In this document: positions 1 to 64,000 of the stretch, piece by piece
How positions within the stretch are numbered: position 1 is the first letter of the stretch
How the letters are laid out: every line of letters starts with the position of its first letter
Assembly (NCBI GenBank): GCA_043823745.1
Contig: JBDRAN010000059.1
Span: 9,105 to 73,104 of the forward strand
Direction of reading: 5' to 3'
DNA length: 64,000 nt
From: Candidatus Omnitrophota bacterium
GTDB taxonomy: Bacteria > Omnitrophota > Gorgyraeia > Duberdicusellales > 4484-171
Notes under the pieces: model-generated
Told to the model about the DNA's origin: nothing
Database searches by the model: none
The model's input: the letters and a program-made list of their open reading frames with translations, nothing else
Made by a program: the position numbers and the translations under genes

Positions 1-2
1 GT

Positions 3-1652
3 TTGGTATGCTTTCTTAAAAAGAAAAGTTTAGAAAGGAAGGGCGGGGTGAAGATAGCAGTCATTGGCTCAGGTGCGATCGGGGGGCTCCTCGCAGGGTA
101 TCTAAGCAAGATCGGTGAGGATGTGGTGCTCGTTTGTCGTTCTGAATCGGCAAGGATTATCAGTCGGGATGGGATTTCCATAAGCGGTGTGCGGGGAACG
201 CATACGATAAAGATCAAGGCAGTGAGCGTGTTGGGTGAGCATGTTGATCTGGTTATTCTGGCGACTAAGACGCAGGACTTAAAGGAAGCTTTGATCGCAA
301 ACAAAAAATATGTAAGCGCTGCGATGGTACTTACCACGCAAAACGGCGTTGCCGCTGATACCATTGTTTCCGAATATGCGGATGCAAAGAATATTATTTC
401 AAGCATTGTGATGTTTGGAGCGACCTCGCTTGAGGCAGGGCGCATCGTCCATAACTTCGAAGGCACGTGGGTTTTGGGAAAACCATTTGGCGCTAGCGGC
501 GATGACGTTAAAGAGGTCGCCGACGTTTTAGAAAAGATCATTCCCGTTGAGGTCTCAAGCGACATCACCGGGATGAAATGGTTGAAAGTCTTTGTAAATT
601 CCAGCAACTGCATCCCGGCGATTCTGGGTAAAAGTATGCAGGAATGTTTCACCAATCTTGATGCCTGCGCGGTGGCGATGGGCATCTGGCAGGAGGGCCT
701 GGGTGCGGTCGGGAAAGCGGGAATTAAACTTGTTTCGTTACCCGATTTTCCTTTAGAGCGATTGACCAAGCTTGCCGGCTTGCCGGTTAGCGAATCAGCG
801 AAAATATTTTCCGGCATTATGACCAATTTGAGTAAAGAACCGGTATACGGCTCGATCTTACAGAGCATTAAAAGAAAAAAATCTTCTGAAATAGATTATA
901 TTAACGGAGCGTTTGTGGCGTTGGGTAAACAACATTCGTTTCATACGCCGCTTAACAAACGGTTGGTGGAAATGGTGCATAAGGTTGAGCAAACCGGAAT
1001 GTTTTTTTCTTTTGATGAGTTTGTTGAGAAAGCAAAAAATCTTATTCCGCAGAAGCGCGTGCACAATGCTGATGCGGTGAATACGCCCTTTCCGAAACTG
1101 AAACTTACCGTGAGCAAGGTTGAGGGCGAGTGCTACCATGGGTATAAAATCGGCGATGAAATCATTTTGGAAGATTTTACGCACGCGCCCAAGCATTTCT
1201 GTTTGGGTCTTGCACACGCGCTTTTTCCGGTAATTTATGCGTTAAGTTTTGGCGCGAAGTTTCCGTTTAGGGATAACCAGCGAACGCTCCCGGTTACCTG
1301 TCCCGATGGTGGAAAACTAGAGTTTAAGGCGGAGATCCTCGCTCAAGACGGCACCATTGAATCAATCGAGAAAGACCCTAACCATAAAGGCCCCAACCCC
1401 AAAGATATGGTGTTGGAGGTTGTTCGAGCCAAAGGGCATTGCGCGTATAAGTATAAATTGGGTGATACCTTTGAAGTGAAGGGCCTTAAGTGTCCCGAAG
1501 GTTTTTGCGGCGCGGCGTATCACTGCGCGTTTCCGGCGCTCTTTGCTCTTAATTTCGGCGCAAAATTTTTCTTCATGGATGATCCGGAGGGTATTGATAC
1601 CGTAACCTGCCCGGACGGCGGGAACATTGTGTTTAAGGTGAGTAGACGCTAA
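3..1652 (+). CDS. Fusion protein: N-terminal 2-dehydropantoate 2-reductase (ApbA/PanE, KPR)-like NAD(P)-binding domain plus two tandem C-terminal TIGR04076-like Cys-rich domains. True start may be the GTG at 49.
   Basis: Rossmann motif KIAVIGSGAIGG at the N-terminus. Two repeats of ~90 aa each carrying C-x-x-G, FC, FG-AKF-F and TCPDGG motifs (CYHGYKIGD...TCPDGGKLEF and CAYKYKLGD...TCPDGGNIVF). Confidence 0.6.
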   Translation: MVCFLKKKSLERKGGVKIAVIGSGAIGGLLAGYLSKIGEDVVLVCRSESARIISRDGISISGVRGTHTIKIKAVSVLGEHVDLVILATKTQDLKEALIANKKYVSAAMVLTTQNGVAADTIVSEYADAKNIISSIVMFGATSLEAGRIVHNFEGTWVLGKPFGASGDDVKEVADVLEKIIPVEVSSDITGMKWLKVFVNSSNCIPAILGKSMQECFTNLDACAVAMGIWQEGLGAVGKAGIKLVSLPDFPLERLTKLAGLPVSESAKIFSGIMTNLSKEPVYGSILQSIKRKKSSEIDYINGAFVALGKQHSFHTPLNKRLVEMVHKVEQTGMFFSFDEFVEKAKNLIPQKRVHNADAVNTPFPKLKLTVSKVEGECYHGYKIGDEIILEDFTHAPKHFCLGLAHALFPVIYALSFGAKFPFRDNQRTLPVTCPDGGKLEFKAEILAQDGTIESIEKDPNHKGPNPKDMVLEVVRAKGHCAYKYKLGDTFEVKGLKCPEGFCGAAYHCAFPALFALNFGAKFFFMDDPEGIDTVTCPDGGNIVFKVSRR

Positions 1653-1776
1653 TTACCGCGAATCTGAAGAACGCTAATTTACGCTAATCGAAAGGGGCGA
1701 ATGGGTATGAGTATATTTATTCGCGGCCATTAGCGGTTTAAATTAGCGGGAATTCGCGTTTAAAAAAAGGAATAAA
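1653..1776. repeat. Intergenic cluster of short reverse-complementary words: CGCGAAT/ATTCGCG and CGCTAAT/ATTAGCG, the latter in at least 4 copies
   Basis: CCGCGAATCTGAAGAACGCTAATTTACGCTAATCG...CGCGGCCATTAGCGGTTTAAATTAGCGGGAATTCGCG. The same word set recurs at 33092-33205, 34150-34175, 19890-19915 and 60985-61000. Confidence 0.5.
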
Positions 1777-3024
1777 ATGAAGAGAGTCGTCATTACAGGC
1801 ATTGGTGTTATTTGCGCCGCCGGAGAGGATAAGGATACTTTTTATAATAATCTTATCGCCGGTAAGCCGTTTGTCGAGCGCGTCGAAAATTTCGACGTGA
1901 GTCTTTTTGTCTCAAAAATCGCTTCGCAAGATTTAGAATTTGACCCGCTTACATTCGGGATCAAAGATCATCTGCGCATGGATCGGTACGTGCAATTTGG
2001 TATCGCCGCGGCAAAGCAGGCGGTCGAAGACGCTCACATTGATTTTAAGAAGATAGATCGTAAACGTTGCGGAGTGATCCTTGCCAACGCAATCTGCGGT
2101 ACGCGTTTTATGGAAGAGGAGTTTTTGCTGGTTACCGAGTGGGGTAAGAAACCGATTGACCCTCGTCGTGGCCGGCCCTATTTGTATGACGCAGCGATGT
2201 TTAATACGCCCAGCGCCGAGGTCGGCGCCATCTACGGTACCCAGGGACTTAATTGTACGGTTTCAACCGGATGCACCGCGGCGACTGATTCACTGGGGTT
2301 TTCATTTGAGCTTATTCGCGAAGGAAAGCAGGATATTATTATCGCCGGAGGAACAGAGGCGCCGGTATGCCCGATTACGTTTGGTGCGTTTGACGTGGTG
2401 AATGTTTTGGCGAAAAATAATGACGAGCCGCATAAAGCGAGCCGCCCGTTTGATAATAAAAGAAACGGTTTTGTTATCTCGGAAGCTGCGGGGATCGTCG
2501 TGCTTGAAGAATTAGAGCATGCCAAAGCACGTGGAGCGCATATCTACGGCGAGCTCGTTGGTTATGGCACCAGCTGTAACGCGTTTCATATGACCGATTT
2601 GCCGGAGGATGGCGAGGCCATGGAGCGTTGCATTAAAGATGCGATCAGGGATGCCGGCATCAAAAACGAAGATATCGACTATATTAATACTCATGGTTCT
2701 TCAACCAGGCAGAATGATGTTTTTGAAACCAACGCCTATAAGGCAGTCTTTGGCGATTACGCCTATAAGCTGCCCATAAGCTCCATTAAATCGATGATTG
2801 GACACCCTTTGGCTGCAGCCAACGCGGTTGAAAGCGTTCTGTGCGCGATGATTTTCGAGAAAGGGGTCTTACCGCCGACTATTAATCAGGAAGAGCCTGA
2901 TCCAAAGTGCGATCTCGATTATATCCCTAACGTAAAACGGGAGCTCATGCCCAGATATATACTTAAAACAAGCAGTGGTTTTTCAGGGATCCATTCATCG
3001 ATAATATTTAAAAAATATAAGTAG
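1777..3024 (+). CDS. Beta-ketoacyl synthase (KS-alpha / FabF-like) with an intact Cys-His-His triad
   Basis: N-terminal ITGIGVI motif; active-site Cys in STGCTAATDS; His motifs INTHGSST and MIGHPLAAANAVE. RBS AAAGGAATAAAATG. Confidence 0.85.
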   Translation: MKRVVITGIGVICAAGEDKDTFYNNLIAGKPFVERVENFDVSLFVSKIASQDLEFDPLTFGIKDHLRMDRYVQFGIAAAKQAVEDAHIDFKKIDRKRCGVILANAICGTRFMEEEFLLVTEWGKKPIDPRRGRPYLYDAAMFNTPSAEVGAIYGTQGLNCTVSTGCTAATDSLGFSFELIREGKQDIIIAGGTEAPVCPITFGAFDVVNVLAKNNDEPHKASRPFDNKRNGFVISEAAGIVVLEELEHAKARGAHIYGELVGYGTSCNAFHMTDLPEDGEAMERCIKDAIRDAGIKNEDIDYINTHGSSTRQNDVFETNAYKAVFGDYAYKLPISSIKSMIGHPLAAANAVESVLCAMIFEKGVLPPTINQEEPDPKCDLDYIPNVKRELMPRYILKTSSGFSGIHSSIIFKKYK

Positions 3025-3125
3025 AAGCGGAACAACGCGGAACGAAACGCGGAAGTACGCAGAAATTCAGCGTAAATCCGCGTAGATATCCGCGGGAATC
3101 CGCTTCTATAAACAAAGAGGTCAAA
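3025..3125. repeat. Intergenic GCGGAA/TTCCGC word cluster with terminal inverted repeat (GAAGCGGAAC...GAATCCGCTTC) between the KS-alpha and KS-beta genes
   Basis: AAGCGGAACAACGCGGAACGAAACGCGGAAGTACGC...CCGCGTAGATATCCGCGGGAATCCGCTTC. Confidence 0.45.
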
Positions 3126-4358
3126 ATGAAAGAACGAGTCGCAATCACCGGTATTGGGGTCGTTTCCCCGGCAGGCTTGAAGAAGGAGACATTTTGGGCG
3201 AATTTAAAGCGCGGCGATTCTTTTATCGATGAAGTAACACGTTTTGACGCGACTCTCTATCCTTCGCGCATCGCAGGTCAGGTCCATGAACTTGACCATT
3301 ACTCGCATCTCCCCAGCCGCCTGGTAAAAAAGATCGATGTTTTTTCTCATATGGCATTGGTTGCCAGCGAACAGGCCCTGCAGGATGCAAAGATCGATTT
3401 GAGTAATGTCGATAAGAAACGCGTCGGGGTGTTTATGGGTAACGCTATCGGCGGCTGGCTCTTTGCCGAAACTGAATTACGCGATATGTACATCGAAGGC
3501 CGGGAGGGTGTTTCTCCGTATATGGCAAGCGCCTGGTTTCCCGCAGCTCCCCAGGGCCAGGTTACTATTTACTATGGTTTCAAGGGTTACAGCAAGACCA
3601 TTGTGGCGGATAAAGCTTCTTCGGCCCTGGCGCTTTGGTATGCGGCAAAAAATATTATTGACGGAAAGAATGATTATATTCTTGCCGGAGGCATGGAGGC
3701 GCCGATTACTCCCTACGCGCTCCTGAGTGCAAATTCCTGTGGTCAGCTTTCAAAGAATAATCTTAATCCCAAGTCTGCCTATAAGCCGTATGATCTATAT
3801 CGCGACGGTTTCGTGCTGGCAGAGGGCGCCGGGATCGTTAATCTTGAAAAAGAAGCCCACGCAAAAAAACGCGGCGTCTATGTGCACGCATTTTTAAAAG
3901 GCGTTGGATTCTCTTCGGACGGGTATCACTACGCGCGCTATAGTCCATCAAGCGAAAGCCTTGAGTATGCTATTAAGACGTGTCTTGATGATGCCGGCTG
4001 GTCAATAAAAGATGTTGATTATATCTGTCTTGATGCTGAGGCGACCGTGATGGGAGACTATCTTGAAACGCAGGCGCTTAAGCATGTATTTGGTAAGGAG
4101 TTAGCCCATATTGCATTGAGCGCCCCCAAAAGCATGTACGGTAATTTGCTGGGTGCCCAAACAGCGCTTGATCTTATCACGACTGTTTATTCAATGAATA
4201 ATAACCTGGTGTTTCCGACAATTAATTACCAGATGCACGACCCCTATTGTGATCTTGATTACACGCCGAACAGTCCACGAACGAAAGAAATTAAAAAAGC
4301 GCTTTTGCTCGCGCGCGGCAGGGGCGGTATTAATGTTGCGTTAGCGGTCGAAAAGTAG
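3126..4358 (+). CDS. Ketosynthase-like protein lacking the catalytic Cys/His residues (KS-beta / chain-length-factor-like partner)
   Basis: KS fold (ITGIGVVSPAG, GGMEAP). The position of the active-site Cys reads VADKASSALA, and both catalytic His motifs are absent (LDAEAT, YGNLLGA). Sits immediately downstream of the KS-alpha gene. Confidence 0.75.
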   Translation: MKERVAITGIGVVSPAGLKKETFWANLKRGDSFIDEVTRFDATLYPSRIAGQVHELDHYSHLPSRLVKKIDVFSHMALVASEQALQDAKIDLSNVDKKRVGVFMGNAIGGWLFAETELRDMYIEGREGVSPYMASAWFPAAPQGQVTIYYGFKGYSKTIVADKASSALALWYAAKNIIDGKNDYILAGGMEAPITPYALLSANSCGQLSKNNLNPKSAYKPYDLYRDGFVLAEGAGIVNLEKEAHAKKRGVYVHAFLKGVGFSSDGYHYARYSPSSESLEYAIKTCLDDAGWSIKDVDYICLDAEATVMGDYLETQALKHVFGKELAHIALSAPKSMYGNLLGAQTALDLITTVYSMNNNLVFPTINYQMHDPYCDLDYTPNSPRTKEIKKALLLARGRGGINVALAVEK

Positions 4359-4367
4359 GGTTATACA

Positions 4368-5150
4368 ATGAAAAAGCTATTTTTTGTTTTACTTTTTTTG
4401 TGCAGTGTCGCATTTGCGGCGCCAATCGATGATGTCGAGAAAGCATTTCAGAAAGGGCTACAATTAGGTAACCAGGGCAACATTGAAGAAGCGCTACAGG
4501 AATTTCAAAAGGTAGTTGCTGCAGATCAAAATAATTTACCAAAAGATTATTATTTTCAAACCGTCAGAGAAGCATATTTTAATATCGGCCTGCTACAATC
4601 AAAAAAGGGTGATTTGCGGGAAGGAAATCAGAGTTACCAGAAGGCATTACGCATAGACCCTAAGCATGCAAAGTCATTGTATTACCTTGCTATTAATTCT
4701 ATTGTAGCCGGAGAGATTGCCCAGGCGGCTACCTATTATAACCAAGCTAAAGCGTTAGGATTTACTAAAGATCCTCAGCAGCCAAGCACTCTTGTCGCTG
4801 ATCCACTCGCCGTCCTCACGCAACGAAGTATAACTATTGATTATCAATCCTATTTCGATCACAACAAACGCGTTATGATAAATGTCGAAGGAAATCCGAT
4901 CGGAGAGAACCAATTGATTCATGATGCCATTGGCGGCATCGAGAGAGTTCTAAAGATTTCTGGATTCGGCTTGTTCTCGCGAGCAACGGTAGAGTATATT
5001 CGAGAGCGAAATAAAACAATCGACATTGAACGGTGGAACGTTCAAGGTGAAGGGTGGGAGAAAACTCTTTGGGTCAAATATGATTTTGCTCCGCCGGCAG
5101 GTTTTCCTTATAAGGTTATGATCGAAGTTTCGGAGATGGAGATTAACTAA
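4368..5150 (+). CDS. Secreted TPR-repeat protein
   Basis: Signal peptide MKKLFFVLLFLCSVAFA-AP; TPR-like repeats (ALQEFQKVV, YFNIGLLQSKKGD, YQKALRIDPKHAKSLYYLAI). Confidence 0.5.
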   Translation: MKKLFFVLLFLCSVAFAAPIDDVEKAFQKGLQLGNQGNIEEALQEFQKVVAADQNNLPKDYYFQTVREAYFNIGLLQSKKGDLREGNQSYQKALRIDPKHAKSLYYLAINSIVAGEIAQAATYYNQAKALGFTKDPQQPSTLVADPLAVLTQRSITIDYQSYFDHNKRVMINVEGNPIGENQLIHDAIGGIERVLKISGFGLFSRATVEYIRERNKTIDIERWNVQGEGWEKTLWVKYDFAPPAGFPYKVMIEVSEMEIN

Positions 5151-5237
5151 AAAGTCTACCATCTTAATCGGGAAGATTATTTCTTTGTATTCTCGATAAT
5201 CATAACTATCTACGACTATTAGAGAGGAGGTAAAGAA

Positions 5238-5471
5238 ATGGCTTTAAACGAGGACGTTGTTAATGCGATAGCAGAGATTCTTGACGTGGACGCGGCAGGA
5301 TTGGCGCAGGATAAGAAGTTATATGATTCTATTGGTGTTGATTCCACGGAAATCGTGGAGCTGACCGTGGCGCTGGGAAAGCGTTTCGGCGTCAAAATCG
5401 CCACCAACGAGATAACAAAATTCTCAACACCCATAGAGATCGCGCAGGTGATTGAGAGTAAAAAACAATGA
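5238..5471 (+). CDS. Acyl carrier protein
   Basis: 77 aa, acidic; phosphopantetheine-attachment motif GVDSTEIVEL; strong RBS GAGGAGG upstream. Confidence 0.8.
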   Translation: MALNEDVVNAIAEILDVDAAGLAQDKKLYDSIGVDSTEIVELTVALGKRFGVKIATNEITKFSTPIEIAQVIESKKQ

Positions 5472-5539
5472 TTACAGCGTTTAGGGGATGATTCTAAAAT
5501 CTCCGGAATCTTTTTATAATCACTGGAATCATAATAATC

Positions 5540-6349
5540 ATGAAAATAATTGACCTCAGTTTGCCCATTGACGATAAAGCTTTCGAGGTACACCACGTTG
5601 CCATTGAGCGGGTGTCTCATAAAGCGGGGGTTGAGAAGTTTAACCGCGTGCTGATGGGGAAAACCTTACGGGGTAGGCTCCAATATCTTCTGGGCAAGCG
5701 CATTGTAAAAAAAGAAGACCTGCCGGATGAAGAATTTCTTTCTCTTGAAGTAGTGCATTCCCCGGTCCATATCGGCACTCATCTTGATTATTCATTTCAT
5801 TACGGTTCACAGTCAGAAAATCGTCCATCGAAAACCGCCGAGGAAATACCGCTTGAGTGGTGCTACCAGCGGGGCGTCAGGCTTGACTTGACCCATAAAA
5901 AGCCCAATGAGGTAATTACCGCGATTGACCTTGAGGCCGCACTTGGAAAAATTAATTATTCCCTGAAAGCGCTTGATATTGTTCTTTTATATACCGGGGC
6001 GGATAAATTATACGGCGGACCGAAATATTTTAGTGATTACCCGGGTGTGGATATCTCAGCTATTGATTATCTCCTTGATCACGAAGTTAAGATTTTCGGC
6101 GTGGATACGATGGGCATTGACCGGCCCTATCGTTTTATGCTTGGTGAGTTCCTTAAATCAAAGGATTCTAAGAAATTATACCCGGCGCATTTTTATGGCC
6201 GCATTCGCGAGTTCATCCATATAGAACGTTTAGCGAATTTGGAAAAATTACCTGATTCAGGTTTTATGGTCAACTGTTTTCCGGTGAAGATCAAGAATAC
6301 GGGTGCAGCCTGGGCAAGGGTGGTTGCGTTTATTGATAACGATAGGTAA
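5540..6349 (+). CDS. Cyclase-family protein (PF04199; kynurenine-formamidase / polyketide-cyclase-like metal hydrolase fold)
   Basis: H-x-G-T-H-x-D signature VHSPVHIGTHLDYSFHYG; length ~270 aa, typical of the family. Confidence 0.7.
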   Translation: MKIIDLSLPIDDKAFEVHHVAIERVSHKAGVEKFNRVLMGKTLRGRLQYLLGKRIVKKEDLPDEEFLSLEVVHSPVHIGTHLDYSFHYGSQSENRPSKTAEEIPLEWCYQRGVRLDLTHKKPNEVITAIDLEAALGKINYSLKALDIVLLYTGADKLYGGPKYFSDYPGVDISAIDYLLDHEVKIFGVDTMGIDRPYRFMLGEFLKSKDSKKLYPAHFYGRIREFIHIERLANLEKLPDSGFMVNCFPVKIKNTGAAWARVVAFIDNDR

Positions 6350-6430
6350 TCCCGTTTCGCGGCTTACGCCAAAATTATCATGCTTGCAAAGTAAGCGCGA
6401 TAATTTTGACGCGCTCAACGGGATAATTCT

Positions 6431-6519
6431 CCCCATTTTGCACCCGATAAGGTCTCTCGCAATTTCCTCACCGCAGGGCGGCGAGAAATTGCGAAAATAT
6501 CAATAGAGGCAAAATGGGG
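6431..6519. repeat. Copy A of a ~95-bp nested-palindrome intergenic element. Outer stem CCCCATTTTGC/GCAAAATGGGG; inner stem TCGCAATTTCC/GGAAATTGCGA.
   Basis: Near-identical copies at 8820-8915 and, inverted, at 11450-11546. Each lies just downstream of a stop codon. Confidence 0.7.
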
Positions 6520-6713
6520 ATCATTGAGGTGCAGTGGTGGGCGCGCGCGGCGGCACTATGGGGCAAATAATGTGTTACGTATCCCGACTCGCCTAAATAT
6601 TGGTGAAATTTTCAAAGAAAATTTCACTCAAAGCTCGTCGGGATAATTTGCACTATTATTTTTTCTACGCGCATATGCGCTTGAAAAAATAATGTGCGCA
6701 TTAGGAGGTGCAC

Positions 6714-7154
6714 ATGGGTCATACGGTTAATTCGATTGTTATTAACGCTCCTTATGAAAAGATATTCGATATCTCAAACGATATCACCCGTTGGACGGAA
6801 CTTTTTGGAGGAGAATATAAAAAAGCAGAAGTTGTAAAGAAGGAAGATAACAAGATCACGTTTAGGCTTACTGATGATGAAGGCAGGAGCTGGCAGTCTT
6901 GGCGGCTTTTATTAAAAGAAAAATATCTTGCCTACGCCGAAAGAGAGGAACCGAAGTTCCCCTTCAAGTTTATGAAAATTATCTGGCTTTATACCGAGCG
7001 TCCCACCGGCATTGAGATGACCTGGATCCAGCATTTTGAAATGGATGAGAAAGCAAAGTTTAACGACGAACAAGTTGAAGGTTTTATTAATAAGCATTCC
7101 AAGGATAACCTGAAAATATTTAAGGAAGTTATCGAGAGAGAATCACAGAAATAA
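6714..7154 (+). CDS. SRPBCC-family protein (polyketide cyclase/dehydrase-like, Polyketide_cyc2 fold)
   Basis: ~147 aa with an N-terminal VNSIVINAPYEKIFDISNDITRW pattern typical of the START/Bet v1-like polyketide cyclase family. RBS AGGAGG 9 nt upstream of ATG 6714. Confidence 0.6.
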   Translation: MGHTVNSIVINAPYEKIFDISNDITRWTELFGGEYKKAEVVKKEDNKITFRLTDDEGRSWQSWRLLLKEKYLAYAEREEPKFPFKFMKIIWLYTERPTGIEMTWIQHFEMDEKAKFNDEQVEGFINKHSKDNLKIFKEVIERESQK

Positions 7155-7226
7155 TGCAGTATCACGTCGCACGTAACAGGTAACACGTTCTCAAAACCTG
7201 ATACGTGTTGCTTATTACTTGATACA

Positions 7227-8351
7227 ATGAAAAAACTTACTTTTATTATCCTTTGTCTTGAAGGCGCGATTCTTTCGTTTAACGTGGCGGCAGCCGCGGC
7301 TTTGATCCCTTCCATCGCGCGCGATTTCGGAGTGCCCGCGGTTACGCTAGGCTCGATTGTCTGGCTTTATATGATACCGTATGGTCTCGCGGCTCTTGCC
7401 TATGGGCCCCTGGTGCGCGTATTCGATGCCAAGCGCGTGGAGCTGGTGTGTTTCTTTTTCTTCTCGGTGGCGAATCTTATGGCGGCATTTTCGCGCACCC
7501 TGGTAAGTCTTTCGGTCGCGCGGTTCTTGATGGGCGCTTTTGGAGCCTCAGTTATACCGCTTGTTCTTATTCTGATCGCGCGTCATACCGAGAGCGCCTG
7601 GCGCGGGAAGCTCGTGGGTACTTTTTTTAGCGCGACATTTGTGGCATCGCTGGTTGGCCTTCTTTTAAGCGGCGTTCTGCATTGGCGCCTGATTTTTCTT
7701 ATTCCGGCGATTGCCGGATTTTTGCTTCTGGTGTGCATGGCGGTTTTTCTGCCGCGCTTTGCGCCTGAGGCTTCGCATCAAAAGAGTAATTATAAGGCGA
7801 CTCTTGCCGATACGCGGGTACTGAAGTTTTTTACCTATATATTCTTGATTAGTTTCTTATATCATGGTGTTCAGCAATGGCTCGGCGTTTATTTTAGCGT
7901 CCGTTATGGTCTTTCTCAAATGCTGGTCAGCGCCCTGGTGACCTTGACCAGCTTAAGCGGTATCTTTGGAGAGGTCATCGGCGGGTGGTTCTCTGATAGT
8001 GTAGGTAGAATTCTTACCGCAAATGTAGGTATTGTTCTCATGGTGGCCAGTTGCGCGCTGCTTGTTTTTAAAATGCCTTTTGTTGCGCTTAGTGTGCTTA
8101 TGATTGTCTGGGGACTCGGTTGGACACTCAATCATGCCGGCATATCAACGATACTTACGGATTTGCCGCGTGAGTTTTTAAACGAAGCAGCGAGTTTAAA
8201 TAGCGGTGTACGTTTTCTTTCAGGGGGCCTGGGGATGTTTCTGGGGGGCATCGTGATGCAGAAAAGCTTTATCTTAGGGTTTTCTGTCGCGGCTGTTTTG
8301 CTGGCGGCTTTATTGCTATTTTCTAAACGACTAACTAAAGCCATCGCATGA
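7227..8351 (+). CDS. MFS transporter (probable efflux pump)
   Basis: 374 aa, ~12 predicted hydrophobic helices; MFS-like motif GPLVRVFDAKR between TM2 and TM3. Confidence 0.75.
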   Translation: MKKLTFIILCLEGAILSFNVAAAAALIPSIARDFGVPAVTLGSIVWLYMIPYGLAALAYGPLVRVFDAKRVELVCFFFFSVANLMAAFSRTLVSLSVARFLMGAFGASVIPLVLILIARHTESAWRGKLVGTFFSATFVASLVGLLLSGVLHWRLIFLIPAIAGFLLLVCMAVFLPRFAPEASHQKSNYKATLADTRVLKFFTYIFLISFLYHGVQQWLGVYFSVRYGLSQMLVSALVTLTSLSGIFGEVIGGWFSDSVGRILTANVGIVLMVASCALLVFKMPFVALSVLMIVWGLGWTLNHAGISTILTDLPREFLNEAASLNSGVRFLSGGLGMFLGGIVMQKSFILGFSVAAVLLAALLLFSKRLTKAIA

Positions 8352-8755
8352 GCTTGTACGAACTTTTTTTCGCAGGGAGTCTATGCGTATTTTTATTATT
8401 ATCGCACGTACCAGCTGCGCGCGCTCAGAATCCTGCGGAGCCGGCTCTTAAATTTTTTGTCGTTAATTGTGATGAGAAGCTTACGTGGATTGATTCTTCA
8501 GGACCGTCGGAAGGCATTATCCGTAAATATTGGCTCGATGACGGAGTATTTGTTGTTGAGTATTTTGTGAAAGCAGATTGCAGCGGCGTTACTTTTTCCG
8601 GAGACTATGAGCTGCGCGATAGCCTTTTGGTGTTAAAGCGTACGGTTGCACAAGATCAAGGCTCGGCGCGATGTGTTTGTGCGCATAGACTTGTGTATGA
8701 GTTTTCAGGGTTGCCTAAACGCGATTACGGTATTGCTATAGAGGCGAAGAGATAA
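8348..8755 (+). CDS. Hypothetical secreted protein
   Basis: Signal peptide (LLLSHVPAARA-QN); no recognisable domain. Start overlaps the MFS stop codon (ATGA). Confidence 0.35.
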   Translation: MSLYELFFAGSLCVFLLLSHVPAARAQNPAEPALKFFVVNCDEKLTWIDSSGPSEGIIRKYWLDDGVFVVEYFVKADCSGVTFSGDYELRDSLLVLKRTVAQDQGSARCVCAHRLVYEFSGLPKRDYGIAIEAKR

Positions 8756-8819
8756 GGGCAAACGAGATAGCAACTTTTCAAGCGACCAAAGGGAGTGCCG
8801 GAAAGGTGCGTAATCGAAT

Positions 8820-8915
8820 GAGTCCCGTTTTTGCACCCGATAGGTTCTCTCGCAATTTCCTGCCGGAGAGAGGCAAGGAAATTGCGAAAATATCAATGGA
8901 GGCAAAAACGGGGTC
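8820..8915. repeat. Copy B of the ~95-bp nested-palindrome element
   Basis: GAGTCCCGTTTTTGCACCCGATAGG...TCGCAATTTCC...GGAAATTGCGAAAATATCAATGGAGGCAAAAACGGGGTC. Confidence 0.7.
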
Positions 8916-8998
8916 AATTCGCGCAGGTGACTTATGAGCGCTTACGTGCGAACGCTTCATACGTCACGCGCTCATTGAATACCTGGCCATATCGGATG

Positions 8999-9064
8999 GG
9001 CCAGTATGCATCTCTATGCAACACCCGGCCGAATTGGAACGGCCAGTATGCATCTCTATGCAAG
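8999..9064. promoter_or_regulatory. Two perfect 23-bp direct repeats, GGCCAGTATGCATCTCTATGCAA, 43 bp apart. Each contains the dyad TGCAT-N4-ATGCA. They lie directly upstream of the SDR gene, so I read them as candidate operator sites.
   Basis: Copies at 8999-9021 and 9042-9064. The second copy ends 4 nt before the RBS AGGAGG of the SDR gene. Confidence 0.45.
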
Positions 9065-9073
9065 GAGGATATA

Positions 9074-9846
9074 TGGTAAATCTTAAAGGAAAAACAGCAA
9101 TTGTAACCGGCGCAAGCCGTGGTATTGGCAAGGCCTTGGCCTGCACTGCCGCAAGCCTTGGTATTAATCTTGGTATCGCCGCGCGCGGTGAGGGGCCTTT
9201 AAAGGAAACCGCCAAAGAGATCGAGAAAAAATATAAGGTACAAGTTGTGGCGGTGCCTTGCGATGTGACTAAACTTTCAGATTTAGAAAATCTGGTTGAA
9301 GAAACCAAGAAGCACTTTGGTTTTATTGATATCCTTATTAATAATGCCGGTGTTTCAAGCCAATATCCGTTCGAGAAGCAACCGATAGAGGATTTAGAGA
9401 GGCTTGCCTACACCAATTATCTTGGGTACGTGCGCCTGATTCGTCTGGTGATCAATGATATGATCGCGCGTAAATCCGGCGCTATCATCAATATGGTTTC
9501 CGGCTCGACTCTGGTTGATCCGGTTCCGCGTAATTTTATCGTGTATAGTTCCTTGAAGGTTGGGTTACGCGCGTTCTGCAAGGGGTTATTCTGGGAGATG
9601 CGCGATCACGGTATTAAGGTTACTTCAATTTTACCCGGCGTTACCGATACCGATTTAACTGGTAAGCTTGCGGAGGTAACGAATGATGCAGGTCGGCTCA
9701 TGACTACCGAGGCAATCGAGAATGCAGTGAAGTTCGCTTTGACGGTCCCGGCAAATGTCTGTCCTTTGGAAATTGCAGTTATCAACCAGCAGACCCCCTG
9801 GACTAAACCGGTGATACCGTTTAAGCAGACGCATCCGGATAAATAG
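9074..9846 (+). CDS. Short-chain dehydrogenase/reductase (ketoreductase-like SDR)
   Basis: TGASRGIGKA cofactor motif, NNAG motif, and catalytic Y-x3-K within YSSLKVGLRAF. The real start is likely ATG 9074 after the AGGAGG RBS, not the longer ORF from 9016. Confidence 0.8.
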
Positions 9847-9980
9847 AGAGATTGTTAATTGGTGATTACATAATAATATATTATCCCGACAGCTAAGCAC
9901 TGCGAAAATTTATACTAAATTTTCTTGTAGCCGTCGGGATGCTTCGCTCCATAGGAATGGGGCTCGCAAGGAGGTTTTAG

Positions 9981-11438
9981 ATGAAGGTTTTATTTGTGCA
10001 ACCAAAAATCGGCGCGTGGGCAACACATGGAACACACTTTGCACCGAATCAGCTGTACGCGCAATGGGGAGCGTATATTCGCGCCAAGGGGTATAGTAAC
10101 CTTGAGGTGTTGGACGCGACGGTTCTCGCTATCGGGCTTGAGCAGATCGGGGAAAAAGTTAAAGAAAAAAATCCCGATGTCGTCGTGCTTGGCGATATGA
10201 TTCATTGTTCTGTCGGTTTTGGCATCATCTGGCATTTTAACCAGGCCGCCGCGCGCGTTAAGCAGGCGCTGCCAAAAGTGAAAGTGGTGATGGGCGGGCT
10301 GTGGTATTCCGCGCTTCCGGTGCAAACGTTAGAGGACAATCCAGCGATTGACTATGTGGTTATGGGAGAGGAAGAATCATTTTTTGATCTCATTGACGCG
10401 CTTGCCAAAGGCAAAAGCACCAAAGATATTGGCGGCGTTACTTCGCGCGTAGACGGCTTGCCCGTAATGGGCCCGCATAGGCCTTTACTGCAGGATTTAG
10501 ATCAGCTGCCGCTTCCGGCGTATGATTTGTTTCCGATGGATAAATATGTGGGGCATACCTTCTGGAAGCCGTTTGTGGAAATGATTACTTCCCGGGGGTG
10601 TCCTTCAGCGTGCACATTCTGCTACGAGTGGGATCAGTATGATCCTCGTTCACCTAATGATTTTTTAACCTGGCGCGCAAAATCTCCGGAGCGTGTTATT
10701 GAGGAGCTCGAGCTCTTGCATAAAATGGGCACGAAAGTCGTTGTTATCCAGGATGATAATTTCAATGTGGATGCTAGCCGCGTTGAGAAGTTTTGTCAGT
10801 TGAAAAAAGCAAAGAATAATCCGATTAAATGGGTGTCGCTCGGCCGCGCCGTTGACTGGGTCAACTGTGAAAAAATATTGCCGCTTATGAAAGAAACCGG
10901 TATGTTTATGGGGGTTTTCGGCATTGAGGTCACCACACCGGAAGAGCTTAAGAAAATAGCCAAAGGTATCACTATCGATCAAATCAAAAAGACCATTGAT
11001 ATTTTGCGTGCGCAAGATATCGCCATCGTCGCGGATATCATGATGGGCTTTGATGAGGACACGGAATATTCGATTAAGCAGCGTTATGAGTTTACCGATG
11101 AAGTTGATCCTGATATTCTGTGGGTCGGGTATGTTACGCCGGCCCCTAATTCTCCTATTTGGCGCCAGAGAGTCAAGCGCGGCGAGATCGATATCAAAAA
11201 GATTGATTTTCTTAAATGGGATTTTCTGCATCCGGTCATGGCAACCCCGCACCTTTCGCTTGAAGATTATGGAAGGCTCGGAGCGTGGTGCATGCGTGAA
11301 TTTTTTTCAAAGCCCGGTAGGATCCAGCGCATTATGACCAGCAACTTCGATCCCTTGGCAAAGCTTTGTTTTGAGGATGTTATGCGCGGGGTAACCAAGT
11401 GGGAAGCCGGCGCGGTGAAGGGAGAGAAGCATATTTAA
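9981..11438 (+). CDS. B12-binding-domain radical SAM protein
   Basis: N-terminal cobalamin-binding-like domain followed by the radical SAM motif SRGCPSACTFCYEW (C-x3-C-x2-C). Confidence 0.8.
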   Translation: MKVLFVQPKIGAWATHGTHFAPNQLYAQWGAYIRAKGYSNLEVLDATVLAIGLEQIGEKVKEKNPDVVVLGDMIHCSVGFGIIWHFNQAAARVKQALPKVKVVMGGLWYSALPVQTLEDNPAIDYVVMGEEESFFDLIDALAKGKSTKDIGGVTSRVDGLPVMGPHRPLLQDLDQLPLPAYDLFPMDKYVGHTFWKPFVEMITSRGCPSACTFCYEWDQYDPRSPNDFLTWRAKSPERVIEELELLHKMGTKVVVIQDDNFNVDASRVEKFCQLKKAKNNPIKWVSLGRAVDWVNCEKILPLMKETGMFMGVFGIEVTTPEELKKIAKGITIDQIKKTIDILRAQDIAIVADIMMGFDEDTEYSIKQRYEFTDEVDPDILWVGYVTPAPNSPIWRQRVKRGEIDIKKIDFLKWDFLHPVMATPHLSLEDYGRLGAWCMREFFSKPGRIQRIMTSNFDPLAKLCFEDVMRGVTKWEAGAVKGEKHI

Positions 11439-11449
11439 TGAGTCCTGTT

Positions 11450-11546
11450 TTTGCCTCAGTTGATTATTTTCGCAATTTCCTGTGCCCCAAAAGCGTAGGA
11501 AATTGCGAGAGAAACTATCGGGTGCAAAAACAGGACGAATTACCCC
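11450..11546. repeat. Copy C (inverted orientation) of the ~95-bp nested-palindrome element
   Basis: The reverse complement matches copies A and B. It starts 12 nt after the radical SAM stop codon. Confidence 0.7.
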
Positions 11547-11590
11547 GGACCACTTTCAAAAAAAATCGAAGAGATTTTTTGAACATGTAG

Positions 11591-12523
11591 GTGGTTCTGG
11601 TTGTATCTTCTCGATTACTAAGCAATTTTAAATCTATGTTGTGTGACGCACATCTTCATTTTATTCCCGAAGAGCTCGCCGGCCACACCTCTTTTTATAA
11701 AGGGGTATGGACGGACAAGGGGAAACTGTACGCTTTTCTTGATGCCCAAGGTATCGAGAGGGCACTCCTGGTGTATCCTTCGACGGATGCTCATTTGAAG
11801 CTTGGAGGGTATGCGCGTGTGTGCCATATGTATAATGCTTCCTGTCTTTCCCTTGCGAAAGAAAACAAGAAGATTATCCCCTCTGCGATTGTCGATATCG
11901 AAAACCTTACCGACATTACTTCTTGCGTTGCGGCGTTGCGTCAGGATGGTTTTCGCGCGATCAGCCTTGCCTCAAGCTACGCCGGCCGGTTCATCATTAA
12001 GGAACTTATACCTCTTTTTGAGGCGGTCGAGAAATATGGACTCGCAATTTTTGTCCACCCGCAAACTATAAACCCCATCGGTTTTGATCGTGTTAATGAT
12101 CCGCTGCTTATGCCGGTGCTTGAGTATAGCTTTGACAGCTCCATGTTTATGGGGCTTTTAATGATGGAGGGGGTTTTAGAAAAATTCGATATCCCTTTTA
12201 TCTTTTCATCATTAGGGGGGGTAATGCCGTTTTTAAAAGAGCGCTTTGACCGCGTCTACGGGATGCTTAGAGCCCGCAGTATCGTGAAAGATTTAGGGAA
12301 AAATCCCTCCGAGGTTCTCAAAAAAGTTTATGTGGATACTTCAAGTGCGTCTCTTGTACACATCAGGCTTGCGATTGAGCTTTTCGGGGAAGATAAAATT
12401 CTCTGGGGTTCTGATTATCCGGTGGCAGGCGATGTGACTGCAAGTATTGCGATGTTTGATGCGCTTGACCCGGCTCTAAAAGAAAAAATTACCGGTAGTA
12501 ACTTTCTGAAGCTTTTTGGTTAA
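11591..12523 (+). CDS. Amidohydrolase-2 family protein (ACMSD / aromatic-acid decarboxylase-like metal-dependent hydrolase)
   Basis: HLHFIP metal-binding His pair near the N-terminus, and a D-x-P motif (WGSDYPV) near the C-terminus, typical of PF04909. The start could instead be the internal Met at 11636. Confidence 0.6.
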   Translation: MVLVVSSRLLSNFKSMLCDAHLHFIPEELAGHTSFYKGVWTDKGKLYAFLDAQGIERALLVYPSTDAHLKLGGYARVCHMYNASCLSLAKENKKIIPSAIVDIENLTDITSCVAALRQDGFRAISLASSYAGRFIIKELIPLFEAVEKYGLAIFVHPQTINPIGFDRVNDPLLMPVLEYSFDSSMFMGLLMMEGVLEKFDIPFIFSSLGGVMPFLKERFDRVYGMLRARSIVKDLGKNPSEVLKKVYVDTSSASLVHIRLAIELFGEDKILWGSDYPVAGDVTASIAMFDALDPALKEKITGSNFLKLFG

Positions 12524-12619
12524 CAGTAACACGTATCACGTACCACGTAACATGTTTTTTATATAGTCAAAAGGCCTGATACCTGCTACGTGTAGCGTGC
12601 TACAGATACGTTTAAATAA
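12524..12619. repeat. CACGT/ACGTG word cluster (TAACACGTATCACGTACCACGTAACATG ... CTGCTACGTGTAGCGTGCTACAG). A related cluster lies at 7155-7226 (ATCACGTCGCACGTAACAGGTAACACGTTC...GATACGTGTTGC).
   Basis: Read directly; shared words ATCACGT, TAACACGT and CACGTAACA in both intergenic regions. Confidence 0.45.
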
Positions 12620-13423
12620 ATGAAAATATATAATAACGGTCAATTAGTCGATAAAGAGGGTATGCTTGAGATTTTTGAACCGGGGTTTCTTTTTGGCTGG
12701 GGAGCTTTTGAGACACTGCGCGCCTACCAGGGAAAGATACCGTTCCTGGCGCAACACATCGCGCGTCTGAACGAAACCTCAAAACATCTTGCGCTTGAGC
12801 TCGTGAGTCTTAACTTCGAAGAAATAATCAAAACGTTATTGCGCGAGAACAATGTGCTCGATGCCTACATACGTATTACCGCGTACAAGAGACGAGAAGG
12901 CACCGGTGTTCTGGTGTATATCGATCAATTCGGTTATTATCCGCAAAGCGTTTACGATAAGGGTTTTCGCGCTATCTTCACGCGCCATCGCCGGGATGCG
13001 GGGAATTATTTTTCAAAGATAAAGGCGCTCAGCTATCTTGAAAATCGCATGGCCTGGCACTCCGCGCAGGCCTCCGGCAATGATGAGGCGCTTATCTTAA
13101 ATAAAGAAGGGTTTTTGGTTGGAGGGTCTCGGAGTAATTTATTCTTGGTACGTAAAAAAGAAGTGCTCACGCCTTCGTTTGCAAATGGTGCGACAAATGG
13201 GATTACGCGTGATATAGTTATGGAATTGGCGCGTCAGATGCATATTGAGGTGCATGAGGCTGAACTTACCCAGGAAGACCTTTTTAGTTGTGATGAAGCT
13301 TTTCTGACTAGCGCTTTACTGGAGGTTATGCCTTTGGTAGAATGTGATGGTGATCCTATCGGTACCGCAAAGCCCGGCCCGGCCACACGTTTATTTTTAG
13401 AAGAATATAGGAAAAGTTTATGA
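12620..13423 (+). CDS. Class IV PLP aminotransferase-fold protein (BCAT / 4-amino-4-deoxychorismate-lyase-like), short form
   Basis: 267 aa with overall fold-type-IV architecture; the PLP-lysine region is near YKGFRAIFTRHRR. The size matches ADC lyase or D-amino-acid aminotransferase. Confidence 0.6.
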   Translation: MKIYNNGQLVDKEGMLEIFEPGFLFGWGAFETLRAYQGKIPFLAQHIARLNETSKHLALELVSLNFEEIIKTLLRENNVLDAYIRITAYKRREGTGVLVYIDQFGYYPQSVYDKGFRAIFTRHRRDAGNYFSKIKALSYLENRMAWHSAQASGNDEALILNKEGFLVGGSRSNLFLVRKKEVLTPSFANGATNGITRDIVMELARQMHIEVHEAELTQEDLFSCDEAFLTSALLEVMPLVECDGDPIGTAKPGPATRLFLEEYRKSL

Positions 13424-14370
13424 CAATGCATGATCTAAAGTTTTCCCCCTTATTCTGTCCCATTCACTTGAAAGCGGATAGTATCGCTATCCTTGATGAG
13501 ACGCTTCTGCCCCATAAAGTCAAATATATTGAAGTCAAAGACTATCGCGCGGCCTGCGATGCTATCAAGGGGATGAAGACTCGCGCGGTCGGACAGGTTA
13601 TTCTTGTTTTTTATACGTTTCTTTTGACCATACGTAAGAACCAGGATAAAAAAGATCTATTGCCTCTTTTAGAAGAGGTGGCGCAGGCAATCAACGCGAC
13701 CCGGCCGACATTATCGTTTAAGTATTTAACCGATATGATTCTGGGTTGGGCCCAAGCCGGGGCGCCCCTCGAGAAAAGTATTCTTGGATTTTTGGAGGGG
13801 CTTAAATACACGCGAATCGAGCAAGCCAAAGAAGCTGCGGCACTACTTTCTGACGGCGATACCATACTCACACATTGTAACATCAGTGGCCTTATGCCTT
13901 TAATTGGCCAGCTTGCCCACGCTGGAAATAAAAAAGTAACTTTCTTTGCTACCGAAACCAGGCCTTATTTGCAAGGTTCCCGGCTTACCGCCTGGGAACT
14001 AAAAGAAGCTGGTTTTGAGGTAATAGTTATTACTGATAACATGGTTGCTCAGGTAATGCATGAAGGAAAGATTGATAAGGTTATTGTGGGGGCAGACCAT
14101 CTTGCTGTGAACGGTGATGTTGCCAATAAGATCGGTACCTATCAAATCGCGATTGTCGCGCGAAACTTCAATATTCCTTTTTACGTGGTTTGCCCACCGG
14201 CTTCACGCGCCAAAAGCGGTAAGGATATTACCATCGAGATACGGCCGGATAAAGAATTGCTTGAGTACCAGGGTCTTCGGCTTGCGCCCAAGGGAGCACG
14301 AGGGTATTATCCGGCGTTTGACGTGACACCGAATGAGCTTATTAGTAAACATATTTATTTTAAAATATAA
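13420..14370 (+). CDS. eIF-2B alpha/beta/delta-family sugar-phosphate isomerase (MtnA / 5-deoxyribose-1-phosphate isomerase-like)
   Basis: 316 aa; conserved C-terminal GADhlavNGdvaNKiGTyqiAi block typical of S-methyl-5-thioribose-1-P isomerase and relatives. Confidence 0.7.
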   Translation: MTMHDLKFSPLFCPIHLKADSIAILDETLLPHKVKYIEVKDYRAACDAIKGMKTRAVGQVILVFYTFLLTIRKNQDKKDLLPLLEEVAQAINATRPTLSFKYLTDMILGWAQAGAPLEKSILGFLEGLKYTRIEQAKEAAALLSDGDTILTHCNISGLMPLIGQLAHAGNKKVTFFATETRPYLQGSRLTAWELKEAGFEVIVITDNMVAQVMHEGKIDKVIVGADHLAVNGDVANKIGTYQIAIVARNFNIPFYVVCPPASRAKSGKDITIEIRPDKELLEYQGLRLAPKGARGYYPAFDVTPNELISKHIYFKI

Positions 14371-14483
14371 CACGATTACCCTGATTTCCGCCACTTTGAT
14401 ATTTTATGTCGGCTGGTCCGCCTCCGGCGGAAGAGAAAGATTGCACAGGTTAATAACGATCTGCGCAAATACAAAAAGGAAAT

Positions 14484-15488
14484 ATGATAATCAATAACAA
14501 CGAAAAAATATTAAAAAAAGAAATAATCAATATTGGTAAAAAATTATATGAGTTGCGCCTTGTGGTTGCGCGCGCGGGAAATTTGAGTGCGCGGCTTGAT
14601 GGAAACACTGTCTTAGTTACTGCGAGCGGTACAAGTTTGGGGAATCTCACCGTAGATGATATTATCCGGATTGACATCCATAATGAGGAGGATGCAAAAA
14701 ATCCCCGTATAACGTCCGAGTTTCCTTTGCATCGTCTCGTGTATAAGAATTTTCCAAACAAAGTAACCATTCATTGCCACCCCACATTGATTAACGCTTA
14801 TTTTGCCCTTTTCTCTGACTTAAAGGCATTGACGTTTGAAACCAAACTTTATGTGGGCACCATTCCGGTTGTCGAGCAAGACACCCCATCAATCACGAAA
14901 CCGCAACTCGTGATTGATGCGTTAAAAATCAGCAATCTGGTTGTTATAAAAAATCATGGCGTGGTTGCAATCGCAGATACATTTAGGGATGCGTTATATG
15001 TAATCGAGACTTTGGAAGAGGCAGTAAAGGTAGCAGCAACTGCTCGTTTATTTAAAAAAGAAATTCTTGATAGTTTAGATACGGAATTAAAAGAAAATTT
15101 TCAAAGTGATTCGGCATTCGTAATGTTTTCAGAAGATCATATTCGCGCTATCGTGGATTTGGTAAATAAAGATGAGCTTATTGCAGCCAAAGGCAAAGAA
15201 TTGGATTTGACGTTAAAGCTGGCCATACAACTTGACGGTCATGACAAAATCTATAAATTTAATTTCGAAAAAGGAACAATCGTCAAATTAGATTTTGATG
15301 CAGATGCTCCCTTTGTGATCTCTGCGCCGACTGATGTTTGGGAATTAATCTTTTTGGGAAAACTTGATCCCTTTGTCGCCACCACACAAGGAAAAATGAA
15401 ATTACAGGGGCACTTAGGCCAGCTGAGCCGCTGGTATGTGCCGTTTACCCGGCTGTTTCAGTTGTTTAAACAAGTAAGAATTAAATAA
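14484..15488 (+). CDS. Class II aldolase/adducin-domain protein (MtnB / fuculose-P aldolase-like) fused to a C-terminal SCP2 sterol-carrier-like domain
   Basis: N-terminal class II aldolase pattern (VARAGNLSARLDG, IHCHPT). The C-terminal ~100 aa carry the SCP2 pattern (ATTQGKMKLQGHLGQLSRW). Confidence 0.65.
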   Translation: MIINNNEKILKKEIINIGKKLYELRLVVARAGNLSARLDGNTVLVTASGTSLGNLTVDDIIRIDIHNEEDAKNPRITSEFPLHRLVYKNFPNKVTIHCHPTLINAYFALFSDLKALTFETKLYVGTIPVVEQDTPSITKPQLVIDALKISNLVVIKNHGVVAIADTFRDALYVIETLEEAVKVAATARLFKKEILDSLDTELKENFQSDSAFVMFSEDHIRAIVDLVNKDELIAAKGKELDLTLKLAIQLDGHDKIYKFNFEKGTIVKLDFDADAPFVISAPTDVWELIFLGKLDPFVATTQGKMKLQGHLGQLSRWYVPFTRLFQLFKQVRIK

Positions 15489-15534
15489 TAACGCGAATAA
15501 ATTCACGTTTTTTCGCGCAATACAAGGAGGCCTT

Positions 15535-16347
15535 ATGGATTGGGGAATGAAAAATCGTTTAGAGCAACTTATTCCAAAAGGTCGGTGTTTCTTTTTGCCC
15601 ATCGACCATGGATATTTCCAAGGTCCAACTCGTTGCCTTGAGCAACCCGGAGAAACCATTAAGCCTTTGCTGGCGTATTGCGATGCCTTGTTCGTCACGA
15701 GGGGGGTATTGCGCGCAGCAGTAGAACCAGCTCTTGGTAAACCTATTATATTAAGGGTATCCGGCGGAACAAGCATGGCGGGAAAAGATTTAACCGATGA
15801 AGGAATTACAACTTCCATAGAGGAAATCATCCGCGTGAACGCTTCGGCAGTTGGCGTTTCTGTTTTTATCGGCAGCGACCATGAACACAAAACATTAATG
15901 AGCCTGGCACATATGGTCAATGAATGCGAAACGTACGGAATTCCGGTTATGGCGGTGACCGCAGTGGGAAAGGAACTGGAAAAACGTGATGCGCGCTATC
16001 TTGGTTTATGCTGTCGCATCGCCGCGGAACTCGGCGCGCGCATTGTAAAAACATATTGGTGTGAAGGCTTTGATAAAGTAGTGCGTGGTTGTCCCGTGCC
16101 CGTAGTGATAGCCGGCGGACCTGCATGCGATACAGAACATCAGGTATTCGAATTCGTCCATGATGGGATCACACGTGGCGCTATCGGCGTAAATCTGGGA
16201 AGAAATGTCTGGCAGAGTCCCCATCCCGTTGCGATGGCAAAAGCATTACGGGCAATCATTCATGAGAACGTCTCAGTCAAAAAAGCACAGGAAATATTTA
16301 ATGAGGAAGCATCTTTTTCGAAGCGGCGCAATAGAAAAAGTGGGTAG
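15535..16347 (+). CDS. DhnA-type class I aldolase (archaeal FBP aldolase / ADH-synthase AroA' / GriI-like)
   Basis: 270 aa, TIM-barrel class I aldolase pattern with the Schiff-base Lys region RIVKTYW and a typical LPIDHGY N-terminus. Confidence 0.65.
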   Translation: MDWGMKNRLEQLIPKGRCFFLPIDHGYFQGPTRCLEQPGETIKPLLAYCDALFVTRGVLRAAVEPALGKPIILRVSGGTSMAGKDLTDEGITTSIEEIIRVNASAVGVSVFIGSDHEHKTLMSLAHMVNECETYGIPVMAVTAVGKELEKRDARYLGLCCRIAAELGARIVKTYWCEGFDKVVRGCPVPVVIAGGPACDTEHQVFEFVHDGITRGAIGVNLGRNVWQSPHPVAMAKALRAIIHENVSVKKAQEIFNEEASFSKRRNRKSG

Positions 16348-16378
16348 TCCAACAGGACACCCGGCTGGGTAGCCGAAT
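16341..16378. terminator. Palindromic element TGGGTAG-TCCAACAGGacaCCCGGCTGGGTAG overlapping the aldolase stop codon. It belongs to the CCAACAGG-N3-CCTGTTGG hairpin family.
   Basis: Inverted repeat CCAACAGG/CCGGCTGG (one G-C mismatch class). The same motif recurs at 32719-32753 and 32824-32849. Confidence 0.4.
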
Positions 16379-16588
16379 TAATCCCGCCGTATAAAGCGAA
16401 GGCGGGATAATGAGTTTAATGATGTTAAGGGGAATAAATAAAATCCGAAGCACGAAATCCGAAATACGAGACAAACCTGAATGTCCGAATTTTCCAAAAT
16501 TCAAAAAGAGTAGTTCTTGTTATTGGTTATCCGTGTTTTGGGAACTTAAACATTGTTTCGGATTTACCTCTTAATAAGGAATAGTTAT

Positions 16589-17620
16589 ATGAAAGTAGCA
16601 ATGTATTACAGTAATAGCGATGTTCGTATCGAAGAAATGCCAAAACCAACAGTCGGTGCTGTTGAGCTCTTGCTTAAAGTAAAAGCCAGCGGTATCTGCG
16701 GTAGTGATGTTCTAGAATGGTATCGAATAAAGAAAGCGCCCATTGTGTTAGGCCACGAGGTTACCGGAGAGATTGTCGAACGAGGCTCTGCGGTAAAGCG
16801 CTATAACATTGGCGATAGGGTTTTCGTTTCGCATCACGTGCCGTGCAATAGCTGCCGTTATTGTCTTAGCGGAAATCATACCGTATGCGAGACTTTGCAC
16901 ACTACGAATTATTATCCGGGAGGATTTTCAGAGTATATCCGTGTACCGCAGATTAACATCGAGCGAGGCACTTTTTTACTACCTAAAAACGTTTCTTTTG
17001 AAGAAGGAACTTTCATTGAACCTTTAGCATGCGTAATCCGCGGGCAAAGGTTAGCGGGCCTTACGAAAGGCCAAAGCATACTAATACTGGGAGCGGGTAT
17101 TTCGGGGTTGCTCCATTTATTAGTGGCACGCACTAGAACAGATGCATGCGTAGCGGTCACTGATATTAACGAATATCGTTTAACGATGGCAACGAAATTT
17201 GGGGCAGACGCTGCCATAAACGCCAAAGACGATATTGCCCAACATTTCCGTCGCATCAATAACGATAGATTGGCGGACGTAGTAATCGTATGCACCTCTG
17301 CAGTGTCTGCATTCGCGCAAGCAATGAGATGCGTGGACCGCGCAGGCACCATTCTTTGCTTTGCTTCTACCGAACCAGGCATTGATGTTGCGGTTCCGGT
17401 GAATGATTTCTGGCGCAAGAGCATTAAGATTGTACATTCCTACGGTGCAAGCCCTTCTGACTTAAACGAAGCTCTAGAGATTCTGCGCGACAAAGAAGTT
17501 AGTGTGGCAGGCCTCATTACCCATCGTTTAAGCCTGCCAGAGGTAGGTTTAGGTTTTAAGCTTGCTAGTGAAGCTAAAGAGTGTATTAAGGTGATTATTG
17601 TTCCATTAAATAAAAAATGA
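16589..17620 (+). CDS. Zinc-dependent medium-chain alcohol dehydrogenase (threonine/sorbitol dehydrogenase-like MDR)
   Basis: GICGSDV...GHE catalytic-zinc motif, structural-zinc cysteines C-x2-C-x2-C-x7-C (CNSCRYCLSGNHTVC), and GAGISG NAD motif. Start chosen at ATG 16589 after the AAGGAA RBS. Confidence 0.8.
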   Translation: MKVAMYYSNSDVRIEEMPKPTVGAVELLLKVKASGICGSDVLEWYRIKKAPIVLGHEVTGEIVERGSAVKRYNIGDRVFVSHHVPCNSCRYCLSGNHTVCETLHTTNYYPGGFSEYIRVPQINIERGTFLLPKNVSFEEGTFIEPLACVIRGQRLAGLTKGQSILILGAGISGLLHLLVARTRTDACVAVTDINEYRLTMATKFGADAAINAKDDIAQHFRRINNDRLADVVIVCTSAVSAFAQAMRCVDRAGTILCFASTEPGIDVAVPVNDFWRKSIKIVHSYGASPSDLNEALEILRDKEVSVAGLITHRLSLPEVGLGFKLASEAKECIKVIIVPLNKK

Positions 17621-19113
17621 CCCCACATTATTCTTTATTTATTAACGGTGAGTTTAGGGATACGAAGATAGACCAGAATGTTATTAATCCGGCAAACGGA
17701 GAAATTATCGCAACCGCGTCAGTAGCAAGCCTTGCCCAGGTGGGTGCGGCGGTTGACGCTGCCCGGCAGGCGTTTGACAGCGGGCCATGGAGAACGTTTA
17801 GTCGCATTCAGCGTAAAGAAGCTCTTTTGAAAATAATGCAGGGCATTCTTGAAGAAGCAGGTACGCTTGCCGACCTTGAAACAGCGAACGTCGGAAAACC
17901 CATCAAAGAATCTACGTTCATGGATATACCAGCGTCCGCGGCCACCTTTGAGCATTTCGCTCATAACCTGGATCGGTACTTGCAGAGCGAAAATATTGAG
18001 ATCAATTCAAATATCGCCCAGGCTAACGCGACCATCGCTCGTGAGCCGGTAGGAGTAACGGCATTGGTCGTGCCCTGGAATTACCCTTTACTGATTGCTT
18101 CATGGAAGCTGGCGCAAAGTCTTGCTGCCGGCAATACCGTTGTGCTTAAGCCCTCGAGTCTTACGCCGCTTTCAGCGCTCCTGTTGGGTACGATTATACA
18201 TAAAGCAGGGCTTCCGGCCGGTGTGGTTAACGTTATTAATGCGCCCGGTGAAGCAGTAGGGGAGCTTTTGTGCGGTGACCCGCGCGTTGACATGATTTCG
18301 TTTACCGGTTCAAATACTGTCGGCAAAAAAATTGTAGGCTACAGCGCAAGACATGCCAAAAAAACCATTATGGAGCTGGGAGGAAAATCAGCCGGAATTG
18401 TTTTAGCTGACGCTGACCGTGAGTTTGCGGTTAATGGCTCGCTTTGTTCTATATTTCTAAATCAAGGCCAGATGTGCACCGCGATGTCCCGGATTCTTAT
18501 CCATGAGCGTCTCTACGATAGGTTTGTCAGTGATTTTGTAGAAAAGGCAAAACGGATTAAGCTCGGTGACCCGCGTGATTTCGAGACGCAGATGGGCCCG
18601 CTTATTTCGCGCCGGCAGCAAGATGAGGTCTGTGCATGTGTCGAGCGAGCAGCGGCGCAGGGCGCGAAAGTGCTCTGCGGGGGAAAGATCCCGCGCGCCC
18701 CCCAATTTTCGCAAGGATTTTTCTTTGAGCCCACGGTACTTGAGAACGTTAACCCTGATTCAGAAGTTTTCCGGGAAGAGGTATTCGGGCCGGTTGTCTG
18801 CGTAAGCAGCTTTAAAACTGACGAAGAAGCGATTGCGTGCGCAAACGATTCGCGCTTTGGCCTGGCGTCTTCGGTATGGTCAGCCGATACCTCAAACGCG
18901 CGCTCGCTCGCGCAAAAAATTAGCGCCGGTACAGTTTGGATCAATACGTATGGAATGTTTTTTAACGAGCTTCCCTATGGAGGTTTTAAAGAAAGTGGTT
19001 TTGGCAAAGAGTTGGGGAAAGAAGGGTTGCGTGAGTATACGCGGCTTAAGAACGTGGTTGTTGACGCTACGGTCAACGCGCGGCCGCTCGTGCATTATTG
19101 GTATGGGTTTTAA
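17617..19113 (+). CDS. NAD(P)-dependent aldehyde dehydrogenase
   Basis: ALDH signature ELGGKS, catalytic Cys in NQGQMCTA, and the FTGS-VG motif. Start overlaps the ADH stop (ATGA). Confidence 0.85.
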   Translation: MTPHYSLFINGEFRDTKIDQNVINPANGEIIATASVASLAQVGAAVDAARQAFDSGPWRTFSRIQRKEALLKIMQGILEEAGTLADLETANVGKPIKESTFMDIPASAATFEHFAHNLDRYLQSENIEINSNIAQANATIAREPVGVTALVVPWNYPLLIASWKLAQSLAAGNTVVLKPSSLTPLSALLLGTIIHKAGLPAGVVNVINAPGEAVGELLCGDPRVDMISFTGSNTVGKKIVGYSARHAKKTIMELGGKSAGIVLADADREFAVNGSLCSIFLNQGQMCTAMSRILIHERLYDRFVSDFVEKAKRIKLGDPRDFETQMGPLISRRQQDEVCACVERAAAQGAKVLCGGKIPRAPQFSQGFFFEPTVLENVNPDSEVFREEVFGPVVCVSSFKTDEEAIACANDSRFGLASSVWSADTSNARSLAQKISAGTVWINTYGMFFNELPYGGFKESGFGKELGKEGLREYTRLKNVVVDATVNARPLVHYWYGF

Positions 19114-19119
19114 TACGCT

Positions 19120-19866
19120 ATGACGGTTTGGGTTTATAGTATTGTAAGCGTCGTTCTGGTGAGCCTGGTTTCACTGGTTGGCCTTTTTACGCTGGCGCTC
19201 AAAAAAGAATACTTGCAGCGTATCACGCTATTTTTAGTAAGTTTTGCCGTAGGGGCGCTCTTTGGGGATGCGTTCATCCATCTCTTGCCCGAATCCTTCA
19301 AAGAACTCGGAGCAAATCTTCCTACCTCGCTTTTGGTCATTGCCGGAATTCTTTTGTTTTTTATTCTTGAGAAGTTTTTACGCTGGCGTCATTGTCACGC
19401 CGAGCCTTGTGATTTTCATGCTCGACCGGTTGTGGCGATAAATCTTATCGGCGATGCGGTACACAATCTTCTTGACGGTATGATCATCGCCGCAAGCTTT
19501 ATGGCCAGCACTACGATTGGCGTTACGACAACCTTGGCCGTGCTTTTGCATGAGATCCCTCAGGAGATCGGCGATTTCGGCATTCTTGTTCACGGCGGAC
19601 TTTCGGTGCGCCGCGCGTTGTTTTTTAACTTTCTCTGCGCGTTATGCGCGGTGGTTGGCGCGCTTATTTCGTTGTTGATCGGAACCCATCTAAGTGATTA
19701 TGTGCCGATGTTATTGCCGATTATCGCCGGAGGATTTTTGTATATCGCGGGCTCTGATCTTATCCCTGAGCTGCAGCATGAGGTGAAGATCTCTTCTTCA
19801 GTGGGGCAATTTGTCTGCATCATTCTTGGTGTCGCGGTGATGGCCGCGCTTACCTTGGTGCATTAA
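19120..19866 (+). CDS. ZIP-family metal cation transporter (ZupT-like)
   Basis: HEIPQEIGDFGIL and HNLLDG motifs; ~8 TM helices. Confidence 0.8.
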   Translation: MTVWVYSIVSVVLVSLVSLVGLFTLALKKEYLQRITLFLVSFAVGALFGDAFIHLLPESFKELGANLPTSLLVIAGILLFFILEKFLRWRHCHAEPCDFHARPVVAINLIGDAVHNLLDGMIIAASFMASTTIGVTTTLAVLLHEIPQEIGDFGILVHGGLSVRRALFFNFLCALCAVVGALISLLIGTHLSDYVPMLLPIIAGGFLYIAGSDLIPELQHEVKISSSVGQFVCIILGVAVMAALTLVH

Positions 19867-19922
19867 ACCCAGAATTTGCATTAGCTCGCGGCGAAGATGG
19901 CTAATCTTTTGGGCTATAAGAA

Positions 19923-19974
19923 GTTACAAAAATGCTCGCCGTACTTTTTAAGTACGCCTGCGCTTTTTGTAACT
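19923..19974. terminator. Candidate bidirectional terminator between convergent genes. Inverted repeat GTTACAAAAA/TTTTTGTAAC encloses an inner palindrome GTACTTTTTAAGTAC.
   Basis: Seen directly in the sequence, located between the ZIP gene (+) and the radical SAM gene (-). Confidence 0.4.
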
Positions 19975-19991
19975 CTTCTATCTCCAAAATC

Positions 19992-20918
19992 TTAGCTATC
20001 TTCATCCACCCCTAACGCAAAATCTGGGTTAAAAAGAGAGGATCCGTCACAAAAAGCAGTATTTAATTCAGTAAGACCTTCCCTGCAGCTTGAGAAGAGC
20101 AAGCTTTCCGCTTGAGCCGCCTTACGAACTTCATTGATTATCTTTTCGCGTATCGGTCTCGGTAAATATATATAACCCGCATTCCGCTCGCCTTCTTTGC
20201 GGTAGAATGCTTTCCATAACTCTGCATGTTCGGGAAATGCCCGGCACATGCGTTTGAAGTTATCGGGTTTTGCTTTGTATGTCGAAGTAATAATCTGCTT
20301 GGCACCGCATCGTTTGACCGCACTCACCATCTTTTTTATTTCCGGGGTATTAAGCGGATATAGTAACGGGTCAATTCGTACTGCAACCGGTATAACGCCG
20401 GAGAGTTTCTTGATCGCCCCAAGGCGCTCGCCTGGTGCGGATGCCCTCGGTTCAAGTTTATTACTCAGGCTTTCTTTAAGCGTCGTCAGCGTAACGCTTA
20501 CTACCAGATTTTTGCATTGTTGCAGGATATCGATATCGCGTGCAACGAGCGCTGACTTTGTGACTATATGAATGCGGATATCATGATGTTTCAGTATTGC
20601 GAGTGCCTCGCGGGTGAGCTGCAAATTTTTTTCAAGAGCGAGGTACGGGTCAGAGGAATTCGCGATGGTGATGATGGAGCCGGAAGGGATCTTTTTTATT
20701 TCTCGCGCCAGGCGCTTGATGAAATATTTTTTAGGCCGCGGCCGCGAAAAATCCCGTATATAGGACGTTGCGTAACAGTAGAGGCAGCCGTGGGAGCATC
20801 CCGTATACGCTGAGAGACTGAATTTTTCCGGGCAGCTGCATGATGGATTTACCCAAGGGTCAAAAGGGGCAATAAGGCTCATTACTCTATATTGTAAGGA
20901 ACCAGGCAGCAAAGTCAA
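19992..20918 (-). CDS. Radical SAM protein (COG1533 / SplB-like small radical SAM family)
   Basis: CSHGCLYCYA (C-x3-C-x2-C) near the N-terminus; ~300 aa. Confidence 0.6.
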   Translation of the reverse strand: MTLLPGSLQYRVMSLIAPFDPWVNPSCSCPEKFSLSAYTGCSHGCLYCYATSYIRDFSRPRPKKYFIKRLAREIKKIPSGSIITIANSSDPYLALEKNLQLTREALAILKHHDIRIHIVTKSALVARDIDILQQCKNLVVSVTLTTLKESLSNKLEPRASAPGERLGAIKKLSGVIPVAVRIDPLLYPLNTPEIKKMVSAVKRCGAKQIITSTYKAKPDNFKRMCRAFPEHAELWKAFYRKEGERNAGYIYLPRPIREKIINEVRKAAQAESLLFSSCREGLTELNTAFCDGSSLFNPDFALGVDEDS

Positions 20919-21011
20919 ACAGTGCGTGCGTGGTGATTATTCTTGTTTACCTGTGCCATCATTGTTATAATTAGTAAGGTCTATGTTACCATTTCGATCA
21001 TCGGAAATCAT

Positions 21012-22496
21012 ATGCTTTTTAGCGAAGAATTAAAACTTCTTGTTCAATCGAAATACCCCGTTATTGCGGTTGAGTCCACCGATGAGGATTATGTTGTCCA
21101 ACAACTGGTGGAAATAGCGCCTCAACTTGAATTGGTATTTTTTCAGTGGTCGCTTACGTCTGGTCTGCAAAGAGAGGGTGGACAGGGAGCATACTACCAG
21201 ACCAAAGATCCGGTTTTTATGTGTAAAACCATTGTTAGTTTTCTTGAAGCAGGAGATTTTAAGGAAAGTTTATTTGTATTGAAGGATTTCAATCGCTATC
21301 TGGAAGACCCGCTTACCTCCAGGATTTTTAAAGACGTAGTCGGTCTCATTAAGGGCACCAAAAATACTATTGTTCTTTTGGCTGCCGAGTACAAACTGCC
21401 AAAAGATATTGAAGCCATATCGGGCCACTTGATCGGCGGATATCCCGCCCAAGAAGAAATTAGAGGCGTGGTGTGGGAAACTATTTCTGAGTTAAAGCGT
21501 ACCGGTCAGGATATGCGCATGACCTTTGTTCCTGGCGAATTTGAGCGTATCTCAAAAATCTTGGAAGGTTTATCGATTCAGCAGATTCGCAATATCATTC
21601 ATCAGTGTGTGGCGGAAGACAGGGAGTTTGATATCAACGATTTACCGGCAGTTGAAAAATACAAAAAGCAGATATTTGATCAAGAAGGATTGCTTGAGTT
21701 CTGCATTACTGAGGATAAAAGGAATATCGCTGGCTTTCATAATTTAAAGCGATGGATTTCTGAGCGCAGCGTTAGTTTTTCCTCCGGCGCGCCTGGGTTG
21801 CCCCAGCCCAAAGGAGTGCTTCTGATGGGAGTGCAGGGGTGCGGCAAGAGTCTTGCTATCAAGGTGCTCGCGCGTGAACTTAATTTACACTTATACCGGC
21901 TTGACTTGGCGCGTTTGTACAGCAAATATATAGGCGAAACAGAGCAAAACCTCCGTAAGGCGCTAGCGATTGTAGAAAAGTTATGTCCATTATGTTTGTG
22001 GATCGATGAGATCGAGAAAGGATTTGCTTCTTCAGATGGGGATATTGACGGAGGAGTATCGCAGCGTATACTGGGCACGTTTCTGACCTGGATGCAGGAA
22101 CGCGGAGCAGGCTGTTTTGTCGCGGCGACCGCCAATAATATTTATCAGTTGCCTCCTGAATTTTTGCGTAAAGGGCGATTTGATGAGATATTTTTCGTTG
22201 ATTTGCCCGATGAAACAATGCGTTTTGAACTTTTCAAAATTCATCTCAAGAAACGTGGTCTTACGGCTTCAGGGTTTGATTGCAAGGTACTCGCCGGTCG
22301 CTCGGTTGATTACAGCGGCGCCGAGATCGAACAGATTATAATTTCAGCGCTCTACCGGGCTTCAAGCGAAAAGACAGTTCTTACCCAGGACCATCTCTTT
22401 GAACAGATTGAGGCAACAAAACCCCTGGCGGTTTTGAAAGCCGAAGAAATTGCGAGTCTGAGGGAATGGGCGCGTCAGCGCACTATTGCCGCCTGA
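21012..22496 (+). CDS. AAA+ ATPase with an N-terminal domain of unknown function
   Basis: Walker A GVQGCGKS, Walker B LWIDEIEK, and a second region of homology. The N-terminal ~250 aa have no recognisable motif. Start chosen at ATG 21012. Confidence 0.7.
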   Translation: MLFSEELKLLVQSKYPVIAVESTDEDYVVQQLVEIAPQLELVFFQWSLTSGLQREGGQGAYYQTKDPVFMCKTIVSFLEAGDFKESLFVLKDFNRYLEDPLTSRIFKDVVGLIKGTKNTIVLLAAEYKLPKDIEAISGHLIGGYPAQEEIRGVVWETISELKRTGQDMRMTFVPGEFERISKILEGLSIQQIRNIIHQCVAEDREFDINDLPAVEKYKKQIFDQEGLLEFCITEDKRNIAGFHNLKRWISERSVSFSSGAPGLPQPKGVLLMGVQGCGKSLAIKVLARELNLHLYRLDLARLYSKYIGETEQNLRKALAIVEKLCPLCLWIDEIEKGFASSDGDIDGGVSQRILGTFLTWMQERGAGCFVAATANNIYQLPPEFLRKGRFDEIFFVDLPDETMRFELFKIHLKKRGLTASGFDCKVLAGRSVDYSGAEIEQIIISALYRASSEKTVLTQDHLFEQIEATKPLAVLKAEEIASLREWARQRTIAA

Positions 22497-23613
22497 AGTT
22501 TTTATAAACTTCGATAAAGACAACCCCGGCCATAAATCCTCCAATGTGCCCCCAGAAAGCGACTCGTGAGGAGTCCTTTGCTAATTGCGCAACACCGAAC
22601 CAGATATTCATCCCTATCCAAAATGCAATATAGTAAAAAGATGAAACAGCAGTTGTGATTTTTTTAGAAAGGCCGTAGACATCAAAAATTATTTTTGCCT
22701 TTGGAAAAAGGATAAGATGAGCGCCGATAACGCCGGAGATCGCGCCGCTTGCACCCACACAGGGAAGATTCTTTCCGGAAGGCGTTGCAAGAAACAATAT
22801 TCCTGAAAAGACAGCGCTGATCGCGTATAGTGCCGTAAATTTCTCCCAGCCCAATTCATCTTCCACGCCGCGCGCAAACGCCCAAAGAAAAAGCATATTG
22901 CCGGCTAAATGAAAGATATTCGCGTGCAGGAACGAATAAGTAATGAGTCGATACCATTGAAATTCCTGGATCGTTTCGTGCGCGCTTAAAAAAAGAAGTC
23001 CAGAAAAACTAAAAAGCATATCGGCCAGAAAAATCGCTATGCAGGCGATTAAGATCGTCCTGGTGGCGATCGGCGGTTTCTTGGTCAGGATGTTGTCGCC
23101 GCGGGGGATTACGGGGAGCATGCCCGTAAAAACGATAAAAGGAGCGATGATCTCATCGAGGGAGCGCGGCTTTACCCCGCGCTTTGCGGCCAGCGCTTTG
23201 TAGAGCGTTTCAATGGTTGCCTTGAAGTTTTCATCGTCTGTAGTTTTTTCAATGAATGCGATTGCAACCAGTGGCGCTTGAATTGCATTGAGCCATGTCG
23301 CGTGGCAGGAGATGCATTGGTTGACCAGGAAGCGTATTTTTTTATCGAGATCGTACTGACGCATATACGATTTACACTTTGGGCAGGCAAACTCTGCATG
23401 CGGTCCCAGCAAACTTTTATTGTAGACCAGAGAATTATCCGCTATGCGCTCAAGGAGCATTGATAAGATTTCCTGGGTGCAGAAATATTTTAACGCTCGT
23501 ACGCTCACCAGGGACGGTAGCATGATTGAGAAACATTGAGGACAGACAAGTATTTCATGGTTGCCTTTTACAAAAATTTCTAATTCTATTTTACAATCGG
23601 GGCAGCGCATCAA
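22483..23613 (-). CDS. Rhomboid-family intramembrane serine protease with an N-terminal double zinc-ribbon domain
   Basis: N-terminal CPDC...CPQC and CPKC...C pairs; rhomboid catalytic motifs GASGAISG (Ser) and WGHIGGFMAG (His) in the TM region. Confidence 0.7.
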   Translation of the reverse strand: MMRCPDCKIELEIFVKGNHEILVCPQCFSIMLPSLVSVRALKYFCTQEILSMLLERIADNSLVYNKSLLGPHAEFACPKCKSYMRQYDLDKKIRFLVNQCISCHATWLNAIQAPLVAIAFIEKTTDDENFKATIETLYKALAAKRGVKPRSLDEIIAPFIVFTGMLPVIPRGDNILTKKPPIATRTILIACIAIFLADMLFSFSGLLFLSAHETIQEFQWYRLITYSFLHANIFHLAGNMLFLWAFARGVEDELGWEKFTALYAISAVFSGILFLATPSGKNLPCVGASGAISGVIGAHLILFPKAKIIFDVYGLSKKITTAVSSFYYIAFWIGMNIWFGVAQLAKDSSRVAFWGHIGGFMAGVVFIEVYKNFRRQ

Positions 23614-23767
23614 AGCCTCCGCGGTCTGTTTTGAGCGATTATGACAACAATGAATGTCGATTAATTATACCAATAATCGTTTTGTGTAGCTATATTTTAT
23701 ATAATTTTTTGATATAATAACGGTAATAATAAAGATTGAGTCTAATGGTAAAATATTATAAAAATCC

Positions 23768-25063
23768 ATGTGTTACGCAATTCCCGGAAAAATAGTAGAG
23801 ATTAAAGGCAAAATCGGCGTTGTCGACTATTTTGGCGAGCAGAAGAATGTTTTGATGGATTTCGCCAAAGCCAAGGTAGGCGATTATGTCTATGCGCAGG
23901 GCGGCCTTGTGGTTAACACCATTTCAGAGCGCGAAGCTTTAGAAATCCTAGAAGCCTGGAAGGATATGTTTTTTGCGCTTAAAAAAGCAGATGAAAAACT
24001 TTCAGTTATCGAAGATATCCCGGCTTCGCAGAAGCTGCTTGCGATTTTGCAAAAGGTTAATCTGGGCAAGCCGTTCGTCAAGGAAGAACTTCTATCTTTG
24101 TTGCGCACGAGCAATAAAGATGAGTTGCGCTTGTTCTATGAGAATGCCAATAATGTTCGTCAGAAAACACACGGGAATGCCTGTTGTGTGCATGGGATAC
24201 TTGAATTTTCCAATGTGTGTGAACAGAACTGTTTTTATTGCGGGATCAGGAAGGGCAAGCGCCTGAAACACTACCGTATGAGCTCCGGGGAGATCATTGG
24301 CGCGGCGCGTTACGCGGCAGAGGAGCTGGGGTTTAAGGCGCTAGTTTTACAGTCGGGAGAGGACAGCTGGTATACTGCCGAAATACTTGCACCGGTGGTT
24401 GAGGCTATACGCGCAATGGGCGTTCTTGTTTTCTTAAGTATCGGTTCGCGGGAAAAGGAGCTCTATAAAAGCTTATACGAGGCGGGCGCGCGCGCTGCGC
24501 TTTTGCGTTTTGAAACTTCCAATGAAAAGATATTTGAAAGTGTGCGTCCCGGCACGACCTTAAAAGGGCGCCTTGAACTGATCGAGTACCTTAAGAAACT
24601 CGGATATGTGCTTGCGACCGGCTTTATTGTTGGTCTTCCTAATGAGCGTGAGGAAGATGTTGTTAATAATATTCTGCTGACAAAATCTCTAAAACCAGAG
24701 ATGTACTCGTTTGGCCCGTTTATCCCTGCGGCCGGGACCCCGTTAGTCAAGCACGCGTTAGTTGATAAAAATTTGCTTTTAAAGGTAATCGCCATTGCGC
24801 GGCTTGCGGATCAGGATTCTAACATTTTAGTTACAACCGCACTTGAAACGTTAGATAAGCGCGCCAAGCGCGAGGGTATGCTCGCCGGCGCCAATTCTTT
24901 GATGATTAATATTACGCCCCGGCGCTATAAAAAATTATATTGTATTTACGATAATCGTGCGGATAATAATATCGCAATTAAAAAGGGCATTAAGGAAACG
25001 ATCGACTTACTGCATTCCTTAGGAAGGGCACCGACTGATTTAGGTGTCCATATCGCCCGGTAA
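23768..25063 (+). CDS. Fusion of a HypC/HybG/HupF-like domain (N-terminal ~75 aa) with a HydE/BioB-like radical SAM enzyme
   Basis: N-terminal MCYAIPGKIVEI...KVGDYVYAQGGLVVNTISEREA matches the HypC MC(L/I)AIP...KVGDYVLVHVG...EEEA pattern. Radical SAM motif CEQNCFYCGIRKG. The C-terminal GFIVGLPNEREEDVVNNILLTKSLKPEMYSFGPFIPAAGTPL is HydE/BioB-like. Confidence 0.6.
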   Translation: MCYAIPGKIVEIKGKIGVVDYFGEQKNVLMDFAKAKVGDYVYAQGGLVVNTISEREALEILEAWKDMFFALKKADEKLSVIEDIPASQKLLAILQKVNLGKPFVKEELLSLLRTSNKDELRLFYENANNVRQKTHGNACCVHGILEFSNVCEQNCFYCGIRKGKRLKHYRMSSGEIIGAARYAAEELGFKALVLQSGEDSWYTAEILAPVVEAIRAMGVLVFLSIGSREKELYKSLYEAGARAALLRFETSNEKIFESVRPGTTLKGRLELIEYLKKLGYVLATGFIVGLPNEREEDVVNNILLTKSLKPEMYSFGPFIPAAGTPLVKHALVDKNLLLKVIAIARLADQDSNILVTTALETLDKRAKREGMLAGANSLMINITPRRYKKLYCIYDNRADNNIAIKKGIKETIDLLHSLGRAPTDLGVHIAR

Positions 25064-25085
25064 AAGTAGGGCACAAGGGGGCTAT

Positions 25086-25937
25086 ATGAGACGGATAGTA
25101 ACGTTTAAGGAAGCGCCGCTGACGCTGGTAGGGAGAGTCATTAGACAGGATGATGCCGGTCCTGGTTTTAAAGCAGTTTCGAATGACCTGCAAGATATTA
25201 CGCTTGCTTCTTTTGGAAATAAAATTAAAGTTATCACTTCGTTTCCATCCGCAGATACGCCGGTTTGCGATCTTCAGATCAAGGAGTTTAATAAACGCGC
25301 AACCGGATTTTCCGCTGATGTCGTTGTTATCGGCGTTAGCAAGGATCTTCCGTTTGCCCAGGCCCGCTTTTGCCAGCTCAACGGCATTAAAAATGTGACG
25401 ACGCTTTCGGATTACAAATATTCTTCATTCGGCATTAATTACGGTTTGCTTGTTAAAGAGTTGAACCTCCTTGCCCGCGCGGCGCTTATTCTTGATGGGG
25501 CTAACGTGGTGCGTTATATCCAGGTGGTGAGCGAAATAACCCAGCCGCCTGATTACGAGGCAGTGTTGGTTGCCCTGGAGACTATCGTAAAGAACCCTCA
25601 GGCTGGCACTGTCACAGAATCCGGCCATTGTAAGCCCTGCGAAGGGGGAGTACTTGCGCTTTCAAAGAATATGATCGAACGATTTCTCGCCGGTAATCCG
25701 GGCTGGGAGCTCGTTGATGATACGAAGCTCGTTCGCGAATTCAAATTCAAGGATTTCGCGGAAGCAAAATATTTTCTCGATCTTGTTGCTATCATTGCCG
25801 AAGAGCAAGGACATCATCCAACATTGACGCTTATGTACAATAAGCTTAGAGTTATTCTGACCACTCATATGGCTGGTGGCGTAACGGATAATGATTTTGT
25901 AATGGCAAGAATTATTGATGAGATAAGAGGCGAATGA
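25086..25937 (+). CDS. Fusion: thiol peroxidase (Tpx, atypical 2-Cys peroxiredoxin) domain plus pterin-4a-carbinolamine dehydratase (PCD/DCoH) domain
   Basis: Tpx motif SFPSADTPVCDLQ with its resolving Cys region. C-terminal EEQGHHPTLTLMYNKLRVILTTH is the PCD signature. Start chosen at ATG 25086 after an AAGGGGG RBS. Confidence 0.6.
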   Translation: MRRIVTFKEAPLTLVGRVIRQDDAGPGFKAVSNDLQDITLASFGNKIKVITSFPSADTPVCDLQIKEFNKRATGFSADVVVIGVSKDLPFAQARFCQLNGIKNVTTLSDYKYSSFGINYGLLVKELNLLARAALILDGANVVRYIQVVSEITQPPDYEAVLVALETIVKNPQAGTVTESGHCKPCEGGVLALSKNMIERFLAGNPGWELVDDTKLVREFKFKDFAEAKYFLDLVAIIAEEQGHHPTLTLMYNKLRVILTTHMAGGVTDNDFVMARIIDEIRGE

Positions 25938-26251
25938 AACCCCAAACAAAGAAAACAATATTGCGCGAGTTTCTCATATTCTTGATATTTGTTCCCTTAC
26001 CTATCAGGTTGATATATCTTTACGATCTTTGGCAATTTATTACCGACAGATATACGATATTGTTACCCACCAGCTCTAGTTTGTTTGCTTTTTTCGGGAT
26101 GCTTTATCCGATTTATTTTATTATTCGTAGTATAGTAAAATTTATACAAGGTATAAGACATACAGAAAAGGCTCTGGCAGCAAGACAAATTGTTTATATT
26201 GTGCTCTTTGCGTTCATTGCGTGGCCAACTACTAGTGTAGTGTCTTCATAA
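25934..26251 (+). CDS. Hypothetical small membrane protein (3 predicted TM helices), in an AT-rich stretch
   Basis: ORF only, hydrophobic; no motif. Confidence 0.25.
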   Translation: MKPQTKKTILREFLIFLIFVPLPIRLIYLYDLWQFITDRYTILLPTSSSLFAFFGMLYPIYFIIRSIVKFIQGIRHTEKALAARQIVYIVLFAFIAWPTTSVVSS

Positions 26252-26318
26252 ATCAATATATCTCCTTGCATCGCAATCCAATTACTGTAAGGTAGACGAG
26301 GATTGTCGCGGGATTGTA

Positions 26319-26561
26319 ATGGGTTGTTGCGGTTACGGCCCTGTTATTAATAAAAAGGATAGTTTTCTCCTTGGCGGTTTATTTGCAAATCTCTATGAAA
26401 TATATTGTAGACATCCGAATGAGTGCCAGGTGGTGGATTGTATAGATACCTGGCCTCCTGTTTGCCGTAATAATAAATGTACGGAAACAAGTTATGAAGA
26501 CGGATATTTTAGAAACAAGTTGGGAGAGAAGCAAAAGGAGAGTTTGGAGAATAGGAGGTAA
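26319..26561 (+). CDS. Hypothetical small Cys-rich protein (80 aa, 9 Cys)
   Basis: ORF only; begins MGCCGYG; no recognisable family. Confidence 0.2.
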   Translation: MGCCGYGPVINKKDSFLLGGLFANLYEIYCRHPNECQVVDCIDTWPPVCRNNKCTETSYEDGYFRNKLGEKQKESLENRR

Positions 26562-26567
26562 ATAACG

Positions 26568-27080
26568 ATGAAGGTGGCGATTCTTGTAGAAGACCAATAT
26601 CAGGTGCTTGAAGTCTGGTATCCGTATCTGCGCTTACGCGAAGAGGGTTTTAAAACCGTGTTGTTGGGTACGAAACGGGAATTTTATAAGAGCAAAGAGG
26701 GTTATCCGGCAGAGGAAGAAGCGGTGATTCAAGAAGCGCGGCCGAATGATTATGATGGGGTGATCATCCCCGGAGGATATGCGCCGGATATCTTGCGTCG
26801 TTACAAAGAGGTCAATCGATTCGTTAAGGGGATGTTTGAAAAAGGAAAGCTTGTTGCCTCCATTTGCCATGGCGGCTGGGTGCTTGTTTCTGCGGGGGTC
26901 TTGCGAGGTAAAACCGCGACCGCCTTTTACGCGATACAGGATGATTTAGTAAATGCCGGCGCCACATTCGTCGATAAAGAGGTCGTGGTTGACGGAAATC
27001 TCATTACGTCCCGTAATCCGTATGATCTACCTGCGTTTTCCCGGGAAATTATCCGCTTTTTATCAAAAAAGAAAAATTAA
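26568..27080 (+). CDS. DJ-1/PfpI-family protein (class I glutamine amidotransferase-like)
   Basis: Nucleophile elbow AS-ICHGGWVL; size 170 aa. Confidence 0.8.
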   Translation: MKVAILVEDQYQVLEVWYPYLRLREEGFKTVLLGTKREFYKSKEGYPAEEEAVIQEARPNDYDGVIIPGGYAPDILRRYKEVNRFVKGMFEKGKLVASICHGGWVLVSAGVLRGKTATAFYAIQDDLVNAGATFVDKEVVVDGNLITSRNPYDLPAFSREIIRFLSKKKN

Positions 27081-27091
27081 GGGCCTAACGT

Positions 27092-27988
27092 ATGAGCCAC
27101 CCTCATTTAGAGCACCGCCACCAGCATCACCGCGCCGACAAACTAACTCGTCTTCGATTGTCTATTATCTTGACCGCCGCCGGTATGATTGTTGAGTTTG
27201 CCGGAGGGTTCCTGTCCAACAGCTTAGCGCTTATTTCGGACGCCGGGCATATGCTCACTCATCTTTTTGCTCTGGGGATGAGTTACTTTGCGGTCGTGCT
27301 CGCGCTTAAGCCTGCCAGCAAACATCACACCTATGGGTTTTACCGCGCTGAGGTTTTAACCGCTTTTGTGAATGGCATCGTGCTTGTCGGTATTGCGGGC
27401 TATATCGCGTATGAAGCTCTGGGCCGGCTTGTGCACCCGGAGGAAATTAAGATCCAGGAGATGTTTCTGGTGGCTCTCTTTGGTCTGGTGATTAACGGCG
27501 TCAGTATCGCTCTCTTGACCAAAGTGAGCGAACATGATTTAAACATAAAAAGCGCAATCTTGCATGAGTTAGGGGATATGATCTCAAGCATAGCGGTCGT
27601 TGCCGGCGCGATCATTATTTTCTATACCAAAAATTATCTAGTTGATTCGCTCCTGTCGCTGGTTATCGCAGGGCTCATTGTCGTTTGGGCAGTGCGTCTT
27701 CTTCTTGACTCCGCGCACATATTGCTTGAATCAACTCCCAAGCACCTTGATATCGATGAAATTGTTGCCGCAGTCAAAAAAGAAATCCCGGATATTCATG
27801 GAATGCACCATGTTCATGTCTGGACTATCGCCACTTCAATGTACGCGCTCACTGCGCATCTTATTATCGAAGATTGCAGTATCAGCACCTCAAGTGAGCT
27901 CCTGCGCCGCGTTAATGAATTCTTGAAAGAACGTTTTCACATCGAACATACGAATATCCAATGTGAGTGCGTGGCAACACAGATTTGA
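27092..27988 (+). CDS. Cation diffusion facilitator (CDF) family metal efflux transporter
   Basis: SDAGHMLTH motif in TM2, HELGD in TM5, and a C-terminal cytoplasmic domain. Confidence 0.85.
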   Translation: MSHPHLEHRHQHHRADKLTRLRLSIILTAAGMIVEFAGGFLSNSLALISDAGHMLTHLFALGMSYFAVVLALKPASKHHTYGFYRAEVLTAFVNGIVLVGIAGYIAYEALGRLVHPEEIKIQEMFLVALFGLVINGVSIALLTKVSEHDLNIKSAILHELGDMISSIAVVAGAIIIFYTKNYLVDSLLSLVIAGLIVVWAVRLLLDSAHILLESTPKHLDIDEIVAAVKKEIPDIHGMHHVHVWTIATSMYALTAHLIIEDCSISTSSELLRRVNEFLKERFHIEHTNIQCECVATQI

Positions 27989-28081
27989 ACGGATTTCGTT
28001 TATCCATGAGGCCGCGGCGCAATGGGAAAATTCCTTGACGAACGGACACCATAGCGGTATTAAAGGTTTAGGGGGAGCACC

Positions 28082-29041
28082 ATGTTTGTGCACGCACGAG
28101 AAAAAATTTTAAGCGCCAAACGGATCTTAATCGCCTGCCATATTCATCCTGACGGAGATTGTATCGGTTCGCTTCTGGCGCTTGGCCTGGCGCTTCGAAC
28201 GCTGGGGAAAGAGGTGTGTATGCTCTCCAGCGACGGCCTGCCGCGACGGTACGCTTCCCTGCCGGGCGCATACCGCATCGTAAAAACTACCCGCGCGCGT
28301 TTCGACGTCGCGATCGCGGTTGATTGCGGGAGCAAGGAGTTGCTTGGTAGCGTATTCAAGCATTTTGAGCAAACTCCGTGCACGATCGAGATCGATCATC
28401 ATGAGTTCAGGGTGCCCTTCGCCGGCATACGCATTGTGGATACCGATGCCGCCGCGGTAGGAGAGATTATTTTTCGATTCCTTAAAGATTCAGGCATCAG
28501 TATCACCAAAGAAATTGCTCAAAATATTTTAACTTCGATCATCGTTGAGACCAATTCGTTTCGCCTACCCAATGTACGAGCCCTTACGTTTAACGTGTGC
28601 GGCGACTTAATGCGGCTTGGTGTCGATTTTTACTCGTTGGTCGATGCGGTGTTCTGGTCGCGCAGCAAGGAGGAGGCGATTCTTTCAGGGTTGTGTCTCG
28701 CGCGTTGTCAATTTATATACCGGGGGCAAATTGCCTGGTCGATCGTGCGCGCGGCAGACATGAAAAAAATAAAAGGAAAAGAAGAAGATGTTGACGCGGT
28801 GGCTGATCAGATGCGCTCAATAACAAAAGTTAAAATCGTAATTGTTTTCCGGGAACAAGAGGGCAGCCTTCTGCGTGTGAGTTTGCGCTCAAAAGAAAAA
28901 ATCAATATAGCGCAATTAGCCAAGCGTTACGGCGGCGGCGGGCATTTTGATACCGCGGGTTGCCTTATTCCCAACAGCAGGTTTGCCAGAAATAAATTCC
29001 TGCGCGATGCGCAGGCGATGCTTAAGAAGCAGACGGTATAA
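28082..29041 (+). CDS. DHH-family phosphoesterase (NrnA-like nanoRNase / pAp phosphatase)
   Basis: DHH motifs CHIHPDGDCIGS, AVDCG and IDHH; DHHA1 GGGH near the C-terminus. Confidence 0.75.
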   Translation: MFVHAREKILSAKRILIACHIHPDGDCIGSLLALGLALRTLGKEVCMLSSDGLPRRYASLPGAYRIVKTTRARFDVAIAVDCGSKELLGSVFKHFEQTPCTIEIDHHEFRVPFAGIRIVDTDAAAVGEIIFRFLKDSGISITKEIAQNILTSIIVETNSFRLPNVRALTFNVCGDLMRLGVDFYSLVDAVFWSRSKEEAILSGLCLARCQFIYRGQIAWSIVRAADMKKIKGKEEDVDAVADQMRSITKVKIVIVFREQEGSLLRVSLRSKEKINIAQLAKRYGGGGHFDTAGCLIPNSRFARNKFLRDAQAMLKKQTV

Positions 29042-29042
29042 C

Positions 29043-29552
29043 ATGTCAATTACTACTAAACGCGGCGATAACGGATATACTGCGTTATGCGCAGGGCCTC
29101 GCGTGCGCAAGGACGATCTTCGTATAGAAGCGCTGGGGTTTGTCGATGAGCTTTCTTCGTTCCTTGGCCTTGCTAAAAGCGCTCTTCCCGCGCGCTCCGC
29201 GAAATTTCTGATTAGTTCTGTGCAGAAAGATTTGTTTATGGTGGGAGCAGAGGTTGCGGCAGGCCCGAACGCAAAACGTGTCGGGCGCATCAGCCCGCGT
29301 GACGTCGCGCGTCTCGAGAAACAGATTGCCGCTTTAGAGAAGCGAAACACCCGGCACGGGTTTATCGCGCCCGGTGAAAATCTTATTTCCGCTACTTTTG
29401 ACGTGGCGCGGGCGATATCGCGCAGACTTGAGCGTCGCATTGTTACCTTGAAGCGAAAAAGGCTTTTTAACAATACTGACGCGTCGGTCTATTGCAATCG
29501 TCTTTCCGATCTTTTATTTTTGCTTGCCCGCAGTCACGAGAAGAAACCGTAG
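29043..29552 (+). CDS. PduO-type ATP:cob(I)alamin adenosyltransferase
   Basis: N-terminal TKRGDNGYT signature; ~170 aa. The annotated ORF from 28947 is an over-extension overlapping the previous gene. Confidence 0.8.
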   Translation: MSITTKRGDNGYTALCAGPRVRKDDLRIEALGFVDELSSFLGLAKSALPARSAKFLISSVQKDLFMVGAEVAAGPNAKRVGRISPRDVARLEKQIAALEKRNTRHGFIAPGENLISATFDVARAISRRLERRIVTLKRKRLFNNTDASVYCNRLSDLLFLLARSHEKKP

Positions 29553-29641
29553 AGGATAAAACAAGGAAACGAGAGTAGCTGGTGGAATCCCAGGGTATTC
29601 TCCTGGTTGCTTTTTTAAGAAAAAAAAGTGGGGGTGTTCAT

Positions 29642-29974
29642 ATGCGTGTCCTATTGTTTTCTATTTTGTTCTTTTTGGCGAGTTTGCCGGTATTTGCGCA
29701 TTCGCCTGAAGCGGTTACCATATCAGCCGAAGGAGCTATGGTAGCGGTCATCGTTGAGCATCAGGTAGCCGATCCCCGCGGTCATTATATTAAGCGCATT
29801 GAGATTTCTTTAAATGGAAGGCATATCATTGTCCAGGAATTCTCGTTACAGGGCTCGAATACCCAGCAGAAGGCAGTCTATGAGATCCCTGGACTAAAGA
29901 AAGGGGATATCCTCGCGGTAGACGCTGATTGTAATAAGGGAGGTGATCGTTCCGCGAAGATAGAGGTACCGTAA
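29642..29974 (+). CDS. Secreted desulfoferrodoxin-Fe-binding-domain-like (superoxide-reductase-like) protein with an atypical Cys motif
   Basis: Signal peptide [27 protein letters not shown] and HY motifs align with SOR centre II ligands, and the Cys in ADCNKGG aligns too. The His of the canonical C-N-x-H is replaced by Gly. Confidence 0.45.
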
Positions 29975-30107
29975 AAGCGCTTGCAAGCATAGTGTTGGTG
30001 GGCGTGTAATTTTATGGTACAATTGGATTTTAAGAGGGAAGGGGACGCCAAAAACAGGGTATTGGCGCTCAAATACATTAACGATGTTACTCTTTGGAGG
30101 TGCAGCT

Positions 30108-30275
30108 ATGACTAAATATCGTTGTCTTGTCTGTAGTTATGTGTATGATCCCGAGCTAGGCGACCCGGACGGGGGGATTGAACCGGGAACAGCCTTTGAG
30201 AGCATATCTAATACCTGGCTTTGCCCGGTATGCGGGGCCGATAAGACTCAATTTGAGTCTGTTATTGAAGGGTAA
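30108..30275 (+). CDS. Rubredoxin
   Basis: CLVCSYVYD and CPVCGA C-x2-C pairs; 55 aa; RBS GGAGG. Confidence 0.85.
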
Positions 30276-30350
30276 ACATTCCTTGGTGGCTCGCGGGATT
30301 TCGATCCTGTACGCGCGTAGAGTTCTCTGCGTAAAGAAAAGGAGGATATA

Positions 30351-30713
30351 ATGTCTGAGGTTGTTGGAGCATTGGACCCCAAGCAAGAACGAACATATGC
30401 GATGTTATGCCATCTTTCGGCATTGGCAGGCTATCTTATACCGCTTGGTAATATCATTGGTCCTTTGGTTATGTGGTTGATAAAGAAAGATCAGTCTGCG
30501 CTGGTTGACGCTGAAGGAAAAAAAGCGCTTAATTTCCAGATCTCTATTCTTATCTATTTACTGGTCTCCGGAATTCTCTGTCTGGTTTTAATCGGATTCG
30601 CGCTTGTAGCGGTGATTGGAATATTTGAGCTGGTCATGGTTATCGTCGCGGCAGTTAAAACCAGTAACGGTGAAGAATTCAAATATCCTTTAAGTATTAC
30701 ATTTTTGAAATAA
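30351..30713 (+). CDS. DUF4870-like small membrane protein
   Basis: Conserved N-terminal E-R-x-x-A-x-L-C-H-L-S pattern and two TM helices. Confidence 0.5.
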   Translation: MSEVVGALDPKQERTYAMLCHLSALAGYLIPLGNIIGPLVMWLIKKDQSALVDAEGKKALNFQISILIYLLVSGILCLVLIGFALVAVIGIFELVMVIVAAVKTSNGEEFKYPLSITFLK

Positions 30714-30762
30714 CGGGGCCGCTGCGATTGGGGTCCTGCCGCGCGTGCGCACGAGAAACAAT

Positions 30763-31953
30763 ATGACCGAAATACGGAAAAATATCCATTGGGTTGGAGC
30801 GATTGATTGGGATTTACGTAATTTTCACGGCTATTCTACGCCATTTGGCTCAACCTATAACGCCTATCTTATTCTTGATGAACAACCAACTTTGGTTGAT
30901 ACGGTAAAACATTATTGTTACGATGAAATGGTTTCCCGTATTAAACAGATCATCGATCCCGCCAAAATCAGGTATATTATTTCTAACCACACTGAGATGG
31001 ATCATTCGGGCTCTATCGGAAAGCTTCTCGCGATATGCCCTGCCGCCGAAGTTGTGTGTTCCCTGAAAGGCCACGAAGGGCTCACGAAGCACTTTCAGAA
31101 TGCCGGTGCGGGGAATTGGAAATTTAAGGTGGTTGGTAGCGGTGATACGCTTATGATCGGAAGTCGCGCCCTCGAGTTTTTCTTGATGCCGATGGTGCAC
31201 TGGCCTGATTCTATGGCTACCTATAGTCGTAGCGATAAGGTGTTGCTTCCCAATGACGCGTTTGGCCAGCATTATGCTTCGAGCCAGCGCTTTGTTGACG
31301 AAGTGGGGTTGGAATTTGCGCTTACGGAAGCTCAAAAATATTATGCCAATATTGTGTTGCCGTATGGCGGCCAGGTTGTTCGCGCCCTTGAGGCGCTCGG
31401 GAAACTCCCCGTTGAAGTGATTGCTCCGTCGCACGGTCTCATCTGGCGGCGCGAGCAGGATATTTCACAAATACTTACGCGTTACCGGTCTTGGGCTCAT
31501 TATGAAGCAGGCTCACAGGCGGTGATCGTGTACGATACGATGTGGCATTCAACAGAGGTGCTGGCGCGCGATCTCTATGATGCGCTTGGGAATGAAGGGA
31601 TTCCGGCACGCTTATGTAATCTGCAAGTTACCCATATTTCCGATATCATGGCTCAGGTATTAGCGTCAGGCGCCCTGCTGGTAGGAAGCCCGATTTTAAA
31701 TGGCAGGATTCTCCCGAGCATGGCAGCGTTTCTTACCTATCTGCGCGGTCTTAAGCCTAAGAATAGAGTGGGTTTTACCTTTGGTTCTTATGGCTGGGCC
31801 CCGGCTGGGTTTCGTGAAATGGAAGATGCGTTAAAGGACTCCGGTATAACGCTGGTTAAGGAAGGCGTATACGTTAATTATGTGCCTGATCAGGCAGCTC
31901 GTGCTCAAATGGCCGATGTTGCCCGAGAGCTTAAAGCGGCGCTTACACGGTAA
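30763..31953 (+). CDS. Flavodiiron protein (FprA / rubredoxin:oxygen oxidoreductase family; metallo-beta-lactamase-like plus flavodoxin domains)
   Basis: Di-iron motif H-x-E-x-D-H (NHTEMDHSGS); C-terminal flavodoxin-like domain. Confidence 0.85.
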   Translation: MTEIRKNIHWVGAIDWDLRNFHGYSTPFGSTYNAYLILDEQPTLVDTVKHYCYDEMVSRIKQIIDPAKIRYIISNHTEMDHSGSIGKLLAICPAAEVVCSLKGHEGLTKHFQNAGAGNWKFKVVGSGDTLMIGSRALEFFLMPMVHWPDSMATYSRSDKVLLPNDAFGQHYASSQRFVDEVGLEFALTEAQKYYANIVLPYGGQVVRALEALGKLPVEVIAPSHGLIWRREQDISQILTRYRSWAHYEAGSQAVIVYDTMWHSTEVLARDLYDALGNEGIPARLCNLQVTHISDIMAQVLASGALLVGSPILNGRILPSMAAFLTYLRGLKPKNRVGFTFGSYGWAPAGFREMEDALKDSGITLVKEGVYVNYVPDQAARAQMADVARELKAALTR

Positions 31954-32000
31954 ATAAAAATTTTCGGTGTGCCTGATCAGATTACAAAAAAAGGAGTGTT

Positions 32001-32501
32001 ATGGCAAATATTTTTAACCCTGAGGAAATTCTACGTATCGCGATTACGGTGGAAACAAACGGAAAAGCGCTTTATGGTACGTTGGAAGCAAACGCGCGCG
32101 AAGAAAAAATAAAAGAAACATGGCGTTATCTGAAAGAGCAGGAAGGGGTGCATCAAAAAATTTTTCAGGAGATGCTTGATAAGGGGGGTGATTTCATCGT
32201 CGCGGAATTCAATCCCGGAGAATACGACGCCTACATGCGGGCGATTGCTTCCGAGTATGTTTTTACGCAGAACATGGTAAGTAAAAAAGTGAAAGAGGGC
32301 TTTGTGTCTGACATGGAAGCGGTTGATTTCGGAATATACGTCGAGAAAGAGTCGATTCTTACTTACTCGGCGTTACGTGCATATATCCTGCCGGTAAAAC
32401 AGGCAGTGATTGATAAAGTGATTGACGAGGAGCGCAAGCATTTGGTGGATCTTACGAATATAAAACGCTCGCTACAAAAAAAGGATAACGATGGATATTA
32501 A
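32001..32501 (+). CDS. Ferritin-like / rubrerythrin-like domain protein
   Basis: Paired E-x-x-H-like helices (EQEGVHQK, DEERKHL); 166 aa; sits between the FDP and glutaredoxin genes. Confidence 0.45.
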   Translation: MANIFNPEEILRIAITVETNGKALYGTLEANAREEKIKETWRYLKEQEGVHQKIFQEMLDKGGDFIVAEFNPGEYDAYMRAIASEYVFTQNMVSKKVKEGFVSDMEAVDFGIYVEKESILTYSALRAYILPVKQAVIDKVIDEERKHLVDLTNIKRSLQKKDNDGY

Positions 32502-32721
32502 AATCTATTCAACACCAACGTGTCCCTATTGCAAGATGGTGAAGAATTATCTTTCATCAAAAGGAATACCTTATACGGATTACGATGTTTCAGTAAACCA
32601 GGTGGCGCTTGAGGAGATGACCAAGCAGACCGGGCAAATGGGGGTTCCGGTTGTCGTAATCGGCGATCAGGTTATTATCGGTTTTGACCAGGCGCGCATT
32701 GACGCTCTCCTGAAGCTCTAG
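32491..32721 (+). CDS. Glutaredoxin-like protein (NrdH/Grx thioredoxin fold)
   Basis: CPYC active site in IYSTPTCPYCKMVK; 76 aa; GVPVV motif. Confidence 0.75.
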   Translation: MDIKIYSTPTCPYCKMVKNYLSSKGIPYTDYDVSVNQVALEEMTKQTGQMGVPVVVIGDQVIIGFDQARIDALLKL

Positions 32722-32753
32722 TCCAACAGGACACCCTGTTGGGTAGTCCACAG
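32719..32753. terminator. Palindromic element TAGTCCAACAGGacaCCCTGTTGGGTAG directly after the glutaredoxin stop codon
   Basis: Perfect 9-bp stem CCAACAGGG/CCCTGTTGG with a 3-nt loop. Related copies at 16341-16378 and 32824-32849. Confidence 0.5.
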
Positions 32754-32823
32754 CCCCGTTACCCTCAATAACGATATTAAGGTTCGGGGCGTCCCATGCC
32801 TTAATGTTTTCTATTTAGGAAAT

Positions 32824-32849
32824 GGGACAGGGCACCCTGTTGGGTAGCC
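32824..32849. repeat. Third copy of the CCCTGTTGGGTAGCC-type palindromic element (ACAGGGcaCCCTGT)
   Basis: GGGACAGGGCACCCTGTTGGGTAGCC; shares the CCCTGTTGGGTAGYC core. Confidence 0.4.
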
Positions 32850-32875
32850 TAGCGAGGCATTCCGGGAGGCAGTTT

Positions 32876-33091
32876 ATGCCTACATACACCTACCTGTGCT
32901 CGATCTGCAACAGAAGTTTTGAGCTGCTGGTCAGTATGAGTCACGATATCCGCGAGCTCCCATGCCCTCAGTGCGGGGCAAAGAAATTAGAAAAAGTATT
33001 TTCCGGTTTTCGCATCGGCCGCTCCAATATATCCGAGGCTTCCTCAAAATGCGGTTCCTGCTCGGGCGGTGATTGTTCGAGTTGCTCGTAG
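32876..33091 (+). CDS. FmdB-family zinc-ribbon protein
   Basis: Begins MPTYTYLCSICNRSFE, with a second pair CPQCGA and a C-terminal Cys-rich tail (CGSCSGGDCSSCS). Confidence 0.6.
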   Translation: MPTYTYLCSICNRSFELLVSMSHDIRELPCPQCGAKKLEKVFSGFRIGRSNISEASSKCGSCSGGDCSSCS

Positions 33092-33205
33092 TAACGCGAA
33101 TGACCGCTAATTGAAAGCGCGAATTTCCGCTAATATATTAGGAACTATTAGCGTTTTTAAATTCGCGGAGATTAGCGTTTCCTATTAGCGTAAATTAGCG
33201 TTTAT
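33092..33205. repeat. Second large ATTAGCG/CGCGAAT word cluster, upstream of trxB
   Basis: AACGCGAATGACCGCTAATTGAAAGCGCGAATTTCCGCTAATATATTAGGAACTATTAGCGTTTTTAAATTCGCGGAGATTAGCGTTTCCTATTAGCGTAAATTAGCG. Confidence 0.5.
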
Positions 33206-34123
33206 ATGAAGATATATGATTTACTTATCCTCGGTGCCGGGCCCGCGGGTATTACCGCGGCAGTGTACGCCTCAAGAAAGAAGCTCGATTTTCTGGTTGT
33301 GACATTAGATATCGGCGGCCAGGCTGCCTGGAGCGGGGATATCGAGAATTATACCGGGTATCAGTTTATTACCGGACCGGAGCTGGCGCTTAAATTCCAG
33401 GAACATATGAACTCGTTCGGCATTGCCGTGCGTATGCCCCAACGGGTGCGCGAGGTCGCCAAAGAGGGCGCGTTAGTCGCGACCACGACCGATAAAGAGC
33501 AATATAGCTCCAAAGCCGTTATTATCGCTACCGGCAAGCGGCCGCGGCCCTTAAACGTACCGGGAGAAAAAGAGTTCAAAAACAAAGGTGTTACGTATTG
33601 CGCGACCTGTGATGGGCCGCTTTTTAAAAATAAGCCGGTCGCGATCATCGGGGGGGGTAACTCCGCGCTTGATGCTGCCGTGCAGATGCTCAAAATTTGC
33701 CCGACAGTATACCTTATTAACATCGGGCCGAAGTTGACCGGCGATCCGGTCATGGTCGATACGGTCACGAAAGCACCCAATGCGATTATTTTGAACGATA
33801 CCAAAATCACTAAGATCTTTGGTGATGCGTTTGTGAAGGGCATTGAAGTTGTGCATCAGGGCGCAACTCAGACCTTCGATGTCGCCGGCGTTTTTGTCGA
33901 GATCGGCCTTATTCCTAACTATGATTTTTCAACTCTGGTAAACTGCAACGAGGCAGGCGAAGTAATCGTTGATTGTCATAACCAGACAAATATTGAAGGT
34001 ATTTTTGCCGCCGGAGACGTCACCAATGTTCCGGAGAAGCAAATTGTTATCGCCTGCGGCGAGGGTTCCAAGGCCTGTCTTTCGGCAGGTAAGTATTTAG
34101 CGACGCATATATTTAGCGTTTAG
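33206..34123 (+). CDS. trxB: Thioredoxin-disulfide reductase-like FAD/NAD(P) oxidoreductase
   Basis: GAGPAG FAD motif, redox-active CATCDG, and GGGNSA NAD(P) motif; 305 aa. Confidence 0.75.
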   Translation: MKIYDLLILGAGPAGITAAVYASRKKLDFLVVTLDIGGQAAWSGDIENYTGYQFITGPELALKFQEHMNSFGIAVRMPQRVREVAKEGALVATTTDKEQYSSKAVIIATGKRPRPLNVPGEKEFKNKGVTYCATCDGPLFKNKPVAIIGGGNSALDAAVQMLKICPTVYLINIGPKLTGDPVMVDTVTKAPNAIILNDTKITKIFGDAFVKGIEVVHQGATQTFDVAGVFVEIGLIPNYDFSTLVNCNEAGEVIVDCHNQTNIEGIFAAGDVTNVPEKQIVIACGEGSKACLSAGKYLATHIFSV

Positions 34124-34233
34124 TTCCCTTCGGGAAGGCTACGCACCGTATAGCGAATAGCGTTTAGAGAGGAAGAGAATACCAATTATAAAACTCTGTG
34201 CTCTGCGATGACCGCTCTACGCTATTTATTATA

Positions 34234-34710
34234 ATGAAGTTATCCAAAGACATTATTCATTTTTTTGAGAAACAGGGGTTTGTGATTGTCTCGACGCTCG
34301 ATGAATCCTGCGGCAGCATCCATTGTTCGGCGAAGGGCATCGGGAGCATCACACCGGCCGGCAAGATCTATCTTATTGATCTTTACCGGTCAAAGACTTT
34401 TAGGAACCTGCAGGCTAACTCTACGGTAAGCCTGACTGCCGTTGATGAGCATCATTTTATCGGCTATACATTAAAAGGAAAAGCGCGCATCATTGAGCGC
34501 GAGAAGATAAAAAATTATATTATCAAGCAATGGGAGGAACGCGTTACCGCGCGTATATCCCGCCGGCTCATTAAGAACGTGCGCGGCGACAAGCGTTTTG
34601 CGCGCCACCCGGAAGCCCGCTTCCCTGCGCCTCAATATCTGATTGTTGTCGAGGTGACCGCGGTCGTTGATCTTGCGCCCGGCCAGCGTAACCAGCTTCC
34701 TAAACAGTAA
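34234..34710 (+). CDS. Pyridoxamine 5'-phosphate oxidase-like FMN-binding split-barrel protein
   Basis: ~158 aa with the PNPOx-like N-terminal pattern. Start chosen at the internal Met (MKLSKDIIHFF). Confidence 0.45.
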   Translation: MKLSKDIIHFFEKQGFVIVSTLDESCGSIHCSAKGIGSITPAGKIYLIDLYRSKTFRNLQANSTVSLTAVDEHHFIGYTLKGKARIIEREKIKNYIIKQWEERVTARISRRLIKNVRGDKRFARHPEARFPAPQYLIVVEVTAVVDLAPGQRNQLPKQ

Positions 34711-34793
34711 AAAAAGTCATTTTTTTCTTGATTTTTCTATAATCCACGTTAATCTAATAGCGAAACAATTATAAAAATTTAGGAGGATATACG

Positions 34794-36560
34794 ATGGCAA
34801 ACGCGGTAGAAAAATGGGTTGATGAGGCAGCGCGGCTCTTTGAGCCAAAGCGTATTCATTTTTGTGACGGCTCCCAGAAAGAGGCCGAGCGTCTTATCGA
34901 AGTCGGCATGAACGAAGAAACTATTGAAGGTAAGCCGATTTTTTCAAAGCTTAACCACGACTCCTGGCCCAACGCGTATCTGCACCGTAGTCATTCCAGC
35001 GACGTCGCCCGTACGGAAAATCTCACCTTTGTCTGTCATCAAACCAAGGCCCTTGCAGGCCCCAATAATAACTGGATGGCGCCGCAAGAGGCAAAAGAGC
35101 GCCTTACGAAGTTAAGCCGCGGCGCGATGGCTGGACGCACGATGTATGTAATGCCGTTTGTCATGGGCCATCCCGATTCGCCTGCGGCAAAATTTTGCGT
35201 GCAAGTGACCGATGTAAGTTATGTAGTTTTAAGTATGCGCATCATGACGCGTATGGGCAGTGACGCTTTAGCGCGCATCGGTACGCGCAGCGATTTTATC
35301 AAAGGGCTTCATTCAATCGGAGAGCTTGATCCTGCCAAGCGTCTTATCGTGCATTTTCCGCAGGATAGCTTAGTCTGGAGTGTTGGTTCAGGCTACGGTG
35401 GCAACGCGCTTCTTGGTAAAAAATGTATTTCATTGAGGCTTGCCTCATGGATCGGTTTTAACGAAGGCTGGCTCGCCGAGCATATGATTATTATCGGCGT
35501 GGAGGATCCGCAAGGGAACATTGAATATCTTGCCGCGGCACTTCCTTCGGCATGTGGCAAGACGAATCTTGCCATGTTGCGTTCAAGTTTGCCCGGCTAC
35601 AAAGTGTGGACCCTCGGCGATGATATCGCCTGGCTTCGGGTTGGAACAGATGGTAGGCTTTGGGCTAACAACCCTGAGATGGGTTTCTTTGGCGTTGCTC
35701 CCGGAACAAGCACTAAAACAAATCCTTTAATGATCGAGACACTTAAAAAAGGGACATTTTATCCTACTCTTTTTACCAATACCGCGCTTAATACCGACAC
35801 CAATGAACCGTGGTGGGAGGATTTAAGCGAAAAGCATCCGGCGCATTTACTTGATTGGCAGGGAAACGCTTACACCCTGGGGCAGAAAGCGGCACATCCG
35901 AATTCCCGTTTTACCGTTTCTGTTACCCAATGCCCCGCGCTATCCAAAGAATTCAATAATCCCCAGGGCGTGCCCATTTCGGGAATTATTTTAGGAGGCC
36001 GGCGCTCAAGCCTGATTCCCCTGGTCTATGAGAGCTTTGACTGGAAGCATGGGGTTTTCTCCGGCGCGATGATGGGCTCTGAAACGACTGCTGCCGCTGC
36101 CGGTCAGGTGGGCATATTGCGCAGAGACCCGATGGCTATGCTTCCTTTCTGTGGCTATAATATGGGTGATTATTTCAGTCATTGGCTTCGCGTAGGCAAG
36201 AAACTCACCCATCCGCCGAAGATGTTTTTTGTGAACTGGTTTAAGAAAGATGAGTCGGGAAAGTTTCTCTGGCCCGGTTTTGGCGAGAATATCCGCGTGC
36301 TCAAATGGGTCATCGAGCGCACCAGGGGCTCCGGCGGAACAAAAGAAACACACATCGGCCATGTTCCCGATATTAAAAGTTTTGACACAACTGGTCTAGC
36401 GATCCCTCAGGAAAATCTAGCCAAGCTCTTTTCTATCGATGAAGATAAATGGGATACGGAGTTAAAAGAGGCAGAGGGATTTTTTGAGAAGTTTGGCGCG
36501 CAGATGCCTGCCGAGCTTCACGAAGAGTTTGATGTTTTAGAGAAAAAATTAAAGGGCTGA
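34794..36560 (+). CDS. pckG: Phosphoenolpyruvate carboxykinase (GTP)
   Basis: 588 aa; PEPCK-GTP motifs including the kinase-1a GSGYGGN region and the phosphate-binding AALPSACGKTNLAML; conserved N-terminus. Confidence 0.9.
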   Translation: MANAVEKWVDEAARLFEPKRIHFCDGSQKEAERLIEVGMNEETIEGKPIFSKLNHDSWPNAYLHRSHSSDVARTENLTFVCHQTKALAGPNNNWMAPQEAKERLTKLSRGAMAGRTMYVMPFVMGHPDSPAAKFCVQVTDVSYVVLSMRIMTRMGSDALARIGTRSDFIKGLHSIGELDPAKRLIVHFPQDSLVWSVGSGYGGNALLGKKCISLRLASWIGFNEGWLAEHMIIIGVEDPQGNIEYLAAALPSACGKTNLAMLRSSLPGYKVWTLGDDIAWLRVGTDGRLWANNPEMGFFGVAPGTSTKTNPLMIETLKKGTFYPTLFTNTALNTDTNEPWWEDLSEKHPAHLLDWQGNAYTLGQKAAHPNSRFTVSVTQCPALSKEFNNPQGVPISGIILGGRRSSLIPLVYESFDWKHGVFSGAMMGSETTAAAAGQVGILRRDPMAMLPFCGYNMGDYFSHWLRVGKKLTHPPKMFFVNWFKKDESGKFLWPGFGENIRVLKWVIERTRGSGGTKETHIGHVPDIKSFDTTGLAIPQENLAKLFSIDEDKWDTELKEAEGFFEKFGAQMPAELHEEFDVLEKKLKG

Positions 36561-37447
36561 TGGAAGAAGTGCTGCTGACGACAAATCTGGCCGGGGTCAA
36601 ACTTGCCAAGCGAGGTAAGGTGCGCGACGTGTATGACGTTGGAGAGCACCTGCTCATTGTTTCCACCGACCGCATTTCCGCCTTTGATGTAGTGATGCCT
36701 AACGGCATCCCCAATAAAGGAAAAGTTCTCAATACAATCTCGCTCTTTTGGTTTGATTATGTAAAAGATATTATCCCTAATCACGTCGTTACTGCAGACG
36801 TTAATGAATACCCCCGTGAACTTGCGCCGCATCGCGACATTTTGCGTGGTCGCTCGATGCTGGTGAAAAAAACAAAACCGCTGGCTTTCGAGTGCGTTGT
36901 CCGCGGTTACCTTGCGGGTTCTGCGTACAAAGAATATAAGGAAAAGCAGGAAATTGCAGGAATAAAGCTTCCTTCGGGATTGCTGGAAAGTTCACGTTTC
37001 CCCGAGCCGCTCTTTACGCCTGCAACCAAAGAAGAACAGGGCCATGATATTAATGTTAGCGTCTCCGATATGGAGCGCGGCGCGGGCGTTGAACTAACGA
37101 GCCGCGTTAAAGACGCCAGTTTAAAGGTCTATAACGCAGCGGTTGAATACGCCGCCGCCAAGAGCATCATTATTGCCGACACCAAGTTTGAGTTTGGTGT
37201 CGCCGGCGATGCGGTTATTTTAATCGATGAGGTGCTGACGCCGGACTCTTCGCGTTTCTGGCCAAGCGCCGATTACTCACCCGGCAGGCCACAGGCAAGT
37301 TTTGATAAGCAGTTTGTCCGTGATTACCTCGAGAGTATTTCCTGGAACAAAACTCCACCCGCTCCGATTCTTCCCCGCGACGTGGTCGCAAAGACCGAAG
37401 AAAAATACAAAGAAGCTTTAAAAGTGCTCACCGGGATTTCTCTTTAA
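36560..37447 (+). CDS. purC: Phosphoribosylaminoimidazole-succinocarboxamide synthase (SAICAR synthetase)
   Basis: RGKVRDVYDVGEHLLIVSTDRISAFD N-terminal signature of PurC; 295 aa. Confidence 0.9.
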   Translation: MEEVLLTTNLAGVKLAKRGKVRDVYDVGEHLLIVSTDRISAFDVVMPNGIPNKGKVLNTISLFWFDYVKDIIPNHVVTADVNEYPRELAPHRDILRGRSMLVKKTKPLAFECVVRGYLAGSAYKEYKEKQEIAGIKLPSGLLESSRFPEPLFTPATKEEQGHDINVSVSDMERGAGVELTSRVKDASLKVYNAAVEYAAAKSIIIADTKFEFGVAGDAVILIDEVLTPDSSRFWPSADYSPGRPQASFDKQFVRDYLESISWNKTPPAPILPRDVVAKTEEKYKEALKVLTGISL

Positions 37448-38049
37448 CTTCACTAAGGCATTAGTGTTATTTACCCGAACCCCCTTACAGGAAGACTTCG
37501 TTTGGGCCGACTCCTAATCTTCCATAGCCTCGGGCTTGGAAAATTTTGATAAGTCGGGGGGTCCTATGAGAAATATATCTCACATCGCTTCGCAATTATT
37601 AACCGGAAAAATGCCTTTGCCTACTAAAATGTTTTATACGTGTCTTATGCGCCTCACGTTAAACAATGAGTGGACTGTACCATTTGGTTCTCGGCATTTT
37701 TTCCGGTAACCTCGCCGTGATCTGAACTTTACCTTTATGTTTCTTTGATATTTAACGGTAAAGTTCAGCCCAACAGGGCGTCCTGGTGGACAGCGGCGCC
37801 CCACAGGGCAAAAAATGCAACTGCATTTTTTGGGTTAAGGTAAAACCGCGGGATATCCAAAAATATTTTTTTACCCATGGCCTGACTTGTCAGGCGACCG
37901 ATTGAGGGTTTCACTCCATGAGCCTTAAGTCCTGCCGAGGAGTAGTCGCCGTTACAAGGCGGCTAAACTTCACGATACGCATTGTTTTTTTTATACGCAA
38001 TGGTATAATTTTTTTAAGCCAGAAGAATAGTGTATAATTTATAAAGGGT
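37448..38049. other. 600-bp non-coding region with several strong hairpins: CTGAACTTTACC/GGTAAAGTTCAG with a ~30-nt loop; AAAAAATGCA-ac-TGCATTTTTT; GGCGAC/GTCGCC. Possible structured ncRNA and/or regulatory leader for the downstream PilZ genes.
   Basis: No ORF longer than 60 aa on either strand; inverted repeats read directly from the sequence. I could find no match to tmRNA, RNase P or SRP consensus cores. Confidence 0.2.
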
Positions 38050-38412
38050 ATGTTGATAGCAAAGACAAAGAAGGAAAAGCGTAAAAGTCAAAGGCTCTCT
38101 ATTTGTTTTCCGGTAAAGTACAAACTCAAGCAACATACCCCCCTTAGAAACGCAATTGTCTGCCGTGACATTAGCGGCCATGGCGTAAGCATTCTTGCGC
38201 ACGAAGTATTAAAGACAAATCATAAACTTAATGTAATGCTCTACCCGAAGGGGAGTTGTAAGCCCATAGATGCGTTGTGTAAAGTAGTCTGGTGCAGGCA
38301 AAGCTATAAGGGTGCATTTGAGGCAGGCCTTGAATTCTTAAAAATTAAACAGGAACAACAATTCATAGATTTTCTTTGCAGTAATCTTATTGAATCGTCG
38401 CTTAAAAAGTGA
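38050..38412 (+). CDS. PilZ-domain protein (c-di-GMP-binding)
   Basis: RxxxR-like KRKSQRL and D-x-S-x-x-G (CRDISGHGVSI) motifs. Confidence 0.6.
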   Translation: MLIAKTKKEKRKSQRLSICFPVKYKLKQHTPLRNAIVCRDISGHGVSILAHEVLKTNHKLNVMLYPKGSCKPIDALCKVVWCRQSYKGAFEAGLEFLKIKQEQQFIDFLCSNLIESSLKK

Positions 38413-38511
38413 AGCTCCGTCGCCTTATGACGGTGGTTAGGGCTTACATCCATGGAACGAAACCCTGAGCCATGCGTGGTTTATGGGTAAATACAACGGA
38501 GGGATGCGTGT

Positions 38512-38913
38512 ATGCGTAAGAAGTCTTACAAAGAAAAGAGGAAAGCGCAACGTCTCAACCTTTCTTTACCCTTCGAATATCACTCTGCACGAGGCAAGAA
38601 GGTCTCTTCGAAAAGAATATGTACGAGAGATATAAGTGGTTCAGGAATAGGGTTTCGTCTCGCTCACCCCGTAGCCGTGAGGGCGCGTTTAGGGATATTA
38701 TTATATTTTCCTACTGATAAGCGGCCTATATCGTCAGTGGCCGAGGTTGTACGGTGCACCAAACGTGTGATTAAGGGAAAACCTTTGTATGATGTAGGGG
38801 TAAAGCATCTTAAGATTGCCGCCAAAGACAGAGAGAGGTTTGTTTTTTCTTTCTGTGAAACGATGATAAATCATTTCGTGTTGCCCGTGGGGGTAGCAGT
38901 TGATGAAAAATGA
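38512..38913 (+). CDS. PilZ-domain protein (second paralogue)
   Basis: KRKAQRLNL and TRDISGSGIGF motifs. Confidence 0.6.
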   Translation: MRKKSYKEKRKAQRLNLSLPFEYHSARGKKVSSKRICTRDISGSGIGFRLAHPVAVRARLGILLYFPTDKRPISSVAEVVRCTKRVIKGKPLYDVGVKHLKIAAKDRERFVFSFCETMINHFVLPVGVAVDEK

Positions 38914-39295
38914 TCCGGTAAAGAAAATTCTTATTGTCGACGATGAAACAGAAACCCGCCGACTTATCGCTGCGTATCTGGCGAGACGAAAAAAGTATGA
39001 GACGCATGAAGTAGGGAGCGGTATCGAAGCCTTAGAGGTTCTCAATACAATTAAGCCAGACCTGATTATTCTCGACGTAATAATGCCTTGTATGGATGGT
39101 TTCCAGCTTTTAAAAAAACTCAAAGAAGAGCCAAAGTATTTCACTATACCGGTGATTATGTTGACCGTTAAAAGTTCTTCTAAATGTCTTGACGCGGGGA
39201 TTTCTTTGGGGGCAGATTTCTACCTGCCCAAGCCGTTTCAGCTTTCTAACCTTATGAAATTTATCAATTTGGTGTTAGATAATGGCGTCCAATAA
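38900..39295 (+). CDS. Single-domain response regulator (CheY-like receiver)
   Basis: ILIVDDE, phospho-acceptor Asp in LIILDVIMP, and conserved T and K positions (MLTVKSS...YLPKPF). Confidence 0.8.
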   Translation: MMKNDPVKKILIVDDETETRRLIAAYLARRKKYETHEVGSGIEALEVLNTIKPDLIILDVIMPCMDGFQLLKKLKEEPKYFTIPVIMLTVKSSSKCLDAGISLGADFYLPKPFQLSNLMKFINLVLDNGVQ

Positions 39296-40085
39296 GGTTA
39301 TTTATCGCGTTGCACGTACGAGAGATGAACTTGAAGGGGTCTACGCACTTGTTTACAAAGAGTACCTGCGGCGCGGTTATATCCCCAAAGGCTACAGCAA
39401 TAACTTACGTCTTTCCCTCTATAACGCTCTTCCCGATACAACTACTTTTATTGCGAAACAACAACGTACGCTGGCAGCGACGGTGACGCTGGTCCCCGAT
39501 TCAAAGCTGGGCATTCTCATGGATAAACTCTATAAAAATGAAGTTGATGTCCTGCGTAGTCAGGGTCGCCGCGTTGCGGAAGTCTCACAGCTTGCTATTA
39601 ACAGCGCATTTTTTCCACAAGGATTATTTTCGATGTTTAATTTCAACAAATTAATTTTTCTTTTCAAACTTTTTAGACAGGTGCTTGATTATGCATTTTT
39701 CGTCGAAAAACTGACTGATCTGTGCATTGCGTTTAATCCTCGGCACCAGCATCTGTATCGCTTTCTGCAATTTGAACAAATAGGAGGGCTTAAATATTAC
39801 GGAGCGTTTCACTCTCCGGCTATCGCCATGCATCTCGATCTTACAAGAGTCCAGGAAAAAGCAAAAAAGCGCAAAGGTCTCTACAAAATATTTTTTTCGG
39901 GAAAACCCGATCTATCAGCTTTTAAAGGAAAATATCACATAACGCCGGAGGACCTGGAATATTTTTTTATAAAGAAATCAGATATTTTTAAAAAAGCATC
40001 AAAGGTAGAGCTAGGCGCTCTTAAGTGCTATTATCCGCCGGATGCGTTTTCAGCGCTTATCAAAAAAATAAGCGCGCGGCCTTAA
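39282..40085 (+). CDS. FeeM/OlsB/LuxI-fold N-acyltransferase-like protein (acyl-CoA N-acyltransferase superfamily, N-acyl amino acid synthase-like)
   Basis: R-x-x-E-V-S-Q-L-A-I motif (RVAEVSQLAIN), resembling the E-x-S-R-L-A-V core of the LuxI/FeeM/OlsB fold; ~267 aa. Confidence 0.5.
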   Translation: MASNKVIYRVARTRDELEGVYALVYKEYLRRGYIPKGYSNNLRLSLYNALPDTTTFIAKQQRTLAATVTLVPDSKLGILMDKLYKNEVDVLRSQGRRVAEVSQLAINSAFFPQGLFSMFNFNKLIFLFKLFRQVLDYAFFVEKLTDLCIAFNPRHQHLYRFLQFEQIGGLKYYGAFHSPAIAMHLDLTRVQEKAKKRKGLYKIFFSGKPDLSAFKGKYHITPEDLEYFFIKKSDIFKKASKVELGALKCYYPPDAFSALIKKISARP

Positions 40086-40100
40086 GGGGGAGGAAATTTT

Positions 40101-40358
40101 ATGCAGCGCTGTAAAAAATGTATAATGCCTTCAAATTATCCCGGTATATCATTCAACGAAAAAGGCATTTGTAATTTTTGCGCAGCACAGATGTCTCCGG
40201 ATGTTGCGAAAGACGCACAAGAAGCATTCTATAATGATTTCCGGAATACCGTGAATAATGCGCGCGGAAAGGGAAGAGAATATGACTGTTTAATTTCCTT
40301 AAGCGGCGGCAAGGATAACGTGTGCCGAGCATATTTGGGAATAAGGAGTATAAGGTAA
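40101..40358 (+). pseudogene. Remnant of an N-acetyl-sugar amidotransferase-type PP-loop ATP-pyrophosphatase (WbuX/LPS-biosynthesis family): N-terminal zinc ribbon plus the start of the PP-loop only
   Basis: CKKC...CNFC zinc ribbon followed by LISLSGGKDN (an SGGxDS PP-loop variant). The ORF stops ~20 aa later at 85 aa, whereas full-length family members are ~370 aa. Confidence 0.45.
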
Positions 40359-40470
40359 AGTCCCGACTCTTAGGATAGCGAGTGGTTAGAAGGGCCGCGG
40401 CGATGGCAATAAGAGTGCTAGTTTTTTATGAATGGCGTCATTGGCATGCAACGCGCGCAAATAGCAAGGG

Positions 40471-42207
40471 GTGATTTTGGCAAAAGGGATATTGATTAGT
40501 TACGCGGGTTACCCTTACACTCCCTCCAGTCTTCTACCAGATAATGGGTTAGCTAATTTGGCAGGTGCCCTTATTCAGAACGGTCATGAGGTGTTGGTGC
40601 TCGATTATGGAACCGTGGATGTGGTTAAAAGATTGGTGCCAACAGATATCGGCATTGCCTTGAAGGATATATATAACAAGGCCAAGAAAATAAAAGAGAA
40701 AAAAGGTTCTTCCGCGCTCCAGAAAATGTTTCTTTTCCATACATTGCGGCACATTGATAGAGCGCTCACGAAACACCAGAACAATCAGACGTTAATGATG
40801 GCCGAAGAGCTTCTCGATTTAATAAAAGAACAAAAACCCGATTTTGTTGGTTTTAAATTATGGGTCGGAGATGGTTTTGCTGCGTCCGTGAAGATGGCGG
40901 AAATCATAAAAAGAAAGTTTCCGCACATAAAACTGTTTGGCGGCGGGCCATTGTTGGATGAAGCCGAAGAAGTAACCATGGAGGTTGCACCAGTATTTGA
41001 TGCAGTCTCCTTTGCTGAGGGTGAAGAAACTATTGTAGATTTGGCCCTGTACTGTGAGGGCAAGAAAGCCCTATCCGAGATCAGTAATCTTATTTACAAA
41101 ACGGACAAGAAGCGTATTGTTAAAACAGGAAAGAAGATAATAGACGATTTAGATAGTTTGTCCTTACCGGTGTATGACGAAGCCATATATCCTGCGATGA
41201 AAGACGGTCAGAAAATTAAGATAATATTATTAGATGAAAGCAGAGGGTGTCCGTATCGATGTTTTTTTTGCCCCCATGAGCATAAGAGTGGAGGCAAACG
41301 AAGGACTAAATCACCTCAACGGATTTTTCAAGAAATAAAACGTTTGGTCGAATCGTACGGTATCCATGCCTTTCGATATGCCGGTTCATGCACTCCCTTT
41401 GAGACTTTGAACGAGGTAGCCAACAATATTTTAAGTGATAATTTAGACGTACTGTATACTTCATACGCCAACGCAAAACTTGCCGATCTTAATAATCTTG
41501 ATCTACTGAAAAGGAGTGGTCTTCATGCTTTATTCTTTGGGATTGAAACTGGAGACGACAGAATATTGCATGAAATGATGAATAAACGAATGGTTTCTGT
41601 AGAACTGATAAAAAATAAAGTGCAGGGCGCCATTGAAAAGGGCATCTTTTGTGTCGGGAGCGTAATCTTTCCCGCACCAGGAGAAACTCCTCAGACTCGA
41701 GATAAATTATTGGGTGTGCTTAAGGAAATATATACGCATGAGGAGAGTGGCTCTGTGCAAGTTCAATTTCCGGGACTTTTTACGGGAACTGAGTGGTATA
41801 GAAACACAGCAAAATTCGGATTTAAAATAAAAAATCAGAAGACCTATAAACGGGATATGCTTAATTATAAAATAAAACTGCTTTTTCCTCCGACCTTCTG
41901 GAAACCCCTGCCGTATACTATCGATGGAAAGGGTTACAAACAGTTTGCTAAGGAAACAGAAAAGTTCGCTAATGAATTAGAAAAAAGTAATATTTTAACT
42001 CTGGTTACCGATGAAATGGCTCTTTCGGCGCGTTTACTTGGGGTAACCCCAAAACAGTATAGAGATCGTTCCCGGCTTCAACTACTGACTGGAGACTGGG
42101 AGAGTATTTCGAGAGATGTTCAGACAATAAATCGCGGTATAACGAGTGACGAGCAGTTAAGAATCAATATTCGGCATTCAAACTTCCAAGGGTCTGATAA
42201 CACATGA
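40471..42207 (+). CDS. B12-binding-domain radical SAM protein
   Basis: N-terminal B12-binding-like domain; radical SAM motif ESRGCPYRCFFCPHEH. Confidence 0.8.
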   Translation: MILAKGILISYAGYPYTPSSLLPDNGLANLAGALIQNGHEVLVLDYGTVDVVKRLVPTDIGIALKDIYNKAKKIKEKKGSSALQKMFLFHTLRHIDRALTKHQNNQTLMMAEELLDLIKEQKPDFVGFKLWVGDGFAASVKMAEIIKRKFPHIKLFGGGPLLDEAEEVTMEVAPVFDAVSFAEGEETIVDLALYCEGKKALSEISNLIYKTDKKRIVKTGKKIIDDLDSLSLPVYDEAIYPAMKDGQKIKIILLDESRGCPYRCFFCPHEHKSGGKRRTKSPQRIFQEIKRLVESYGIHAFRYAGSCTPFETLNEVANNILSDNLDVLYTSYANAKLADLNNLDLLKRSGLHALFFGIETGDDRILHEMMNKRMVSVELIKNKVQGAIEKGIFCVGSVIFPAPGETPQTRDKLLGVLKEIYTHEESGSVQVQFPGLFTGTEWYRNTAKFGFKIKNQKTYKRDMLNYKIKLLFPPTFWKPLPYTIDGKGYKQFAKETEKFANELEKSNILTLVTDEMALSARLLGVTPKQYRDRSRLQLLTGDWESISRDVQTINRGITSDEQLRINIRHSNFQGSDNT

Positions 42208-42231
42208 GGATTAAGTTCTTTCTTGTTTCTT

Positions 42232-42624
42232 TCATGGAGAAGTGTACGCCGCTTTCTTGAGTGCATCATCGACAGCTCGTTTGAGCGCATTACTGCTCAT
42301 CGTAGCGCCGCTTACCGCATCAACCTGCGTAGATTGTTCCTCAATTATTTTATCGACAAGAGGCCAAAGCATACTCGTATATCTTCGAAGAGATAGTTGT
42401 GTAATATTTTTTATAGCTTCTATCTTCCCATCTTTTATAATTACTGATACTTTCATTTGTCCGGGAAATTTAAAAGATCTGCCCTCGTACGTTCCATCCG
42501 TAAATTGTTTTTTTTGTTCAATTCCGTCCACGCAGACGGTGACATTCTTTGCGGCAAGGAAAGCAATCAGTAAGAATATGCTTACACTCAGTAAAGAAAT
42601 TTTTATTATTCTTGGCTTATTCAT
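42232..42624 (-). CDS. Secreted or membrane-anchored FMN-binding-domain protein
   Basis: N-terminal signal/anchor; FMN_bind motif VDAVSGATMSSNAL (covalent-FMN Thr/Ser site as in RnfG/NqrC). Confidence 0.6.
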   Translation of the reverse strand: MNKPRIIKISLLSVSIFLLIAFLAAKNVTVCVDGIEQKKQFTDGTYEGRSFKFPGQMKVSVIIKDGKIEAIKNITQLSLRRYTSMLWPLVDKIIEEQSTQVDAVSGATMSSNALKRAVDDALKKAAYTSP

Positions 42625-42717
42625 CGTGCCAGCACAAAACTGTTTTAACTATTAAAATCGTATGATATACTAAAAAATATCATATTTTTCTATTATAGTC
42701 AAGCTTATGCGGAACAT

Positions 42718-43989
42718 ATGCGAATTTTCTTAATAGAAGCGGAAAAAGATAAAACGCGATCCCCGACCTCAGATTGGTTCGACAGCGATACCCACAAATT
42801 TTTATGTCCTTCATTAGGCCCTATTACGCTAGCATCGTTAACTCCAAACGATATAGAGATTAAAGTTCTTGATGAGAAGATCGAGGAAATAGATTTTGAT
42901 GATTTACCCGATATTGCTGCGATTTCATTTAAGACGATGTCGAGTACGAGGGCTTATGAAATAGCGCAGATATACAGAAAAAAGAATGTAAAAGTAATAC
43001 TTGGGGGAATACATGCGTCTCTTCTGCCCGATGAGGCTAAGCAGTATTGCGATACGGTGATTATTGGTGAAGGTGAAGAAGTTTGGCCCCATGTAATAAA
43101 CGATTTACATCGTAACCAACTTTGCCCCTCGTATCATACGCCTCATTTAACTGACCTTTCAACATTGCCTATCCCCAATTTTGGATTATTACAGAACGAA
43201 CGATATATGTGCCACCCCATCCAGGCTTCCCGCGGGTGTTCCTTAAACTGCGATTTTTGCCCCACGCGAGAGATGTTCGGTGGAATTTTTCGCAAAAAGC
43301 CTATCAAGAAAATAGCGGAAGAGGTAAGAGCTGCATTGTCTATCGAGAAAAAATATATTTTTTTTACCGATGACATATTCTGTGCGGGCGATGAACGTTT
43401 TACATTGGAGCTTTTAAAAGAGATACGGAAACTAAAAATTAAGTTTTTTATTATTTCAGATTTCTTAGTGCTGAATAAAAAAATAGTTATTGAGCTTGCG
43501 CGAAGCGGGTGTTGTTATCTATGTCTCAATTTGCCCGGCACTTGCACCCGTGAAGAAATAAAAGCTATCAAGATGATGCAGATGCTCGGTATCAATGTAT
43601 GGGGGTATTTTATGTTTGGATTCCGTTTTCATGGAAAAGATGTTTTTAAGAAAGCATACGATTTTGTCCATACAACTAAGATGAGGCACGTTTCTTTTAC
43701 GGTAATGGCGCCGTATCCTAATACTACCGCCGGAAAAATCCTTGAGAGTCAAGGTAGAATTTTAACCACTGATTGGTCGCTCTACGATCAAGCACACGTA
43801 GTGTGCAAGCCAGAAAAAATGAGTAGCCAGGAGCTTACGGAAGGTTTTATGTGGATAAAAGAAAAGCTTGGATATTTGTCTTATTTTAGTTCGCAAGAGA
43901 GGATGTCGATATGGAGGACATTGACAAGTAAATGTTTGGCAGAAACATTGGGGATATTGCCGGGTAGGGAGAGTAAAAGGTGTCAATAG
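42718..43989 (+). CDS. B12-binding-domain radical SAM protein
   Basis: Radical SAM motif ASRGCSLNCDFCPT, preceded by a B12-binding-like domain. Confidence 0.75.
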   Translation: MRIFLIEAEKDKTRSPTSDWFDSDTHKFLCPSLGPITLASLTPNDIEIKVLDEKIEEIDFDDLPDIAAISFKTMSSTRAYEIAQIYRKKNVKVILGGIHASLLPDEAKQYCDTVIIGEGEEVWPHVINDLHRNQLCPSYHTPHLTDLSTLPIPNFGLLQNERYMCHPIQASRGCSLNCDFCPTREMFGGIFRKKPIKKIAEEVRAALSIEKKYIFFTDDIFCAGDERFTLELLKEIRKLKIKFFIISDFLVLNKKIVIELARSGCCYLCLNLPGTCTREEIKAIKMMQMLGINVWGYFMFGFRFHGKDVFKKAYDFVHTTKMRHVSFTVMAPYPNTTAGKILESQGRILTTDWSLYDQAHVVCKPEKMSSQELTEGFMWIKEKLGYLSYFSSQERMSIWRTLTSKCLAETLGILPGRESKRCQ

Positions 43990-44013
43990 ATTGCTTTCTA
44001 GAGAGGTGGAGAG

Positions 44014-44832
44014 GTGGATAAGGATAAATATTTTTATGATTTTTTAAATCGTTGTATCCCCCTTTTAACTAAAGAAGGCGTTGATAAACTAAGAAACTCT
44101 TCAATTGCAATTGCAGGTTGTGGAGGGGCGGGCGGAGCAGCAGCCATTACCCTGGCACGGATGGGCGTGGGAAATTTTACATTGGCCGATCCCGGCATCT
44201 TTGATGAGCCGGACATCAATCGGCAATGGGCGGCAAATATTCATAATTTGGGAAGAAATAAAACAGATGCCTATGAGGAAATGCTCCTTGATATAAATCC
44301 TCTGGTTTCGATAAAGAAATATCGAGAAGGTGTCGCCGATAATAATGTTACAGATTTTTTAGATGGTGTCGACCTTGTGATTGATTGTCTTGATATTGCG
44401 GTGAGCACCCATCTGAGGTCGACCTTGCATGAAGAAGCCAGAAAAAACGGTGCCTATAGCCTTGTTGCTCCTATATTAAGCTTTGGCGCTATATTTTGTT
44501 GTTCTGCGCCTACGGGGATGTCGATGGAAAGAATAGTAAAGATGATAGAAAAAGGGGGTACGGGAGAAAAATTTCCTAATATTTTTCGAAAGGTTTTTAT
44601 GCCGCAACATTTAGATATTATCGAGAATATGATTGCGACGCATAAGATTCCATCGGTTCCAATCTCCTCCATGATCGCAGCCGCGATGTTAGCCACAGAG
44701 AGTATTTTGATCCTGCTTGACAAAATTATTGTAGGCTCACGCAAGCCTATATGTTTGCCTAAGGTAATAATAACAGACTTTTTTAGGCTGGCTTACCACA
44801 TTGTTGATATCGATACGCTACCCTTAGAGTAA
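44014..44832 (+). CDS. ThiF/MoeB/HesA-family E1-like adenylyltransferase
   Basis: Nucleotide-binding GCGGAGGAAAITLARMGVGNFTLAD; lacks an obvious C-terminal Cys-x2-Cys pair. Confidence 0.75.
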   Translation: MDKDKYFYDFLNRCIPLLTKEGVDKLRNSSIAIAGCGGAGGAAAITLARMGVGNFTLADPGIFDEPDINRQWAANIHNLGRNKTDAYEEMLLDINPLVSIKKYREGVADNNVTDFLDGVDLVIDCLDIAVSTHLRSTLHEEARKNGAYSLVAPILSFGAIFCCSAPTGMSMERIVKMIEKGGTGEKFPNIFRKVFMPQHLDIIENMIATHKIPSVPISSMIAAAMLATESILILLDKIIVGSRKPICLPKVIITDFFRLAYHIVDIDTLPLE

Positions 44833-44872
44833 GCCAGGGTATTCATAAATCACGGGGAGCTAATACGCATAT

Positions 44873-46240
44873 ATGGAAAAAAAAATGTCCAAACATCTGC
44901 TTACGCTACACAGCTTAGGCATGATTAAGCCATTCGCTAAAATCGTTCGAAATCTTAGGGCTAAAATCATTAAAAGTGTGGGTTACAATACCAACTTAGT
45001 GCCTAATCAGCTCACGCGCATAGATATGCTTACGGACAGTCTTATGCATTTTATTTTGCCACAGAGAAACTTTTTTAATAGCAGTAGCATAGAATCTTCT
45101 TATCTTAATCTGGAAGACACTTTTAAAAGATATTTTGGATATAAGCATGTCTTACCGATTGCGCAGGGAAGGATGGCCGAGATCATTCTCGCTAAGGTTA
45201 TGGTTACCAATGGGACTGTAATACCAAGCAACATGCTTTTTGTTACTACGCGCGTGCACCAAGAGCTAAGCGGCGCGACCGTGCTTGAGATGCCTGTTAA
45301 GGAAGCTTACAAATTTGATAGTTGTTTTGCCTTTAAAGGAAATATGGATACGCAAATGCTGGAGCGTACCATCATGGAATATGGGCCTTGCTGGATCCCT
45401 TATATATATGTTGAAACTTGTGTAAACGCATCGGGCGGACATCCTGTTTCAATGGAGAATATCAAGGAAGTCAGCCGTATCGCAAAAAAATATAAAATTC
45501 CTCTTATTTTGGATGCGTGCAGAATATTAGAGAATGCGTATCTTATAAAGGAAAGAGAACAGGGTTATAGCCACCAATCCATACGTGATATCGTAAAAGA
45601 ATTTTGTTCTTTTAGCGACGGTTGCACCATGAGCGCCACTAAAGATTTTTTTGTTGAAAGCGGAGGCTTCATCGCTACAAATAATCAAGAATTATATTAT
45701 GCCGCACAAGATGTCATGTCCGTATTTGGCTATGGACTTTCCGTGAGAGCAAAGGCCATATTAAACGATGTGATGAACACGACGTTTCATAGAGAAGCAT
45801 GGGTTAAAGATCGCGTAGAAAAAGTTTATCATCTATGGAATAAGCTTAAAAATTTTGGCCTGCCCGTGGTAAATCCTTCCGGCGGCCATGCGGTTTTTCT
45901 TGACTCAAGAGATTTACATAAACTGTTACCCGCTGAATATTATCCAGAAAAGGCATTCCTGGCGCACTTATATGTAACTTCAGGGATAAGGGCAGGAGAA
46001 AACATTCTTACGCCTTATCAAAAGAAGTGTGGCACTCAGATGATTCGTTTAGCAATACCAACTCGTATGTATTCGCTGAGGCAAATTAATTATATAGCTA
46101 AGAGTTTAAGGTCTGCATGGGAGGAGAAAGGAAAACTCGGGGGATTGAAAAAAATTTCTCAGCCGCCTTCATTGAGCGGATCATTCTTTGCGAAATATGA
46201 GTTACTTTCCTCTCGAGTGGTTAATAAGGGGTGCATATGA
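44873..46240 (+). CDS. Beta-eliminating lyase family PLP enzyme (tryptophanase / tyrosine phenol-lyase-like)
   Basis: Blocks aligning to tryptophanase: IDMLTDS (IDLLTDSGT), SGGHPVSMENIKEVSRIAKKYKIPLILDACRILENAYLIK (SGGQPVSLANL...DSARFAENAYFIK), PLP-Lys region CTMSATKD (LAMSAKKD), and RLAIPTRMYS (RLTIPRATYT). Confidence 0.7.
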   Translation: MEKKMSKHLLTLHSLGMIKPFAKIVRNLRAKIIKSVGYNTNLVPNQLTRIDMLTDSLMHFILPQRNFFNSSSIESSYLNLEDTFKRYFGYKHVLPIAQGRMAEIILAKVMVTNGTVIPSNMLFVTTRVHQELSGATVLEMPVKEAYKFDSCFAFKGNMDTQMLERTIMEYGPCWIPYIYVETCVNASGGHPVSMENIKEVSRIAKKYKIPLILDACRILENAYLIKEREQGYSHQSIRDIVKEFCSFSDGCTMSATKDFFVESGGFIATNNQELYYAAQDVMSVFGYGLSVRAKAILNDVMNTTFHREAWVKDRVEKVYHLWNKLKNFGLPVVNPSGGHAVFLDSRDLHKLLPAEYYPEKAFLAHLYVTSGIRAGENILTPYQKKCGTQMIRLAIPTRMYSLRQINYIAKSLRSAWEEKGKLGGLKKISQPPSLSGSFFAKYELLSSRVVNKGCI

Positions 46241-46734
46241 CGGAAGGCTCTTACAGATAAATGTTTGGCCGCAACCGTGGCAATTTTTTCACCACACAAT
46301 CCACCTTTCGATGAGGTTTTTGGACCAAAACCAGAAACTGCGGATGCATCCGACCTAATAAATTTTGGAAGAACGTATGTTTCGAAATTTCCAAGATATA
46401 TAAATCTTGCGGCGTATATTGCAGCCATGAAAAAGGCAGATCCATGCTTTTACGCATAACAAGCTGTGCGCTTTCAGAAGCCGTTACCGCAGCCGCAGCC
46501 GCATTCATTCTGCTAAATAACCCCTTCTATGTATACCTTTTATAAGAAATTACGGCTTATATACCGCAAAAGTTAAAGCATTGGGGAGTCATGAAAAGAA
46601 GCTGAATTTTTTCAGAAGTTAATCCTCAGGATATTTATTAGCAGAAATGAATAGCGTGCCATACATAAAGATTTTCTCAGAAGTCTTTAGTTCTTCAACA
46701 AGTACTCGACATAGAGATCATTCCTCAAAATTTA

Positions 46735-49026
46735 TTATTTGATTTTAGGTTTGAAAGTAATAAGAATCCATGGGGTGATGAGAAGGTCGCAGCAGAGCGC
46801 TACAAATGTTGTTAGGGCACACAGGAAACCAAAGAGCATGGTGAGACGAAACTGCGAGAATAGTAAAACAAGATAACTGGCAATCATTACGTAGGAACTG
46901 AACATCATGGGTTCTCCCAGAAGCGAAAGCGTATGGCGCGTATTTTCGAGATAATCCGGATGTTGCGCCTGTTCTATCTTGAAACGGTTTAAAAAATGCG
47001 TCGTATCATCCATAGCAAGGCCAAGGGCTATTCCCGCCGTGAGTGCGGTTCCCACATTTAAGGTAATCCCGGCCCAACCCATAAACCCAAAGGTACATAG
47101 TGTCGGAATCACATTGGGTATCATCGTAAGCACACCTAATTTCAAAGAGCGAAAATAAATAATAGCGGCCAGAAGGAGCGTAAGGCCGACAAAGAGAAGG
47201 TCTTTTATCTGCCCCGTAGTGATAGAATTGACCATATTGGAATATATGACCGGGTATGAGGTTATTTTTATTTCAAGTGCCGGGTCCAGTCGGTCTTCGG
47301 AGAATTTTTTTATCCTGTTTACCAGCTTAATCGTCTCTACGGAGTTATGTTCTGAAATGCGGCAACGAATACGCGCCAGGCGGTAAGGGTAATCGACGAA
47401 ATCCTTTTCAACGTCGTTGCGTCGCGGCGACATAGAGTAAAGTAAAAGATACTGAGCAACCATTTCCCTTGTTTCAGGAAGCCGGTAATAGGCCTGGTCA
47501 TTATCATGCATTGCCCTGTTCATGTCTTTTAAAAAATCAACGATTGACACCGCCTTATCGACTTTCGGTTGTTGCCGCACAAACGTGGTTAGCATATCGA
47601 TTTGACGTAATACGGTTGGCTCTTTTATTGTATCGGCAATGTGCGTATCTACGGTTATTTCAAGATTAGAAACACCCGCAATATTTTTCTCTATAAAAAC
47701 AGTAGCTTGGCGTACTTCGCTGTTTTTATGGAAAAACTCAAGATGGTCAGTCTCGGCGCGTATGCGTAGAATACCCGCAATACAGAAAATTATTAAAAGC
47801 GGCAAGCCCACCCAGAACCAGCGTCTCCGGCGTTCTATGAAACGTATGATTGCGGCAATAAGAGGGGCGGCATTGATTTTTAGAACCGGTTTTTTTTGCA
47901 AATCCGGAAGTGTTTTTAGCAGTATGTGGAAACTGGGGATAAGAATCAGGGAAATGATAAATGCCAAAGTGGCCGCAATGCTGCCGAGAATTCCAAAATC
48001 AACAATAGGTTTTATGTTGTTGACCATCAACGAAGCGAATCCTATAACTGTGGTAAAGCTTGCGAAGAAACAAGGCCCGAATATCAAGATGAGTGCTTCC
48101 CGAAACGCACCCCGCCTGTCCGGGTAGGTGCGGCGGAGTTGGCGATAATAAATGTCGTGAATGTAATAAATATTTTCCAGCGCGATACAGAAAATAAGAG
48201 GAATAATGCCTATAGTCACATTGTTAAAAGTTTTGCCCATGACCGCGATGGCTCCCATTGACCAGATTAAAGAAAGGGTGATGACGAGCAGCGCAGCGAT
48301 AGTATCCCGCCAGCGCCCCATGGTAAGCCGCATCAATGCGGTTATGATTAGGTAGATGGGAATGATAAAGACAAAAAAATCCCGTTGCATGTATTCGCCG
48401 AGCGAATGGTTGATGATTGCATCTCCGGCAAGGTAAAGTTTATATTTTCTGTGGGCATTTTCTTTCAGCAGTATTGTTTTTATTTTTTTTACTACTTCAT
48501 TCGTTCGTTGTTTCTTAGGATCACTTTTGATATCCACGAGCAATGAATAGAATTTACCGTCCGCAGAGGCAAGGTCTTTTACATAAAGATAATTAGTAAT
48601 AGCATGTATGCGGATTATGTCGCTTTCCTGGCGTGACTGCGGTATTTTTTCCATCAGCGCTTTTACCTGGAACATGTCGGGGGTCGTGGTAATCAAGTTT
48701 GCCGTGGAGAGGGACTTGACGTTACGAACAAAATCAATTTCTTCTATTTTTTTACTTAAATTTTTGATGAACGTAAGGTCTTCTTTTGAGAATAATGAGC
48801 CGCCTTTAAACCCGATGACTACCGTTTCGTCCGTTTCGAAAAGTTCCTTTATTTTGTTGTAGTAGAGCATATCCGGATCGTTACGGATGACGAACGCAGA
48901 AAGTGAGGTATCAAACTCGAGATGAGCTAACGCCCAGCCGAAGAGGAGCGTAACGATAGCCAATATGAGCAGGTTCGTGCGGGGGAATCGAACAATAAGC
49001 TTTGCAATCAGGCGTATCAATGACAT
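46735..49026 (-). CDS. MMPL/RND-superfamily exporter (two 6-TM bundles with sterol-sensing-like domains and periplasmic loops; HpnN-like)
   Basis: 763 aa, 12 predicted TM helices in a 1+5 / 1+5 arrangement with large loops. Confidence 0.75.
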   Translation of the reverse strand: MSLIRLIAKLIVRFPRTNLLILAIVTLLFGWALAHLEFDTSLSAFVIRNDPDMLYYNKIKELFETDETVVIGFKGGSLFSKEDLTFIKNLSKKIEEIDFVRNVKSLSTANLITTTPDMFQVKALMEKIPQSRQESDIIRIHAITNYLYVKDLASADGKFYSLLVDIKSDPKKQRTNEVVKKIKTILLKENAHRKYKLYLAGDAIINHSLGEYMQRDFFVFIIPIYLIITALMRLTMGRWRDTIAALLVITLSLIWSMGAIAVMGKTFNNVTIGIIPLIFCIALENIYYIHDIYYRQLRRTYPDRRGAFREALILIFGPCFFASFTTVIGFASLMVNNIKPIVDFGILGSIAATLAFIISLILIPSFHILLKTLPDLQKKPVLKINAAPLIAAIIRFIERRRRWFWVGLPLLIIFCIAGILRIRAETDHLEFFHKNSEVRQATVFIEKNIAGVSNLEITVDTHIADTIKEPTVLRQIDMLTTFVRQQPKVDKAVSIVDFLKDMNRAMHDNDQAYYRLPETREMVAQYLLLYSMSPRRNDVEKDFVDYPYRLARIRCRISEHNSVETIKLVNRIKKFSEDRLDPALEIKITSYPVIYSNMVNSITTGQIKDLLFVGLTLLLAAIIYFRSLKLGVLTMIPNVIPTLCTFGFMGWAGITLNVGTALTAGIALGLAMDDTTHFLNRFKIEQAQHPDYLENTRHTLSLLGEPMMFSSYVMIASYLVLLFSQFRLTMLFGFLCALTTFVALCCDLLITPWILITFKPKIK

Positions 49027-49033
49027 GGATACA

Positions 49034-50506
49034 TTACTTTGCGTCGTTTTTTAAATACCGGAATTGATAACCGTCTTGTAGGGAAGGCGGAAGCGTATCC
49101 TTTACATCATCGTAGGTAACGCTTTTTTCCTCAATGATTTGCTGCGTTACATTCAATATATAGGGCGGTATGGCCCGCAGCACGATGGCAATTTTCCATA
49201 GGTATGCTTTACAAGACATATATTTACGCATACGTAGATAATTGAGCGGCGAGATGCTTTTGAGCCACAACAGAACATATTCAAAATAAAAGCGCCACTT
49301 AGGAAGTGTGGTTTTGCAAACCATATATTCTAGATTAAAGAAACCGTAGTTATATATGCTTAATTGTTTTTTCTCCTTCATCTCTTTAAAAAGTATCGTT
49401 CCGGGCGTGGGGGTGAGCGGCACGAAATAGGGTTGTGCGATTTTGTATTTTTTAATAAATGCCCAAAGTTCTCTGAATTCCTTTTGCTTGAAATGTGGGA
49501 AAATGATGAAGTGGGCGAAGCATTCGATGCCCAGCTGATTTAAAATTTCTATCGCTTTTACGTTGTTTTCCAATGTCGTGCGTTTATTAAGTCCGTCAAG
49601 CCCCGCATTGTTGACCACTTCAAAGCCCACGACAAGGCAATAAAGACCTATTTTTCTCCAGCGTTGGAAAACTTCCGGGTGTTCGACGATAGTGTCGGTG
49701 CGGGCGTACGCGCCGTATTGTTTTTTTACCCCGCGTTTTTCCAGGGCGTCAGCCATCTTCATCGCGTGTATATGATCGTGAAAGGTATTATCGTCGGCGA
49801 TATAAACGCGGCGTTGCGGTAATTGGGCGATATCATCGGTAACATCTTGAATATCGCGCAGTCGATAGGTACCCCGTGCAGTAAACCAGAGAGAGCAGAA
49901 AGTGCAGCGGTGAGGGCATCCGTGTGTCGTAATGGTGATGCCGGCGTGAAAGTGTCTGCGATATCGCGCGGCGAGCGTCCTGTCTAAGACAGGCCAGCGG
50001 AACGTCCCGGAAACAAGGGCGCGCTCTTCTGTGAAGATGAATTTATTTCCTTTGCGGATGGCCAGTCCTTTAACCTGTTCTAGCGGGGTATTGTCCCGTA
50101 AGGCTTTGACGACTTCAGGGAATGTTTCTTCTCCGGGGCCTATACAAATAAGATCAAAACAAGGTTGGTTAAAATCATCAGGGAGCAGCGTGGGGTGCTG
50201 GCCGCCGATGATAGTGATTACCTCCGGTATGATGCATTTTGCTTCTTCGAGCATCCTGCGCGTAGTAAAGATTTCTCCTGATGTGTGTATACGCGCCGCG
50301 ATTAAGTCCGGCTTAAATTGTTTAAGTACTTTCTGCCAGGACCGCGGACTTTCGTAGCGTCGGTCAAATATTTTCACCTCAGCAAAATCTTTTACCAGTG
50401 AGCCAAGTAAAATTGCAACGAGAGGCTCATAAAAAGGCAGAAAAGGAACAAAAGACCTATGAAAATTGGGATAGGTGACGAGGACGCGCGGTTTTGTTGT
50501 CATCAA
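49034..50506 (-). CDS. B12-binding-domain radical SAM protein
   Basis: Radical SAM motif TTHGCPHRCTFCSLW; N-terminal B12-binding-like domain. Transcribed in the same direction as the MMPL gene and directly upstream of it. Confidence 0.75.
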   Translation of the reverse strand: MMTTKPRVLVTYPNFHRSFVPFLPFYEPLVAILLGSLVKDFAEVKIFDRRYESPRSWQKVLKQFKPDLIAARIHTSGEIFTTRRMLEEAKCIIPEVITIIGGQHPTLLPDDFNQPCFDLICIGPGEETFPEVVKALRDNTPLEQVKGLAIRKGNKFIFTEERALVSGTFRWPVLDRTLAARYRRHFHAGITITTHGCPHRCTFCSLWFTARGTYRLRDIQDVTDDIAQLPQRRVYIADDNTFHDHIHAMKMADALEKRGVKKQYGAYARTDTIVEHPEVFQRWRKIGLYCLVVGFEVVNNAGLDGLNKRTTLENNVKAIEILNQLGIECFAHFIIFPHFKQKEFRELWAFIKKYKIAQPYFVPLTPTPGTILFKEMKEKKQLSIYNYGFFNLEYMVCKTTLPKWRFYFEYVLLWLKSISPLNYLRMRKYMSCKAYLWKIAIVLRAIPPYILNVTQQIIEEKSVTYDDVKDTLPPSLQDGYQFRYLKNDAK

Positions 50507-50514
50507 GCTTCTCT

Positions 50515-51987
50515 TTAAAAAGAGTATTTTGCTTTTACAAAAAACTGGTCATTTTTATTGTACTGACCAAAGGTAGTATCAGGGGGTCCGAAGAAGTTAT
50601 CGTAACCTACAGCCATGGTGAGTGCGTCAGTGAGTGCATATTCGCATTTAAGTTCCCAGTAACGATCAAGGTTATATAGGTACAGCCGGCCTGTTGCTTC
50701 AAGGAGCAAGGTATCATGAATAAATTTCCTTGAGACTTTATAAATAAGACTATCCTCGTATCGGCGCGAGGTCATTCCTGCTTCATGGTCTGGAATGTAT
50801 TGCATATAATATTGAACGTTTACATAGACTCTATTTTTAAAAGTATAATCGCCCCCCACGATGCCGACAAAAGCATCCTTTTTAACCGTTCCGTCAGTTC
50901 TCTCGGGAGAATCGCTTACGAAACGGTCCCCCCACGTATACGCGAATTCCCCTCGTACACCGGCTTTTCCCAGGAGCGTTTCAAAATCAGAACCAATCGT
51001 ATGCTCGCGATGGTAACGCTGGGATACTTCATAGTTTGGCGCAAAGAAAGGAGGAGAGCCTATACTGACGAGATCGCGGTGTAGAGACGGTAATTCATCG
51101 TAATGGTAGGCATAGCTTAAGGAGAGGTCATAATCCTGCGTTGTTTTGCTCACTTTAAGCGCTCCTACTTGGCTGTGCAGGTTTTGTGCCGGCCGTGAAG
51201 GTGTATCAACAGGGATCTCGTTGAGATGATACTGGCGTAACAGATACGGTTCCCAGTCAGAGCCTGTTTCCGGAATACGGCTTGCTTCGAAAAAAGGAAG
51301 CCATATGACCTCGACATTAAACGGCTCAAATGCGTAATCAAGTTTTGTCATCCAGACGGGAAGTTTGCGTTCCGCCCGCGTTAAATTCAGATATTCGGTC
51401 CAGTCCTCAGGCGTAAAATTATCGGTTGGGTTTAGCTCATCCGATTTTCCCCAGCGTATAACTTGTCTTCCTAGGCGCAGGTTAAGGTTGCTCGTGGCAT
51501 AATTAAGGTAGCATTCCCAAAGTTTAAAGCGCTTTTCTTCATCACTCGTGTGCTTCGCGCTGCTATGTACCAGGTCGTATTGCCCATCAAGCGAGAGAAA
51601 TGATGAGAAACGTTCGGAGAACCATTGCGATGATTCAAGGCGCAAATCCTGACGTAGCTCATAGGCATGCTCTGTTGTAGTATCTTTTTTTCTGTCGAAG
51701 TAATTACGGTTTTGGTAGTAGCCGTGGATGTTTACTCGTTCCCAGAAGGTTTTTTCTTCTGCGGTGGATTTTTTATCGACCGCGGCGGTTGTAGCGGGAA
51801 GTGTTTCTTTTTCCTTTGGTGCCGACGCGTCAGTTTTTTTTACAAGTTGTGTATTTTTTTCACATTCATCGAGCATCTGGTGTATTATTTTTACTTTTGG
51901 CTGCACGATTTTCTCAGCACCGAAAGAGTTTCCATGTGTTGAAACGATAATGGCACCGATAAGGAGAAAATTTTTTTTACCCATCAA
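50515..51987 (-). CDS. Outer-membrane beta-barrel protein (DUF1302-like partner of MMPL exporters)
   Basis: Signal peptide; alternating amphipathic beta-strand pattern; C-terminal aromatic residue (…KAKYSF). Confidence 0.45.
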   Translation of the reverse strand: MMGKKNFLLIGAIIVSTHGNSFGAEKIVQPKVKIIHQMLDECEKNTQLVKKTDASAPKEKETLPATTAAVDKKSTAEEKTFWERVNIHGYYQNRNYFDRKKDTTTEHAYELRQDLRLESSQWFSERFSSFLSLDGQYDLVHSSAKHTSDEEKRFKLWECYLNYATSNLNLRLGRQVIRWGKSDELNPTDNFTPEDWTEYLNLTRAERKLPVWMTKLDYAFEPFNVEVIWLPFFEASRIPETGSDWEPYLLRQYHLNEIPVDTPSRPAQNLHSQVGALKVSKTTQDYDLSLSYAYHYDELPSLHRDLVSIGSPPFFAPNYEVSQRYHREHTIGSDFETLLGKAGVRGEFAYTWGDRFVSDSPERTDGTVKKDAFVGIVGGDYTFKNRVYVNVQYYMQYIPDHEAGMTSRRYEDSLIYKVSRKFIHDTLLLEATGRLYLYNLDRYWELKCEYALTDALTMAVGYDNFFGPPDTTFGQYNKNDQFFVKAKYSF

Positions 51988-52829
51988 TTAAAATTTTCTA
52001 ACGCTGCTGTTTGTAAATTAAGCTGTTCAAAAAGCTCATCCGAAAGGCCGGAATTATAAACAACGTTTGTTGTAACAATCTCTGTTTTATGGCCGTCCAT
52101 CAGGCTTTCCATAGAGACATAGCGCGGCGTCCAGATGCCGTCTATTTGCTCTATGTTTTTGGCCCTGCCTATTTTAACCAGGTGCCCCTTTTTATCGAAA
52201 TATTCAACGTGTATACGGATAAAACTTTCTTTGTCCGTCCAGGTGCGCATGCGGCTATAGACGGTATTGGCGCCGGGTTTTGCCGTTGCTTCGTAAAAAT
52301 AGCATTCTTTTCCTTCACGCATATCGTCACCTGCCGCGGAGTAAGTGTAATTATCGACTTTTAAATTTTCGAGGTCCTCGTAGTTGAAATCGGTTCCGAC
52401 AAAAGTTTGTTCTTTATCGTTTGTGGCGATGCGCCGTATTTTCTTTAATGCCGGAAGGTACAGAAACTGTGTATCGTCGGCTCCGGTATTTTCCCACGTG
52501 AGCAGTCCCGTCTGGCGGATGTCGGCGGGGGAAAGAAAGCGGATCATAATTTTCCGCAGCCCCCCCCTGTCTTTCATGTAGCGATACGCAGAACGTTTGC
52601 GGGCATATCCGGTTTTGTTGGTAAGCAGCATGTCCCACCGCCAGACTTGGTCGTCTCCGGCGTACTGGTTTTTTACACTCAATTGGATTTCGCGGCCATC
52701 TCTTATCTCTGCGGTTGCACCGGAAGCGCCAATACACAGATACCCGGCGATGAAGATAGCAAATAAGAAACTCATTTTTTTTATTAGGTCCGACATTTTA
52801 TCACATGCTTCAAGCGGTATCCCGCACAT
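51984..52829 (-). CDS. LolA-like outer-membrane lipoprotein-sorting / lipid-carrier protein
   Basis: Signal peptide with a lipobox-like region (IAGYLCIGASG); ~280 aa. The context (MMPL exporter plus OMP) is typical for this family. Confidence 0.45.
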   Translation of the reverse strand: MCGIPLEACDKMSDLIKKMSFLFAIFIAGYLCIGASGATAEIRDGREIQLSVKNQYAGDDQVWRWDMLLTNKTGYARKRSAYRYMKDRGGLRKIMIRFLSPADIRQTGLLTWENTGADDTQFLYLPALKKIRRIATNDKEQTFVGTDFNYEDLENLKVDNYTYSAAGDDMREGKECYFYEATAKPGANTVYSRMRTWTDKESFIRIHVEYFDKKGHLVKIGRAKNIEQIDGIWTPRYVSMESLMDGHKTEIVTTNVVYNSGLSDELFEQLNLQTAALENFN

Positions 52830-52920
52830 TTAATGTTACGTACATTATAATATATCGTGAAGAGAATGTAATTTTTAAAAACTACTTAAATCCTTACGTA
52901 TAGGATTCAAGAGATACGCT

Positions 52921-53601
52921 TTATTGGTTTAATTCGGTTATTCGCCGCACCAGTTCCTCGGTTGTATTTGCGAGCAGCGTTTCGTCTATTTTTTCTTGAT
53001 GCATTGCTTCAAACGAAAATGGTTTTCCTACGGTTAAGGTTATGGTGTGTGCGGTGTGTAATTCGAATGAGTGAGGCGAAAGGACATTGCCCGCTCCGTG
53101 TATATTGACGGGAACGATCGTAACTCCGGTTGAGAGCGCGATGGCTGCAGTGCCTGTTCCGGGTTTTTTGTTTTGTGGGTGTTTTTTCGAATACCATCGC
53201 GCCGCGCCTTCCGGAAAAATGACTATCCAACAACCTTCGCTTAATGCTTTCTTGACTTTTTCGACGGTTCCATTCACCACGATTACCGGGTATAATGCGT
53301 AGAACCATTTTAAATACCATATTCTATAGTTTTCTTTAGAAATGACCCACAGTACATTGGCCAGATTGCTATAAAAGGCGGTCCCGATCAGAAGTACATC
53401 CAGGTAGCTCGAATGATTTGATACGATAAGCGCGCTGGAGGTATCCGGGATATTTTCAAGCCCTTTAAATACAATTTTAAAATTTGCCTTTACGAAAAAT
53501 TTGGTGATAGGAAATGCCCATGCGCGTAGGTATACTCTTTTGCGGTTAAGAAATAATACAAAATTTTTTAAATAAAGCAGGATTTTTTTCATTTGGAACA
53601 A
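52921..53601 (-). CDS. Lysophospholipid / 1-acyl-sn-glycerol-3-phosphate acyltransferase family protein (PlsC/OlsA-like)
   Basis: H-x4-D motif NHSSYLD and the second-block motif FPEGAARW. Confidence 0.75.
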   Translation of the reverse strand: MFQMKKILLYLKNFVLFLNRKRVYLRAWAFPITKFFVKANFKIVFKGLENIPDTSSALIVSNHSSYLDVLLIGTAFYSNLANVLWVISKENYRIWYLKWFYALYPVIVVNGTVEKVKKALSEGCWIVIFPEGAARWYSKKHPQNKKPGTGTAAIALSTGVTIVPVNIHGAGNVLSPHSFELHTAHTITLTVGKPFSFEAMHQEKIDETLLANTTEELVRRITELNQ

Positions 53602-53756
53602 AAATTTGCTATATAAGAATTATAGCAGGTAACGATAGCCTTTACAATAATGGTATATTATTTTTTGCAGTATTTTTAATTAAAAATTGTAGTATAATCA
53701 ATACTAAATCAATTGTTTTTATTGACAATTGCTAAATATATAGTATTTTAGGGAAG

Positions 53757-54545
53757 ATGAAAATAATCGTCTGCATAAAACAGGTTCCGGATACCACCGA
53801 AGTAAAGATTAACCCTGAAACCAACACGCTCATTCGCGAAGGCGTTTCTTCGATTATCAATCCCTTTGATATGTATGCGATCGAGGAAGCGCTACGCATA
53901 AAAGAAAAACATGGTGCTGAAACGGTCGTCATTACCATGGGTCCGCCCCAGGCAGAGGGAGCGCTTCGCGAGGCTTTGGCCATGGGAATTGACCAGGCAG
54001 TGCATTTATCCGATCGCGCCTTTGCCGGTTCTGATACTTGGTCAACCAGCCTTATCCTTGCCAAGGCAATCAAAAAAATAGGACAATTTGATATGGTAAT
54101 CTGCGGGAAGCAGGCTTCTGACGGCGATACTGCCCAGGTTGGTCCGGGTATTGCCACGCATATCAATCTTACTCAAGCAACCTATGTGCGTAAAATTGAT
54201 GCGGTTGATACTACTCGTAAAACCGTGCGTCTTGAGCGATTGCTTGAGGATGGTATAGAGATTCTTGAGGTTACGATGCCTACGCTTATCACAGTGGTGA
54301 AAGAGATTAATGAGCCGCGTTTTCCTTCGTTGCGGGGAAAGATGCGCGCAAAGAGCCAGGTTATTACCGTTTGGAAACATACTGATATAGGCCTTGGCGA
54401 AGAGGAATTGGGTCTTAAAGGTTCACCTACGCAGGTAGTGCGTATTTTTACCCCGCCGCCGCGCGATAAGGGGGTCATGTTTGAAGGTGAACCCGAGGCG
54501 ATCGTCGGGAAATTGGTTGAGGAATTGAAAAAAAATCTTGTATGA
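53757..54545 (+). CDS. etfB: Electron transfer flavoprotein beta subunit
   Basis: MKIIVCIKQVPDT N-terminus; 262 aa. Confidence 0.85.
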   Translation: MKIIVCIKQVPDTTEVKINPETNTLIREGVSSIINPFDMYAIEEALRIKEKHGAETVVITMGPPQAEGALREALAMGIDQAVHLSDRAFAGSDTWSTSLILAKAIKKIGQFDMVICGKQASDGDTAQVGPGIATHINLTQATYVRKIDAVDTTRKTVRLERLLEDGIEILEVTMPTLITVVKEINEPRFPSLRGKMRAKSQVITVWKHTDIGLGEEELGLKGSPTQVVRIFTPPPRDKGVMFEGEPEAIVGKLVEELKKNLV

Positions 54546-54628
54546 GATTGTAGTGATTAGAAAAAGATTACGGTGATTTTTAATCTTTGTAATCGTTCCC
54601 CTAATCGCTGGAATCATCAATAAAAAAT

Positions 54629-55828
54629 ATGAGTGGATCGATAAAAGTTATTTTTGATAAGTGTATCGGCTGCGGATTGTGCGTGAAGGTTTGTCCTTTT
54701 GACGCAATCAGTATTGTCAATAAAAAAGCAGTGATTGATCTTGCCAAATGTACGCTCTGCGGCGCCTGCAAAGAAGCGTGCAAATTTGACGCTATTGTTA
54801 TTACCAAACCCCAAGGTGCTAAGAAAGATCTTTCCGGCTACAAAGATATTTGGGTATTCATAGAGCGTGAGCACGGCGTTATTGCGGGTGTTTCCTATGA
54901 GCTGTTAGGTAAAGCCGTCGAGCTCGCGGCTGACCGGCATTCAAAGGTAGTGGCGGTGTATTTGGGCCACAACATCAAGCGAAACGCCGAGGTACTTATC
55001 CATCGTGGTGCGGATAAAGTAATTGTTGTAGACGCTCCCGGACTTGATAATTTTATTTCTGAAAATTACGCGAACGTTATCAGCCGGCTCATTAGCACGT
55101 ATAAACCGGAGGTTTTTCTTGCAGGCGCAACCACCTGCGGCCGTTCTGTTGTATCGCGTATCGCGGTGACTATTCAGACAGGCCTGACGGCTGACTGCAC
55201 CGGCCTTGATATTGATAAAGAGAAAGGGCTTCTGATTCAAACCAGGCCCGCGTTCGGGGGTAATATAATGGCTCAGATTATTACACCGAATTACCGACCA
55301 CAAATGGCGACGGTGCGGCATAAAGTCATGCAGGAGTTTGCCCCGGATGCTACGCGCGTCGGCCAGATCATCGAGGAAAGCCTAGACGATGCCTGCATAG
55401 ATACGAGAGTTCGATTTATCGAATTTCTCAAGGAAGAGGCTGCCAAAATAAACCTGGCGGACGCCGATATTATTGTTTCAGGAGGTAGGGGCTTACAGGA
55501 TGCTAAGAACTTCCAGCTTATTCGAGATCTTGCCGATGCTATCGGTGGCGCCGTTGGATCATCGCGTTCTGCGGTTGATAGCGGTTGGATTTCTTATTCT
55601 CACCAGGTAGGCCAGACCGGCAGAACCGTCGCGCCGAAGCTTTATATAGCCTGCGGTATATCAGGTCAGATCCAGCATCTTGTGGGGATGCAATCGTCAA
55701 AAACTATCGTTGCTATCAACAAAGATCCTGACGCACCTATTTTTAGAGTTGCTGATTACGGTATCGTAGGAGATCTTTTCCAGATTGTCCCCCTTTTAAC
55801 GAAGGCGTTGAGAAACAGTAATAAATAA
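54629..55828 (+). CDS. etfA: Electron transfer flavoprotein alpha subunit with an N-terminal 2x[4Fe-4S] ferredoxin domain (FixB-type)
   Basis: CIGCGLCVKVCP and CTLCGACKEAC clusters, followed by the EtfA FAD-binding domain (SGGRGL...AVGSSR). Confidence 0.85.
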   Translation: MSGSIKVIFDKCIGCGLCVKVCPFDAISIVNKKAVIDLAKCTLCGACKEACKFDAIVITKPQGAKKDLSGYKDIWVFIEREHGVIAGVSYELLGKAVELAADRHSKVVAVYLGHNIKRNAEVLIHRGADKVIVVDAPGLDNFISENYANVISRLISTYKPEVFLAGATTCGRSVVSRIAVTIQTGLTADCTGLDIDKEKGLLIQTRPAFGGNIMAQIITPNYRPQMATVRHKVMQEFAPDATRVGQIIEESLDDACIDTRVRFIEFLKEEAAKINLADADIIVSGGRGLQDAKNFQLIRDLADAIGGAVGSSRSAVDSGWISYSHQVGQTGRTVAPKLYIACGISGQIQHLVGMQSSKTIVAINKDPDAPIFRVADYGIVGDLFQIVPLLTKALRNSNK

Positions 55829-55830
55829 TT

Positions 55831-55917
55831 GCTGCAAGCCGCAGGCTTCAAGCTAAAAAAGTAAAACCGGTAGCGGCGTCTATAGCCTGTAGCATGCAGC
55901 TTGTAGCTTGAAGCAGA
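55831..55917. repeat. ~85-bp intergenic element GCTGCAAGCCGCAGGCTTCAAGCT...GCATGCAGCTTGTAGCTTGAAGCA with internal dyad symmetry (GGCTTCAAGC/GCTTGAAGC). A second copy lies at 62639-62706.
   Basis: Both copies lie immediately upstream of a start codon (smc and queA). Confidence 0.55.
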
Positions 55918-55924
55918 CAACAAT

Positions 55925-58900
55925 ATGTATCTAAAAGAACTCGATATTTTTGGTTTCAAATCATTCCCCGAGAAAACCAATCTTAAATTTGAACCGGGCA
56001 TTACCGTCGTCGTGGGACCAAACGGGTGCGGAAAATGCCTGCATCCTGAATCGCTTGTTTGCTTGGCCGATGGGACGATCGTTAAAATCGGAGAGCTGGT
56101 AGAACGCAATATCGCCTCTTCGAAAAAAGTTGCTCTCTTTGATGATGGCTTGAGTAGTCTTGAGAATGAGCACAACCTTAAAGTTTTTTCACTCAATCCG
56201 CAAACGCAAAAAATAGAAAAAAGAAGAATCGCTGCATTTGTCAAAAGAAAATCACCCCCCTTCCTTCTTAAGATTAGAACACACAAAGGCGAGGAGGTGA
56301 TAACTACTCATTATCACCCCTTCTTTACCGTAGAGAACGGTTCTCTTAAAGTATTAACCGCTGGAGAGCTCAAGGAGGGTATAAAGATTGCGCTTCCGAG
56401 GGTATTAAACGTCGATACCGGCACGTGCCGATTGGATGCAACTGATGTTTTAAGAAAGTTTTCCGTTGATGACCATGTTTATGTGCCATATTCAGGGCGT
56501 CTCAAAGAACTGATTTATTCGCAGAAAGAATTATGCGGCAGCTGGGAGAACTTGACTACGCAGCGAGCGCTTTCATCGGGGAGCATCCTAGGGGTGCAAA
56601 GCTCTCAGGCGGTCAACGCCGCACAGGTAACAGCTGTGTTAGATAGTGATGCACTTAGTGAGTTGTCGCCTACTTCACTTAAGTCGCGCTCGAATGGTTA
56701 TGTCGGGATTCCTTCTTGTTTAGATAAAAATCTAGCTCGTTTTCTCGGGTACATTATTTCCGAAGGAAGAACGACGTTATCTAATCAAGTTTGGTTTGTT
56801 AACGAAGATGAAGATGTTATCAGCGATTTTTGTGCTGTGAGCCAGAAAGTTTTTTCAGTAGCACCGAAGGTATTTTCATATAAAGAGCGGGCAAAGGATG
56901 TCATTATATTTTCCTCCGTTCTCTGTAAATTTCTCGATCGAGTATTCTCGGTGCGGCATAACGGGGTATCGCACGAGAAAGTTATTCCTGCGCAAATTTT
57001 CTCTGCTCCCCGGGAAGTCGTGTCAGAATTCATTTCTGCTCTTTTTGAAGGCGACGCATATCTTAAGAATAAATTCGAACGCAATCGGAATAACTATTAT
57101 ATAGAATATGCGACCGCCAGCCGCCAATTAGCCTATGGTCTTTCGACGCTCCTTTTACGATTCGGCGTACAGGCGGTGATTAGGGAAAAACGCAAATGCG
57201 CGGCCAATGCTGTCAAAAAGATTAAGCGTACCTATTATTCAGTTTATATTTATGGTATTGATAACCTTCATAAAATAACCCCTCATCTTCATTTTGTAGG
57301 CAGAAAGCGAAAAGTCTTAGATGCAATGAAAGCGTTGTCAACAAAATCAAACCCTAATTATGACGTTGTTCCCGGCATCCACGCGCTCATGAAACAATTC
57401 ACGCAGTCCTCGGGGGTGTCTATTAAAAGGGAGAAACGGCATTGCCCTAGGCTTGCTGCGTATTACGAGGGTGCCTGTCTTCCCTCACGTCAGGGAATCT
57501 TGGAAGTTGTTGATTACCTGCAGCGGGTTTCCGTTTCATGCGCCGCCGGCCTCTCAGAGCGCCTGAATGCATTTGCTATGTCTGATATTTATTGGGATGA
57601 GATTGTGTGTATCGAAAAAATCGCGCGAGACACGGAATGGGTCTATGATTTATGTGTTGAAGATACTCACAATTTCGTGGCAAACAATTTTATCGTCCAT
57701 AACAGTAATGTTTTTGACGGTATCAAGTGGGCGCTCGGCGAGCAAAGCCCAAAGTCTTTGCGCGGTTCAAAAATGGAAGATATTATTTTCAACGGTACCG
57801 ATCACTACCCTGCCTTGAACTACGCGGAAGTCACGCTTACGTTTCTTAACGACGATAAATACCTGCCGATTGACTATAAAGAAGTCTCGATTACCCGTAA
57901 GCTTTACCGTTCCGGTGAAAGCGAATACTACATCAATAAAAATATCGTACGCCTCAAAGATATTGAAGAGCTGTTCATGGGAACCGGTATCGGGGAATCA
58001 ACATACTCTTTTATTGAGCAGGGTAAGATCGAGATTTTCTTAAGCTATAAGCCGGAGGACAAGCGGCTCATCTTTGATGAGGCAAGCGGCATTGTCAAAT
58101 ACAAGGAACGTAAAAAAGAAACGATGCGCAGGCTTGAGGAAGTCGACGAGAATCTTCTGCGCCTTGAGGATATCATTTCCGAAGTAAAACGCCAGACACG
58201 CTACCTTGAGCGCCAGGTTGAGAAGGCGCGTAAATATCGCGAAACGCAAGACGCGCTCCTTGCCGTTGAAAAAAAGATCGCGACAATCCAGTCAAAAGAG
58301 GTGCAAGAAAAAATCGACAAGCACCTTGAAGAATTAGGCGTCCTGAAGGCGTGCGAGGAAGAAAAAAGCTTGATTCTTGAGGAAGCAAAAAATGAGTACG
58401 AGGTACGCGGCAGCCGCGTAAAAGAGGTGCGGAGCGCCCTTGAAGCGGTCAACACTGCGTTTATCGCTCTCAATGCAGATATTACCGCGGCGCAGAATAA
58501 TATTAAATTTTATGAGCAGATGATCGTTGAGTTGCGCGAGCGAAACGGCACCATTGAACAGGCAAGCGCGGAGCTTACTGAGCGCTATGCGATTCAGGAA
58601 AAGCGCCTAACCGAGGAACGCGTGCGTTTTGAGGGTATTGATGCAGGCGTGGCGGCGGCAGAGCGCGAGATCGTCGCACTCAGCACCGAAAAAGACGAGC
58701 TTAAATCTCAAAGCCATGATGCATCAAAAAATATAGAGCTCGAGAAACTTTCCATACTTCAGCATGAGAGCAAAAAGGCTAATTTTAACAATAGTCTTAT
58801 TGAAATTCAGACGAACCTCGCGGGATTAGTAAACAGGAAAAAACGCCTGTTGCTTGATCGGGGGCGACTTGAGGCTCTGCGTTCCGAAAGCGAAAGCGCG

Positions 58901-60949
58901 CAAAGTGCGAAAGAGGAGGAGGTAACCTCCCGTGCGGCGGAGCTTGAGAGTTTTAAACAACGCAAGAATGTGCTGGTTCTTCGAGAACAGGAATTGTCGC
59001 GCAGTAAAGAAACCTTAAAAGAAAACCTTATCGAAAAAGACAAGGAATTGTTCGAGTTGCAATCGTATTATGAATTTTTAAAAGATCTGCACACTAAATA
59101 CGAAACGTTTTCGGTCACCAAAAAGATAACCATTATTTTTGATGAAGAGCCTGTTAAGATAAATAAACTGGTCGCTTCGCTCTCCGGTGTCCAGTTTAGC
59201 CGTGAGGGGGCAGTTTATAAGGCGGTTGTGGAGGCTAAAGTCGTATCGCTGGAGGAGAACCAGCTCCAAGACCGTATTGCCCAGGCAAAGCAGGTTATGA
59301 GCCAGACGCGTGAGAGCCTTGAGCAGCTTGCGCAGCAAAAAGAAGAGGTAAGCCAGGAAGCTGTTGTTGAGGATCGTCAGATTGAGGAGGCGGAAGGTAT
59401 TTTGCGTGATCGTTTCCAGGAAAAAGAAGCGTTACGCAGGGAGTGCGCGCGCCTTGACGAGGAGTATGTGCTCCTTGAAGACGAGACGCAGACGACTGCA
59501 AGCGATATTGCTTCTTTTGAAGCTAATCAAAAGGATTTTGAAATCCAACTCGTGCACGTAGAACAGGCGCTGGCCACGGTCCAGGAGAGCCTTGGGAGCC
59601 TTCATCAGTGTGTCGCTACCTGCGCCCAGCGTGCCAATGCTATCGATATCGAAAATACCAAGAAAGAAGCGTTAAAGGATTCATTACGTAAAGAGAAAGA
59701 AACGCTCCAGTCAAAAATAATTTTCCTTGAGGAAGAAAAAGACAACATTACGAAAAATATTGAAACGCTGGCCCGAGAAAAAGAGGAAAACGGTAAGCGA
59801 GCACAGACGTTGGCTGCTGATATCGAGAACGGCAGTGTCAGCATTGGTAATTTTGAGCGCACCATGGCGGAGCAAACTCTGAGCAAGGCAACGCTTGAGC
59901 AGGAAGAGGTGACGCTGGGCGAGCGGCTTGAGGCTGTCAGGCAAAAAGAACAGGCTTTTGAGAAAGAGTGCGAAGCCCTGCGGGGTGAGCTTTACAATAA
60001 GAAGCTCGAAATCCAGAGCTTTGAATATGAAAAAGGGAAGATAACTGATTATCTGGCGCAGGTGTATCATGTTACGTTCGAGCCTTTGCTGCCTGGGGAA
60101 ACAAGTCAGCCTCTTGGTGTCTATATCGATGAGCGCAATATGTTGAAGAAGAAAGTAGAGGCATTGGGTGAGGTTAATCTTGTCGCGATCGAGGAGTTCG
60201 AGGAGCTTAAAAAACGCGATGATTTTTTGGTAAAACAAAAAGATGATTTGATCACGTCAAAAGAGAATTTGAAAAAAGCGATCCAGAAGATCAATAAGAC
60301 ATCCAAAGAGCTCTTTCTGGATACCTTCACCAAGGTGCAGGAAGAGTTTAACAAGAATTTCAGGTTTTTATTCGGCGGCGGCAAAGCGCAGCTTCTTTTG
60401 CTTGATCCGGAAAATGTTTTGGAGTCAGGTGTGGAAATAGAAGTGCAGCCTCCAGGGAAAAAATTACAAAATGTTTCGCTCCTCTCGGGAGGAGAGAAGG
60501 CGCTTACGGCAATTTCGCTGATATTCGCTATTTTCAGGGTTCGGCCATCACCGATATGCGTTGTTGATGAGATCGACGCGCCGCTCGATGAGGCTAACGT
60601 CGATCGTTTTAACCTTATGCTTAAAGAATTTGTCCATTTTTCGCAATTTATCGTAATTACCCATAATAAAAAGACCATGAGTAACGCCGATGTGCTCTAT
60701 GGCGTGACCATGCAGGAGAAAGGCATTTCTAAGCTTGTTTCGGTTAAGTTTGCCGAGCGCGAACGAGCCAAACATCCGCTTGTTTCGCCGCCGCGCGTTC
60801 CTACCATCGAAGATCTGGAAAAAGAAGCGCTGGAAGAGAAAACCACCGTAGATGAATCCAGCGACGATACCTCAAAAGACTCGCAGCATCGAGAGACCAT
60901 CGCGCAAGAACCCCAAGCAGCAAATCCCCACGATACTCCAGCGCAATAG
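55925..60949 (+). CDS. smc: Chromosome segregation protein SMC, interrupted in-frame by an intein in the Walker-A loop. The exteins total ~1118 aa.
   Basis: N-extein ends GPNGCGK and C-extein resumes SNVFDGIKWALGEQS (canonical GPNGSGKSN(V/I)DA...LGE). Long coiled coils, a hinge, a C-terminal LSGGEK signature motif and Walker B CVVDEIDAPLDE. Confidence 0.85.
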   Translation: MYLKELDIFGFKSFPEKTNLKFEPGITVVVGPNGCGKCLHPESLVCLADGTIVKIGELVERNIASSKKVALFDDGLSSLENEHNLKVFSLNPQTQKIEKRRIAAFVKRKSPPFLLKIRTHKGEEVITTHYHPFFTVENGSLKVLTAGELKEGIKIALPRVLNVDTGTCRLDATDVLRKFSVDDHVYVPYSGRLKELIYSQKELCGSWENLTTQRALSSGSILGVQSSQAVNAAQVTAVLDSDALSELSPTSLKSRSNGYVGIPSCLDKNLARFLGYIISEGRTTLSNQVWFVNEDEDVISDFCAVSQKVFSVAPKVFSYKERAKDVIIFSSVLCKFLDRVFSVRHNGVSHEKVIPAQIFSAPREVVSEFISALFEGDAYLKNKFERNRNNYYIEYATASRQLAYGLSTLLLRFGVQAVIREKRKCAANAVKKIKRTYYSVYIYGIDNLHKITPHLHFVGRKRKVLDAMKALSTKSNPNYDVVPGIHALMKQFTQSSGVSIKREKRHCPRLAAYYEGACLPSRQGILEVVDYLQRVSVSCAAGLSERLNAFAMSDIYWDEIVCIEKIARDTEWVYDLCVEDTHNFVANNFIVHNSNVFDGIKWALGEQSPKSLRGSKMEDIIFNGTDHYPALNYAEVTLTFLNDDKYLPIDYKEVSITRKLYRSGESEYYINKNIVRLKDIEELFMGTGIGESTYSFIEQGKIEIFLSYKPEDKRLIFDEASGIVKYKERKKETMRRLEEVDENLLRLEDIISEVKRQTRYLERQVEKARKYRETQDALLAVEKKIATIQSKEVQEKIDKHLEELGVLKACEEEKSLILEEAKNEYEVRGSRVKEVRSALEAVNTAFIALNADITAAQNNIKFYEQMIVELRERNGTIEQASAELTERYAIQEKRLTEERVRFEGIDAGVAAAEREIVALSTEKDELKSQSHDASKNIELEKLSILQHESKKANFNNSLIEIQTNLAGLVNRKKRLLLDRGRLEALRSESESAQSAKEEEVTSRAAELESFKQRKNVLVLREQELSRSKETLKENLIEKDKELFELQSYYEFLKDLHTKYETFSVTKKITIIFDEEPVKINKLVASLSGVQFSREGAVYKAVVEAKVVSLEENQLQDRIAQAKQVMSQTRESLEQLAQQKEEVSQEAVVEDRQIEEAEGILRDRFQEKEALRRECARLDEEYVLLEDETQTTASDIASFEANQKDFEIQLVHVEQALATVQESLGSLHQCVATCAQRANAIDIENTKKEALKDSLRKEKETLQSKIIFLEEEKDNITKNIETLAREKEENGKRAQTLAADIENGSVSIGNFERTMAEQTLSKATLEQEEVTLGERLEAVRQKEQAFEKECEALRGELYNKKLEIQSFEYEKGKITDYLAQVYHVTFEPLLPGETSQPLGVYIDERNMLKKKVEALGEVNLVAIEEFEELKKRDDFLVKQKDDLITSKENLKKAIQKINKTSKELFLDTFTKVQEEFNKNFRFLFGGGKAQLLLLDPENVLESGVEIEVQPPGKKLQNVSLLSGGEKALTAISLIFAIFRVRPSPICVVDEIDAPLDEANVDRFNLMLKEFVHFSQFIVITHNKKTMSNADVLYGVTMQEKGISKLVSVKFAERERAKHPLVSPPRVPTIEDLEKEALEEKTTVDESSDDTSKDSQHRETIAQEPQAANPHDTPAQ
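56036..57703 (+). mobile_element. Intein (556 aa) with a LAGLIDADG-type homing endonuclease domain, inserted after the P-loop Lys of SMC
   Basis: Starts with Cys (CLHPESLVCLADGTIVKIGELV, block A). Block B TxxH (ITTHYHPFF). Endonuclease motifs LARFLGYIISEGR and FISALFEGDAYL. Ends ...NNFIVHN, followed by the +1 Ser. Confidence 0.75.
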
Positions 60950-61115
60950 GAAGCGGAAGCTACCATCTTTCAGTCATTAGCTATTAGCAAAAAATCATCA
61001 AAAATTGTAACAAAATAATTTTACGCGCTCAGCAATTAACCTCTTCTTGGAGGTTGGTGTTGTCTTGATTTTTTAGCTTTAAGCTGAAAGCTGAGAGTTG
61101 AAGACGGAGGGCTCG

Positions 61116-62291
61116 TTAGAATGCCAGGACGATCCGGTTTTTCCCCTCTCGTTTTGCGCGGTATAGGGCGACGTCAGCTTTTTTAATTAAGGTATCCTTG
61201 TCAAGGCCATCGCCGGGGTAACTGGCAAGGCCAATGCTGATGGTGAATTTATTACCCAGGATATCGCTTTGGCTGATATGGTTTCGCAGCGCTTCAGCGA
61301 TCACCCAGGATTTTTCGCAGGTAGTTTGGGGAAGGATAATGGAGAATTCTTCTCCACCGTATCGACAGATGACATCGTGCGCGTGCGCCGTGCTTTTTAA
61401 GGCGTCGCTGATCTTACGCAGCGCGTCATCTCCCTGCATGTGTCCATAGGTATCGTTGAACTTCTTAAAATCATCCAGGTCAATCATCATAATTGAGAGG
61501 GGAAGGTTCTTGGCTTTTGCTTTCATGAGGTCTTCGTCGAGCTTGTATTGGAAATATCCGTGGTTCCAGAGTCCGGTTAAAGGGTCGGTATGCGCTTTGA
61601 CGAGTGAATCCTCAAAGGTTTGAGAGTTCTCGAGGGCTCCGGCGGCCTGCTCAACAAACATATTAAAAATCCTAATGTCCTCATCGCTGATTTTCTTGCG
61701 GGTAATGTAATTATCGACAATGATCAATCCGGCAGGTCTTTCTTTTATCCATACGGGCGATATCAGAAATTCTTTAAGCTGCAATTGGATGCTTAAGGGG
61801 TCATTCTCATATTCGTTTATTTTATTTTCTTTTATATGTAACGTGCCTTTTTCCATCAGGATGTCATAGATAAAGCCGCTTTCTTCGTTCAAAGGAAATG
61901 AGAGTGATTGTATAAATTCCATAAACTTAGGCTTGAGTTTCTCTTCTTTGATGCGGTTGTAGGTCTTGATGAGATCATACAGGTCCATCTTTTGCTGGTC
62001 AATGCTCTGCCAGATAGCATTTGCCTCGTGACTGTCCATGGGGCCGATACCCATAAAACCGTTGATTGTTTTATCGTGCTCGTCAACCAGGAACAAAATG
62101 GCCCGATTAAAAGCGAGACCCTGATGAGCGGTTAAGCCGGTTAAGATGATGTAGACAATTTCTTCAAGATGCAGCGTTGTACGCATGGCTTTGGTAAGCT
62201 CATAAAAAATGTAGAGTTGATAGCGGATTCGATCAGCCTCTTCGCGTAGCTTGTTGTTTTGTTCCTGCAGGTGTTTTAGCGTATCATCCAT
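61116..62291 (-). CDS. Diguanylate cyclase (GGDEF) with an N-terminal coiled-coil/GAF-like sensory region
   Basis: GGEEF active site in RYGGEEFSIILP; no I-site RxxD visible directly upstream; 391 aa. Confidence 0.85.
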   Translation of the reverse strand: MDDTLKHLQEQNNKLREEADRIRYQLYIFYELTKAMRTTLHLEEIVYIILTGLTAHQGLAFNRAILFLVDEHDKTINGFMGIGPMDSHEANAIWQSIDQQKMDLYDLIKTYNRIKEEKLKPKFMEFIQSLSFPLNEESGFIYDILMEKGTLHIKENKINEYENDPLSIQLQLKEFLISPVWIKERPAGLIIVDNYITRKKISDEDIRIFNMFVEQAAGALENSQTFEDSLVKAHTDPLTGLWNHGYFQYKLDEDLMKAKAKNLPLSIMMIDLDDFKKFNDTYGHMQGDDALRKISDALKSTAHAHDVICRYGGEEFSIILPQTTCEKSWVIAEALRNHISQSDILGNKFTISIGLASYPGDGLDKDTLIKKADVALYRAKREGKNRIVLAF

Positions 62292-62380
62292 ATAGTCTCA
62301 TAAATAACACATTTGGAGCCAAAAGTCAACCTGGTGGGGGTAGTGAGATGTCAAGAAGTTAGGAAGCTCATAGGAAAGAT

Positions 62381-62417
62381 GACAGATGGTAGATTCCAGA
62401 TGGCAGATAGCAGATAG
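62381..62417. promoter_or_regulatory. Tandem imperfect heptamer repeats CAGATRG (ACAGATGG-tAGATtc-CAGATGG-CAGATAG-CAGATAG) in the divergent GGDEF/queA intergenic region
   Basis: Read directly; 4-5 head-to-tail copies. Confidence 0.4.
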
Positions 62418-62638
62418 AAAAATCAGGTTGCGTCTATGGGTTGAGAGGCTCGTAGCGGTTATGTCAATCGTTAATCGTCTTGATGCTTAAATAGTGTTTT
62501 TGACGCAACCGTTATACGTGTAACGGGCGAGCTACGCAACCCCAAGGACGTTTGACAAGATCATACGATGTACGTATATCTTAATGAATACACTTATGGC
62601 TTTGCGTTTTTGGTTTATCTGGTAGAATAACGAATTAT

Positions 62639-62706
62639 GCTGCAAGCCTCAGGCTTCAAGCTCTAAATCCCGCTTTTGTAATTTTGCAGCTTGTAGCCTG
62701 CAGCCG
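62639..62706. repeat. Second copy of the GCTGCAAGCC-YCAGGCTTCAAGCT...CAGCTTGTAGC element
   Basis: GCTGCAAGCCTCAGGCTTCAAGCTCTAAATCCCGCTTTTGTAATTTTGCAGCTTGTAGCCTGCAGCC, ending 9 nt before the queA ATG. Confidence 0.55.
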
Positions 62707-62715
62707 CCACTAATC

Positions 62716-63762
62716 ATGGAAAACTCTATCTTCAACCTTTCAAGCTACGACTATACGCTGCCACCGGAATTAATCGCTCAGGAGCCGCTCGAGGTTCGTG
62801 ACAGCGCGCGGCTGCTTGTTATCGACCGCGCTCAATCGCTTATCAAGAAAGGGCTTTTCAGTGATATACTCACGATGCTTCGCCCGGGAGATGTGCTGGT
62901 TCTTAATAACACCAAGGTTATCAAAGCAAAACTTCTGGGTAGAAAGCGAACCGGCGCGGTCATTGATGTGCTCCTGGTTAAGGAACGAGCTCCCGGAGTC
63001 TGGGAAGTGCTGGCCAACCCCGGTAAGCGCTGTCGCCGCGGGGATATCATTATCTTTGGGAGCGGAGAGGTGACCGCGCATGTTATTGATACAACCGTTT
63101 CGGGCGGTAGAGTTTTGGAATTTAGCCATCCGAATATTCTTTCTCTTCTGGAACGTATCGGCCAGCCACCCTTGCCGCACTACATAAAAAAAGACTTGCA
63201 TGATGCGCAAAAATATCAAACATTGTACGCAGCAATCGAAGGGGCAATCGCCGCGCCTACCGCAGGATTTCATTTTACGCTCCCGCTCCTTGATGCGCTC
63301 TGTGCCAAGGGTATTCGTATCGTGTACGTGACCTTGCATTGCGGTCCCGCTACTTTTCGTCCGGTTAAAACCGCGGATATCAGAGAGCATCATATTGATT
63401 CGGAATGGATCCAAATCAGTGAATCCGCCGCCGAGGCTATTAATAACGCAAAAAAAGCAAACCGCCGCATCGTTGCGGTGGGAACAACGTCAATCCGAAC
63501 GCTCGAAAGCGTCGCTACCGCATCAGTTGACGGAAGGTTTAGGGTGCGCAGCTATTGCGGGCCGACGCAACTCTACATTACGCCGGGATATGCCTTTAAG
63601 ATTATTGACGCAGCTGTTACCAACTTTCATACCCCCTGCTCGACTAACCTCATTTTAGCTGCTTCTTTTGCCGGATTTGACCTCCTCATGGCTGCCTATA
63701 GGTTCGCCATAGCGGAAAACTTTAGGTTTTTCAGTTTCGGTGACGCGACCATCATTATCTAA
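62716..63762 (+). CDS. queA: S-adenosylmethionine:tRNA ribosyltransferase-isomerase
   Basis: N-terminal FNLSSYDYTLPPELIAQEPLEVRDSARLLV signature; 348 aa. Confidence 0.9.
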   Translation: MENSIFNLSSYDYTLPPELIAQEPLEVRDSARLLVIDRAQSLIKKGLFSDILTMLRPGDVLVLNNTKVIKAKLLGRKRTGAVIDVLLVKERAPGVWEVLANPGKRCRRGDIIIFGSGEVTAHVIDTTVSGGRVLEFSHPNILSLLERIGQPPLPHYIKKDLHDAQKYQTLYAAIEGAIAAPTAGFHFTLPLLDALCAKGIRIVYVTLHCGPATFRPVKTADIREHHIDSEWIQISESAAEAINNAKKANRRIVAVGTTSIRTLESVATASVDGRFRVRSYCGPTQLYITPGYAFKIIDAAVTNFHTPCSTNLILAASFAGFDLLMAAYRFAIAENFRFFSFGDATIII

Positions 63763-63902
63763 AAAATATATAAATTGCTGTGGGGCAATAACTTAGGTAA
63801 AATAAAAAATATAAGTATTACGTTGACGCACCATTTTGAGAGGACTATAATAATATCTTCGACACCCTATATTAACGCGCTACCGCCAAAGGGAGGGCAA
63901 GT

Positions 63903-64000
63903 ATGAGAGGAGATCTGACAAAAAAGAGGATTTTTCTTCTGTGCGGGCATGCTCAATCAGGTAAAACGTCGGTTGTGGAAACACTACTTTTTAAGTGCGG
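63903..64000 (+). CDS. 5' fragment of a translational GTPase (EF-G-like); continues beyond the window
   Basis: G1 motif GHAQSGKTS in RIFLLCGHAQSGKTSVVETLLF. Confidence 0.5.
   Translation, partial: MRGDLTKKRIFLLCGHAQSGKTSVVETLLFKC

Follow-up and report, generated by a model that had tools for sequence, protein, structure and literature searches.

A HypC domain fused to a HydE-type radical-SAM enzyme in Omnitrophota and other lineages, with a possible role in [NiFe]-hydrogenase maturation

The 64,000-nt stretch of DNA from a Candidatus Omnitrophota bacterium that was analysed here (the window) was found to carry a gene in which a HypC-like domain is joined to a HydE-type radical-SAM enzyme. 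Sequence comparison places its product in a distinct and widespread HydE-type radical-SAM subfamily that has an N-terminal HypC domain. On balance it is probable that the fusion, together with HydG, serves as a module of hybrid type for maturing [NiFe] hydrogenases of group 3b and, in some cases, of group 4, a reading of genome data that is built on gene neighbourhood and residue conservation. Full-text literature searches disclosed no paper describing the fusion or a role of HydG or HydE in [NiFe] maturation, and a paper on Margulisbacteria hydrogenases does not discuss the maturation genes.

The fusion gene and its family

The gene is located on the forward strand at 23768..25063, where the list of open reading frames and their translations gives an ATG start and 431 aa followed by a stop codon. 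It is intact. The product is 100% identical to P0001, a protein from a 'Candidatus Omnitrophica bacterium' MAG, and carries every residue that is invariant among 120 family members. The HypC-like domain (residues 1-78; 23768..24001, + strand) was recognised by PF01455, by TIGR00074 and by its likeness to T. kodakarensis HypC. The Pfam model PF01455 (HupF_HypC) scored 59.5 bits (cutoff 28.5), residues 1-64 covering the whole model (1-65 of 65), the NCBIfam model TIGR00074 (hypC_hupF) scored 52.9 bits (cutoff 48), and a PDB search retrieved T. kodakarensis HypC (2z1c) with an E value of 3.6e-13 over residues 1-70.

The remainder forms a HydE-type radical-SAM (beta/alpha)8 barrel (residues 93-427; 24044..25048, + strand), in which Pfam detected Radical_SAM at residues 146-300 and BATS at 318-397. 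The top NCBIfam model was that of HydE, TIGR03956, which gave 239.9 bits over residues 95-401; its equivalog cutoff of 254.6 was not reached, and the next model followed more than 110 bits behind (PylB 125.7, cutoff 348; BioB 92.5, cutoff 225; ThiH 62.9, cutoff 380; HmdB TIGR03957 62.7, cutoff 320.9). T. maritima HydE (TmHydE) was matched in the PDB search over residues 93-422 (E 2.5e-64), and the AlphaFold2 model of the fusion (pLDDT 93, pTM 0.92) was aligned by Foldseek to TmHydE (3CIX) with a TM score of 0.95 and an rmsd of 1.7 Å, compared with TM scores of 0.86 for PylB and 0.85-0.87 for BioB. Both parts had been named in the initial annotation, which proposed an N-terminal HypC-like domain with Cys2 and a HydE-like enzyme, and both assignments stand: the N-terminus passed the two HypC models, and by HMM as well as by structure the barrel goes with HydE and not with BioB, PylB or ThiH. 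The accompanying statement that HydE builds the Fe(CO)2(CN) synthon is to be corrected, as it is HydG that does so and HydE processes it (PMC10114646).

In the AlphaFold2 model the HypC domain folds as a five-strand beta-barrel (residues 7-52) with a long C-terminal helix (54-78), the block having pLDDT values of 81-94. It starts with MCYAIP, such that Met-Cys2 at the N-terminus lies within the MC(x)3P motif, and among the 120 family members M1, C2 and P6 each show conservation of 90% or more. HypC requires a free N-terminal cysteine, and the domain order of the fusion suits this requirement, HypC being N-terminal in all double and triple fusions. With HypC/HybG/HupF proteins (E. coli HypC, 2Z1C, PF01455) the domain shares scores above both HMM cutoffs, the Met-Cys-x-x-x-Pro start and the barrel with its C-terminal helix, and the fusion family is likewise tied genomically to [NiFe] large subunits, HypA/B and HycI. 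Those proteins, however, are free-standing and of about 80-90 aa, whereas the domain studied here is covalently bound to a radical-SAM enzyme, and HypD was found in none of the neighbourhoods examined. Alignment with E. coli HypC revealed a further difference: Cys2 and Pro6 are retained, but His51 (E. coli numbering), which we take to be a residue defining the HypC family, is replaced by Gln44, invariant in 120/120 members.

The family is both large and highly conserved. Identical architecture was found in more than 120 clusters at 58-72% identity, and the full-length fusion is present in at least 246 GTDB species genomes, including those of Omnitrophota, CPR, DPANN, Coxiellaceae-like Gammaproteobacteria, Margulisiibacteriota, Nitrospirae and others. 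Among the top 150 clusters at 50% identity, about 22 contain the HypC domain. In a neighbour-joining tree of 131 tips the fused sequences make up essentially one clade, with 16 fused tips within a clade of 20. The Nitrospirae encode HypC, HydE and HydG as a single protein of 906-943 aa. Hundreds of family members are currently annotated as HydE, biotin synthase, HypC or 'radical SAM protein'.

Active-site residues of the barrel

The barrel shares with T. maritima HydE (PDB 3CIX, 7O1O) its fold, about 36-40% identity over 330 residues and the CX3CX2C motif, here C151-x3-C155-x2-C158 (24218..24241, + strand), which corresponds to TmHydE C63/C67/C70 and is invariant in 120/120 members. The pocket that in HydE accommodates complex-B, the Fe(Cys)(CO)2(CN) product of HydG, is also kept, with E146, Q195, R247, T356/T357 and R/K397 at the positions of TmHydE E58, Q107, R159, T268/T269 and K309. 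So are the equivalents of two iron-shuttling methionines, Met312 (24701..24703, + strand; TmHydE M224) and Met379 (24902..24904, + strand; TmHydE M291), each invariant in 120/120. In TmHydE the former binds the Fe(CO)2(CN) product (PMC10114646), and the latter is a conserved methionine described as a 'backflow valve' (PMC10114646, PMC11826987). Auxiliary-cluster cysteines are absent from the fusion.

The lower product site, S3, differs from that of HydE at four positions (H52 to Cys, R54 to His, T134 to Phe and R155 to Ala/Gly). A family-specific Cys140-Val-His142 (24185..24193, + strand) stands at TmHydE H52/R54 in 120/120 close members and in 16/16 fused representatives of the 50%-identity clusters, while 101/115 unfused HydE-type representatives have Arg at the R54 position. 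Phe222 (24431..24433, + strand), at TmHydE T134, is Phe in 120/120 close members and F, I and Y in 14, 1 and 1 of the fused representatives, respectively, as against Thr in 94/115 unfused ones. Ala243 (24494..24496, + strand), at TmHydE R155, is Ala/Gly in 119/120 close members and Gly/Ala in 16/16 fused representatives; the unfused ones have Arg in 92/115. Replacement of the site follows the fusion clade (16/16 fused versus about 5/115 unfused representatives), and the five or so unfused sequences that share it sit within or beside this clade.

These residues bear on whether the protein is an ordinary [FeFe] maturase, a HydE acting with HydG, in which the added HypC domain perhaps replaces HydF and delivers the [2Fe] precursor to HydA. 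In its favour, no family model or structure fits the protein better than HydE, HydG occurs beside it more often than any other gene, and several NCBI records are named HydE; in addition, most archaea with [FeFe] hydrogenases do not encode HydEFG in full, and a different pathway has been put forward for them (PMC11216029). Nevertheless, the threonine and both arginines of S3 are all replaced, at a site where mutation of one residue impairs [FeFe] maturation and where dimerisation was proposed to occur (PMC10114646, PMC11826987), and the window protein falls under the equivalog cutoff for HydE. A motif scan detected the HydA H-cluster and HydF signature motifs around none of 160 fusion loci, compared with [NiFe] large subunits around 53, and HypC is a [NiFe]-specific chaperone. 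An [FeFe] maturase is therefore very improbable.

Gene neighbourhoods of the fusion

The neighbourhood sample comprised 160 loci (about 147 distinct) from genomes and metagenomes, with up to 10 kb on either side and 1.9 Mb in all. HydG adjoins the fusion in 82/160 loci (41/82 genome, 40/80 metagenome), and in 40 of the 41 genome loci with an adjacent HydG the two genes overlap or are separated by no more than about 430 nt. The partner directly downstream is a genuine HydG (TIGR03955, 562 bits, cutoff 312), and both CX3CX2C and the C-terminal CX2CX22C were kept in 42/42 full-length partners. In Coxiellaceae-like Gammaproteobacteria the fusion is within the hydrogenase operon, yet HydG was found within 10 kb in 0/15 loci; a HydG homology search returned none named gammaproteobacterial among the best 120 matches, a list that canonical [FeFe]-type sequences occupy because HydG is so strongly conserved. 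Compared with the HydG-HydE-HydF pathway to the [2Fe] unit, the fusion loci offer the same genuine HydG and a HydE-type enzyme, usually translationally coupled and sometimes fused, but neither the HydF scaffold nor the HydA target; the HypC domain would act as carrier, and a [NiFe] large subunit seems to take the place of HydA. Unlike HydE, the fusion was never beside HydF or HydA in the neighbourhoods examined and was often within [NiFe] operons.

Where a [NiFe] large subunit gene occurs within 10 kb (53/160 loci), it is on the same strand as the fusion in 47 cases, and on the same strand and at most 3.5 kb away in 36. Both canonical motifs, RxCGxCxxxH and DPCxxCxxH, are present in these large subunits, which also carry a 7-residue tail. 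Repeatedly, the fusion is the last gene of [NiFe] group-3b or group-4 operons with HypA, HypB and HycI, as in the arrangement HypA-HypB-hydBGDA-HycI-DsbD_2-fusion; another operon reads HypA-fusion-HydG-hydBGDA-HycI, and one island combines a group 4 hydrogenase, HypA-HypB, DsbD_2, a group 3b hydrogenase, HycI, the fusion and two rubrerythrins. The DsbD_2-family membrane protein of such islands is possibly a Ni transporter.

HypD, HypE, HypF and free-standing HypC were not found by phmmer, with E. coli seeds, in the 1.9 Mb flanking the 160 loci, even in islands with two hydrogenases, HypA, HypB, DsbD_2 and the protease; the same methods do detect HypA (14 loci), HypB (8) and proteases (52). Hyp genes are often unlinked from the structural genes of group 3b. 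When five loci centred on a hydrogenase were sampled reciprocally, the fusion stood beside the operon in two, and in the other three neither the fusion nor HypCDEF was present within 10 kb, so that the genes for the iron unit can lie elsewhere. PMC12727194 was considered as a baseline for Hyp linkage and set aside, since its neighbourhoods had been seeded on maturation and structural genes alike and are not clean in this respect. As for individual DPANN neighbours, a 422-aa protein (c30) tried as HydF was rejected, being DUF21-CBS transporter-like by eye and negative in the HydF motif scan, and a 128-aa cluster (c15) is tentatively a maturation protease, which BLASTP related to HycI only weakly (E 0.03), although the Asp/Asp/His positions align.

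In the window itself, Pfam scans of 57 of the 58 genes (all except a 1674-aa ORF at 55925-60949) disclosed no hydrogenase, Hyp or Hyd family besides the fusion. When the ORFs in all six frames of the 64 kb were searched by phmmer, using HypA-F, HycI and HycE of E. coli as queries, the fusion ORF was the sole match. The absence of hydrogenase genes nearby, remarked on in the initial annotation, is thus confirmed and extends to HydA, HydG, HydF, Hmd/Hcg and any Hyp gene within the window other than the fusion ORF. The genes for its presumed partners, HydG and a hydrogenase, must therefore lie in another part of the genome. Here the fusion heads a redox and oxidative-stress block of Prx-PCD, DJ-1, CDF, DHH, FDP, rubrerythrin and TrxR genes, which is without a hydrogenase and is conserved in a related Omnitrophota locus (L008). 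A scan for promoters and terminators around the fusion gene gave counts no different from those of shuffled sequence. Two other neighbours were tried as partners and rejected. The upstream AAA ATPase (20943-22496) has an orthologue only in the close relative L008 (70% identity), and the cluster of 11 loci to which it was assigned (c6) is a single-linkage artefact of AAA/TPR domains. The rhomboid gene adjoining the fusion resembles one that is divergent from a HypA-HypB-hyd operon elsewhere (L173), the two sharing 38% identity over 153 residues, and this was judged a coincidence.

A block of this kind might mean that the fusion-HydG pair makes or carries iron or sulfur in some form needed by a different cofactor or enzyme, in the setting of thiazole and Fe-S metabolism or, in this window, of oxidative stress and redox functions, the links to hydrogenases being secondary. 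Neither HydG nor a hydrogenase is nearby in about 30% of the loci, this window included, and in two Omnitrophota loci (L088, L090) the fusion-HydG pair is inserted between ThiI-like and ThiF genes of a ThiE-ThiS-ThiG-ThiH...NifS-NifU cluster. The thiamine setting, however, was confined to a handful of Omnitrophota and Elusimicrobiota loci, the cluster has its own ThiH, and the NifS/NifU-type proteins could equally donate iron and sulfur to HydG (PMC12501116). Moreover, recurrence across phyla of the kind shown by hydrogenase subunits, HycI, HypA/B and HydG was seen for no neighbour unrelated to hydrogenases, and each half of the fusion belongs to a family with no known role outside hydrogenase maturation. 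A role outside hydrogenase maturation is accordingly judged quite unlikely. Nor do the missing hydrogenase genes of the window argue for it, because this condition is shared by about 30% of the loci and is not a trait of the family, which the survey of its spread, a point raised by the initial annotation, found to be large.

A candidate maturation route

The initial annotation had envisaged either an undescribed organometallic route or a hybrid maturation logic; of the two, pairing with HydG and residence in [NiFe] operons favour the hybrid, as far as genomic inference goes. Counting against a hybrid module are the change of His51 to Gln in the HypC domain, the loci devoid of both partners, the Thi/NifSU settings and the reciprocal score of 2/5. 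If the module operates, HydG would cleave tyrosine to yield [Fe(Cys)(CO)2(CN)], a chemistry established for HydG and presumed in this setting. The upper pocket of the barrel would then bind the HydG complex, and a 5'-deoxyadenosyl radical would free Fe(CO)x(CN)y from the cysteine, as suggested by conservation of E146, Q195, R247, T356/T357, M379, M312 and R/K397. In canonical HydE the product comes to rest at S3, with its Arg/Thr/Arg residues, and it is there that two units are proposed to dimerise into the [2Fe] precursor; in the fusion, more speculatively, the rebuilt site (Cys140, His142, Phe222, Ala/Gly243) might hold a mononuclear iron unit and hand it to the free N-terminal Cys2 of the HypC domain. 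The last step, suggested by operon content, would have the HypC domain place its iron unit in the apo large subunit before HypA/HypB supply nickel and a HycI-type protease trims the C-terminal tail.

Exchange of ligands must be assumed in this scheme, because the HydG product has two CO and one CN and the [NiFe] site has one CO and two CN; two turnovers of HydG yield 2 CO and 2 CN- per complex-B, which makes the stoichiometry feasible (PMC10114646). Should HydG be truly missing from Coxiellaceae-like Gammaproteobacteria, the first step would fail there.

According to reviews, anaerobic assembly of NiFe(CN)2CO requires six Hyp proteins. The module may replace HypC/D/E/F instead of merely supplementing them, a proposal to which we give rather less than even confidence. 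More tentative still is a complete route free of HypC/D/E/F, in which HydG would give CO and CN- from tyrosine and the fusion would work up the HydG product and transfer a mononuclear Fe-CO/CN unit straight to the apo large subunit. Two proteins (one in Nitrospirae) could in that case stand in for HypC, HypD, HypE and HypF, and this route could span CPR, DPANN, Omnitrophota, Margulisiibacteriota, Nitrospirae and some Gammaproteobacteria.

HypX, the synthase of the CO ligand of [NiFe] hydrogenases in aerobic maturation, works alongside HypCDEF under oxygen and decarbonylates formyl-CoA that stems from N10-formyl-THF. By analogy, the fusion and HydG could be an anaerobic, tyrosine-based counterpart that supplies CO, or CO and CN, to conventional HypCDEF encoded elsewhere, an arrangement we regard as unlikely and in which the HypC domain would either rival free HypC or act as donor of the iron unit for HypD. 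In its favour, how CO arises in anaerobic [NiFe] maturation has yet to be settled and multiple sources are anticipated (PMC12134894), Hyp genes need no linkage to structural genes, as the three hydrogenase-centred loci without fusion or HypCDEF illustrate, and the domain retains the Cys2 and Pro6 that are used in the HypC-HypD complex. Against a supplementary role, HypD/E/F are absent from all 160 neighbourhoods, HydG also makes cyanide, so that HypE/F would be redundant, and His51 of HypC is lost; many carriers, moreover, are CPR or DPANN organisms with tiny genomes, in which a redundant second pathway would be improbable.

Whether it replaces or supplements HypCDEF, the hybrid module would resemble HypX in being an accessory route by which diatomic ligands reach the [NiFe] iron apart from the core chemistry of HypCDEF (PMC12134894). 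The two have neither fold nor chemistry in common, the route proposed here being radical-SAM cleavage of tyrosine, and HypX works under oxygen whereas the carriers of the fusion are anaerobes. HmdB/HcgA of the FeGP cofactor pathway of [Fe]-hydrogenase likewise belongs to the HydE/BioB class of radical-SAM enzymes and has been enlisted for making a hydrogenase cofactor. Its match to the fusion is far weaker than that of HydE (62.7 bits, as given above), the HmdB motif is CX5CX2C (PMC9431491) in place of CX3CX2C, and no Hmd or Hcg genes are nearby.

Definition of the family corrects the annotation of the mislabelled proteins noted above. If the proposed route is true, tyrosine would be, through radical-SAM chemistry, a defined anaerobic source of CO (and CN) in many lineages, and the maturation systems of [FeFe] and [NiFe] hydrogenases, treated as unrelated, would have been recombined in nature. 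The fusion and HydG would then also provide a two-gene maturation cassette for heterologous production of [NiFe] hydrogenases, and would explain how group-3b hydrogenases are matured in genome-reduced CPR and DPANN organisms.

Domain composition and locus of the window protein

The 23768-25063 (+) open reading frame was found to encode a 431 aa protein, of the sequence quoted in the initial annotation, in which a HypC-like domain precedes a HydE-type radical-SAM barrel. The HypC half matched the whole Pfam HupF_HypC model over residues 1-64 (59.5 bits, cutoff 28.5) and the NCBIfam hypC_hupF model (52.9 bits, cutoff 48). For the radical-SAM/BATS barrel (residues 93-427) the top family model was HydE (TIGR03956, 239.9 bits, slightly below the equivalog cutoff of 254.6), which exceeded PylB, BioB, ThiH and HmdB by >110 bits. 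A search of solved structures returned T. maritima HydE (TmHydE; E 2.5e-64) and T. kodakarensis HypC (E 3.6e-13). In an AlphaFold2 model built from 120 homologues (pLDDT 93, pTM 0.92), the barrel superimposed on TmHydE with a TM score of 0.95 and 1.7 A, compared with 0.86 on PylB and 0.87 on BioB. The two domain assignments of the initial annotation are thus borne out; neither a failure against HypC models nor a kinship with BioB, PylB or ThiH, on either of which they could have fallen, was found. An identical protein (100%) is encoded in a 'Candidatus Omnitrophica bacterium' MAG, and the G+C content of the window is 45%.

The gene had also been described as lacking hydrogenase genes nearby, and this holds throughout the 64 kb. 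Pfam models run on 57 of the 58 gene calls (all except a very large ORF of 1674 aa at 55925-60949, +) detected no other hydrogenase-related gene, nor did phmmer with E. coli HypA-F, HycI and HycE as queries against every six-frame ORF of the window. As every family-invariant residue is retained, the gene looks functional, and its partners must be encoded outside the 64 kb.

Upstream, a 154-nt AT-rich spacer separates the gene from a divergent rhomboid gene, and its stop codon lies in a 20-nt overlap with the longest reading frame of the next gene (25044-25937, +). The product of the latter combines a Redoxin/AhpC-TSA peroxiredoxin (residues 37-175) with a pterin-4a-carbinolamine dehydratase (PCD) domain (residues 206-294), and the same peroxiredoxin-PCD gene follows the fusion in two related Omnitrophota loci, L007 and L008. 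The L008 fusion is 70% identical to that of the window, and the two loci are syntenic over at least 13 kb, in the order AAA ATPase, fusion, peroxiredoxin-PCD, DJ-1/PfpI, CDF transporter, DHH phosphoesterase (DHH/DHHA1), DUF4870, flavodiiron protein, rubrerythrin, thioredoxin reductase-like protein and PNPOx-like protein. The redox and oxidative-stress part of this block (25044-34710, +; 48-73% protein identity to L008) also holds two small unknown ORFs after peroxiredoxin-PCD and a zinc-ribbon protein after rubrerythrin. The rubrerythrin-family gene (32001-32501) lies 7 kb downstream of the fusion; in many hydrogenase-linked loci a rubrerythrin-family protein of ~160 aa is encoded directly after the fusion or after HycI (L028 6190-6663; L175 13107-14118; L172 11816-12298), and it could serve simple oxygen protection or be an iron-handling partner.

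Two further loci were seen in the window. The segment 38050-53601 (both strands), with a FeeM-like N-acyl amino acid synthase, three B12-binding radical-SAM enzymes, a ThiF-like protein, a beta-eliminating lyase, an MMPL transporter, DUF1302, a LolA-like protein and an acyltransferase, resembles a locus for making and exporting a lipid or natural product. The segment 1777-11438 (+), with two tandem beta-ketoacyl synthases, a TPR protein, a putative cyclase, a polyketide cyclase/dehydrase-family (SRPBCC) protein, an MFS transporter, a short-chain dehydrogenase and a B12-binding radical-SAM enzyme, may serve the synthesis of a type-II polyketide or an unusual fatty acid.

A fusion family with an altered product site

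The fusion is a family and not a one-off. Among 5.8 billion proteins, >120 clusters shared 58-72% identity with it, all carrying PF01455 and PF04055. The survey of its distribution called for in the initial annotation, with each GTDB species represented by one genome, recovered full-length fusions from at least 246 genomes in many phyla, including Omnitrophota, Planctomycetota, Patescibacteria, Coxiellaceae-like Gammaproteobacteria, Margulisiibacteriota, Elusimicrobiota, Nitrospirae, Chlamydiae, Thermodesulfobacteriota, Brevinematales and DPANN archaea. When 1.84 billion cluster representatives were searched exhaustively, the scores of full-length fusions ran from 535 down to ~254 bits, and ordinary HydE-type proteins (~350 aa) reached at most ~237 bits at 35-41% identity, aligning only from residue ~93 on; the HypC domain was present in ~22 of the top 150 representatives. 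All 16 full-length fused tips of a neighbour-joining tree of the barrel (131 tips) fell within one 20-tip clade; of its four remaining tips, at least two are N-terminal fragments.

Four other HydE-type radical-SAM proteins (P0153, P0160, P0212 and P0246) begin with another kind of domain (~100 aa), in which a 'PxPxxYG(x)xC' stretch is conserved and which on visual inspection resembles DUF3343, a putative carrier of sulfur or selenium. Carrier domains may thus have been joined to HydE-like barrels repeatedly.

Residue roles established for TmHydE (PMC10114646, PMC11826987) were transferred by HMMER alignment, and conservation (invariant or conservatively replaced) was scored across 120 fusions. 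Conserved were the radical-SAM cluster cysteines C63, C67 and C70 (window C151, C155 and C158), E58 and K309 of the active-site salt bridge (E146 and R/K397), the pocket residues Q107 and R159 (Q195 and R247), M224, which in TmHydE binds the Fe(CO)2(CN) product (M312), T268 and T269, the latter contacting the CN ligands in TmHydE (T356 and T357), and M291, the conserved 'backflow valve' of TmHydE (M379). In contrast to TmHydE, the fusion is devoid of auxiliary-cluster cysteines. The lower product site S3 of TmHydE, consisting of one Thr and two Arg, contacts the CN ligands and is needed for [FeFe] maturation (PMC10114646, PMC11826987). In the window protein it is rebuilt: R54 is replaced by His142, T134 by Phe222, R155 by Ala243 (Ala or Gly in the family) and H52 by Cys140. 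Among 131 HydE-family representatives, Cys/His/(Phe, Ile or Tyr)/(Gly or Ala) occurred in 16/16 fused sequences; of the 115 unfused ones, R54 was kept in 101, T134 in 94 and R155 in 92, and the five with Cys/His lay inside or beside the fusion clade. By this alignment, the rebuilt S3 signature tracks the fusion, and the active site would be that of an enzyme with a HydE substrate and a different product fate. In the HypC domain, Cys2 and Pro6 of E. coli HypC are kept, while His51 aligns with an invariant Gln44.

HydG and [NiFe] hydrogenase genes around the fusion

Neighbours were clustered after ORF calling in 82 non-redundant genome loci, and 80 metagenome loci formed a second sample; the two samples combined comprise 160 loci (~147 distinct, 1.9 Mb). 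The commonest neighbour, a radical-SAM gene of ~460 aa directly downstream, is a genuine HydG (TIGR03955, 562 bits, cutoff 312). It adjoins the fusion in 41/82 genome loci, overlapping its stop codon or starting within ~430 nt in 40 of the 41, and in 82/160 loci overall; CX3CX2C and the C-terminal CX2CX22C auxiliary-cluster motif are kept in all 42 full-length HydG neighbours. In Nitrospirae the two genes form one ORF of 906-943 aa, HypC-HydE-HydG (881-943 aa across loci L070 10001-12721 and L071 10001-12832 and proteins P0122 and P0132), directly after hydB/G/D/A, HycI and a cNMP-binding protein; two such triple fusions were present among the 1.84 billion cluster representatives.

A [NiFe] large subunit was encoded within 10 kb of the fusion in 27/82 genome loci, together with beta/gamma subunits, small subunit, HycI, a DsbD_2-family membrane protein, HypA and HypB. 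The metagenome set repeated this picture (HydG in 40 of 80, large subunit in 27, both in 15). Over the 160 loci, a large subunit was found in 53 (on the same strand in 47, and also within 3.5 kb in 36), both HydG and large subunit in 24, a maturation protease in 52, HypA in 14 and HypB in 8. The enzyme is group-3b-like, its top models being sulfhydrogenase alpha, beta and gamma subunits, and its large subunits have canonical RxCGxCxxxH and DPCxxCxxH motifs and a 7-residue C-terminal tail; in a few loci a group-4 membrane-bound hydrogenase takes its place. Gammaproteobacteria and relatives have the operon HypA-HypB-hydB-hydG-hydD-hydA-HycI-DsbD_2-fusion, and Margulisiibacteriota locus L089 has HypA-fusion-HydG-hydBGDA-HycI. 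Of the gammaproteobacterial loci, 0/15 had the HydG maturase within 10 kb. Island L175 holds a group-4 hydrogenase, HypA, HypB, DsbD_2, a group-3b hydrogenase, HycI, the fusion and two rubrerythrins.

The DsbD_2-family protein (~240 aa; PF13386, 28.7 bits, cutoff 24.9), located between HycI and the fusion in hydrogenase operons (L003 9277-9996 and 19 other loci), may transport nickel or another metal. Beside DPANN [NiFe] genes, a 128-aa protein (L038 7145-7531 and five other DPANN loci) has no Pfam match. It may be an endopeptidase of maturation that has diverged: its alignment with HycI is weak (E 0.03), and Asp/Asp/His occupy the aligned positions.

HypD, HypE, HypF and free-standing HypC were found in none of the 160 loci by phmmer with E. 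coli seeds (flanks within 10 kb), in searches that readily recovered HypA, HypB, HycI and large subunits. Motif scans of the neighbourhoods likewise gave none of the three HydA H-cluster motifs, HydF CxHx(n)HCxxC, HypD GPGCPVC or the HypE PRIC terminus. Of [NiFe] maturation, the neighbourhoods therefore cover nickel insertion and proteolysis, and for the iron-ligand steps the fusion and HydG are the only candidates within them. Source labels of family members are HydE, biotin synthase, HypC-family chaperone or 'radical SAM protein'; that the label of HydE for [FeFe] hydrogenase gives the true role is very improbable, given that HydA and HydF are missing from the neighbourhoods and that the S3 residues are lost.

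As a reciprocal control that started from the hydrogenase, long contigs encoding five relatives of the large subunit of L003 were inspected. The fusion stood at the operon end in two (L171, L175); the other three (L172-L174) had HypA-HypB-hydBGDA-HycI with neither fusion nor HypCDEF within 10 kb, so that iron-unit genes can be unlinked, as the window fusion is. About 30% of loci, the window included, have neither HydG nor [NiFe] hydrogenase nearby. The key claim of the reading preferred below would be that these genomes, beyond the +/-10 kb covered here, are devoid of HypCDEF. A weaker version, in which fusion and HydG would act as a HypX-like anaerobic CO/CN donor to unlinked HypCDEF, seems unlikely, if the least so of the alternatives. 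A role of the pair outside hydrogenase maturation is more doubtful still, and is kept in view by two Omnitrophota contigs (L088 5004-14034; L090 6284-15329) with no hydrogenase within 10 kb of the pair, where it sits in a ThiE-ThiS-ThiG-ThiH-ThiI-like...ThiF-NifS-NifU-CsoR-like cluster. The ThiI-like neighbour recurs in L019, L023 and L061.

A possible route to the [NiFe] iron unit

In the preferred reading, a part in [NiFe] maturation, HydG would form [Fe(Cys)(CO)2(CN)] (complex-B) from tyrosine, and the HydE-type barrel would bind it and free an iron-carbonyl-cyanide unit by 5'-dA radical chemistry. In canonical HydE the product rests on the Arg/Thr/Arg site, a proposed place of dimerisation (PMC10114646, PMC11826987). 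In the fusion, a mononuclear unit would be captured by Cys140/His142 and handed to Cys2 at the free N terminus of the tethered HypC domain, which would load the apo large subunit; HypA/HypB and the protease would complete maturation. HypC needs a free N-terminal cysteine, and its constant place as the N-terminal domain of the fusions fits this need. Two HydG turnovers give 2 CO and 2 CN- per complex-B (PMC10114646), so the atoms for Fe(CN)2(CO) are available, and an exchange of CO for CN has to be assumed.

A full-text search of the literature available without subscription found no description of a HypC-HydE fusion or of a part for HydG/HydE in [NiFe] maturation. A 2025 review of [NiFe] cofactor biosynthesis regards six Hyp proteins as necessary and the anaerobic CO source as the most pressing open question, and its text contains neither 'radical' nor 'fusion' (PMC12134894); a 2024 survey of archaeal [FeFe] hydrogenases and HydEFG leaves the fusion unmentioned (PMC11216029). 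On genomic evidence, two known maturation systems appear recombined in the HypC-HydE fusion.

Follow-up and report, generated by a model that had tools for sequence, protein, structure and literature searches.

A gene cluster of 15.5 kb (38050-53601) has been analyzed in an uncultivated Omnitrophota bacterium, within a window of 64 kb, by which we mean the whole stretch of DNA studied. A preliminary description had listed its genes, and every named part was found in its place (Table 1), among them two putative c-di-GMP receptors with a CheY-type receiver, three separate B12-binding radical SAM (rSAM) enzymes, a secreted FMN-binding protein of the RnfG/NqrC type, a ThiF-type E1 adenylyltransferase, and an MMPL transporter flanked by a presumed outer-membrane beta-barrel and a LolA-like carrier and accompanied by a PlsC-type acyltransferase.

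Table 1. Features of the 15.5-kb cluster, with the profile scores or motifs by which they were recognized
Feature	Coordinates	Strand	Evidence
PilZ domain protein 1 (120 aa), putative c-di-GMP receptor	38050..38412	+	PF07238 48.4 bits
PilZ domain protein 2 (133 aa), putative c-di-GMP receptor	38512..38913	+	PF07238 39.1 bits
Response-regulator receiver, stand-alone (131 aa)	38900..39295	+	PF00072 94.9 bits
FeeM-family N-acyl amino acid synthase	39282..40085	+	PF21926 129.9 bits; PDB FeeM 2G0B E=4e-19
WbuX-like PP-loop gene, truncated (85 aa)	40101..40358	+	TIGR03573 residues 1-77 of 344
B12-binding radical SAM enzyme 1 (578 aa)	40471..42207	+	PF02310 + PF04055; CPYRCFFC
FMN_bind protein (130 aa), membrane-anchored, extracytoplasmic	42232..42624	-	PF04205 46.4 bits
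B12-binding radical SAM enzyme 2 (423 aa)	42718..43989	+	PF02310 + PF04055; CSLNCDFC
ThiF-type adenylyltransferase, clade 1 (lyase-linked)	44014..44832	+	PF00899 108.7 bits
PLP beta-eliminating lyase (BEL), TPL/TnaA subfamily, divergent	44873..46240	+	PF01212 152.6 bits
ThiF2 (clade 2) pseudogene remnant, C-terminal half only	46268..46687	+	tblastn
MMPL/HAE3-type RND inner-membrane transporter (763 aa)	46735..49026	-	PF03176 81.9 bits
B12-binding radical SAM enzyme 3 (490 aa)	49034..50506	-	PF02310 + PF04055; CPHRCTFC
DUF1302 protein, putative outer-membrane beta-barrel	50515..51987	-	PF06980 64.4 bits; signal peptide
LolA_like / DUF1329 periplasmic carrier-type protein	51984..52829	-	PF17131 191.9 bits; PF07044 47 bits
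PlsC-type (lysophospholipid-type) acyltransferase	52921..53601	-	PF01553 80.1 bits

The N-acyltransferase, proposed earlier from its RVAEVSQLAIN core, is a true FeeM relative and not a generic GNAT: the family profile, the PDB structure of FeeM and the top structural match all agree, the AF2 model (pLDDT 89) having FeeM as its best Foldseek match (TM 0.82). E100, within the RVAEVSQLAI segment aligning with PDB FeeM, is invariant in 25 homologues and, judged by position, appears to be the counterpart of the Glu reported as catalytic in FeeM/Nas354 (PMC4897644). The protein also has a helical extension at its C-terminus (about residues 190-265) that is clade-specific. Profiles PF13444 (OlsB-type) and TIGR03694, suggested in the preliminary description, produced no match in the search with this protein, which matches PF21926 instead. 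Its orthologues in loci L049 and L051 (55-59% identity) share their loci with a canonical ThiF, a nitroreductase and the same export genes. Fusions join FeeM and ThiF: NCBIfam PRK14852 comprises FeeM (N-terminus), ThiF (middle) and nitroreductase (C-terminus), while PRK14851 comprises ThiF and nitroreductase.

The ThiF protein retains the GxGGxG, NRQ and DCLD motifs. Its best NCBIfam match is PRK08223, with 169.6 bits against a cut-off of 266, whereas nitroreductase-linked ThiFs score 316-391 bits, above the cut-off; alignment with the latter yields only 26-32% identity, and the clade analysis places the window protein in a divergent clade apart from them. Given the sub-cut-off score and low identity, cyclase activity of this ThiF would be an extrapolation. 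The ThiF2 remnant, interrupted by several in-frame stops, is 38% identical to residues 155-296 of ThiF2 from L052 (E=2e-18), where an intact ThiF2 occupies the same position.

The neighboring lyase scores above the cut-off for NF009709 (343.9 vs. 285 bits) and retains PLP-Lys257, D214, R217, R404, N185 and R100. At the same time, in all four orthologues Y71 is replaced by S and K256 by T and the R381 loop is missing, which leaves the enzyme without residues for aromatic C-C cleavage. Of its earlier assignment to the tryptophanase family, membership in the TPL/TnaA subfamily of PLP lyases stands, but the enzyme is neither a tryptophanase nor a tyrosine phenol-lyase proper; as Tyr71, Lys256 and the Arg381 loop are missing, it does not tie the head group to tyrosine or tryptophan. 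The lyase gene is always found directly 3' of the clade-1 ThiF gene (L052, L053, L054, L061), with the two genes immediate neighbors in five loci, one of them a Myxococcota cluster that has no FeeM. The system can do without the lyase, as L008 and L063 keep FeeM, rSAMs and exporter with a clade-2 ThiF and no lyase.

All three rSAM proteins have the CxxxCxxC motif, and none is an orthologue of the well-known BchE, HpnP or HpnR. The best NCBIfam matches of rSAM1 are ApyD (111 bits) and HpnJ (102 bits), both far under the cut-offs; rSAM3 scores 179.5 bits with HpnR (cut-off 650) and 141 bits with BchE (cut-off 481), and judging by these scores is BchE/HpnR-like without being an orthologue. All orthologues of rSAM2 (58-75% identity) are unnamed proteins, from metagenomes or from Omnitrophota, and in close Omnitrophota relatives its gene lies directly 3' of FeeM. 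The three enzymes recur in L007, L008, L053, L062 and L063, with rSAM1 and rSAM2 also present in L052, and rSAM2 and rSAM3, in L054.

The FMN_bind gene lies on the opposite strand between two rSAM genes; its product has an N-terminal TM segment and an SGAT motif, which we take to be the usual covalent-flavinylation motif of this domain, and a homologue adjoins MMPL in L063. Describing the PP-loop amidotransferase as decayed is fair: the ORF carries only the zinc ribbon and SGGKD motif of the WbuX model. It is kept in the closest relative L002 (78% identity), and a 370-aa full-length WbuX-like homologue is found 3' of ThiF-BEL in Myxococcota L061.

Both PilZ proteins have canonical RxxxR and DxSxxG motifs (RKSQR and DISGHG in the first, RKAQR and DISGSG in the second), and the receiver has the acidic pocket DD, phospho-acceptor D58, T and K. 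The PilZ pair precedes or adjoins FeeM in 12 loci, and a receiver beside FeeM is conserved in L002, L004, L010, L049, L052 and L063. L054 has its PilZ 2 homologue fused to FeeM, and L052 and L053 have GGDEF genes directly upstream. The link to c-di-GMP is suggested by the canonical motifs, this fusion, the GGDEF genes, and the published NAS-PilZ fusion enzymes Nas343 and Nas354 from metagenomes, where nas354 expression leads to N-acyltyrosine (PMC4897644). By analogy, these enzymes form a precedent for c-di-GMP control of the FeeM-type class. PilZ is C-terminally fused in Nas343/Nas354 and N-terminally in L054, whereas the window has two separate PilZ proteins and a receiver; moreover, the nas genes are described as lying outside any biosynthetic operon (PMC4897644).

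The MMPL protein scores 174 bits with TIGR00921, under the cut-off, and has an orthologue with 70% identity in L008. In L049, L017, L018, L023, L033, L011 and L057 its place is taken by MacB-type ABC and FtsX genes; hence the inner-membrane pump is interchangeable, and the LolA-like and DUF1302 proteins are constant. DUF1302, by its family a presumed beta-barrel of the outer membrane, occurs together with FeeM in loci of Omnitrophota, Desulfobacterota and Aminicenantes. The LolA-like protein has a hydrophobic N-terminal signal, and its gene is conserved beside DUF1302 in at least 10 loci. A DUF1302/DUF1329/RND module with a BNR protein is known in Pseudomonas, with export of envelope components proposed (bioRxiv 10.1101/2020.07.04.188060; 10.1101/072470). 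We see no BNR-repeat partner in the window-type system, and here, unlike in Pseudomonas, the set lies within a biosynthetic cluster, which hints at a cargo, and its pump is swappable.

The window-type locus recurs in Omnitrophota (L007, L008, L052, L053, L054, L063) and also in a genome of Aminicenantes (L062), and the grouping of these genes exceeds chance. Of the 31 FeeM-related loci that span 12 kb or more, 17 have ThiF and 17 have export genes, although such counts overstate independence, as the compared loci share phylogenetic descent. ETF genes adjoin the window locus and are not conserved beside the related loci compared.

We observe two types of loci differing in the third enzyme. The canonical one, a flavin oxidase of the nitroreductase family, is present in sister loci from Omnitrophota, Elusimicrobia and Desulfobacterota, which share the export genes (MMPL or MacB-type ABC, LolA-like, DUF1302); L049, from Omnitrophota, has a methyltransferase-nitroreductase-ThiF trio, and L033 and L038 from Desulfobacterota have ThiF-nitroreductase fusions. 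The window-type locus, on the contrary, has three conserved B12-rSAMs, the divergent ThiF and the TPL/TnaA-like lyase without the oxidase, and no nitroreductase homologue is found within the whole 64-kb window. In 57 non-redundant loci, related by descent as above, nitroreductase is present in seven, B12-rSAM in eleven, and both together in none.

The preliminary description could assign no known pathway to this gene set. That claim was mistaken, since FeeM and ThiF form the core of the characterized acyl-oxazolone / N-acyl-dehydrotyrosine pathway (OxzAB, TyzABC, TrzAS), whose third enzyme is still present in sister loci; the counter-point is that this defining enzyme is absent from the window. 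The NAS, ThiF and flavin oxidase biochemistry has been studied in the OxzAB, TyzABC, TrzAS and stieleriacine clusters, which yield N-acyl-(dehydro)tyrosine or tryptophan oxazolones (PMC10404671, PMC12856293, PMC12479983, PMC12596934, bioRxiv 10.1101/2020.06.11.147165).

TyzABC of Mycobacterium tuberculosis, producing N-acyl tyrazolone, also combines a FeeM-fold synthase with a stand-alone ThiF-type ATP-dependent enzyme and adjoins an MMPL gene, mmpL9 (PMC10404671). Its O2-dependent nitroreductase-family desaturase TyzC has no counterpart in the window, which in turn has three B12-rSAMs, a TPL-like lyase, PlsC, LolA-like and DUF1302 proteins, PilZ/REC regulators, and a ThiF that fails to reach the PRK08223 cut-off. 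OxzAB (Pseudoalteromonas rubra) and TrzAS (Mtb, Rhodococcus) share the NAS and ThiF logic, but there ThiF is fused to nitroreductase (bioRxiv 10.1101/2020.06.11.147165; PMC12856293), as in L033 and L038, such fusions being captured by PRK14851 and PRK14852; the window lacks the nitroreductase domain and its ThiF, from a separate clade, is paired with a PLP lyase. The clusters for stieleriacine, for thalassotalic acid and for kyonggic acid consist of NasY, methyltransferase, ThiF and nitroreductase (PMC12479983), the same trio as in L049, and have multiple NAS paralogues, as do Desulfobacterota loci. Their products are N-acyl tyrosine-type lipids tailored by methylation; in the window, tailoring would involve cobalamin radical SAM enzymes rather than class I methyltransferases, together with a dedicated export module and putative PilZ control.

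The cluster is a real and previously undescribed system, a radical-SAM version of the acyl-oxazolone route known from Mycobacterium tuberculosis and marine bacteria, and most likely makes a tailored fatty-acyl amino acid lipid and moves it to the envelope under a c-di-GMP switch. From gene content and comparison we infer its product, chemistry and regulation, and assign a probability of about 0.6 to the whole account, in which two convergent operons yield a tailored N-acyl amino acid lipid. The general reading of the preliminary description, an N-acyl amino-acid-type lipid with envelope export and c-di-GMP input, is backed by comparative evidence.

In the proposed pathway, the FeeM-like synthase would N-acylate an amino acid, taking the fatty acyl group from acyl-ACP or acyl-CoA; for this step, the fold of the enzyme and its conserved Glu are observed. 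The substrate may be aromatic, given the characterized relatives and the DAHP synthase and prephenate dehydrogenase genes adjoining the FeeM homologue in L051. The ThiF-type enzyme would then adenylate the free carboxylate, with cyclization to a 5(4H)-oxazolone or capture by another nucleophile, as the TyzB, OxzB and TrzS precedents suggest. Saturated oxazolones are reactive. No oxazolones have been found for the stieleriacine-type products (PMC12479983), and for both reasons the ThiF step may serve another purpose. The three B12-rSAMs would tailor the intermediate instead of the absent flavin oxidase, possibly by C-methylation, C-C chemistry or oxygen-independent oxidation. With low confidence, the PLP enzyme might supply or remodel the free amino acid or deliver sulfide or ammonia by beta-elimination. 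The PlsC-type enzyme would add a second acyl group, MMPL would pull the lipid out of the inner membrane, the LolA-like protein would ferry it over the periplasm, and DUF1302 would insert it into the outer membrane or let it through. Control of synthesis would be post-translational, with the two PilZ proteins and the receiver probably binding the synthase.

A rather unlikely alternative is an ornithine-lipid-like aminolipid, with FeeM and PlsC building a diacylated bulk outer-membrane lipid decorated by ThiF, the lyase and rSAMs. As in OlsB/OlsA, an N-acyltransferase is accompanied by a PlsC-type O-acyltransferase for an amino-acid-containing membrane lipid; PlsC has intact HX4D (NHSSYLD) and FPEG motifs and a weak OlsF match (21.9 bits), and adjoins the FeeM module in L008, L011, L049 and L051, while a Lol-like or MMPL route suits a structural lipid. 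However, the OlsB/OlsA analogy drawn earlier is weak, because FeeM lacks a PF13444 match and PlsC is confined to Omnitrophota and Elusimicrobia loci. It is missing from some Omnitrophota and absent from the Desulfobacterota and Aminicenantes loci compared, which keep FeeM, ThiF and exporter. Fusions bind ThiF to FeeM more tightly than PlsC, and OlsB/OlsA synthesis involves neither ThiF nor rSAM nor lyase and, to our knowledge, needs no carboxylate activation.

It is unlikely that ThiF and the lyase form a sulfur- or nitrogen-insertion module, the lyase acting as a cysteine or serine beta-lyase whose sulfide or ammonia attacks the acyl-adenylate; equally unlikely is the product that such a module would imply, an N-acyl amino thioacid, thiazolone or amide in place of an oxazolone. 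That the lyase retains all PLP- and carboxylate-binding residues and lacks Tyr71, Lys256 and the Arg381 loop fits, as TPL requires Tyr71 to cleave aromatic C-C bonds and not for substrates with good leaving groups. So do the strict adjacency of the two genes, the WbuX-like PP-loop ATPase alongside in L061 with its remnant in the window, and the classical ThiF/MoeB logic of adenylation followed by sulfide attack. Still, no sulfur-carrier protein with C-terminal GG is seen, the lyase is dispensable, and a TPL-like enzyme in such a role has no biochemical precedent.

The direction of export in the preferred lipid-export reading is suggested by gene families, for which uptake or hydrolysis has also been proposed. 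It is quite improbable that external lipids or esters are taken up or processed by DUF1302, the DUF1329-like protein and the RND pump, or that the lyase and ETF genes have a degradative role: RND/MMPL pumps are exporters, the genes conserved alongside have biosynthetic products (an N-acyltransferase, ThiF, methyltransferases and, in L062, KAS III-KR enzymes), and the adjoining ETF genes, though consistent with catabolism, are not conserved. In favor of uptake or hydrolysis, Pseudomonas putida DUF1302/DUF1329 mutants are impaired in growth on fatty esters, and these genes show cofitness with those for an RND pump and a BNR protein (bioRxiv 10.1101/2020.07.04.188060).

Very improbable is a RiPP-type lipopeptide pathway, in which a ribosomal peptide would be modified by ThiF and the B12-rSAMs and N-acylated by the FeeM-like enzyme. 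Characterized ThiF-like enzymes of secondary metabolism mostly act on peptides (PMC12596934), and the best rSAM1 matches include the RiPP enzymes ApyD and TIGR03975; but every rSAM score is far under the family cut-offs, no conserved small precursor ORF is seen in the window and gene lists of related loci, and the FeeM orthologues belong to canonical small-molecule NAS/ThiF/nitroreductase triads.

Finally, although the source is a metagenome-assembled genome, an assembly artefact or chance juxtaposition of unrelated genes has a negligible probability and is ruled out by synteny, as FeeM homologues retain the same neighbors across several phyla, parts are linked by gene fusions, and independent assemblies from different samples and phyla share the gene set in largely the same order.

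All components named in the preliminary description have been recovered in the ORF list and in Pfam and NCBIfam scans of the window; they are collected in the table below. A Candidatus Omnitrophota metagenome-assembled genome encodes a protein identical to the FeeM-like one. Housekeeping genes lie on either side, with PEPCK and purC upstream of the cluster and EtfB/EtfA and SMC downstream of it; ETF and PEPCK/purC were treated as flanks because neither is kept beside related loci. The G+C content of the cluster (38000-54000) is 0.40-0.45 vs 0.46-0.49 in the adjoining housekeeping genes, that is, 4-8 points lower, and the cluster may have been acquired horizontally. As to island markers, the window has no tRNA genes, and no integrase was seen in it.

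Genes of the cluster, with window coordinates and supporting matches or motifs
Feature	Position	Strand	Evidence
PilZ protein 1	38050-38412	+	Pfam above cut-off; RxxxR and DxSxxG
PilZ protein 2	38512-38913	+	Pfam above cut-off; RxxxR and DxSxxG
Stand-alone receiver	38900-39295	+	complete acidic pocket, D58
FeeM-family acyltransferase	39282-40085	+	PF21926 129.9 bits
85-aa ORF	40101-40358	+	WbuX PP-loop amidotransferase model, first 77 positions only
B12-rSAM 1	40471-42207	+	CxxxCxxC
Small FMN_bind gene	42232-42624	-	membrane anchor and SGAT motif
B12-rSAM 2	42718-43989	+	CxxxCxxC
ThiF	44014-44832	+	GxGGxG, NRQ and DCLD nucleotide-binding motifs
Beta-eliminating lyase	44873-46240	+	NF009709 343.9 bits
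Decayed second ThiF remnant	46268-46687	+	C-terminal half only, several in-frame stops
MMPL/HAE3	46735-49026	-	PF03176 81.9 bits
B12-rSAM 3	49034-50506	-	CxxxCxxC
DUF1302	50515-51987	-	PF06980 64.4 bits
LolA_like/DUF1329	51984-52829	-	PF17131 191.9 bits, PF07044 47 bits
PlsC	52921-53601	-	PF01553 80.1 bits; HX4D and FPEG

For comparison, loci anchored on the FeeM-like protein were collected, 45 from species-representative genomes (a set without the closest relatives of the window locus) and at least six from metagenomes. Further loci were added by exact-protein look-ups, and all window proteins, as well as extra queries, were mapped by tblastn. Comparison loci are denoted by L and a number.

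Judged by sequence and by a structural model, the window acyltransferase is a genuine relative of FeeM. It matches the sequence of the FeeM crystal structure in PDB (E=4e-19), and its AF2 model (pLDDT 89) has FeeM as the top Foldseek match (TM 0.82), ahead of AHL synthases and generic GNATs; together with PF21926, this bears out the FeeM/LuxI fold proposed earlier, and not the generic-GNAT alternative. Residue E100 is invariant among 25 FeeM homologues and falls within the stretch that aligns to PDB FeeM; its position matches that of the catalytic glutamate of Nas354, whose role has been established by mutagenesis (PMC4897644). Hence, the window encodes the FeeM/LuxI-fold synthase with a conserved active-site glutamate that is characteristic of the acyl-oxazolone pathway. 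TIGR03694 (PEP-CTERM/exosortase-associated N-acyl amino acid synthases, NAS; cut-off 111.95 bits), suggested in the preliminary description as a check, yields no match to the window protein at E <= 0.001; the Geoalkalibacter homologue matches it with 138.8 bits. The window protein also carries a clade-specific C-terminal helical extension (39849-40085, residues ~190-265), absent from the 198-aa FeeM crystal structure, modeled with high confidence and having nearly invariant DLxYFF and KSD motifs; the separate PilZ proteins might dock on it.

A FeeM-fold NAS, a ThiF-like enzyme, and a flavin oxidase of the nitroreductase superfamily constitute a characterised pathway (PMC10404671, PMC12856293, bioRxiv 10.1101/2020.06.11.147165), with OxzAB of Pseudoalteromonas rubra, TyzABC of M. 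tuberculosis, and TrzAS of mycolic-acid bacteria as examples. N-acylation of tyrosine, phenylalanine or tryptophan by the synthase is followed by ATP-dependent cyclisation to an oxazolone by ThiF, and the flavin oxidase then desaturates the oxazolone using O2; in M. tuberculosis, tyzABC adjoins mmpL9 (PMC10404671). As the pairing of FeeM with ThiF is the core of this pathway, the initial statement that no known pathway could be assigned does not stand: the biochemical core is already known, and the locus is not a categorically new system. Acyl-oxazolones and N-acyl dehydrotyrosines have been linked to genes no earlier than 2020-2025, and, to our knowledge, they so far come from aerobes only, with an oxygen-dependent flavin oxidase. 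Full-text search yielded no papers linking NAS and ThiF clusters to radical SAM enzymes, to DUF1302/DUF1329 export genes or to Omnitrophota; transporters and anaerobes are both unmentioned in the OxzAB preprint (bioRxiv 10.1101/2020.06.11.147165).

We read the cluster, with a probability of about 0.6, as encoding a gated and tailored N-acyl amino acid lipid delivered to the outer membrane. FeeM would make an N-acyl amino acid, probably from an aromatic amino acid, under the control of c-di-GMP and a phosphorelay; ThiF would then activate its carboxylate, which would yield an oxazolone or a different acyl-transfer product. Tailoring of this product would fall to the three B12-binding radical SAM enzymes (rSAM1-3) instead of the O2-dependent flavin oxidase. 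A second acyl group may be attached by PlsC, and MMPL, the LolA-like protein, and DUF1302 would carry the product to the outer membrane. Protein families, motifs, fold, synteny, fusions, and the mutual exclusion of nitroreductase and rSAM genes are observed, whereas the substrate, the chemistry of ThiF in this clade, the parts played by the rSAMs and the lyase, the transport direction, and the mode of regulation are deduced from them.

The preliminary description compared the two acyltransferases with OlsB and OlsA, and the best-surviving rival is an OlsB/OlsA-like bulk aminolipid. PlsC is indeed present with its HX4D motif, and is paired with the N-acyltransferase in the window and in L008, L011, L049, and L051, but this pairing is confined to a part of the loci, being absent from those of Desulfobacterota and Aminicenantes and from L053 and L054. 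The likeness to OlsB itself is not retained, as PF21926 is the sole Pfam family of the window N-acyltransferase at E <= 0.01, and PF13444 is absent at this threshold. We consider a bulk aminolipid unlikely.

The tailoring step that we propose is based on two versions of the cluster. FeeM orthologues at 55-59% identity to the window protein sit in loci with canonical pathway enzymes. Omnitrophota locus L049 encodes PlsC, a receiver (REC), two PilZ proteins, FeeM, DUF1302, a MacB-type ABC transporter with FtsX, a LolA-like protein, a methyltransferase, a nitroreductase, and ThiF. In L051, from an Elusimicrobia bin, genes for DAHP synthase, prephenate dehydrogenase, and an AMP-binding (acyl-activating) enzyme (191-3427) lie directly 5' of PlsC-FeeM, followed by MMPL, LolA-like, DUF1302, ThiF, and nitroreductase genes; its upstream genes hint at a tyrosine head group and on-site activation of the acyl chain. 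ThiF-nitroreductase fusions are accompanied by export genes in Desulfobacterota loci L033 and L038. Among cultured bacteria, Geoalkalibacter halelectricus has the NAS-ThiF-oxidase triad, with export genes not in view, and Desulfothermus okinawensis has the triad, a LolA-like gene, and a partial DUF1302 match.

The window version has three conserved B12-rSAM genes and no nitroreductase: three nitroreductases used as tblastn queries have no match in the 64-kb window, and the same queries match in L031, L033, L038, L046, L047, L049, and L051. This version recurs in Omnitrophota (L007, L008, L052, L053, L054, L063) and in a complete Aminicenantes genome (L062), which adds KAS III-KR and enoyl-CoA hydratase genes and a phenol-type O-methyltransferase. 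Out of 57 non-redundant loci, seven have the nitroreductase, eleven have B12-rSAMs, and none has both. We tentatively suggest that the rSAMs stand in for the flavin oxidase under anaerobic conditions, giving this step clearly less than even odds. They lie outside the well-known families whose finding would have told against the preliminary description; orthology to HpnR, HpnP, HpnJ or BchE was rejected, every NCBIfam score being far under the curated equivalog cut-off (rSAM3, HpnR 179.5 vs 650 and BchE 141.3 vs 481; rSAM1, HpnJ 101.7 vs 578; rSAM2, TIGR04013 75.7 vs 251). All orthologues of rSAM2 are unnamed metagenomic proteins.

Two further redox proteins occur in these loci. The SGAT motif is the usual covalent-flavinylation motif of the FMN_bind domain; a homologue of this extracytoplasmic FMN_bind protein is found in a second radical-SAM-type locus, directly beside MMPL (L063, 13724-14089, minus strand), and is therefore probably an accessory redox component rather than a random insertion. 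A FAD_binding_4 flavoprotein of ~535 aa adjoins FeeM homologues in eleven loci (L024, L028, L030, L032, L036, L037, L039, L040, L041, L051, L054), in most of them accompanied by a 220-aa protein whose sole match, to DUF2878, is weak. Should the flavoprotein be of the VAO/PCMH type, it might serve as a third alternative oxidase, with a p-hydroxybenzyl head group as its target.

The ThiF proteins of the loci fall into three clades. Those of the nitroreductase-linked clade (L047, L051, L049) score 316-391 bits with PRK08223, above its cut-off of 266 bits, which delimits the NAS-linked ThiF family; L008, L063, and the second ThiF of L052 form clade 2. The window protein, from clade 1, has intact ATP-binding motifs and PRK08223 as its best match at 169.6 bits, below this cut-off. 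In every clade-1 locus except that of Aminicenantes, the lyase gene is directly 3' of ThiF; a lack of lyase conservation, suggested by the species-representative loci, was overturned by the look-up loci. The remnant downstream of the lyase is 38% identical to residues 155-296 of the second, clade-2 ThiF of L052 (E=2e-18), and the intact gene occupies the same position in L052, between the lyase and MMPL; therefore, the ancestral order was probably ThiF1-lyase-ThiF2. From this order, the window probably kept the first pair, and L008 and L063 the second.

The preliminary assignment of the lyase to the tryptophanase family stands at the family level: NF009709 (tryptophanase subfamily) scores above its cut-off of 285 bits, and the PLP lysine K257 is retained, as are the carboxylate and phosphate binders; D214, R217, R404, N185, and R100 are conserved. 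It fails at the level of specific activity, the protein scoring 324.6 bits of 720.7 with the tyrosine phenol-lyase (TPL) equivalog and 244.8 of 825.8 with that of tryptophanase (TnaA). TPL Tyr71 is the general acid required to break the aromatic C-C bond. In all four lyase orthologues Tyr71 is replaced by Ser, Lys256 by Thr or Ser, and the Arg381 loop is deleted (Thr124 is variable); because these residues are gone, we do not file the lyase as a TPL or tryptophanase. It may plausibly catalyse beta-elimination or beta-replacement on substrates that carry good leaving groups.

A clade-1 ThiF-lyase pair without FeeM is found in a Myxococcota MAG (L061, 10001-14234), and the pair is therefore a portable two-gene module. 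Its neighbours are a haem-oxygenase-like protein, an ACP, a ketosynthase, and a full-length WbuX-like PP-loop protein, which is 28% identical to the 85-aa remnant of the window; a 241-aa protein upstream of the L061 ThiF was considered as FeeM-like and rejected, having no match in BLASTP or Pfam. The portability of the pair and its constant gene order give some room to a rival reading, in which a ThiF-lyase module inserts sulfur or nitrogen to give thio- or amido-analogues; we regard it as quite unlikely.

The predicted export route is encoded by a co-directional minus-strand run of DUF1302, LolA-like, and MMPL genes, with rSAM3 between MMPL and DUF1302, so that DUF1302, DUF1329/LolA-like, and an RND pump occur together in the window as one envelope module. 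The preliminary description of an MMPL/RND transporter with LolA-like and outer-membrane partners is upheld by this module and by its conservation in relatives. Across loci, LolA-like and DUF1302 are constant, and the inner-membrane part is either MMPL/HAE3 or a MacB/LolCDE-like ABC transporter. By analogy, this is the pattern expected of a Lol-like route in which a lipid is extracted and passed through the periplasm to an outer-membrane barrel, and from it we infer the direction of transport; the opposite reading, uptake or catabolism of hydrophobic compounds, seems improbable to us. Fitness data from Pseudomonas had already pointed to DUF1302, DUF1329, and RND as a trio (bioRxiv 10.1101/2020.07.04.188060).

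The two PilZ proteins and the receiver have also been confirmed, both PilZ proteins having RxxxR and DxSxxG and the receiver pocket being complete. FeeM is immediately preceded by a PilZ pair in twelve loci, and in L052 and L053 genes encoding PAS-GAF-GGDEF or PAS-GGDEF-HD-GYP proteins are directly 5' of the pair; the nearest GGDEF gene in the window encodes a GAF-GGDEF diguanylate cyclase (61116-62291, minus strand), 7.5 kb from the cluster end. NAS-PilZ fusion enzymes are known (Nas343 and Nas354), and nas354 in E. coli leads to N-acyltyrosine (PMC4897644). Thus, genomic context, including a PilZ-FeeM fusion in L054, supports the PilZ proteins as putative c-di-GMP receptors acting on the partner synthase. 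No c-di-GMP or cobalamin riboswitch, nor any other Rfam family, was found in the whole window at gathering scores, and no Rfam match at E <= 1 lies upstream of the operon (37300-38150). Promoter and terminator scans of the window gave 41 and 24 candidates, not above the shuffled expectations of 37.8 and 19.2, respectively; a convergent terminator-like pair within 46268-46569 and a -10/-35 match immediately 5' of PlsC are weak hints.

FeeM is found with ThiF in 18, with export genes in 22, and with both in 13 of the 57 non-redundant loci mapped by tblastn; of the 31 loci that measure 12 kb or more, 17 have ThiF and 17 have export genes. The carriers belong to Omnitrophota, Elusimicrobia, several Desulfobacterota lineages, Methylomirabilota, Binatia, and Aminicenantes. 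Moreover, fusions join the parts: from its N- to its C-terminus, NCBIfam PRK14852 (989 aa) aligns successively with FeeM, ThiF, and nitroreductase, PRK14851 comprises ThiF and nitroreductase, and Omnitrophota relative L054 encodes a PilZ-FeeM fusion. We consider a RiPP lipopeptide very improbable as the product; on inspection of the window gaps and of the genes called in related loci, a conserved short ORF did not come to notice. With neighbours recurring across phyla and fused, the grouping claimed originally goes beyond chance; on this comparison, chance juxtaposition of the cluster genes is excluded, and we leave it a negligible probability. Two tandem FeeM paralogues are seen in Desulfobacterota, Binatia, and related loci (L014, L016-L018, L020, L026, L027, L029, L031, L033, L040, L043, L057, L059), recalling the multiple nasY genes of Stieleria.

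In the window locus and its relatives, which span several phyla and include many typically anaerobic lineages, the synthase-ThiF core is tied to a complete envelope export route and to c-di-GMP receptors, which points to a surface or outer-membrane function linked to the biofilm/motility switch. They also offer a testable cargo for the DUF1302/DUF1329/RND module. The swap of the nitroreductase for three B12-rSAMs suggests either that the same chemistry is done anaerobically or that the products form a new family; that the locus makes acyl-oxazolone-type lipids, or their thio- or amido-analogues by way of ThiF and the lyase, through cobalamin/radical-SAM chemistry independent of oxygen is a doubtful proposition at this stage. 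If true, it would add a new pair to the classic replacements between oxygen-dependent and radical-SAM enzymes, DUF1302/DUF1329 would gain a function, and the outputs of c-di-GMP a lipid. The host of the window locus is uncultivated; the cultured nitroreductase-type carriers, G. halelectricus and D. okinawensis, open the related cluster to experiments.

Several genes outside the cluster deserve mention. The SMC protein (55925-60949, plus strand, 1674 aa; SMC_N 211 bits) has an intein near its N-terminal P-loop (Intein_splicing 95 bits), with a LAGLIDADG homing-endonuclease domain (LAGLIDADG_3 44 bits). A fourth B12-binding radical SAM gene (9981-11438, plus strand), followed by an amidohydrolase gene (11591-12523), is far from the cluster and only distant kin of rSAM1-3. 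Finally, the protein encoded at 30745-31953 (plus strand) combines a metallo-beta-lactamase/ODP domain with a flavodoxin domain, the architecture of flavodiiron proteins, which detoxify O2 or NO and are typical of anaerobes; an oxygen-sensitive host reliant on radical SAM chemistry would agree with it.

Follow-up and report, generated by a model that had tools for sequence, protein, structure and literature searches.

Inteins in SMC proteins are known from archaea (Novikova, Topilina and Belfort, Mol Biol Evol 2016, PMC4760082). As far as the text of this survey goes, SMC inteins are named only for archaea, and SMC lies outside the top 15 bacterial hosts. No paper on SMC inteins of bacteria turned up in a literature search. 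The stretch of DNA analysed here (the window, 64,000 nucleotides from a Candidatus Omnitrophota bacterium) contains an smc gene with an in-frame intein. The host family is thus the same as that of the archaeal SMC inteins of the survey, but the family to which the window intein belongs is overwhelmingly bacterial. One archaeal member, from a Micrarchaeota genome (L078), occupies the same site between the Lys and the Ser of the P-loop.

Among solved structures, the best sequence matches of the Hint domain are the Pyrococcus MCM/CDC21-1 inteins (6rpq and 6rpp; E 4e-25, 34–37% over ~125 residues). Site a of MCM likewise lies in a P-loop, according to the survey (PMC4760082). The host in that case is an unrelated AAA+ helicase and the crystallised forms are minimised, whereas the window intein has a full endonuclease and two extra helical modules. 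The DnaB inteins, at the P-loop and H4 sites, are the nearest non-SMC relatives (~25–31% identity, E down to 1e-17). Some of them are found at ...RPSMGK/C...HN/T in the DnaB P-loop, where slashes mark the intein boundaries. They share class 1 chemistry and a LAGLIDADG endonuclease with the window intein, but their host is another protein, and they are much less closely related to it than the members of the SMC family are to one another (38–62%). Conditional splicing has reportedly been demonstrated for mycobacterial DnaB inteins (PMC6195587, PMC7360933).

The smc gene and its exteins

The window intein interrupts one open reading frame, the parts of which are listed below.

55925..60949, forward strand: smc gene with in-frame intein; one unbroken ORF, 1674 codons plus stop
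55925..56035, forward strand: N-extein, aa 1–37, its last residues being the start of Walker A (GPNGCGK, 56015–56035); matches B. subtilis Smc 1–37
56036..57703, forward strand: class 1 intein of 556 aa, with a LAGLIDADG homing endonuclease nested in it (Pfam, TIGR, AF2, Foldseek)
57704–57706, forward strand: +1 Ser594, codon AGT (sequence reading)
57704..60949, forward strand: C-extein, aa 594 onward, starting with the +1 Ser that completes Walker A (sequence reading; SMC_N match 594–1603)
58010–58027: C-extein Q-loop FIEQGK
60482–60505: C-extein signature LSGGE
60554–60589: C-extein Walker B VVDEID
60653–60670: C-extein H-loop THN

The 1674-residue translation gives a spliced product of 1118 residues. 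The first-pass annotation had taken the host for an SMC protein, and this assignment holds: the protein scores 812.9 bits against TIGR02168 SMC_prok_B (cut-off 567) and 211 bits against Pfam SMC_N, and all elements of an ABC-type head (Walker A, Q-loop, LSGGE, Walker B and H-loop) are located. The insert of 556 residues does lie inside Walker A, which it splits as GPNGCGK/SN. The junction of the exteins is seamless, as had been anticipated. The spliced head aligns 1–220 onto 1–220 of B. subtilis Smc (5xg3, E 2e-75) with no gap, and GPNGCGKSN is unbroken in 113 of the 120 closest Smc orthologues, the remaining seven being occupied at the identical site.

Annotation pipelines often label such smc genes 'LAGLIDADG family homing endonuclease' or 'AAA family ATPase, partial', which hides smc from genome surveys. 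The folding energy of a hairpin upstream of smc is not unusual (z = −1.6), and the hairpin has no second copy within the window. The window contains no Rfam match, no tRNA and, when its six-frame translation is searched with the intein-family profile, no further intein.

Architecture of the intein

The intein comprises residues 38–593, from CLHPESLV to NNFIVHN, between Lys37 and the Ser of Walker A. It is organised as follows (forward strand throughout; residues numbered within the intein).

56036..56401: Hint-N subdomain, aa 1–122, blocks A and B (6rpq match over residues 7–122)
56036–56038: block A Cys1, codon TGC (sequence reading)
56288–56326: block B GEEVITTHYHPFF, containing Thr91-x-x-His94 (THYH) at 56306–56317
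56402..56710: helical module from Hint-N to the endonuclease core, aa 123–225 (six AF2 helices)
56711..57295: LAGLIDADG endonuclease core, aa 226–420 (AF2; aligns to the VMA intein endonuclease 7qss)
56732–56767: LAGLIDADG motif 1 LARFLGYIISEG, Glu243 (LARFLGYIISE243-G; AF2 helix 231–243)
57029–57058: LAGLIDADG motif 2 FISALFEGDA, Asp340 (AF2 helix 326–340)
57296..57580: second helical module, from the endonuclease to Hint-C, aa 421–515 (AF2 helices)
57581..57703: Hint-C subdomain, blocks F and G (TIGR01443 above cut-off)
57638–57682: block F WVYDLCVEDTHNFVA (sequence reading)
57683–57703: block G NNFIVHN (sequence reading)

The Cys1, the TxxH block, the two LAGLIDADG-like motifs, the terminal His-Asn and the +1 Ser noticed on first reading were thus all located. 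A profile search of the kind that had been proposed as a check returned matches with scores above the curated cut-offs, and far beyond chance: 95.3 bits for Pfam Intein_splicing PF14890 (cut-off 35.8), 59.6 bits for TIGR01445 intein_Nterm (24.5), 26.7 bits for TIGR01443 intein_Cterm (15.6) and 43.7–54.8 bits for LAGLIDADG_3 PF14528 (22.5).

The AF2 model of the intein (pLDDT 91.2, pTM 0.91) shows a split Hint domain. The endonuclease core consists of two α-β-β-α-β-β-α repeats, the first helices of which end at Glu243 and Asp340 (DSSP). The best Foldseek matches are the TliVMA (7qss), PI-TkoII (2cw7) and PI-PfuI (1dq3) inteins, with E 3e-28 to 7e-20 and target-normalised TM-scores of 0.62–0.81 against endonuclease-bearing archaeal inteins; I-Tsp061I, I-DmoI and I-OnuI are further structural matches. 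TliVMA, PI-TkoII, PI-PfuI and PI-SceI have the same split Hint, nested two-repeat LAGLIDADG core and accessory domains. The identity to the window intein is nevertheless just 14–21%, their hosts are V-ATPase, DNA polymerase and RNR, and the window helical modules (aa 123–225 and 421–515) have no assigned counterpart in them.

Across 78 of 78 full-length family members there is no variation at Cys1, Thr91, His94, Asp538, His545, His555 and Asn556, nor at the acidic endonuclease residues Glu243 and Asp340. In the helical module aa 123–225, Q191 and K216 are invariant. This module, which possibly has a role in DNA recognition, is absent from three endonuclease-less mini-inteins of the family (P0030, P0090 and P0141, 268–313 aa). 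The module aa 421–515 contains the family-conserved sequence NPNxD(L/V)(I/V)P ... PKLAAYYE..C.PSR.G and is retained in two of them (P0030 and P0090).

Proposed splicing and homing cycle

The element is very probably a canonical mobile class 1 intein with a LAGLIDADG homing endonuclease, inserted into the Walker A motif of an Omnitrophota Smc, after Lys37 and before Ser38. From its residues and its distribution, we infer that it splices, has endonuclease activity and homes. The 1674-residue precursor would have no working ATP site, since 556 residues part the P-loop Lys from the next Ser; existing knowledge of Walker A suggests that the unspliced protein is inactive. The Hint domain would excise the intein, with Cys1 forming a thioester that the +1 Ser would attack. 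Asn556, aided by His555, would then cyclise and release the intein, and an acyl shift would produce a normal peptide bond between the exteins. The predicted products are the 1118-residue Smc and a free 556-residue protein. Either this free intein or the precursor is expected to cut smc alleles that lack the intein, at the point where their P-loop sequence is joined, and repair templated on the occupied allele would copy the intein in. Such homing would explain the patchy spread of the intein, and endonuclease-less minis at the same site are what the homing cycle predicts.

Distribution and probable mobility of the intein family

A same-site intein of the same family was found in at least 77 species-representative genomes. 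In 77 of the 80 species-representative loci retrieved, an intact intein of 540–568 residues is present at GPNGxGK/C...HN/SN. At +1, all 77 related loci have Ser and the mini P0030 has Thr. The carriers are mostly Omnitrophota, with others in Rokubacteria, Acidobacteriota, Chloroflexota and Armatimonadota, and the single Micrarchaeota archaeon. Some of the cross-phylum carriers could be binning errors of metagenome-assembled genomes. Among the 120 closest Smc orthologues, the site is empty in 113 and occupied in 7 (~6%), of which 3 are the minis. An intein in bacterial SMC had been called uncommon on first reading: this stands with regard to the literature and to the frequency among the nearest orthologues, but the number of carrier genomes speaks against rarity.

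It is possible, if somewhat unlikely, that the intein is splicing-competent but immobile, its endonuclease being inactive or its targets exhausted, and that it is kept solely by the rarity of precise deletion and by the damage that an imprecise one would do to Walker A. The composition of the intein resembles that of the host gene (GC 0.439 versus 0.467), and its nearest relative is just 60–62% identical, which indicates that the window copy is old and not obviously mobile now. The window Smc and its nearest relative, P0060, are sisters. Both are intein-bearing, and the divergence of their inteins to 60% identity fits a long vertical co-descent. In neighbour-joining trees, computed for intein and extein without support values, the inteins mostly track the host phyla, so that much of the history of the intein could be vertical descent and loss. 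The minis show that decay of the endonuclease does occur within the family.

Against immobility, the catalytic acids are conserved in the window intein as in all full-length members, and the core fold is intact. The occupied alleles are scattered over the extein tree, each beside empty sisters. Two alleles at 93% DNA identity also differ by the presence or absence of the intein. These, L081 (empty) and L083 (occupied), both have the window's gene order EtfB-EtfA-Smc-GGDEF-QueA, and provide the empty site in close relatives that had been proposed as a check. Each spliced gene is 3183 nt in length, with identities between the two of 92.9% (nucleotides) and 94.1% (amino acids), and the syntenic alleles differ by an exact 1668-bp insert. 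The empty P-loop site in L081 reads GGTCCTAATGGTTGCGGTAAG/TCCAATGTCTTTGATGCTGTT, and the AGY empty site reconstructed from the window reads GGACCAAACGGGTGCGGAAAA/AGTAATGTTTTTGACGGTATC. No empty allele of the window's strain was found in a metagenome scan, where the empty alleles had at most 85% head identity.

The codon of the +1 Ser is AGY in 69 of 77 occupied sites, compared with 34 of 69 empty Ser sites (Fisher p = 8e-8, phylogenetically uncorrected). This bias would fit either co-conversion or a target preference.

Over aligned positions, the Micrarchaeota locus is the only one with a greater identity of the intein (43%) than of the extein (32.5%). The acidobacterial inteins appeared closer to the window intein than the acidobacterial Smc heads are to that of the window; this artefact stems from a low-complexity insertion that the acidobacterial heads contain. 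No SMC-type intein was found in IMG/VR, where only distant LAGLIDADG relatives (25–34% identity) were present. Hopping from one P-loop to another was considered as the origin of the family and set aside, as the nearest non-SMC relatives are DnaB inteins (P-loop and non-P-loop sites) and TFIIB, RuvB and CDC48 inteins, and no specific donor can be named.

The P-loop cysteine

In the Pyrococcus abyssi MoaA intein and in an engineered CPGC redox trap, the trapping cysteine is reportedly an N-extein Cys near Cys1, an arrangement resembling the C-G-K/C found here. The difference is that the extein Cys of the window is an ordinary Smc P-loop residue, present with or without intein. For the MoaA intein, a disulfide trap formed by Cys1 with a Cys of the N-extein has been documented (PMC10663303, where the engineered trap of Callahan et al. 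2011 is also summarised).

By analogy, the window intein might be a domesticated regulatory switch, in which a disulfide in Cys(−3)-Gly-Lys-Cys(+1) blocks the first splicing step under oxidation; we regard this as improbable. In the hosts, which are mostly anaerobic and very small bacteria, the CxxC would act as a natural redox trap, allowing the maturation of Smc, and hence chromosome compaction and segregation, only in a reducing cytoplasm, which again seems quite unlikely. If true, the intein would not be purely selfish, but would act as a switch, through conditional splicing, on a protein that organises the chromosome. The window sequence, GPNG-C-G-K/C, is compatible with such a switch, and Cys is found at −3 in 64 of the 77 occupied sites. 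Selective retention has also been argued for P-loop inteins in the survey (PMC4760082). However, Cys at −3 is equally common without intein (66 of 82 sites, and 113 of 113 nearest intein-free orthologues), indicating that it is a host P-loop residue and not an adaptation to the intein. In 13 of the 77 occupied sites, position −3 is Ser, Val, Thr or Ala, and about 94% of the close relatives do without the intein. The first-pass annotation had also suggested a post-translational switch; this found no specific support besides the CxxC, which the host sequence supplies anyway.

Integrity of the locus

Compared with a mobile and splicing intein, a dead insertion that cannot splice, leaving smc inactivated or its product non-functional, is very unlikely. 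Nothing specific points to it in the window, although in one relative (L021) the C-extein is interrupted by a stop, and smc can reportedly be dispensable in some bacteria (PMC11898615). The 5-kb reading frame is unbroken, the splicing residues are all intact and family-invariant, the Q-loop, LSGGE, Walker B and H-loop of the extein are preserved, and the extein head is 82–90% identical to those of close relatives. An assembly artefact or chimera joining unrelated sequences can practically be discounted: one database relative (P0018, a chimera of an SMC intein and GyrB sequence) shows that artefacts occur near inteins, but identical in-frame junctions are found in 77 independent genomes, and those of N-extein, intein and C-extein are reproduced at 99.9% identity in an independent assembly, GCA_018827245.1 (L164), a fragment of which is present in protein records where the exact 1674-residue product is absent.

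The window intein is an ordinary member of a well-known class, with same-site copies in dozens of uncultivated species, and existing knowledge of inteins or of Smc is unchanged by it. With this family, Smc, the main bacterial chromosome-organising ATPase, joins the essential P-loop ATPases whose Walker A motif itself is split by an intein. Members of the family are numerous and well conserved, and they form a complete series of decay that starts with endonuclease-bearing inteins and ends with minis. The family should be useful for following the spread of inteins in uncultivated lineages, as a marker of lineage or transfer, and as a source of splicing domains for protein engineering.

The apex of the window Smc

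The hinge of SMC proteins is regarded as the end at which the complex dimerises and handles DNA. The Smc clade of the window is without a canonical hinge domain. A conserved segment stands in its place:

59066..59272, forward strand: conserved apex segment, ~69 aa, at the place expected for the SMC hinge; no Pfam or PDB hinge match

PF06470 SMC_hinge had no match in the window protein, in its centre or in the orthologue P0061, even at E ≤ 10, and no PDB hinge matched the apex. As positive controls, the intein-bearing Smc proteins L004, L032 and L039 scored 82–87 bits against PF06470, and their hinge is present. As the controls were detected and the match is absent here, we class the window protein as an Smc orthologue whose apex is reduced, and not as a canonical Smc. 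No ScpA or ScpB is found among the ten annotated neighbouring genes of the locus. This hinge-less clade is possibly of greater interest than the intein to researchers working on the SMC mechanism. In the AF2 model of spliced residues 450–630, the antiparallel coiled-coil arms form continuous helices of 53 and 75 residues around the apex; these two long helices are joined by a β-rich loop of low confidence (apex pLDDT 55–77).

Insertion of the intein in the Walker A motif of Smc

The smc gene is a single unbroken frame in which 37 residues of N-extein precede the intein, and its removal in silico leaves a protein of 1118 residues. The features are as follows.

55925–60949, + strand: smc open reading frame with the intein, 1674 codons
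56036–57703, + strand: intein insert, 556 residues, CLHPESLV... to ...NNFIVHN
59066–59272, + strand: conserved segment of ~69 residues at the apex, where a hinge would be expected, residues ~492–560 of the spliced Smc

Re-translation returned exactly the coordinates and description of the first-pass annotation, and every splicing and endonuclease motif that it had named was found in its place. The whole protein scores 812.9 bits with TIGR02168, the NCBI equivalog model for bacterial Smc (cut-off 567), and is also matched by Pfam SMC_N. The spliced N-terminal 229 residues align with the crystal structure of the Bacillus subtilis Smc head (5xg3), residues 1–220 on 1–220 (E = 2e-75), residue for residue and without a gap at the junction. 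Since the spliced head is colinear with 5xg3 across the junction, the insert lies between the Lys and Ser of Walker A (GxxGxGK/S), which supports the earlier reading of an intein inside this motif. The Q-loop, LSGGE, Walker B and H-loop are all retained in the C-terminal head.

The gene has housekeeping neighbours, with EtfB and a ferredoxin-fused EtfA upstream and a GGDEF protein followed by QueA downstream, and this order is kept in relatives. In the databases, the nearest matches are Candidatus Omnitrophota genomes assembled from metagenomes, among them a 6.2-kb sister-strain contig of GCA_018827245.1 (locus L164) that is 99.8–99.9% identical to the window. Between these two, the segment made up of the last etfA bases and the intergenic stretch before smc differs entirely: 135 nt in the window (55789–55923) correspond to an unrelated 182 nt in L164 (3582–3763), with 99.8–99.9% identity on both sides. 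Each version carries its own long imperfect inverted repeat. No second copy of 55789–55923 was found elsewhere in the window, nor an unusual fold stability of this segment. At the other end of the gene, the protein ends in a C-terminal tail of ~60 residues rich in Pro, Glu and Asp (RAKHPLVSPPRVPTIEDLEKE...PHDTPAQ, window ~60760–60946) that is missing from the 1060-residue orthologues.

Structure of the intein

The insert is matched by Pfam Intein_splicing (95.3 bits, cut-off 35.8) and LAGLIDADG_3 (54.8 bits, cut-off 22.5), and passes the cut-offs of both TIGR01445 and TIGR01443. By sequence, the closest solved relative of the splicing domain is the Pyrococcus MCM/CDC21 P-loop intein, and that of the middle part is the VMA intein endonuclease. 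An AlphaFold2 model based on 16 members of the family has high confidence (pLDDT 91.2, pTM 0.91) and divides the intein into five parts.

Residues 1–122: N-terminal Hint half
Residues 123–225: helical module
Residues 226–420: two-fold alpha-beta-beta-alpha-beta-beta-alpha core, its first helices ending at Glu243 and Asp340
Residues 421–515 (window 57296–57580): second helical module
Residues 516–556: C-terminal Hint half

The top Foldseek ranks are endonuclease-bearing inteins (TliVMA, PI-TkoII, PI-PfuI and PI-SceI), and the anatomy is in no way unusual. The helical module 421–515, which connects the endonuclease to the C-terminal Hint half, is still present in two endonuclease-less mini-inteins, in the database proteins P0030 and P0090. 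Its retention there suggests that it lies outside the endonuclease and is either a structural part of the splicing domain or an element with a separate role.

Predicted splicing and the CxxC junction

Following established intein chemistry, Cys1 would form a thioester that is attacked by Ser+1, cyclisation of Asn556 would release the intein, and an acyl shift would complete the reaction; the predicted products are a restored Walker A motif and the free endonuclease. From the known properties of P-loop ATPases, nucleotide binding is predicted to be blocked until the 556 residues between Lys and Ser are removed. The precursor should thus splice, with the ATP site formed only after removal. The further proposal that the intein acts as a post-translational switch has a low probability.

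The junction C-G-K/C forms a CxxC motif. In the MoaA intein of Pyrococcus abyssi, splicing is blocked when Cys1 is disulfide-bonded to a Cys of the N-extein (PMC10663303). All 113 nearest empty alleles carry the Cys at −3, as do 66 of 82 empty metagenomic alleles, and it is substituted in 13 of 77 occupied alleles (from the best 80 of 226 relatives). Because this Cys belongs to the normal Smc P-loop, the CxxC is a by-product of the landing site. A redox effect on splicing is possible, but nothing in the data favours it.

Distribution of the intein family

The intein by itself, used as query, retrieved ~30 proteins carrying the same intein after GPNGxGK, every one an N-terminal Smc fragment. 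Scanning GTDB with each species represented by a single genome confirmed 226 relatives, and the 80 best were retained. An intact intein frame of 540–568 residues, flanked as GPNGxGK/C ... HN/SN, is found at 77 of these, and the other three are interrupted by contig ends. Among the best 80, Omnitrophota predominate, including records labelled 'uncultured Planctomycetia'; the other hosts comprise Rokubacteria/Methylomirabilota, Acidobacteriota, Chloroflexota and Armatimonadota, as well as a Patescibacteria bin and a Micrarchaeota archaeon. Cys1, Thr91, His94, Glu243, Asp340, Asp538, His545, His555 and Asn556 are invariant in 78 sequences. The first-pass annotation had called such an intein uncommon, which needs qualifying: it holds for the literature and for the nearest orthologues (7 of 120 occupied), yet at least 77 species-representative genomes share the intein and its site.

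Insertion of inteins into the P-loop of ATPases for replication and repair is a recognised pattern (PMC4760082). The text of that survey mentions SMC inteins for archaea and does not count SMC among the main bacterial hosts. No account of a bacterial SMC intein came up in full-text literature searches, and several genes of the family are already annotated publicly as LAGLIDADG endonucleases or inteins. The bacterial Smc allele is well populated and previously undescribed.

In the intein-bearing Omnitrophota locus L021 (5890–8493), the smc frame ends 310 residues into the spliced protein, through either pseudogenisation or a sequencing frameshift. The rokubacterial protein P0018 (638 residues) joins an Smc N-extein and SMC-type intein, to ...HNFVAG, directly to a GyrB Toprim sequence (...DGSHIRTLLLTFF...IAQPPLYK). 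This chimera reflects either faulty assembly across two inteins of the same genome or a true rearrangement. In the Omnitrophica protein P0029 (406 residues), an excisionase-type helix-turn-helix (HTH_17) of ~65 residues stands in frame before the N-extein and intein, so that its P-loop begins at residue 97 and not at 31. Acidobacterial Smc heads, such as that of locus L058, have a long acidic low-complexity insertion ~80 residues past Walker A.

Presence, absence and signs of mobility

The 120 nearest orthologues of the spliced Smc (50–63% identity) all belong to Omnitrophota. The site is empty, with an unbroken GPNGCGKSN, in 113, and the seven others are occupied at the identical position. 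Four of the seven hold full-length inteins of 554–556 residues, P0090 (313 residues) and P0141 (268 residues) are endonuclease-less remnants, and P0154, with a truncated gene call, still scores with LAGLIDADG_3. The intein search also gave P0030, a mini-intein of 288 residues. In a neighbour-joining tree of spliced proteins, occupied alleles are dispersed, each with empty sisters, and the window and P0060 form the sole occupied pair. The clearest polymorphism is between P0120 (locus L081, empty) and P0145 (locus L083, occupied), both in the window's gene order. Their spliced genes, of 3183 nt each, share 92.9% identity at the DNA level and 94.1% at the protein level, and structurally they differ solely by a precise insert of 1668 bp that separates the AAG (Lys) codon from the Ser codon.

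At 69 of 77 occupied sites the +1 Ser is encoded by AGC or AGT, against 34 of 69 empty sites that have Ser (11 of 29 among the closest empty sites), a bias with Fisher p ~1e-7 when shared ancestry is ignored. As conversion between TCN and AGY takes two base changes, this bias is compatible with two causes: co-conversion of adjoining DNA in the course of homing, or a preference of the endonuclease for certain targets.

The intein tree mostly tracks host phyla. As exceptions, the Patescibacteria and archaeal copies fall among those of Omnitrophota, the Chloroflexota and Armatimonadota copies among acidobacterial ones, and some Omnitrophota copies on the Rokubacteria/Acidobacteria side. The archaeal copy alone is clearly closer to the window in its intein (43%) than in its host head (32.5%). 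Viral contigs yielded no SMC-type intein. The GC content of the window intein is near that of its host gene, and it is 59–62% identical to its nearest relatives despite 82–90% identity of their Smc heads, so the intein looks old in this lineage. That the endonuclease of the window copy no longer finds targets and the element is simply inherited is a less likely reading.

Apparent absence of the hinge domain

The window Smc is ~130 residues below the usual length. With a threshold as loose as E ≤ 10, Pfam SMC_hinge gave no match in the window protein, in its central 202 residues or in P0061, an orthologue that has no intein, and no solved hinge structure matched the centre of the protein. Intein-bearing Smc proteins of other Omnitrophota (loci L004 and L032) and of a Rokubacteria genome (L039) served as positive controls and score 82–87 bits with SMC_hinge; those of loci L015 and L035 do not. 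The centre of the window Smc thus appears to be without a hinge domain, and none is detectable in its ~113 nearest Omnitrophota orthologues (~1060 residues). The ~69-residue apex segment found in place of the hinge follows the pattern Y.FLKDL..KY.TFS..KK.T..FDEEP..INKLV.SL... and is modelled by AlphaFold2, with low confidence, as a beta-rich link joining two long helices. Its profile retrieved only eight cluster representatives from 1.84 billion proteins, and the segment is therefore lineage-specific.
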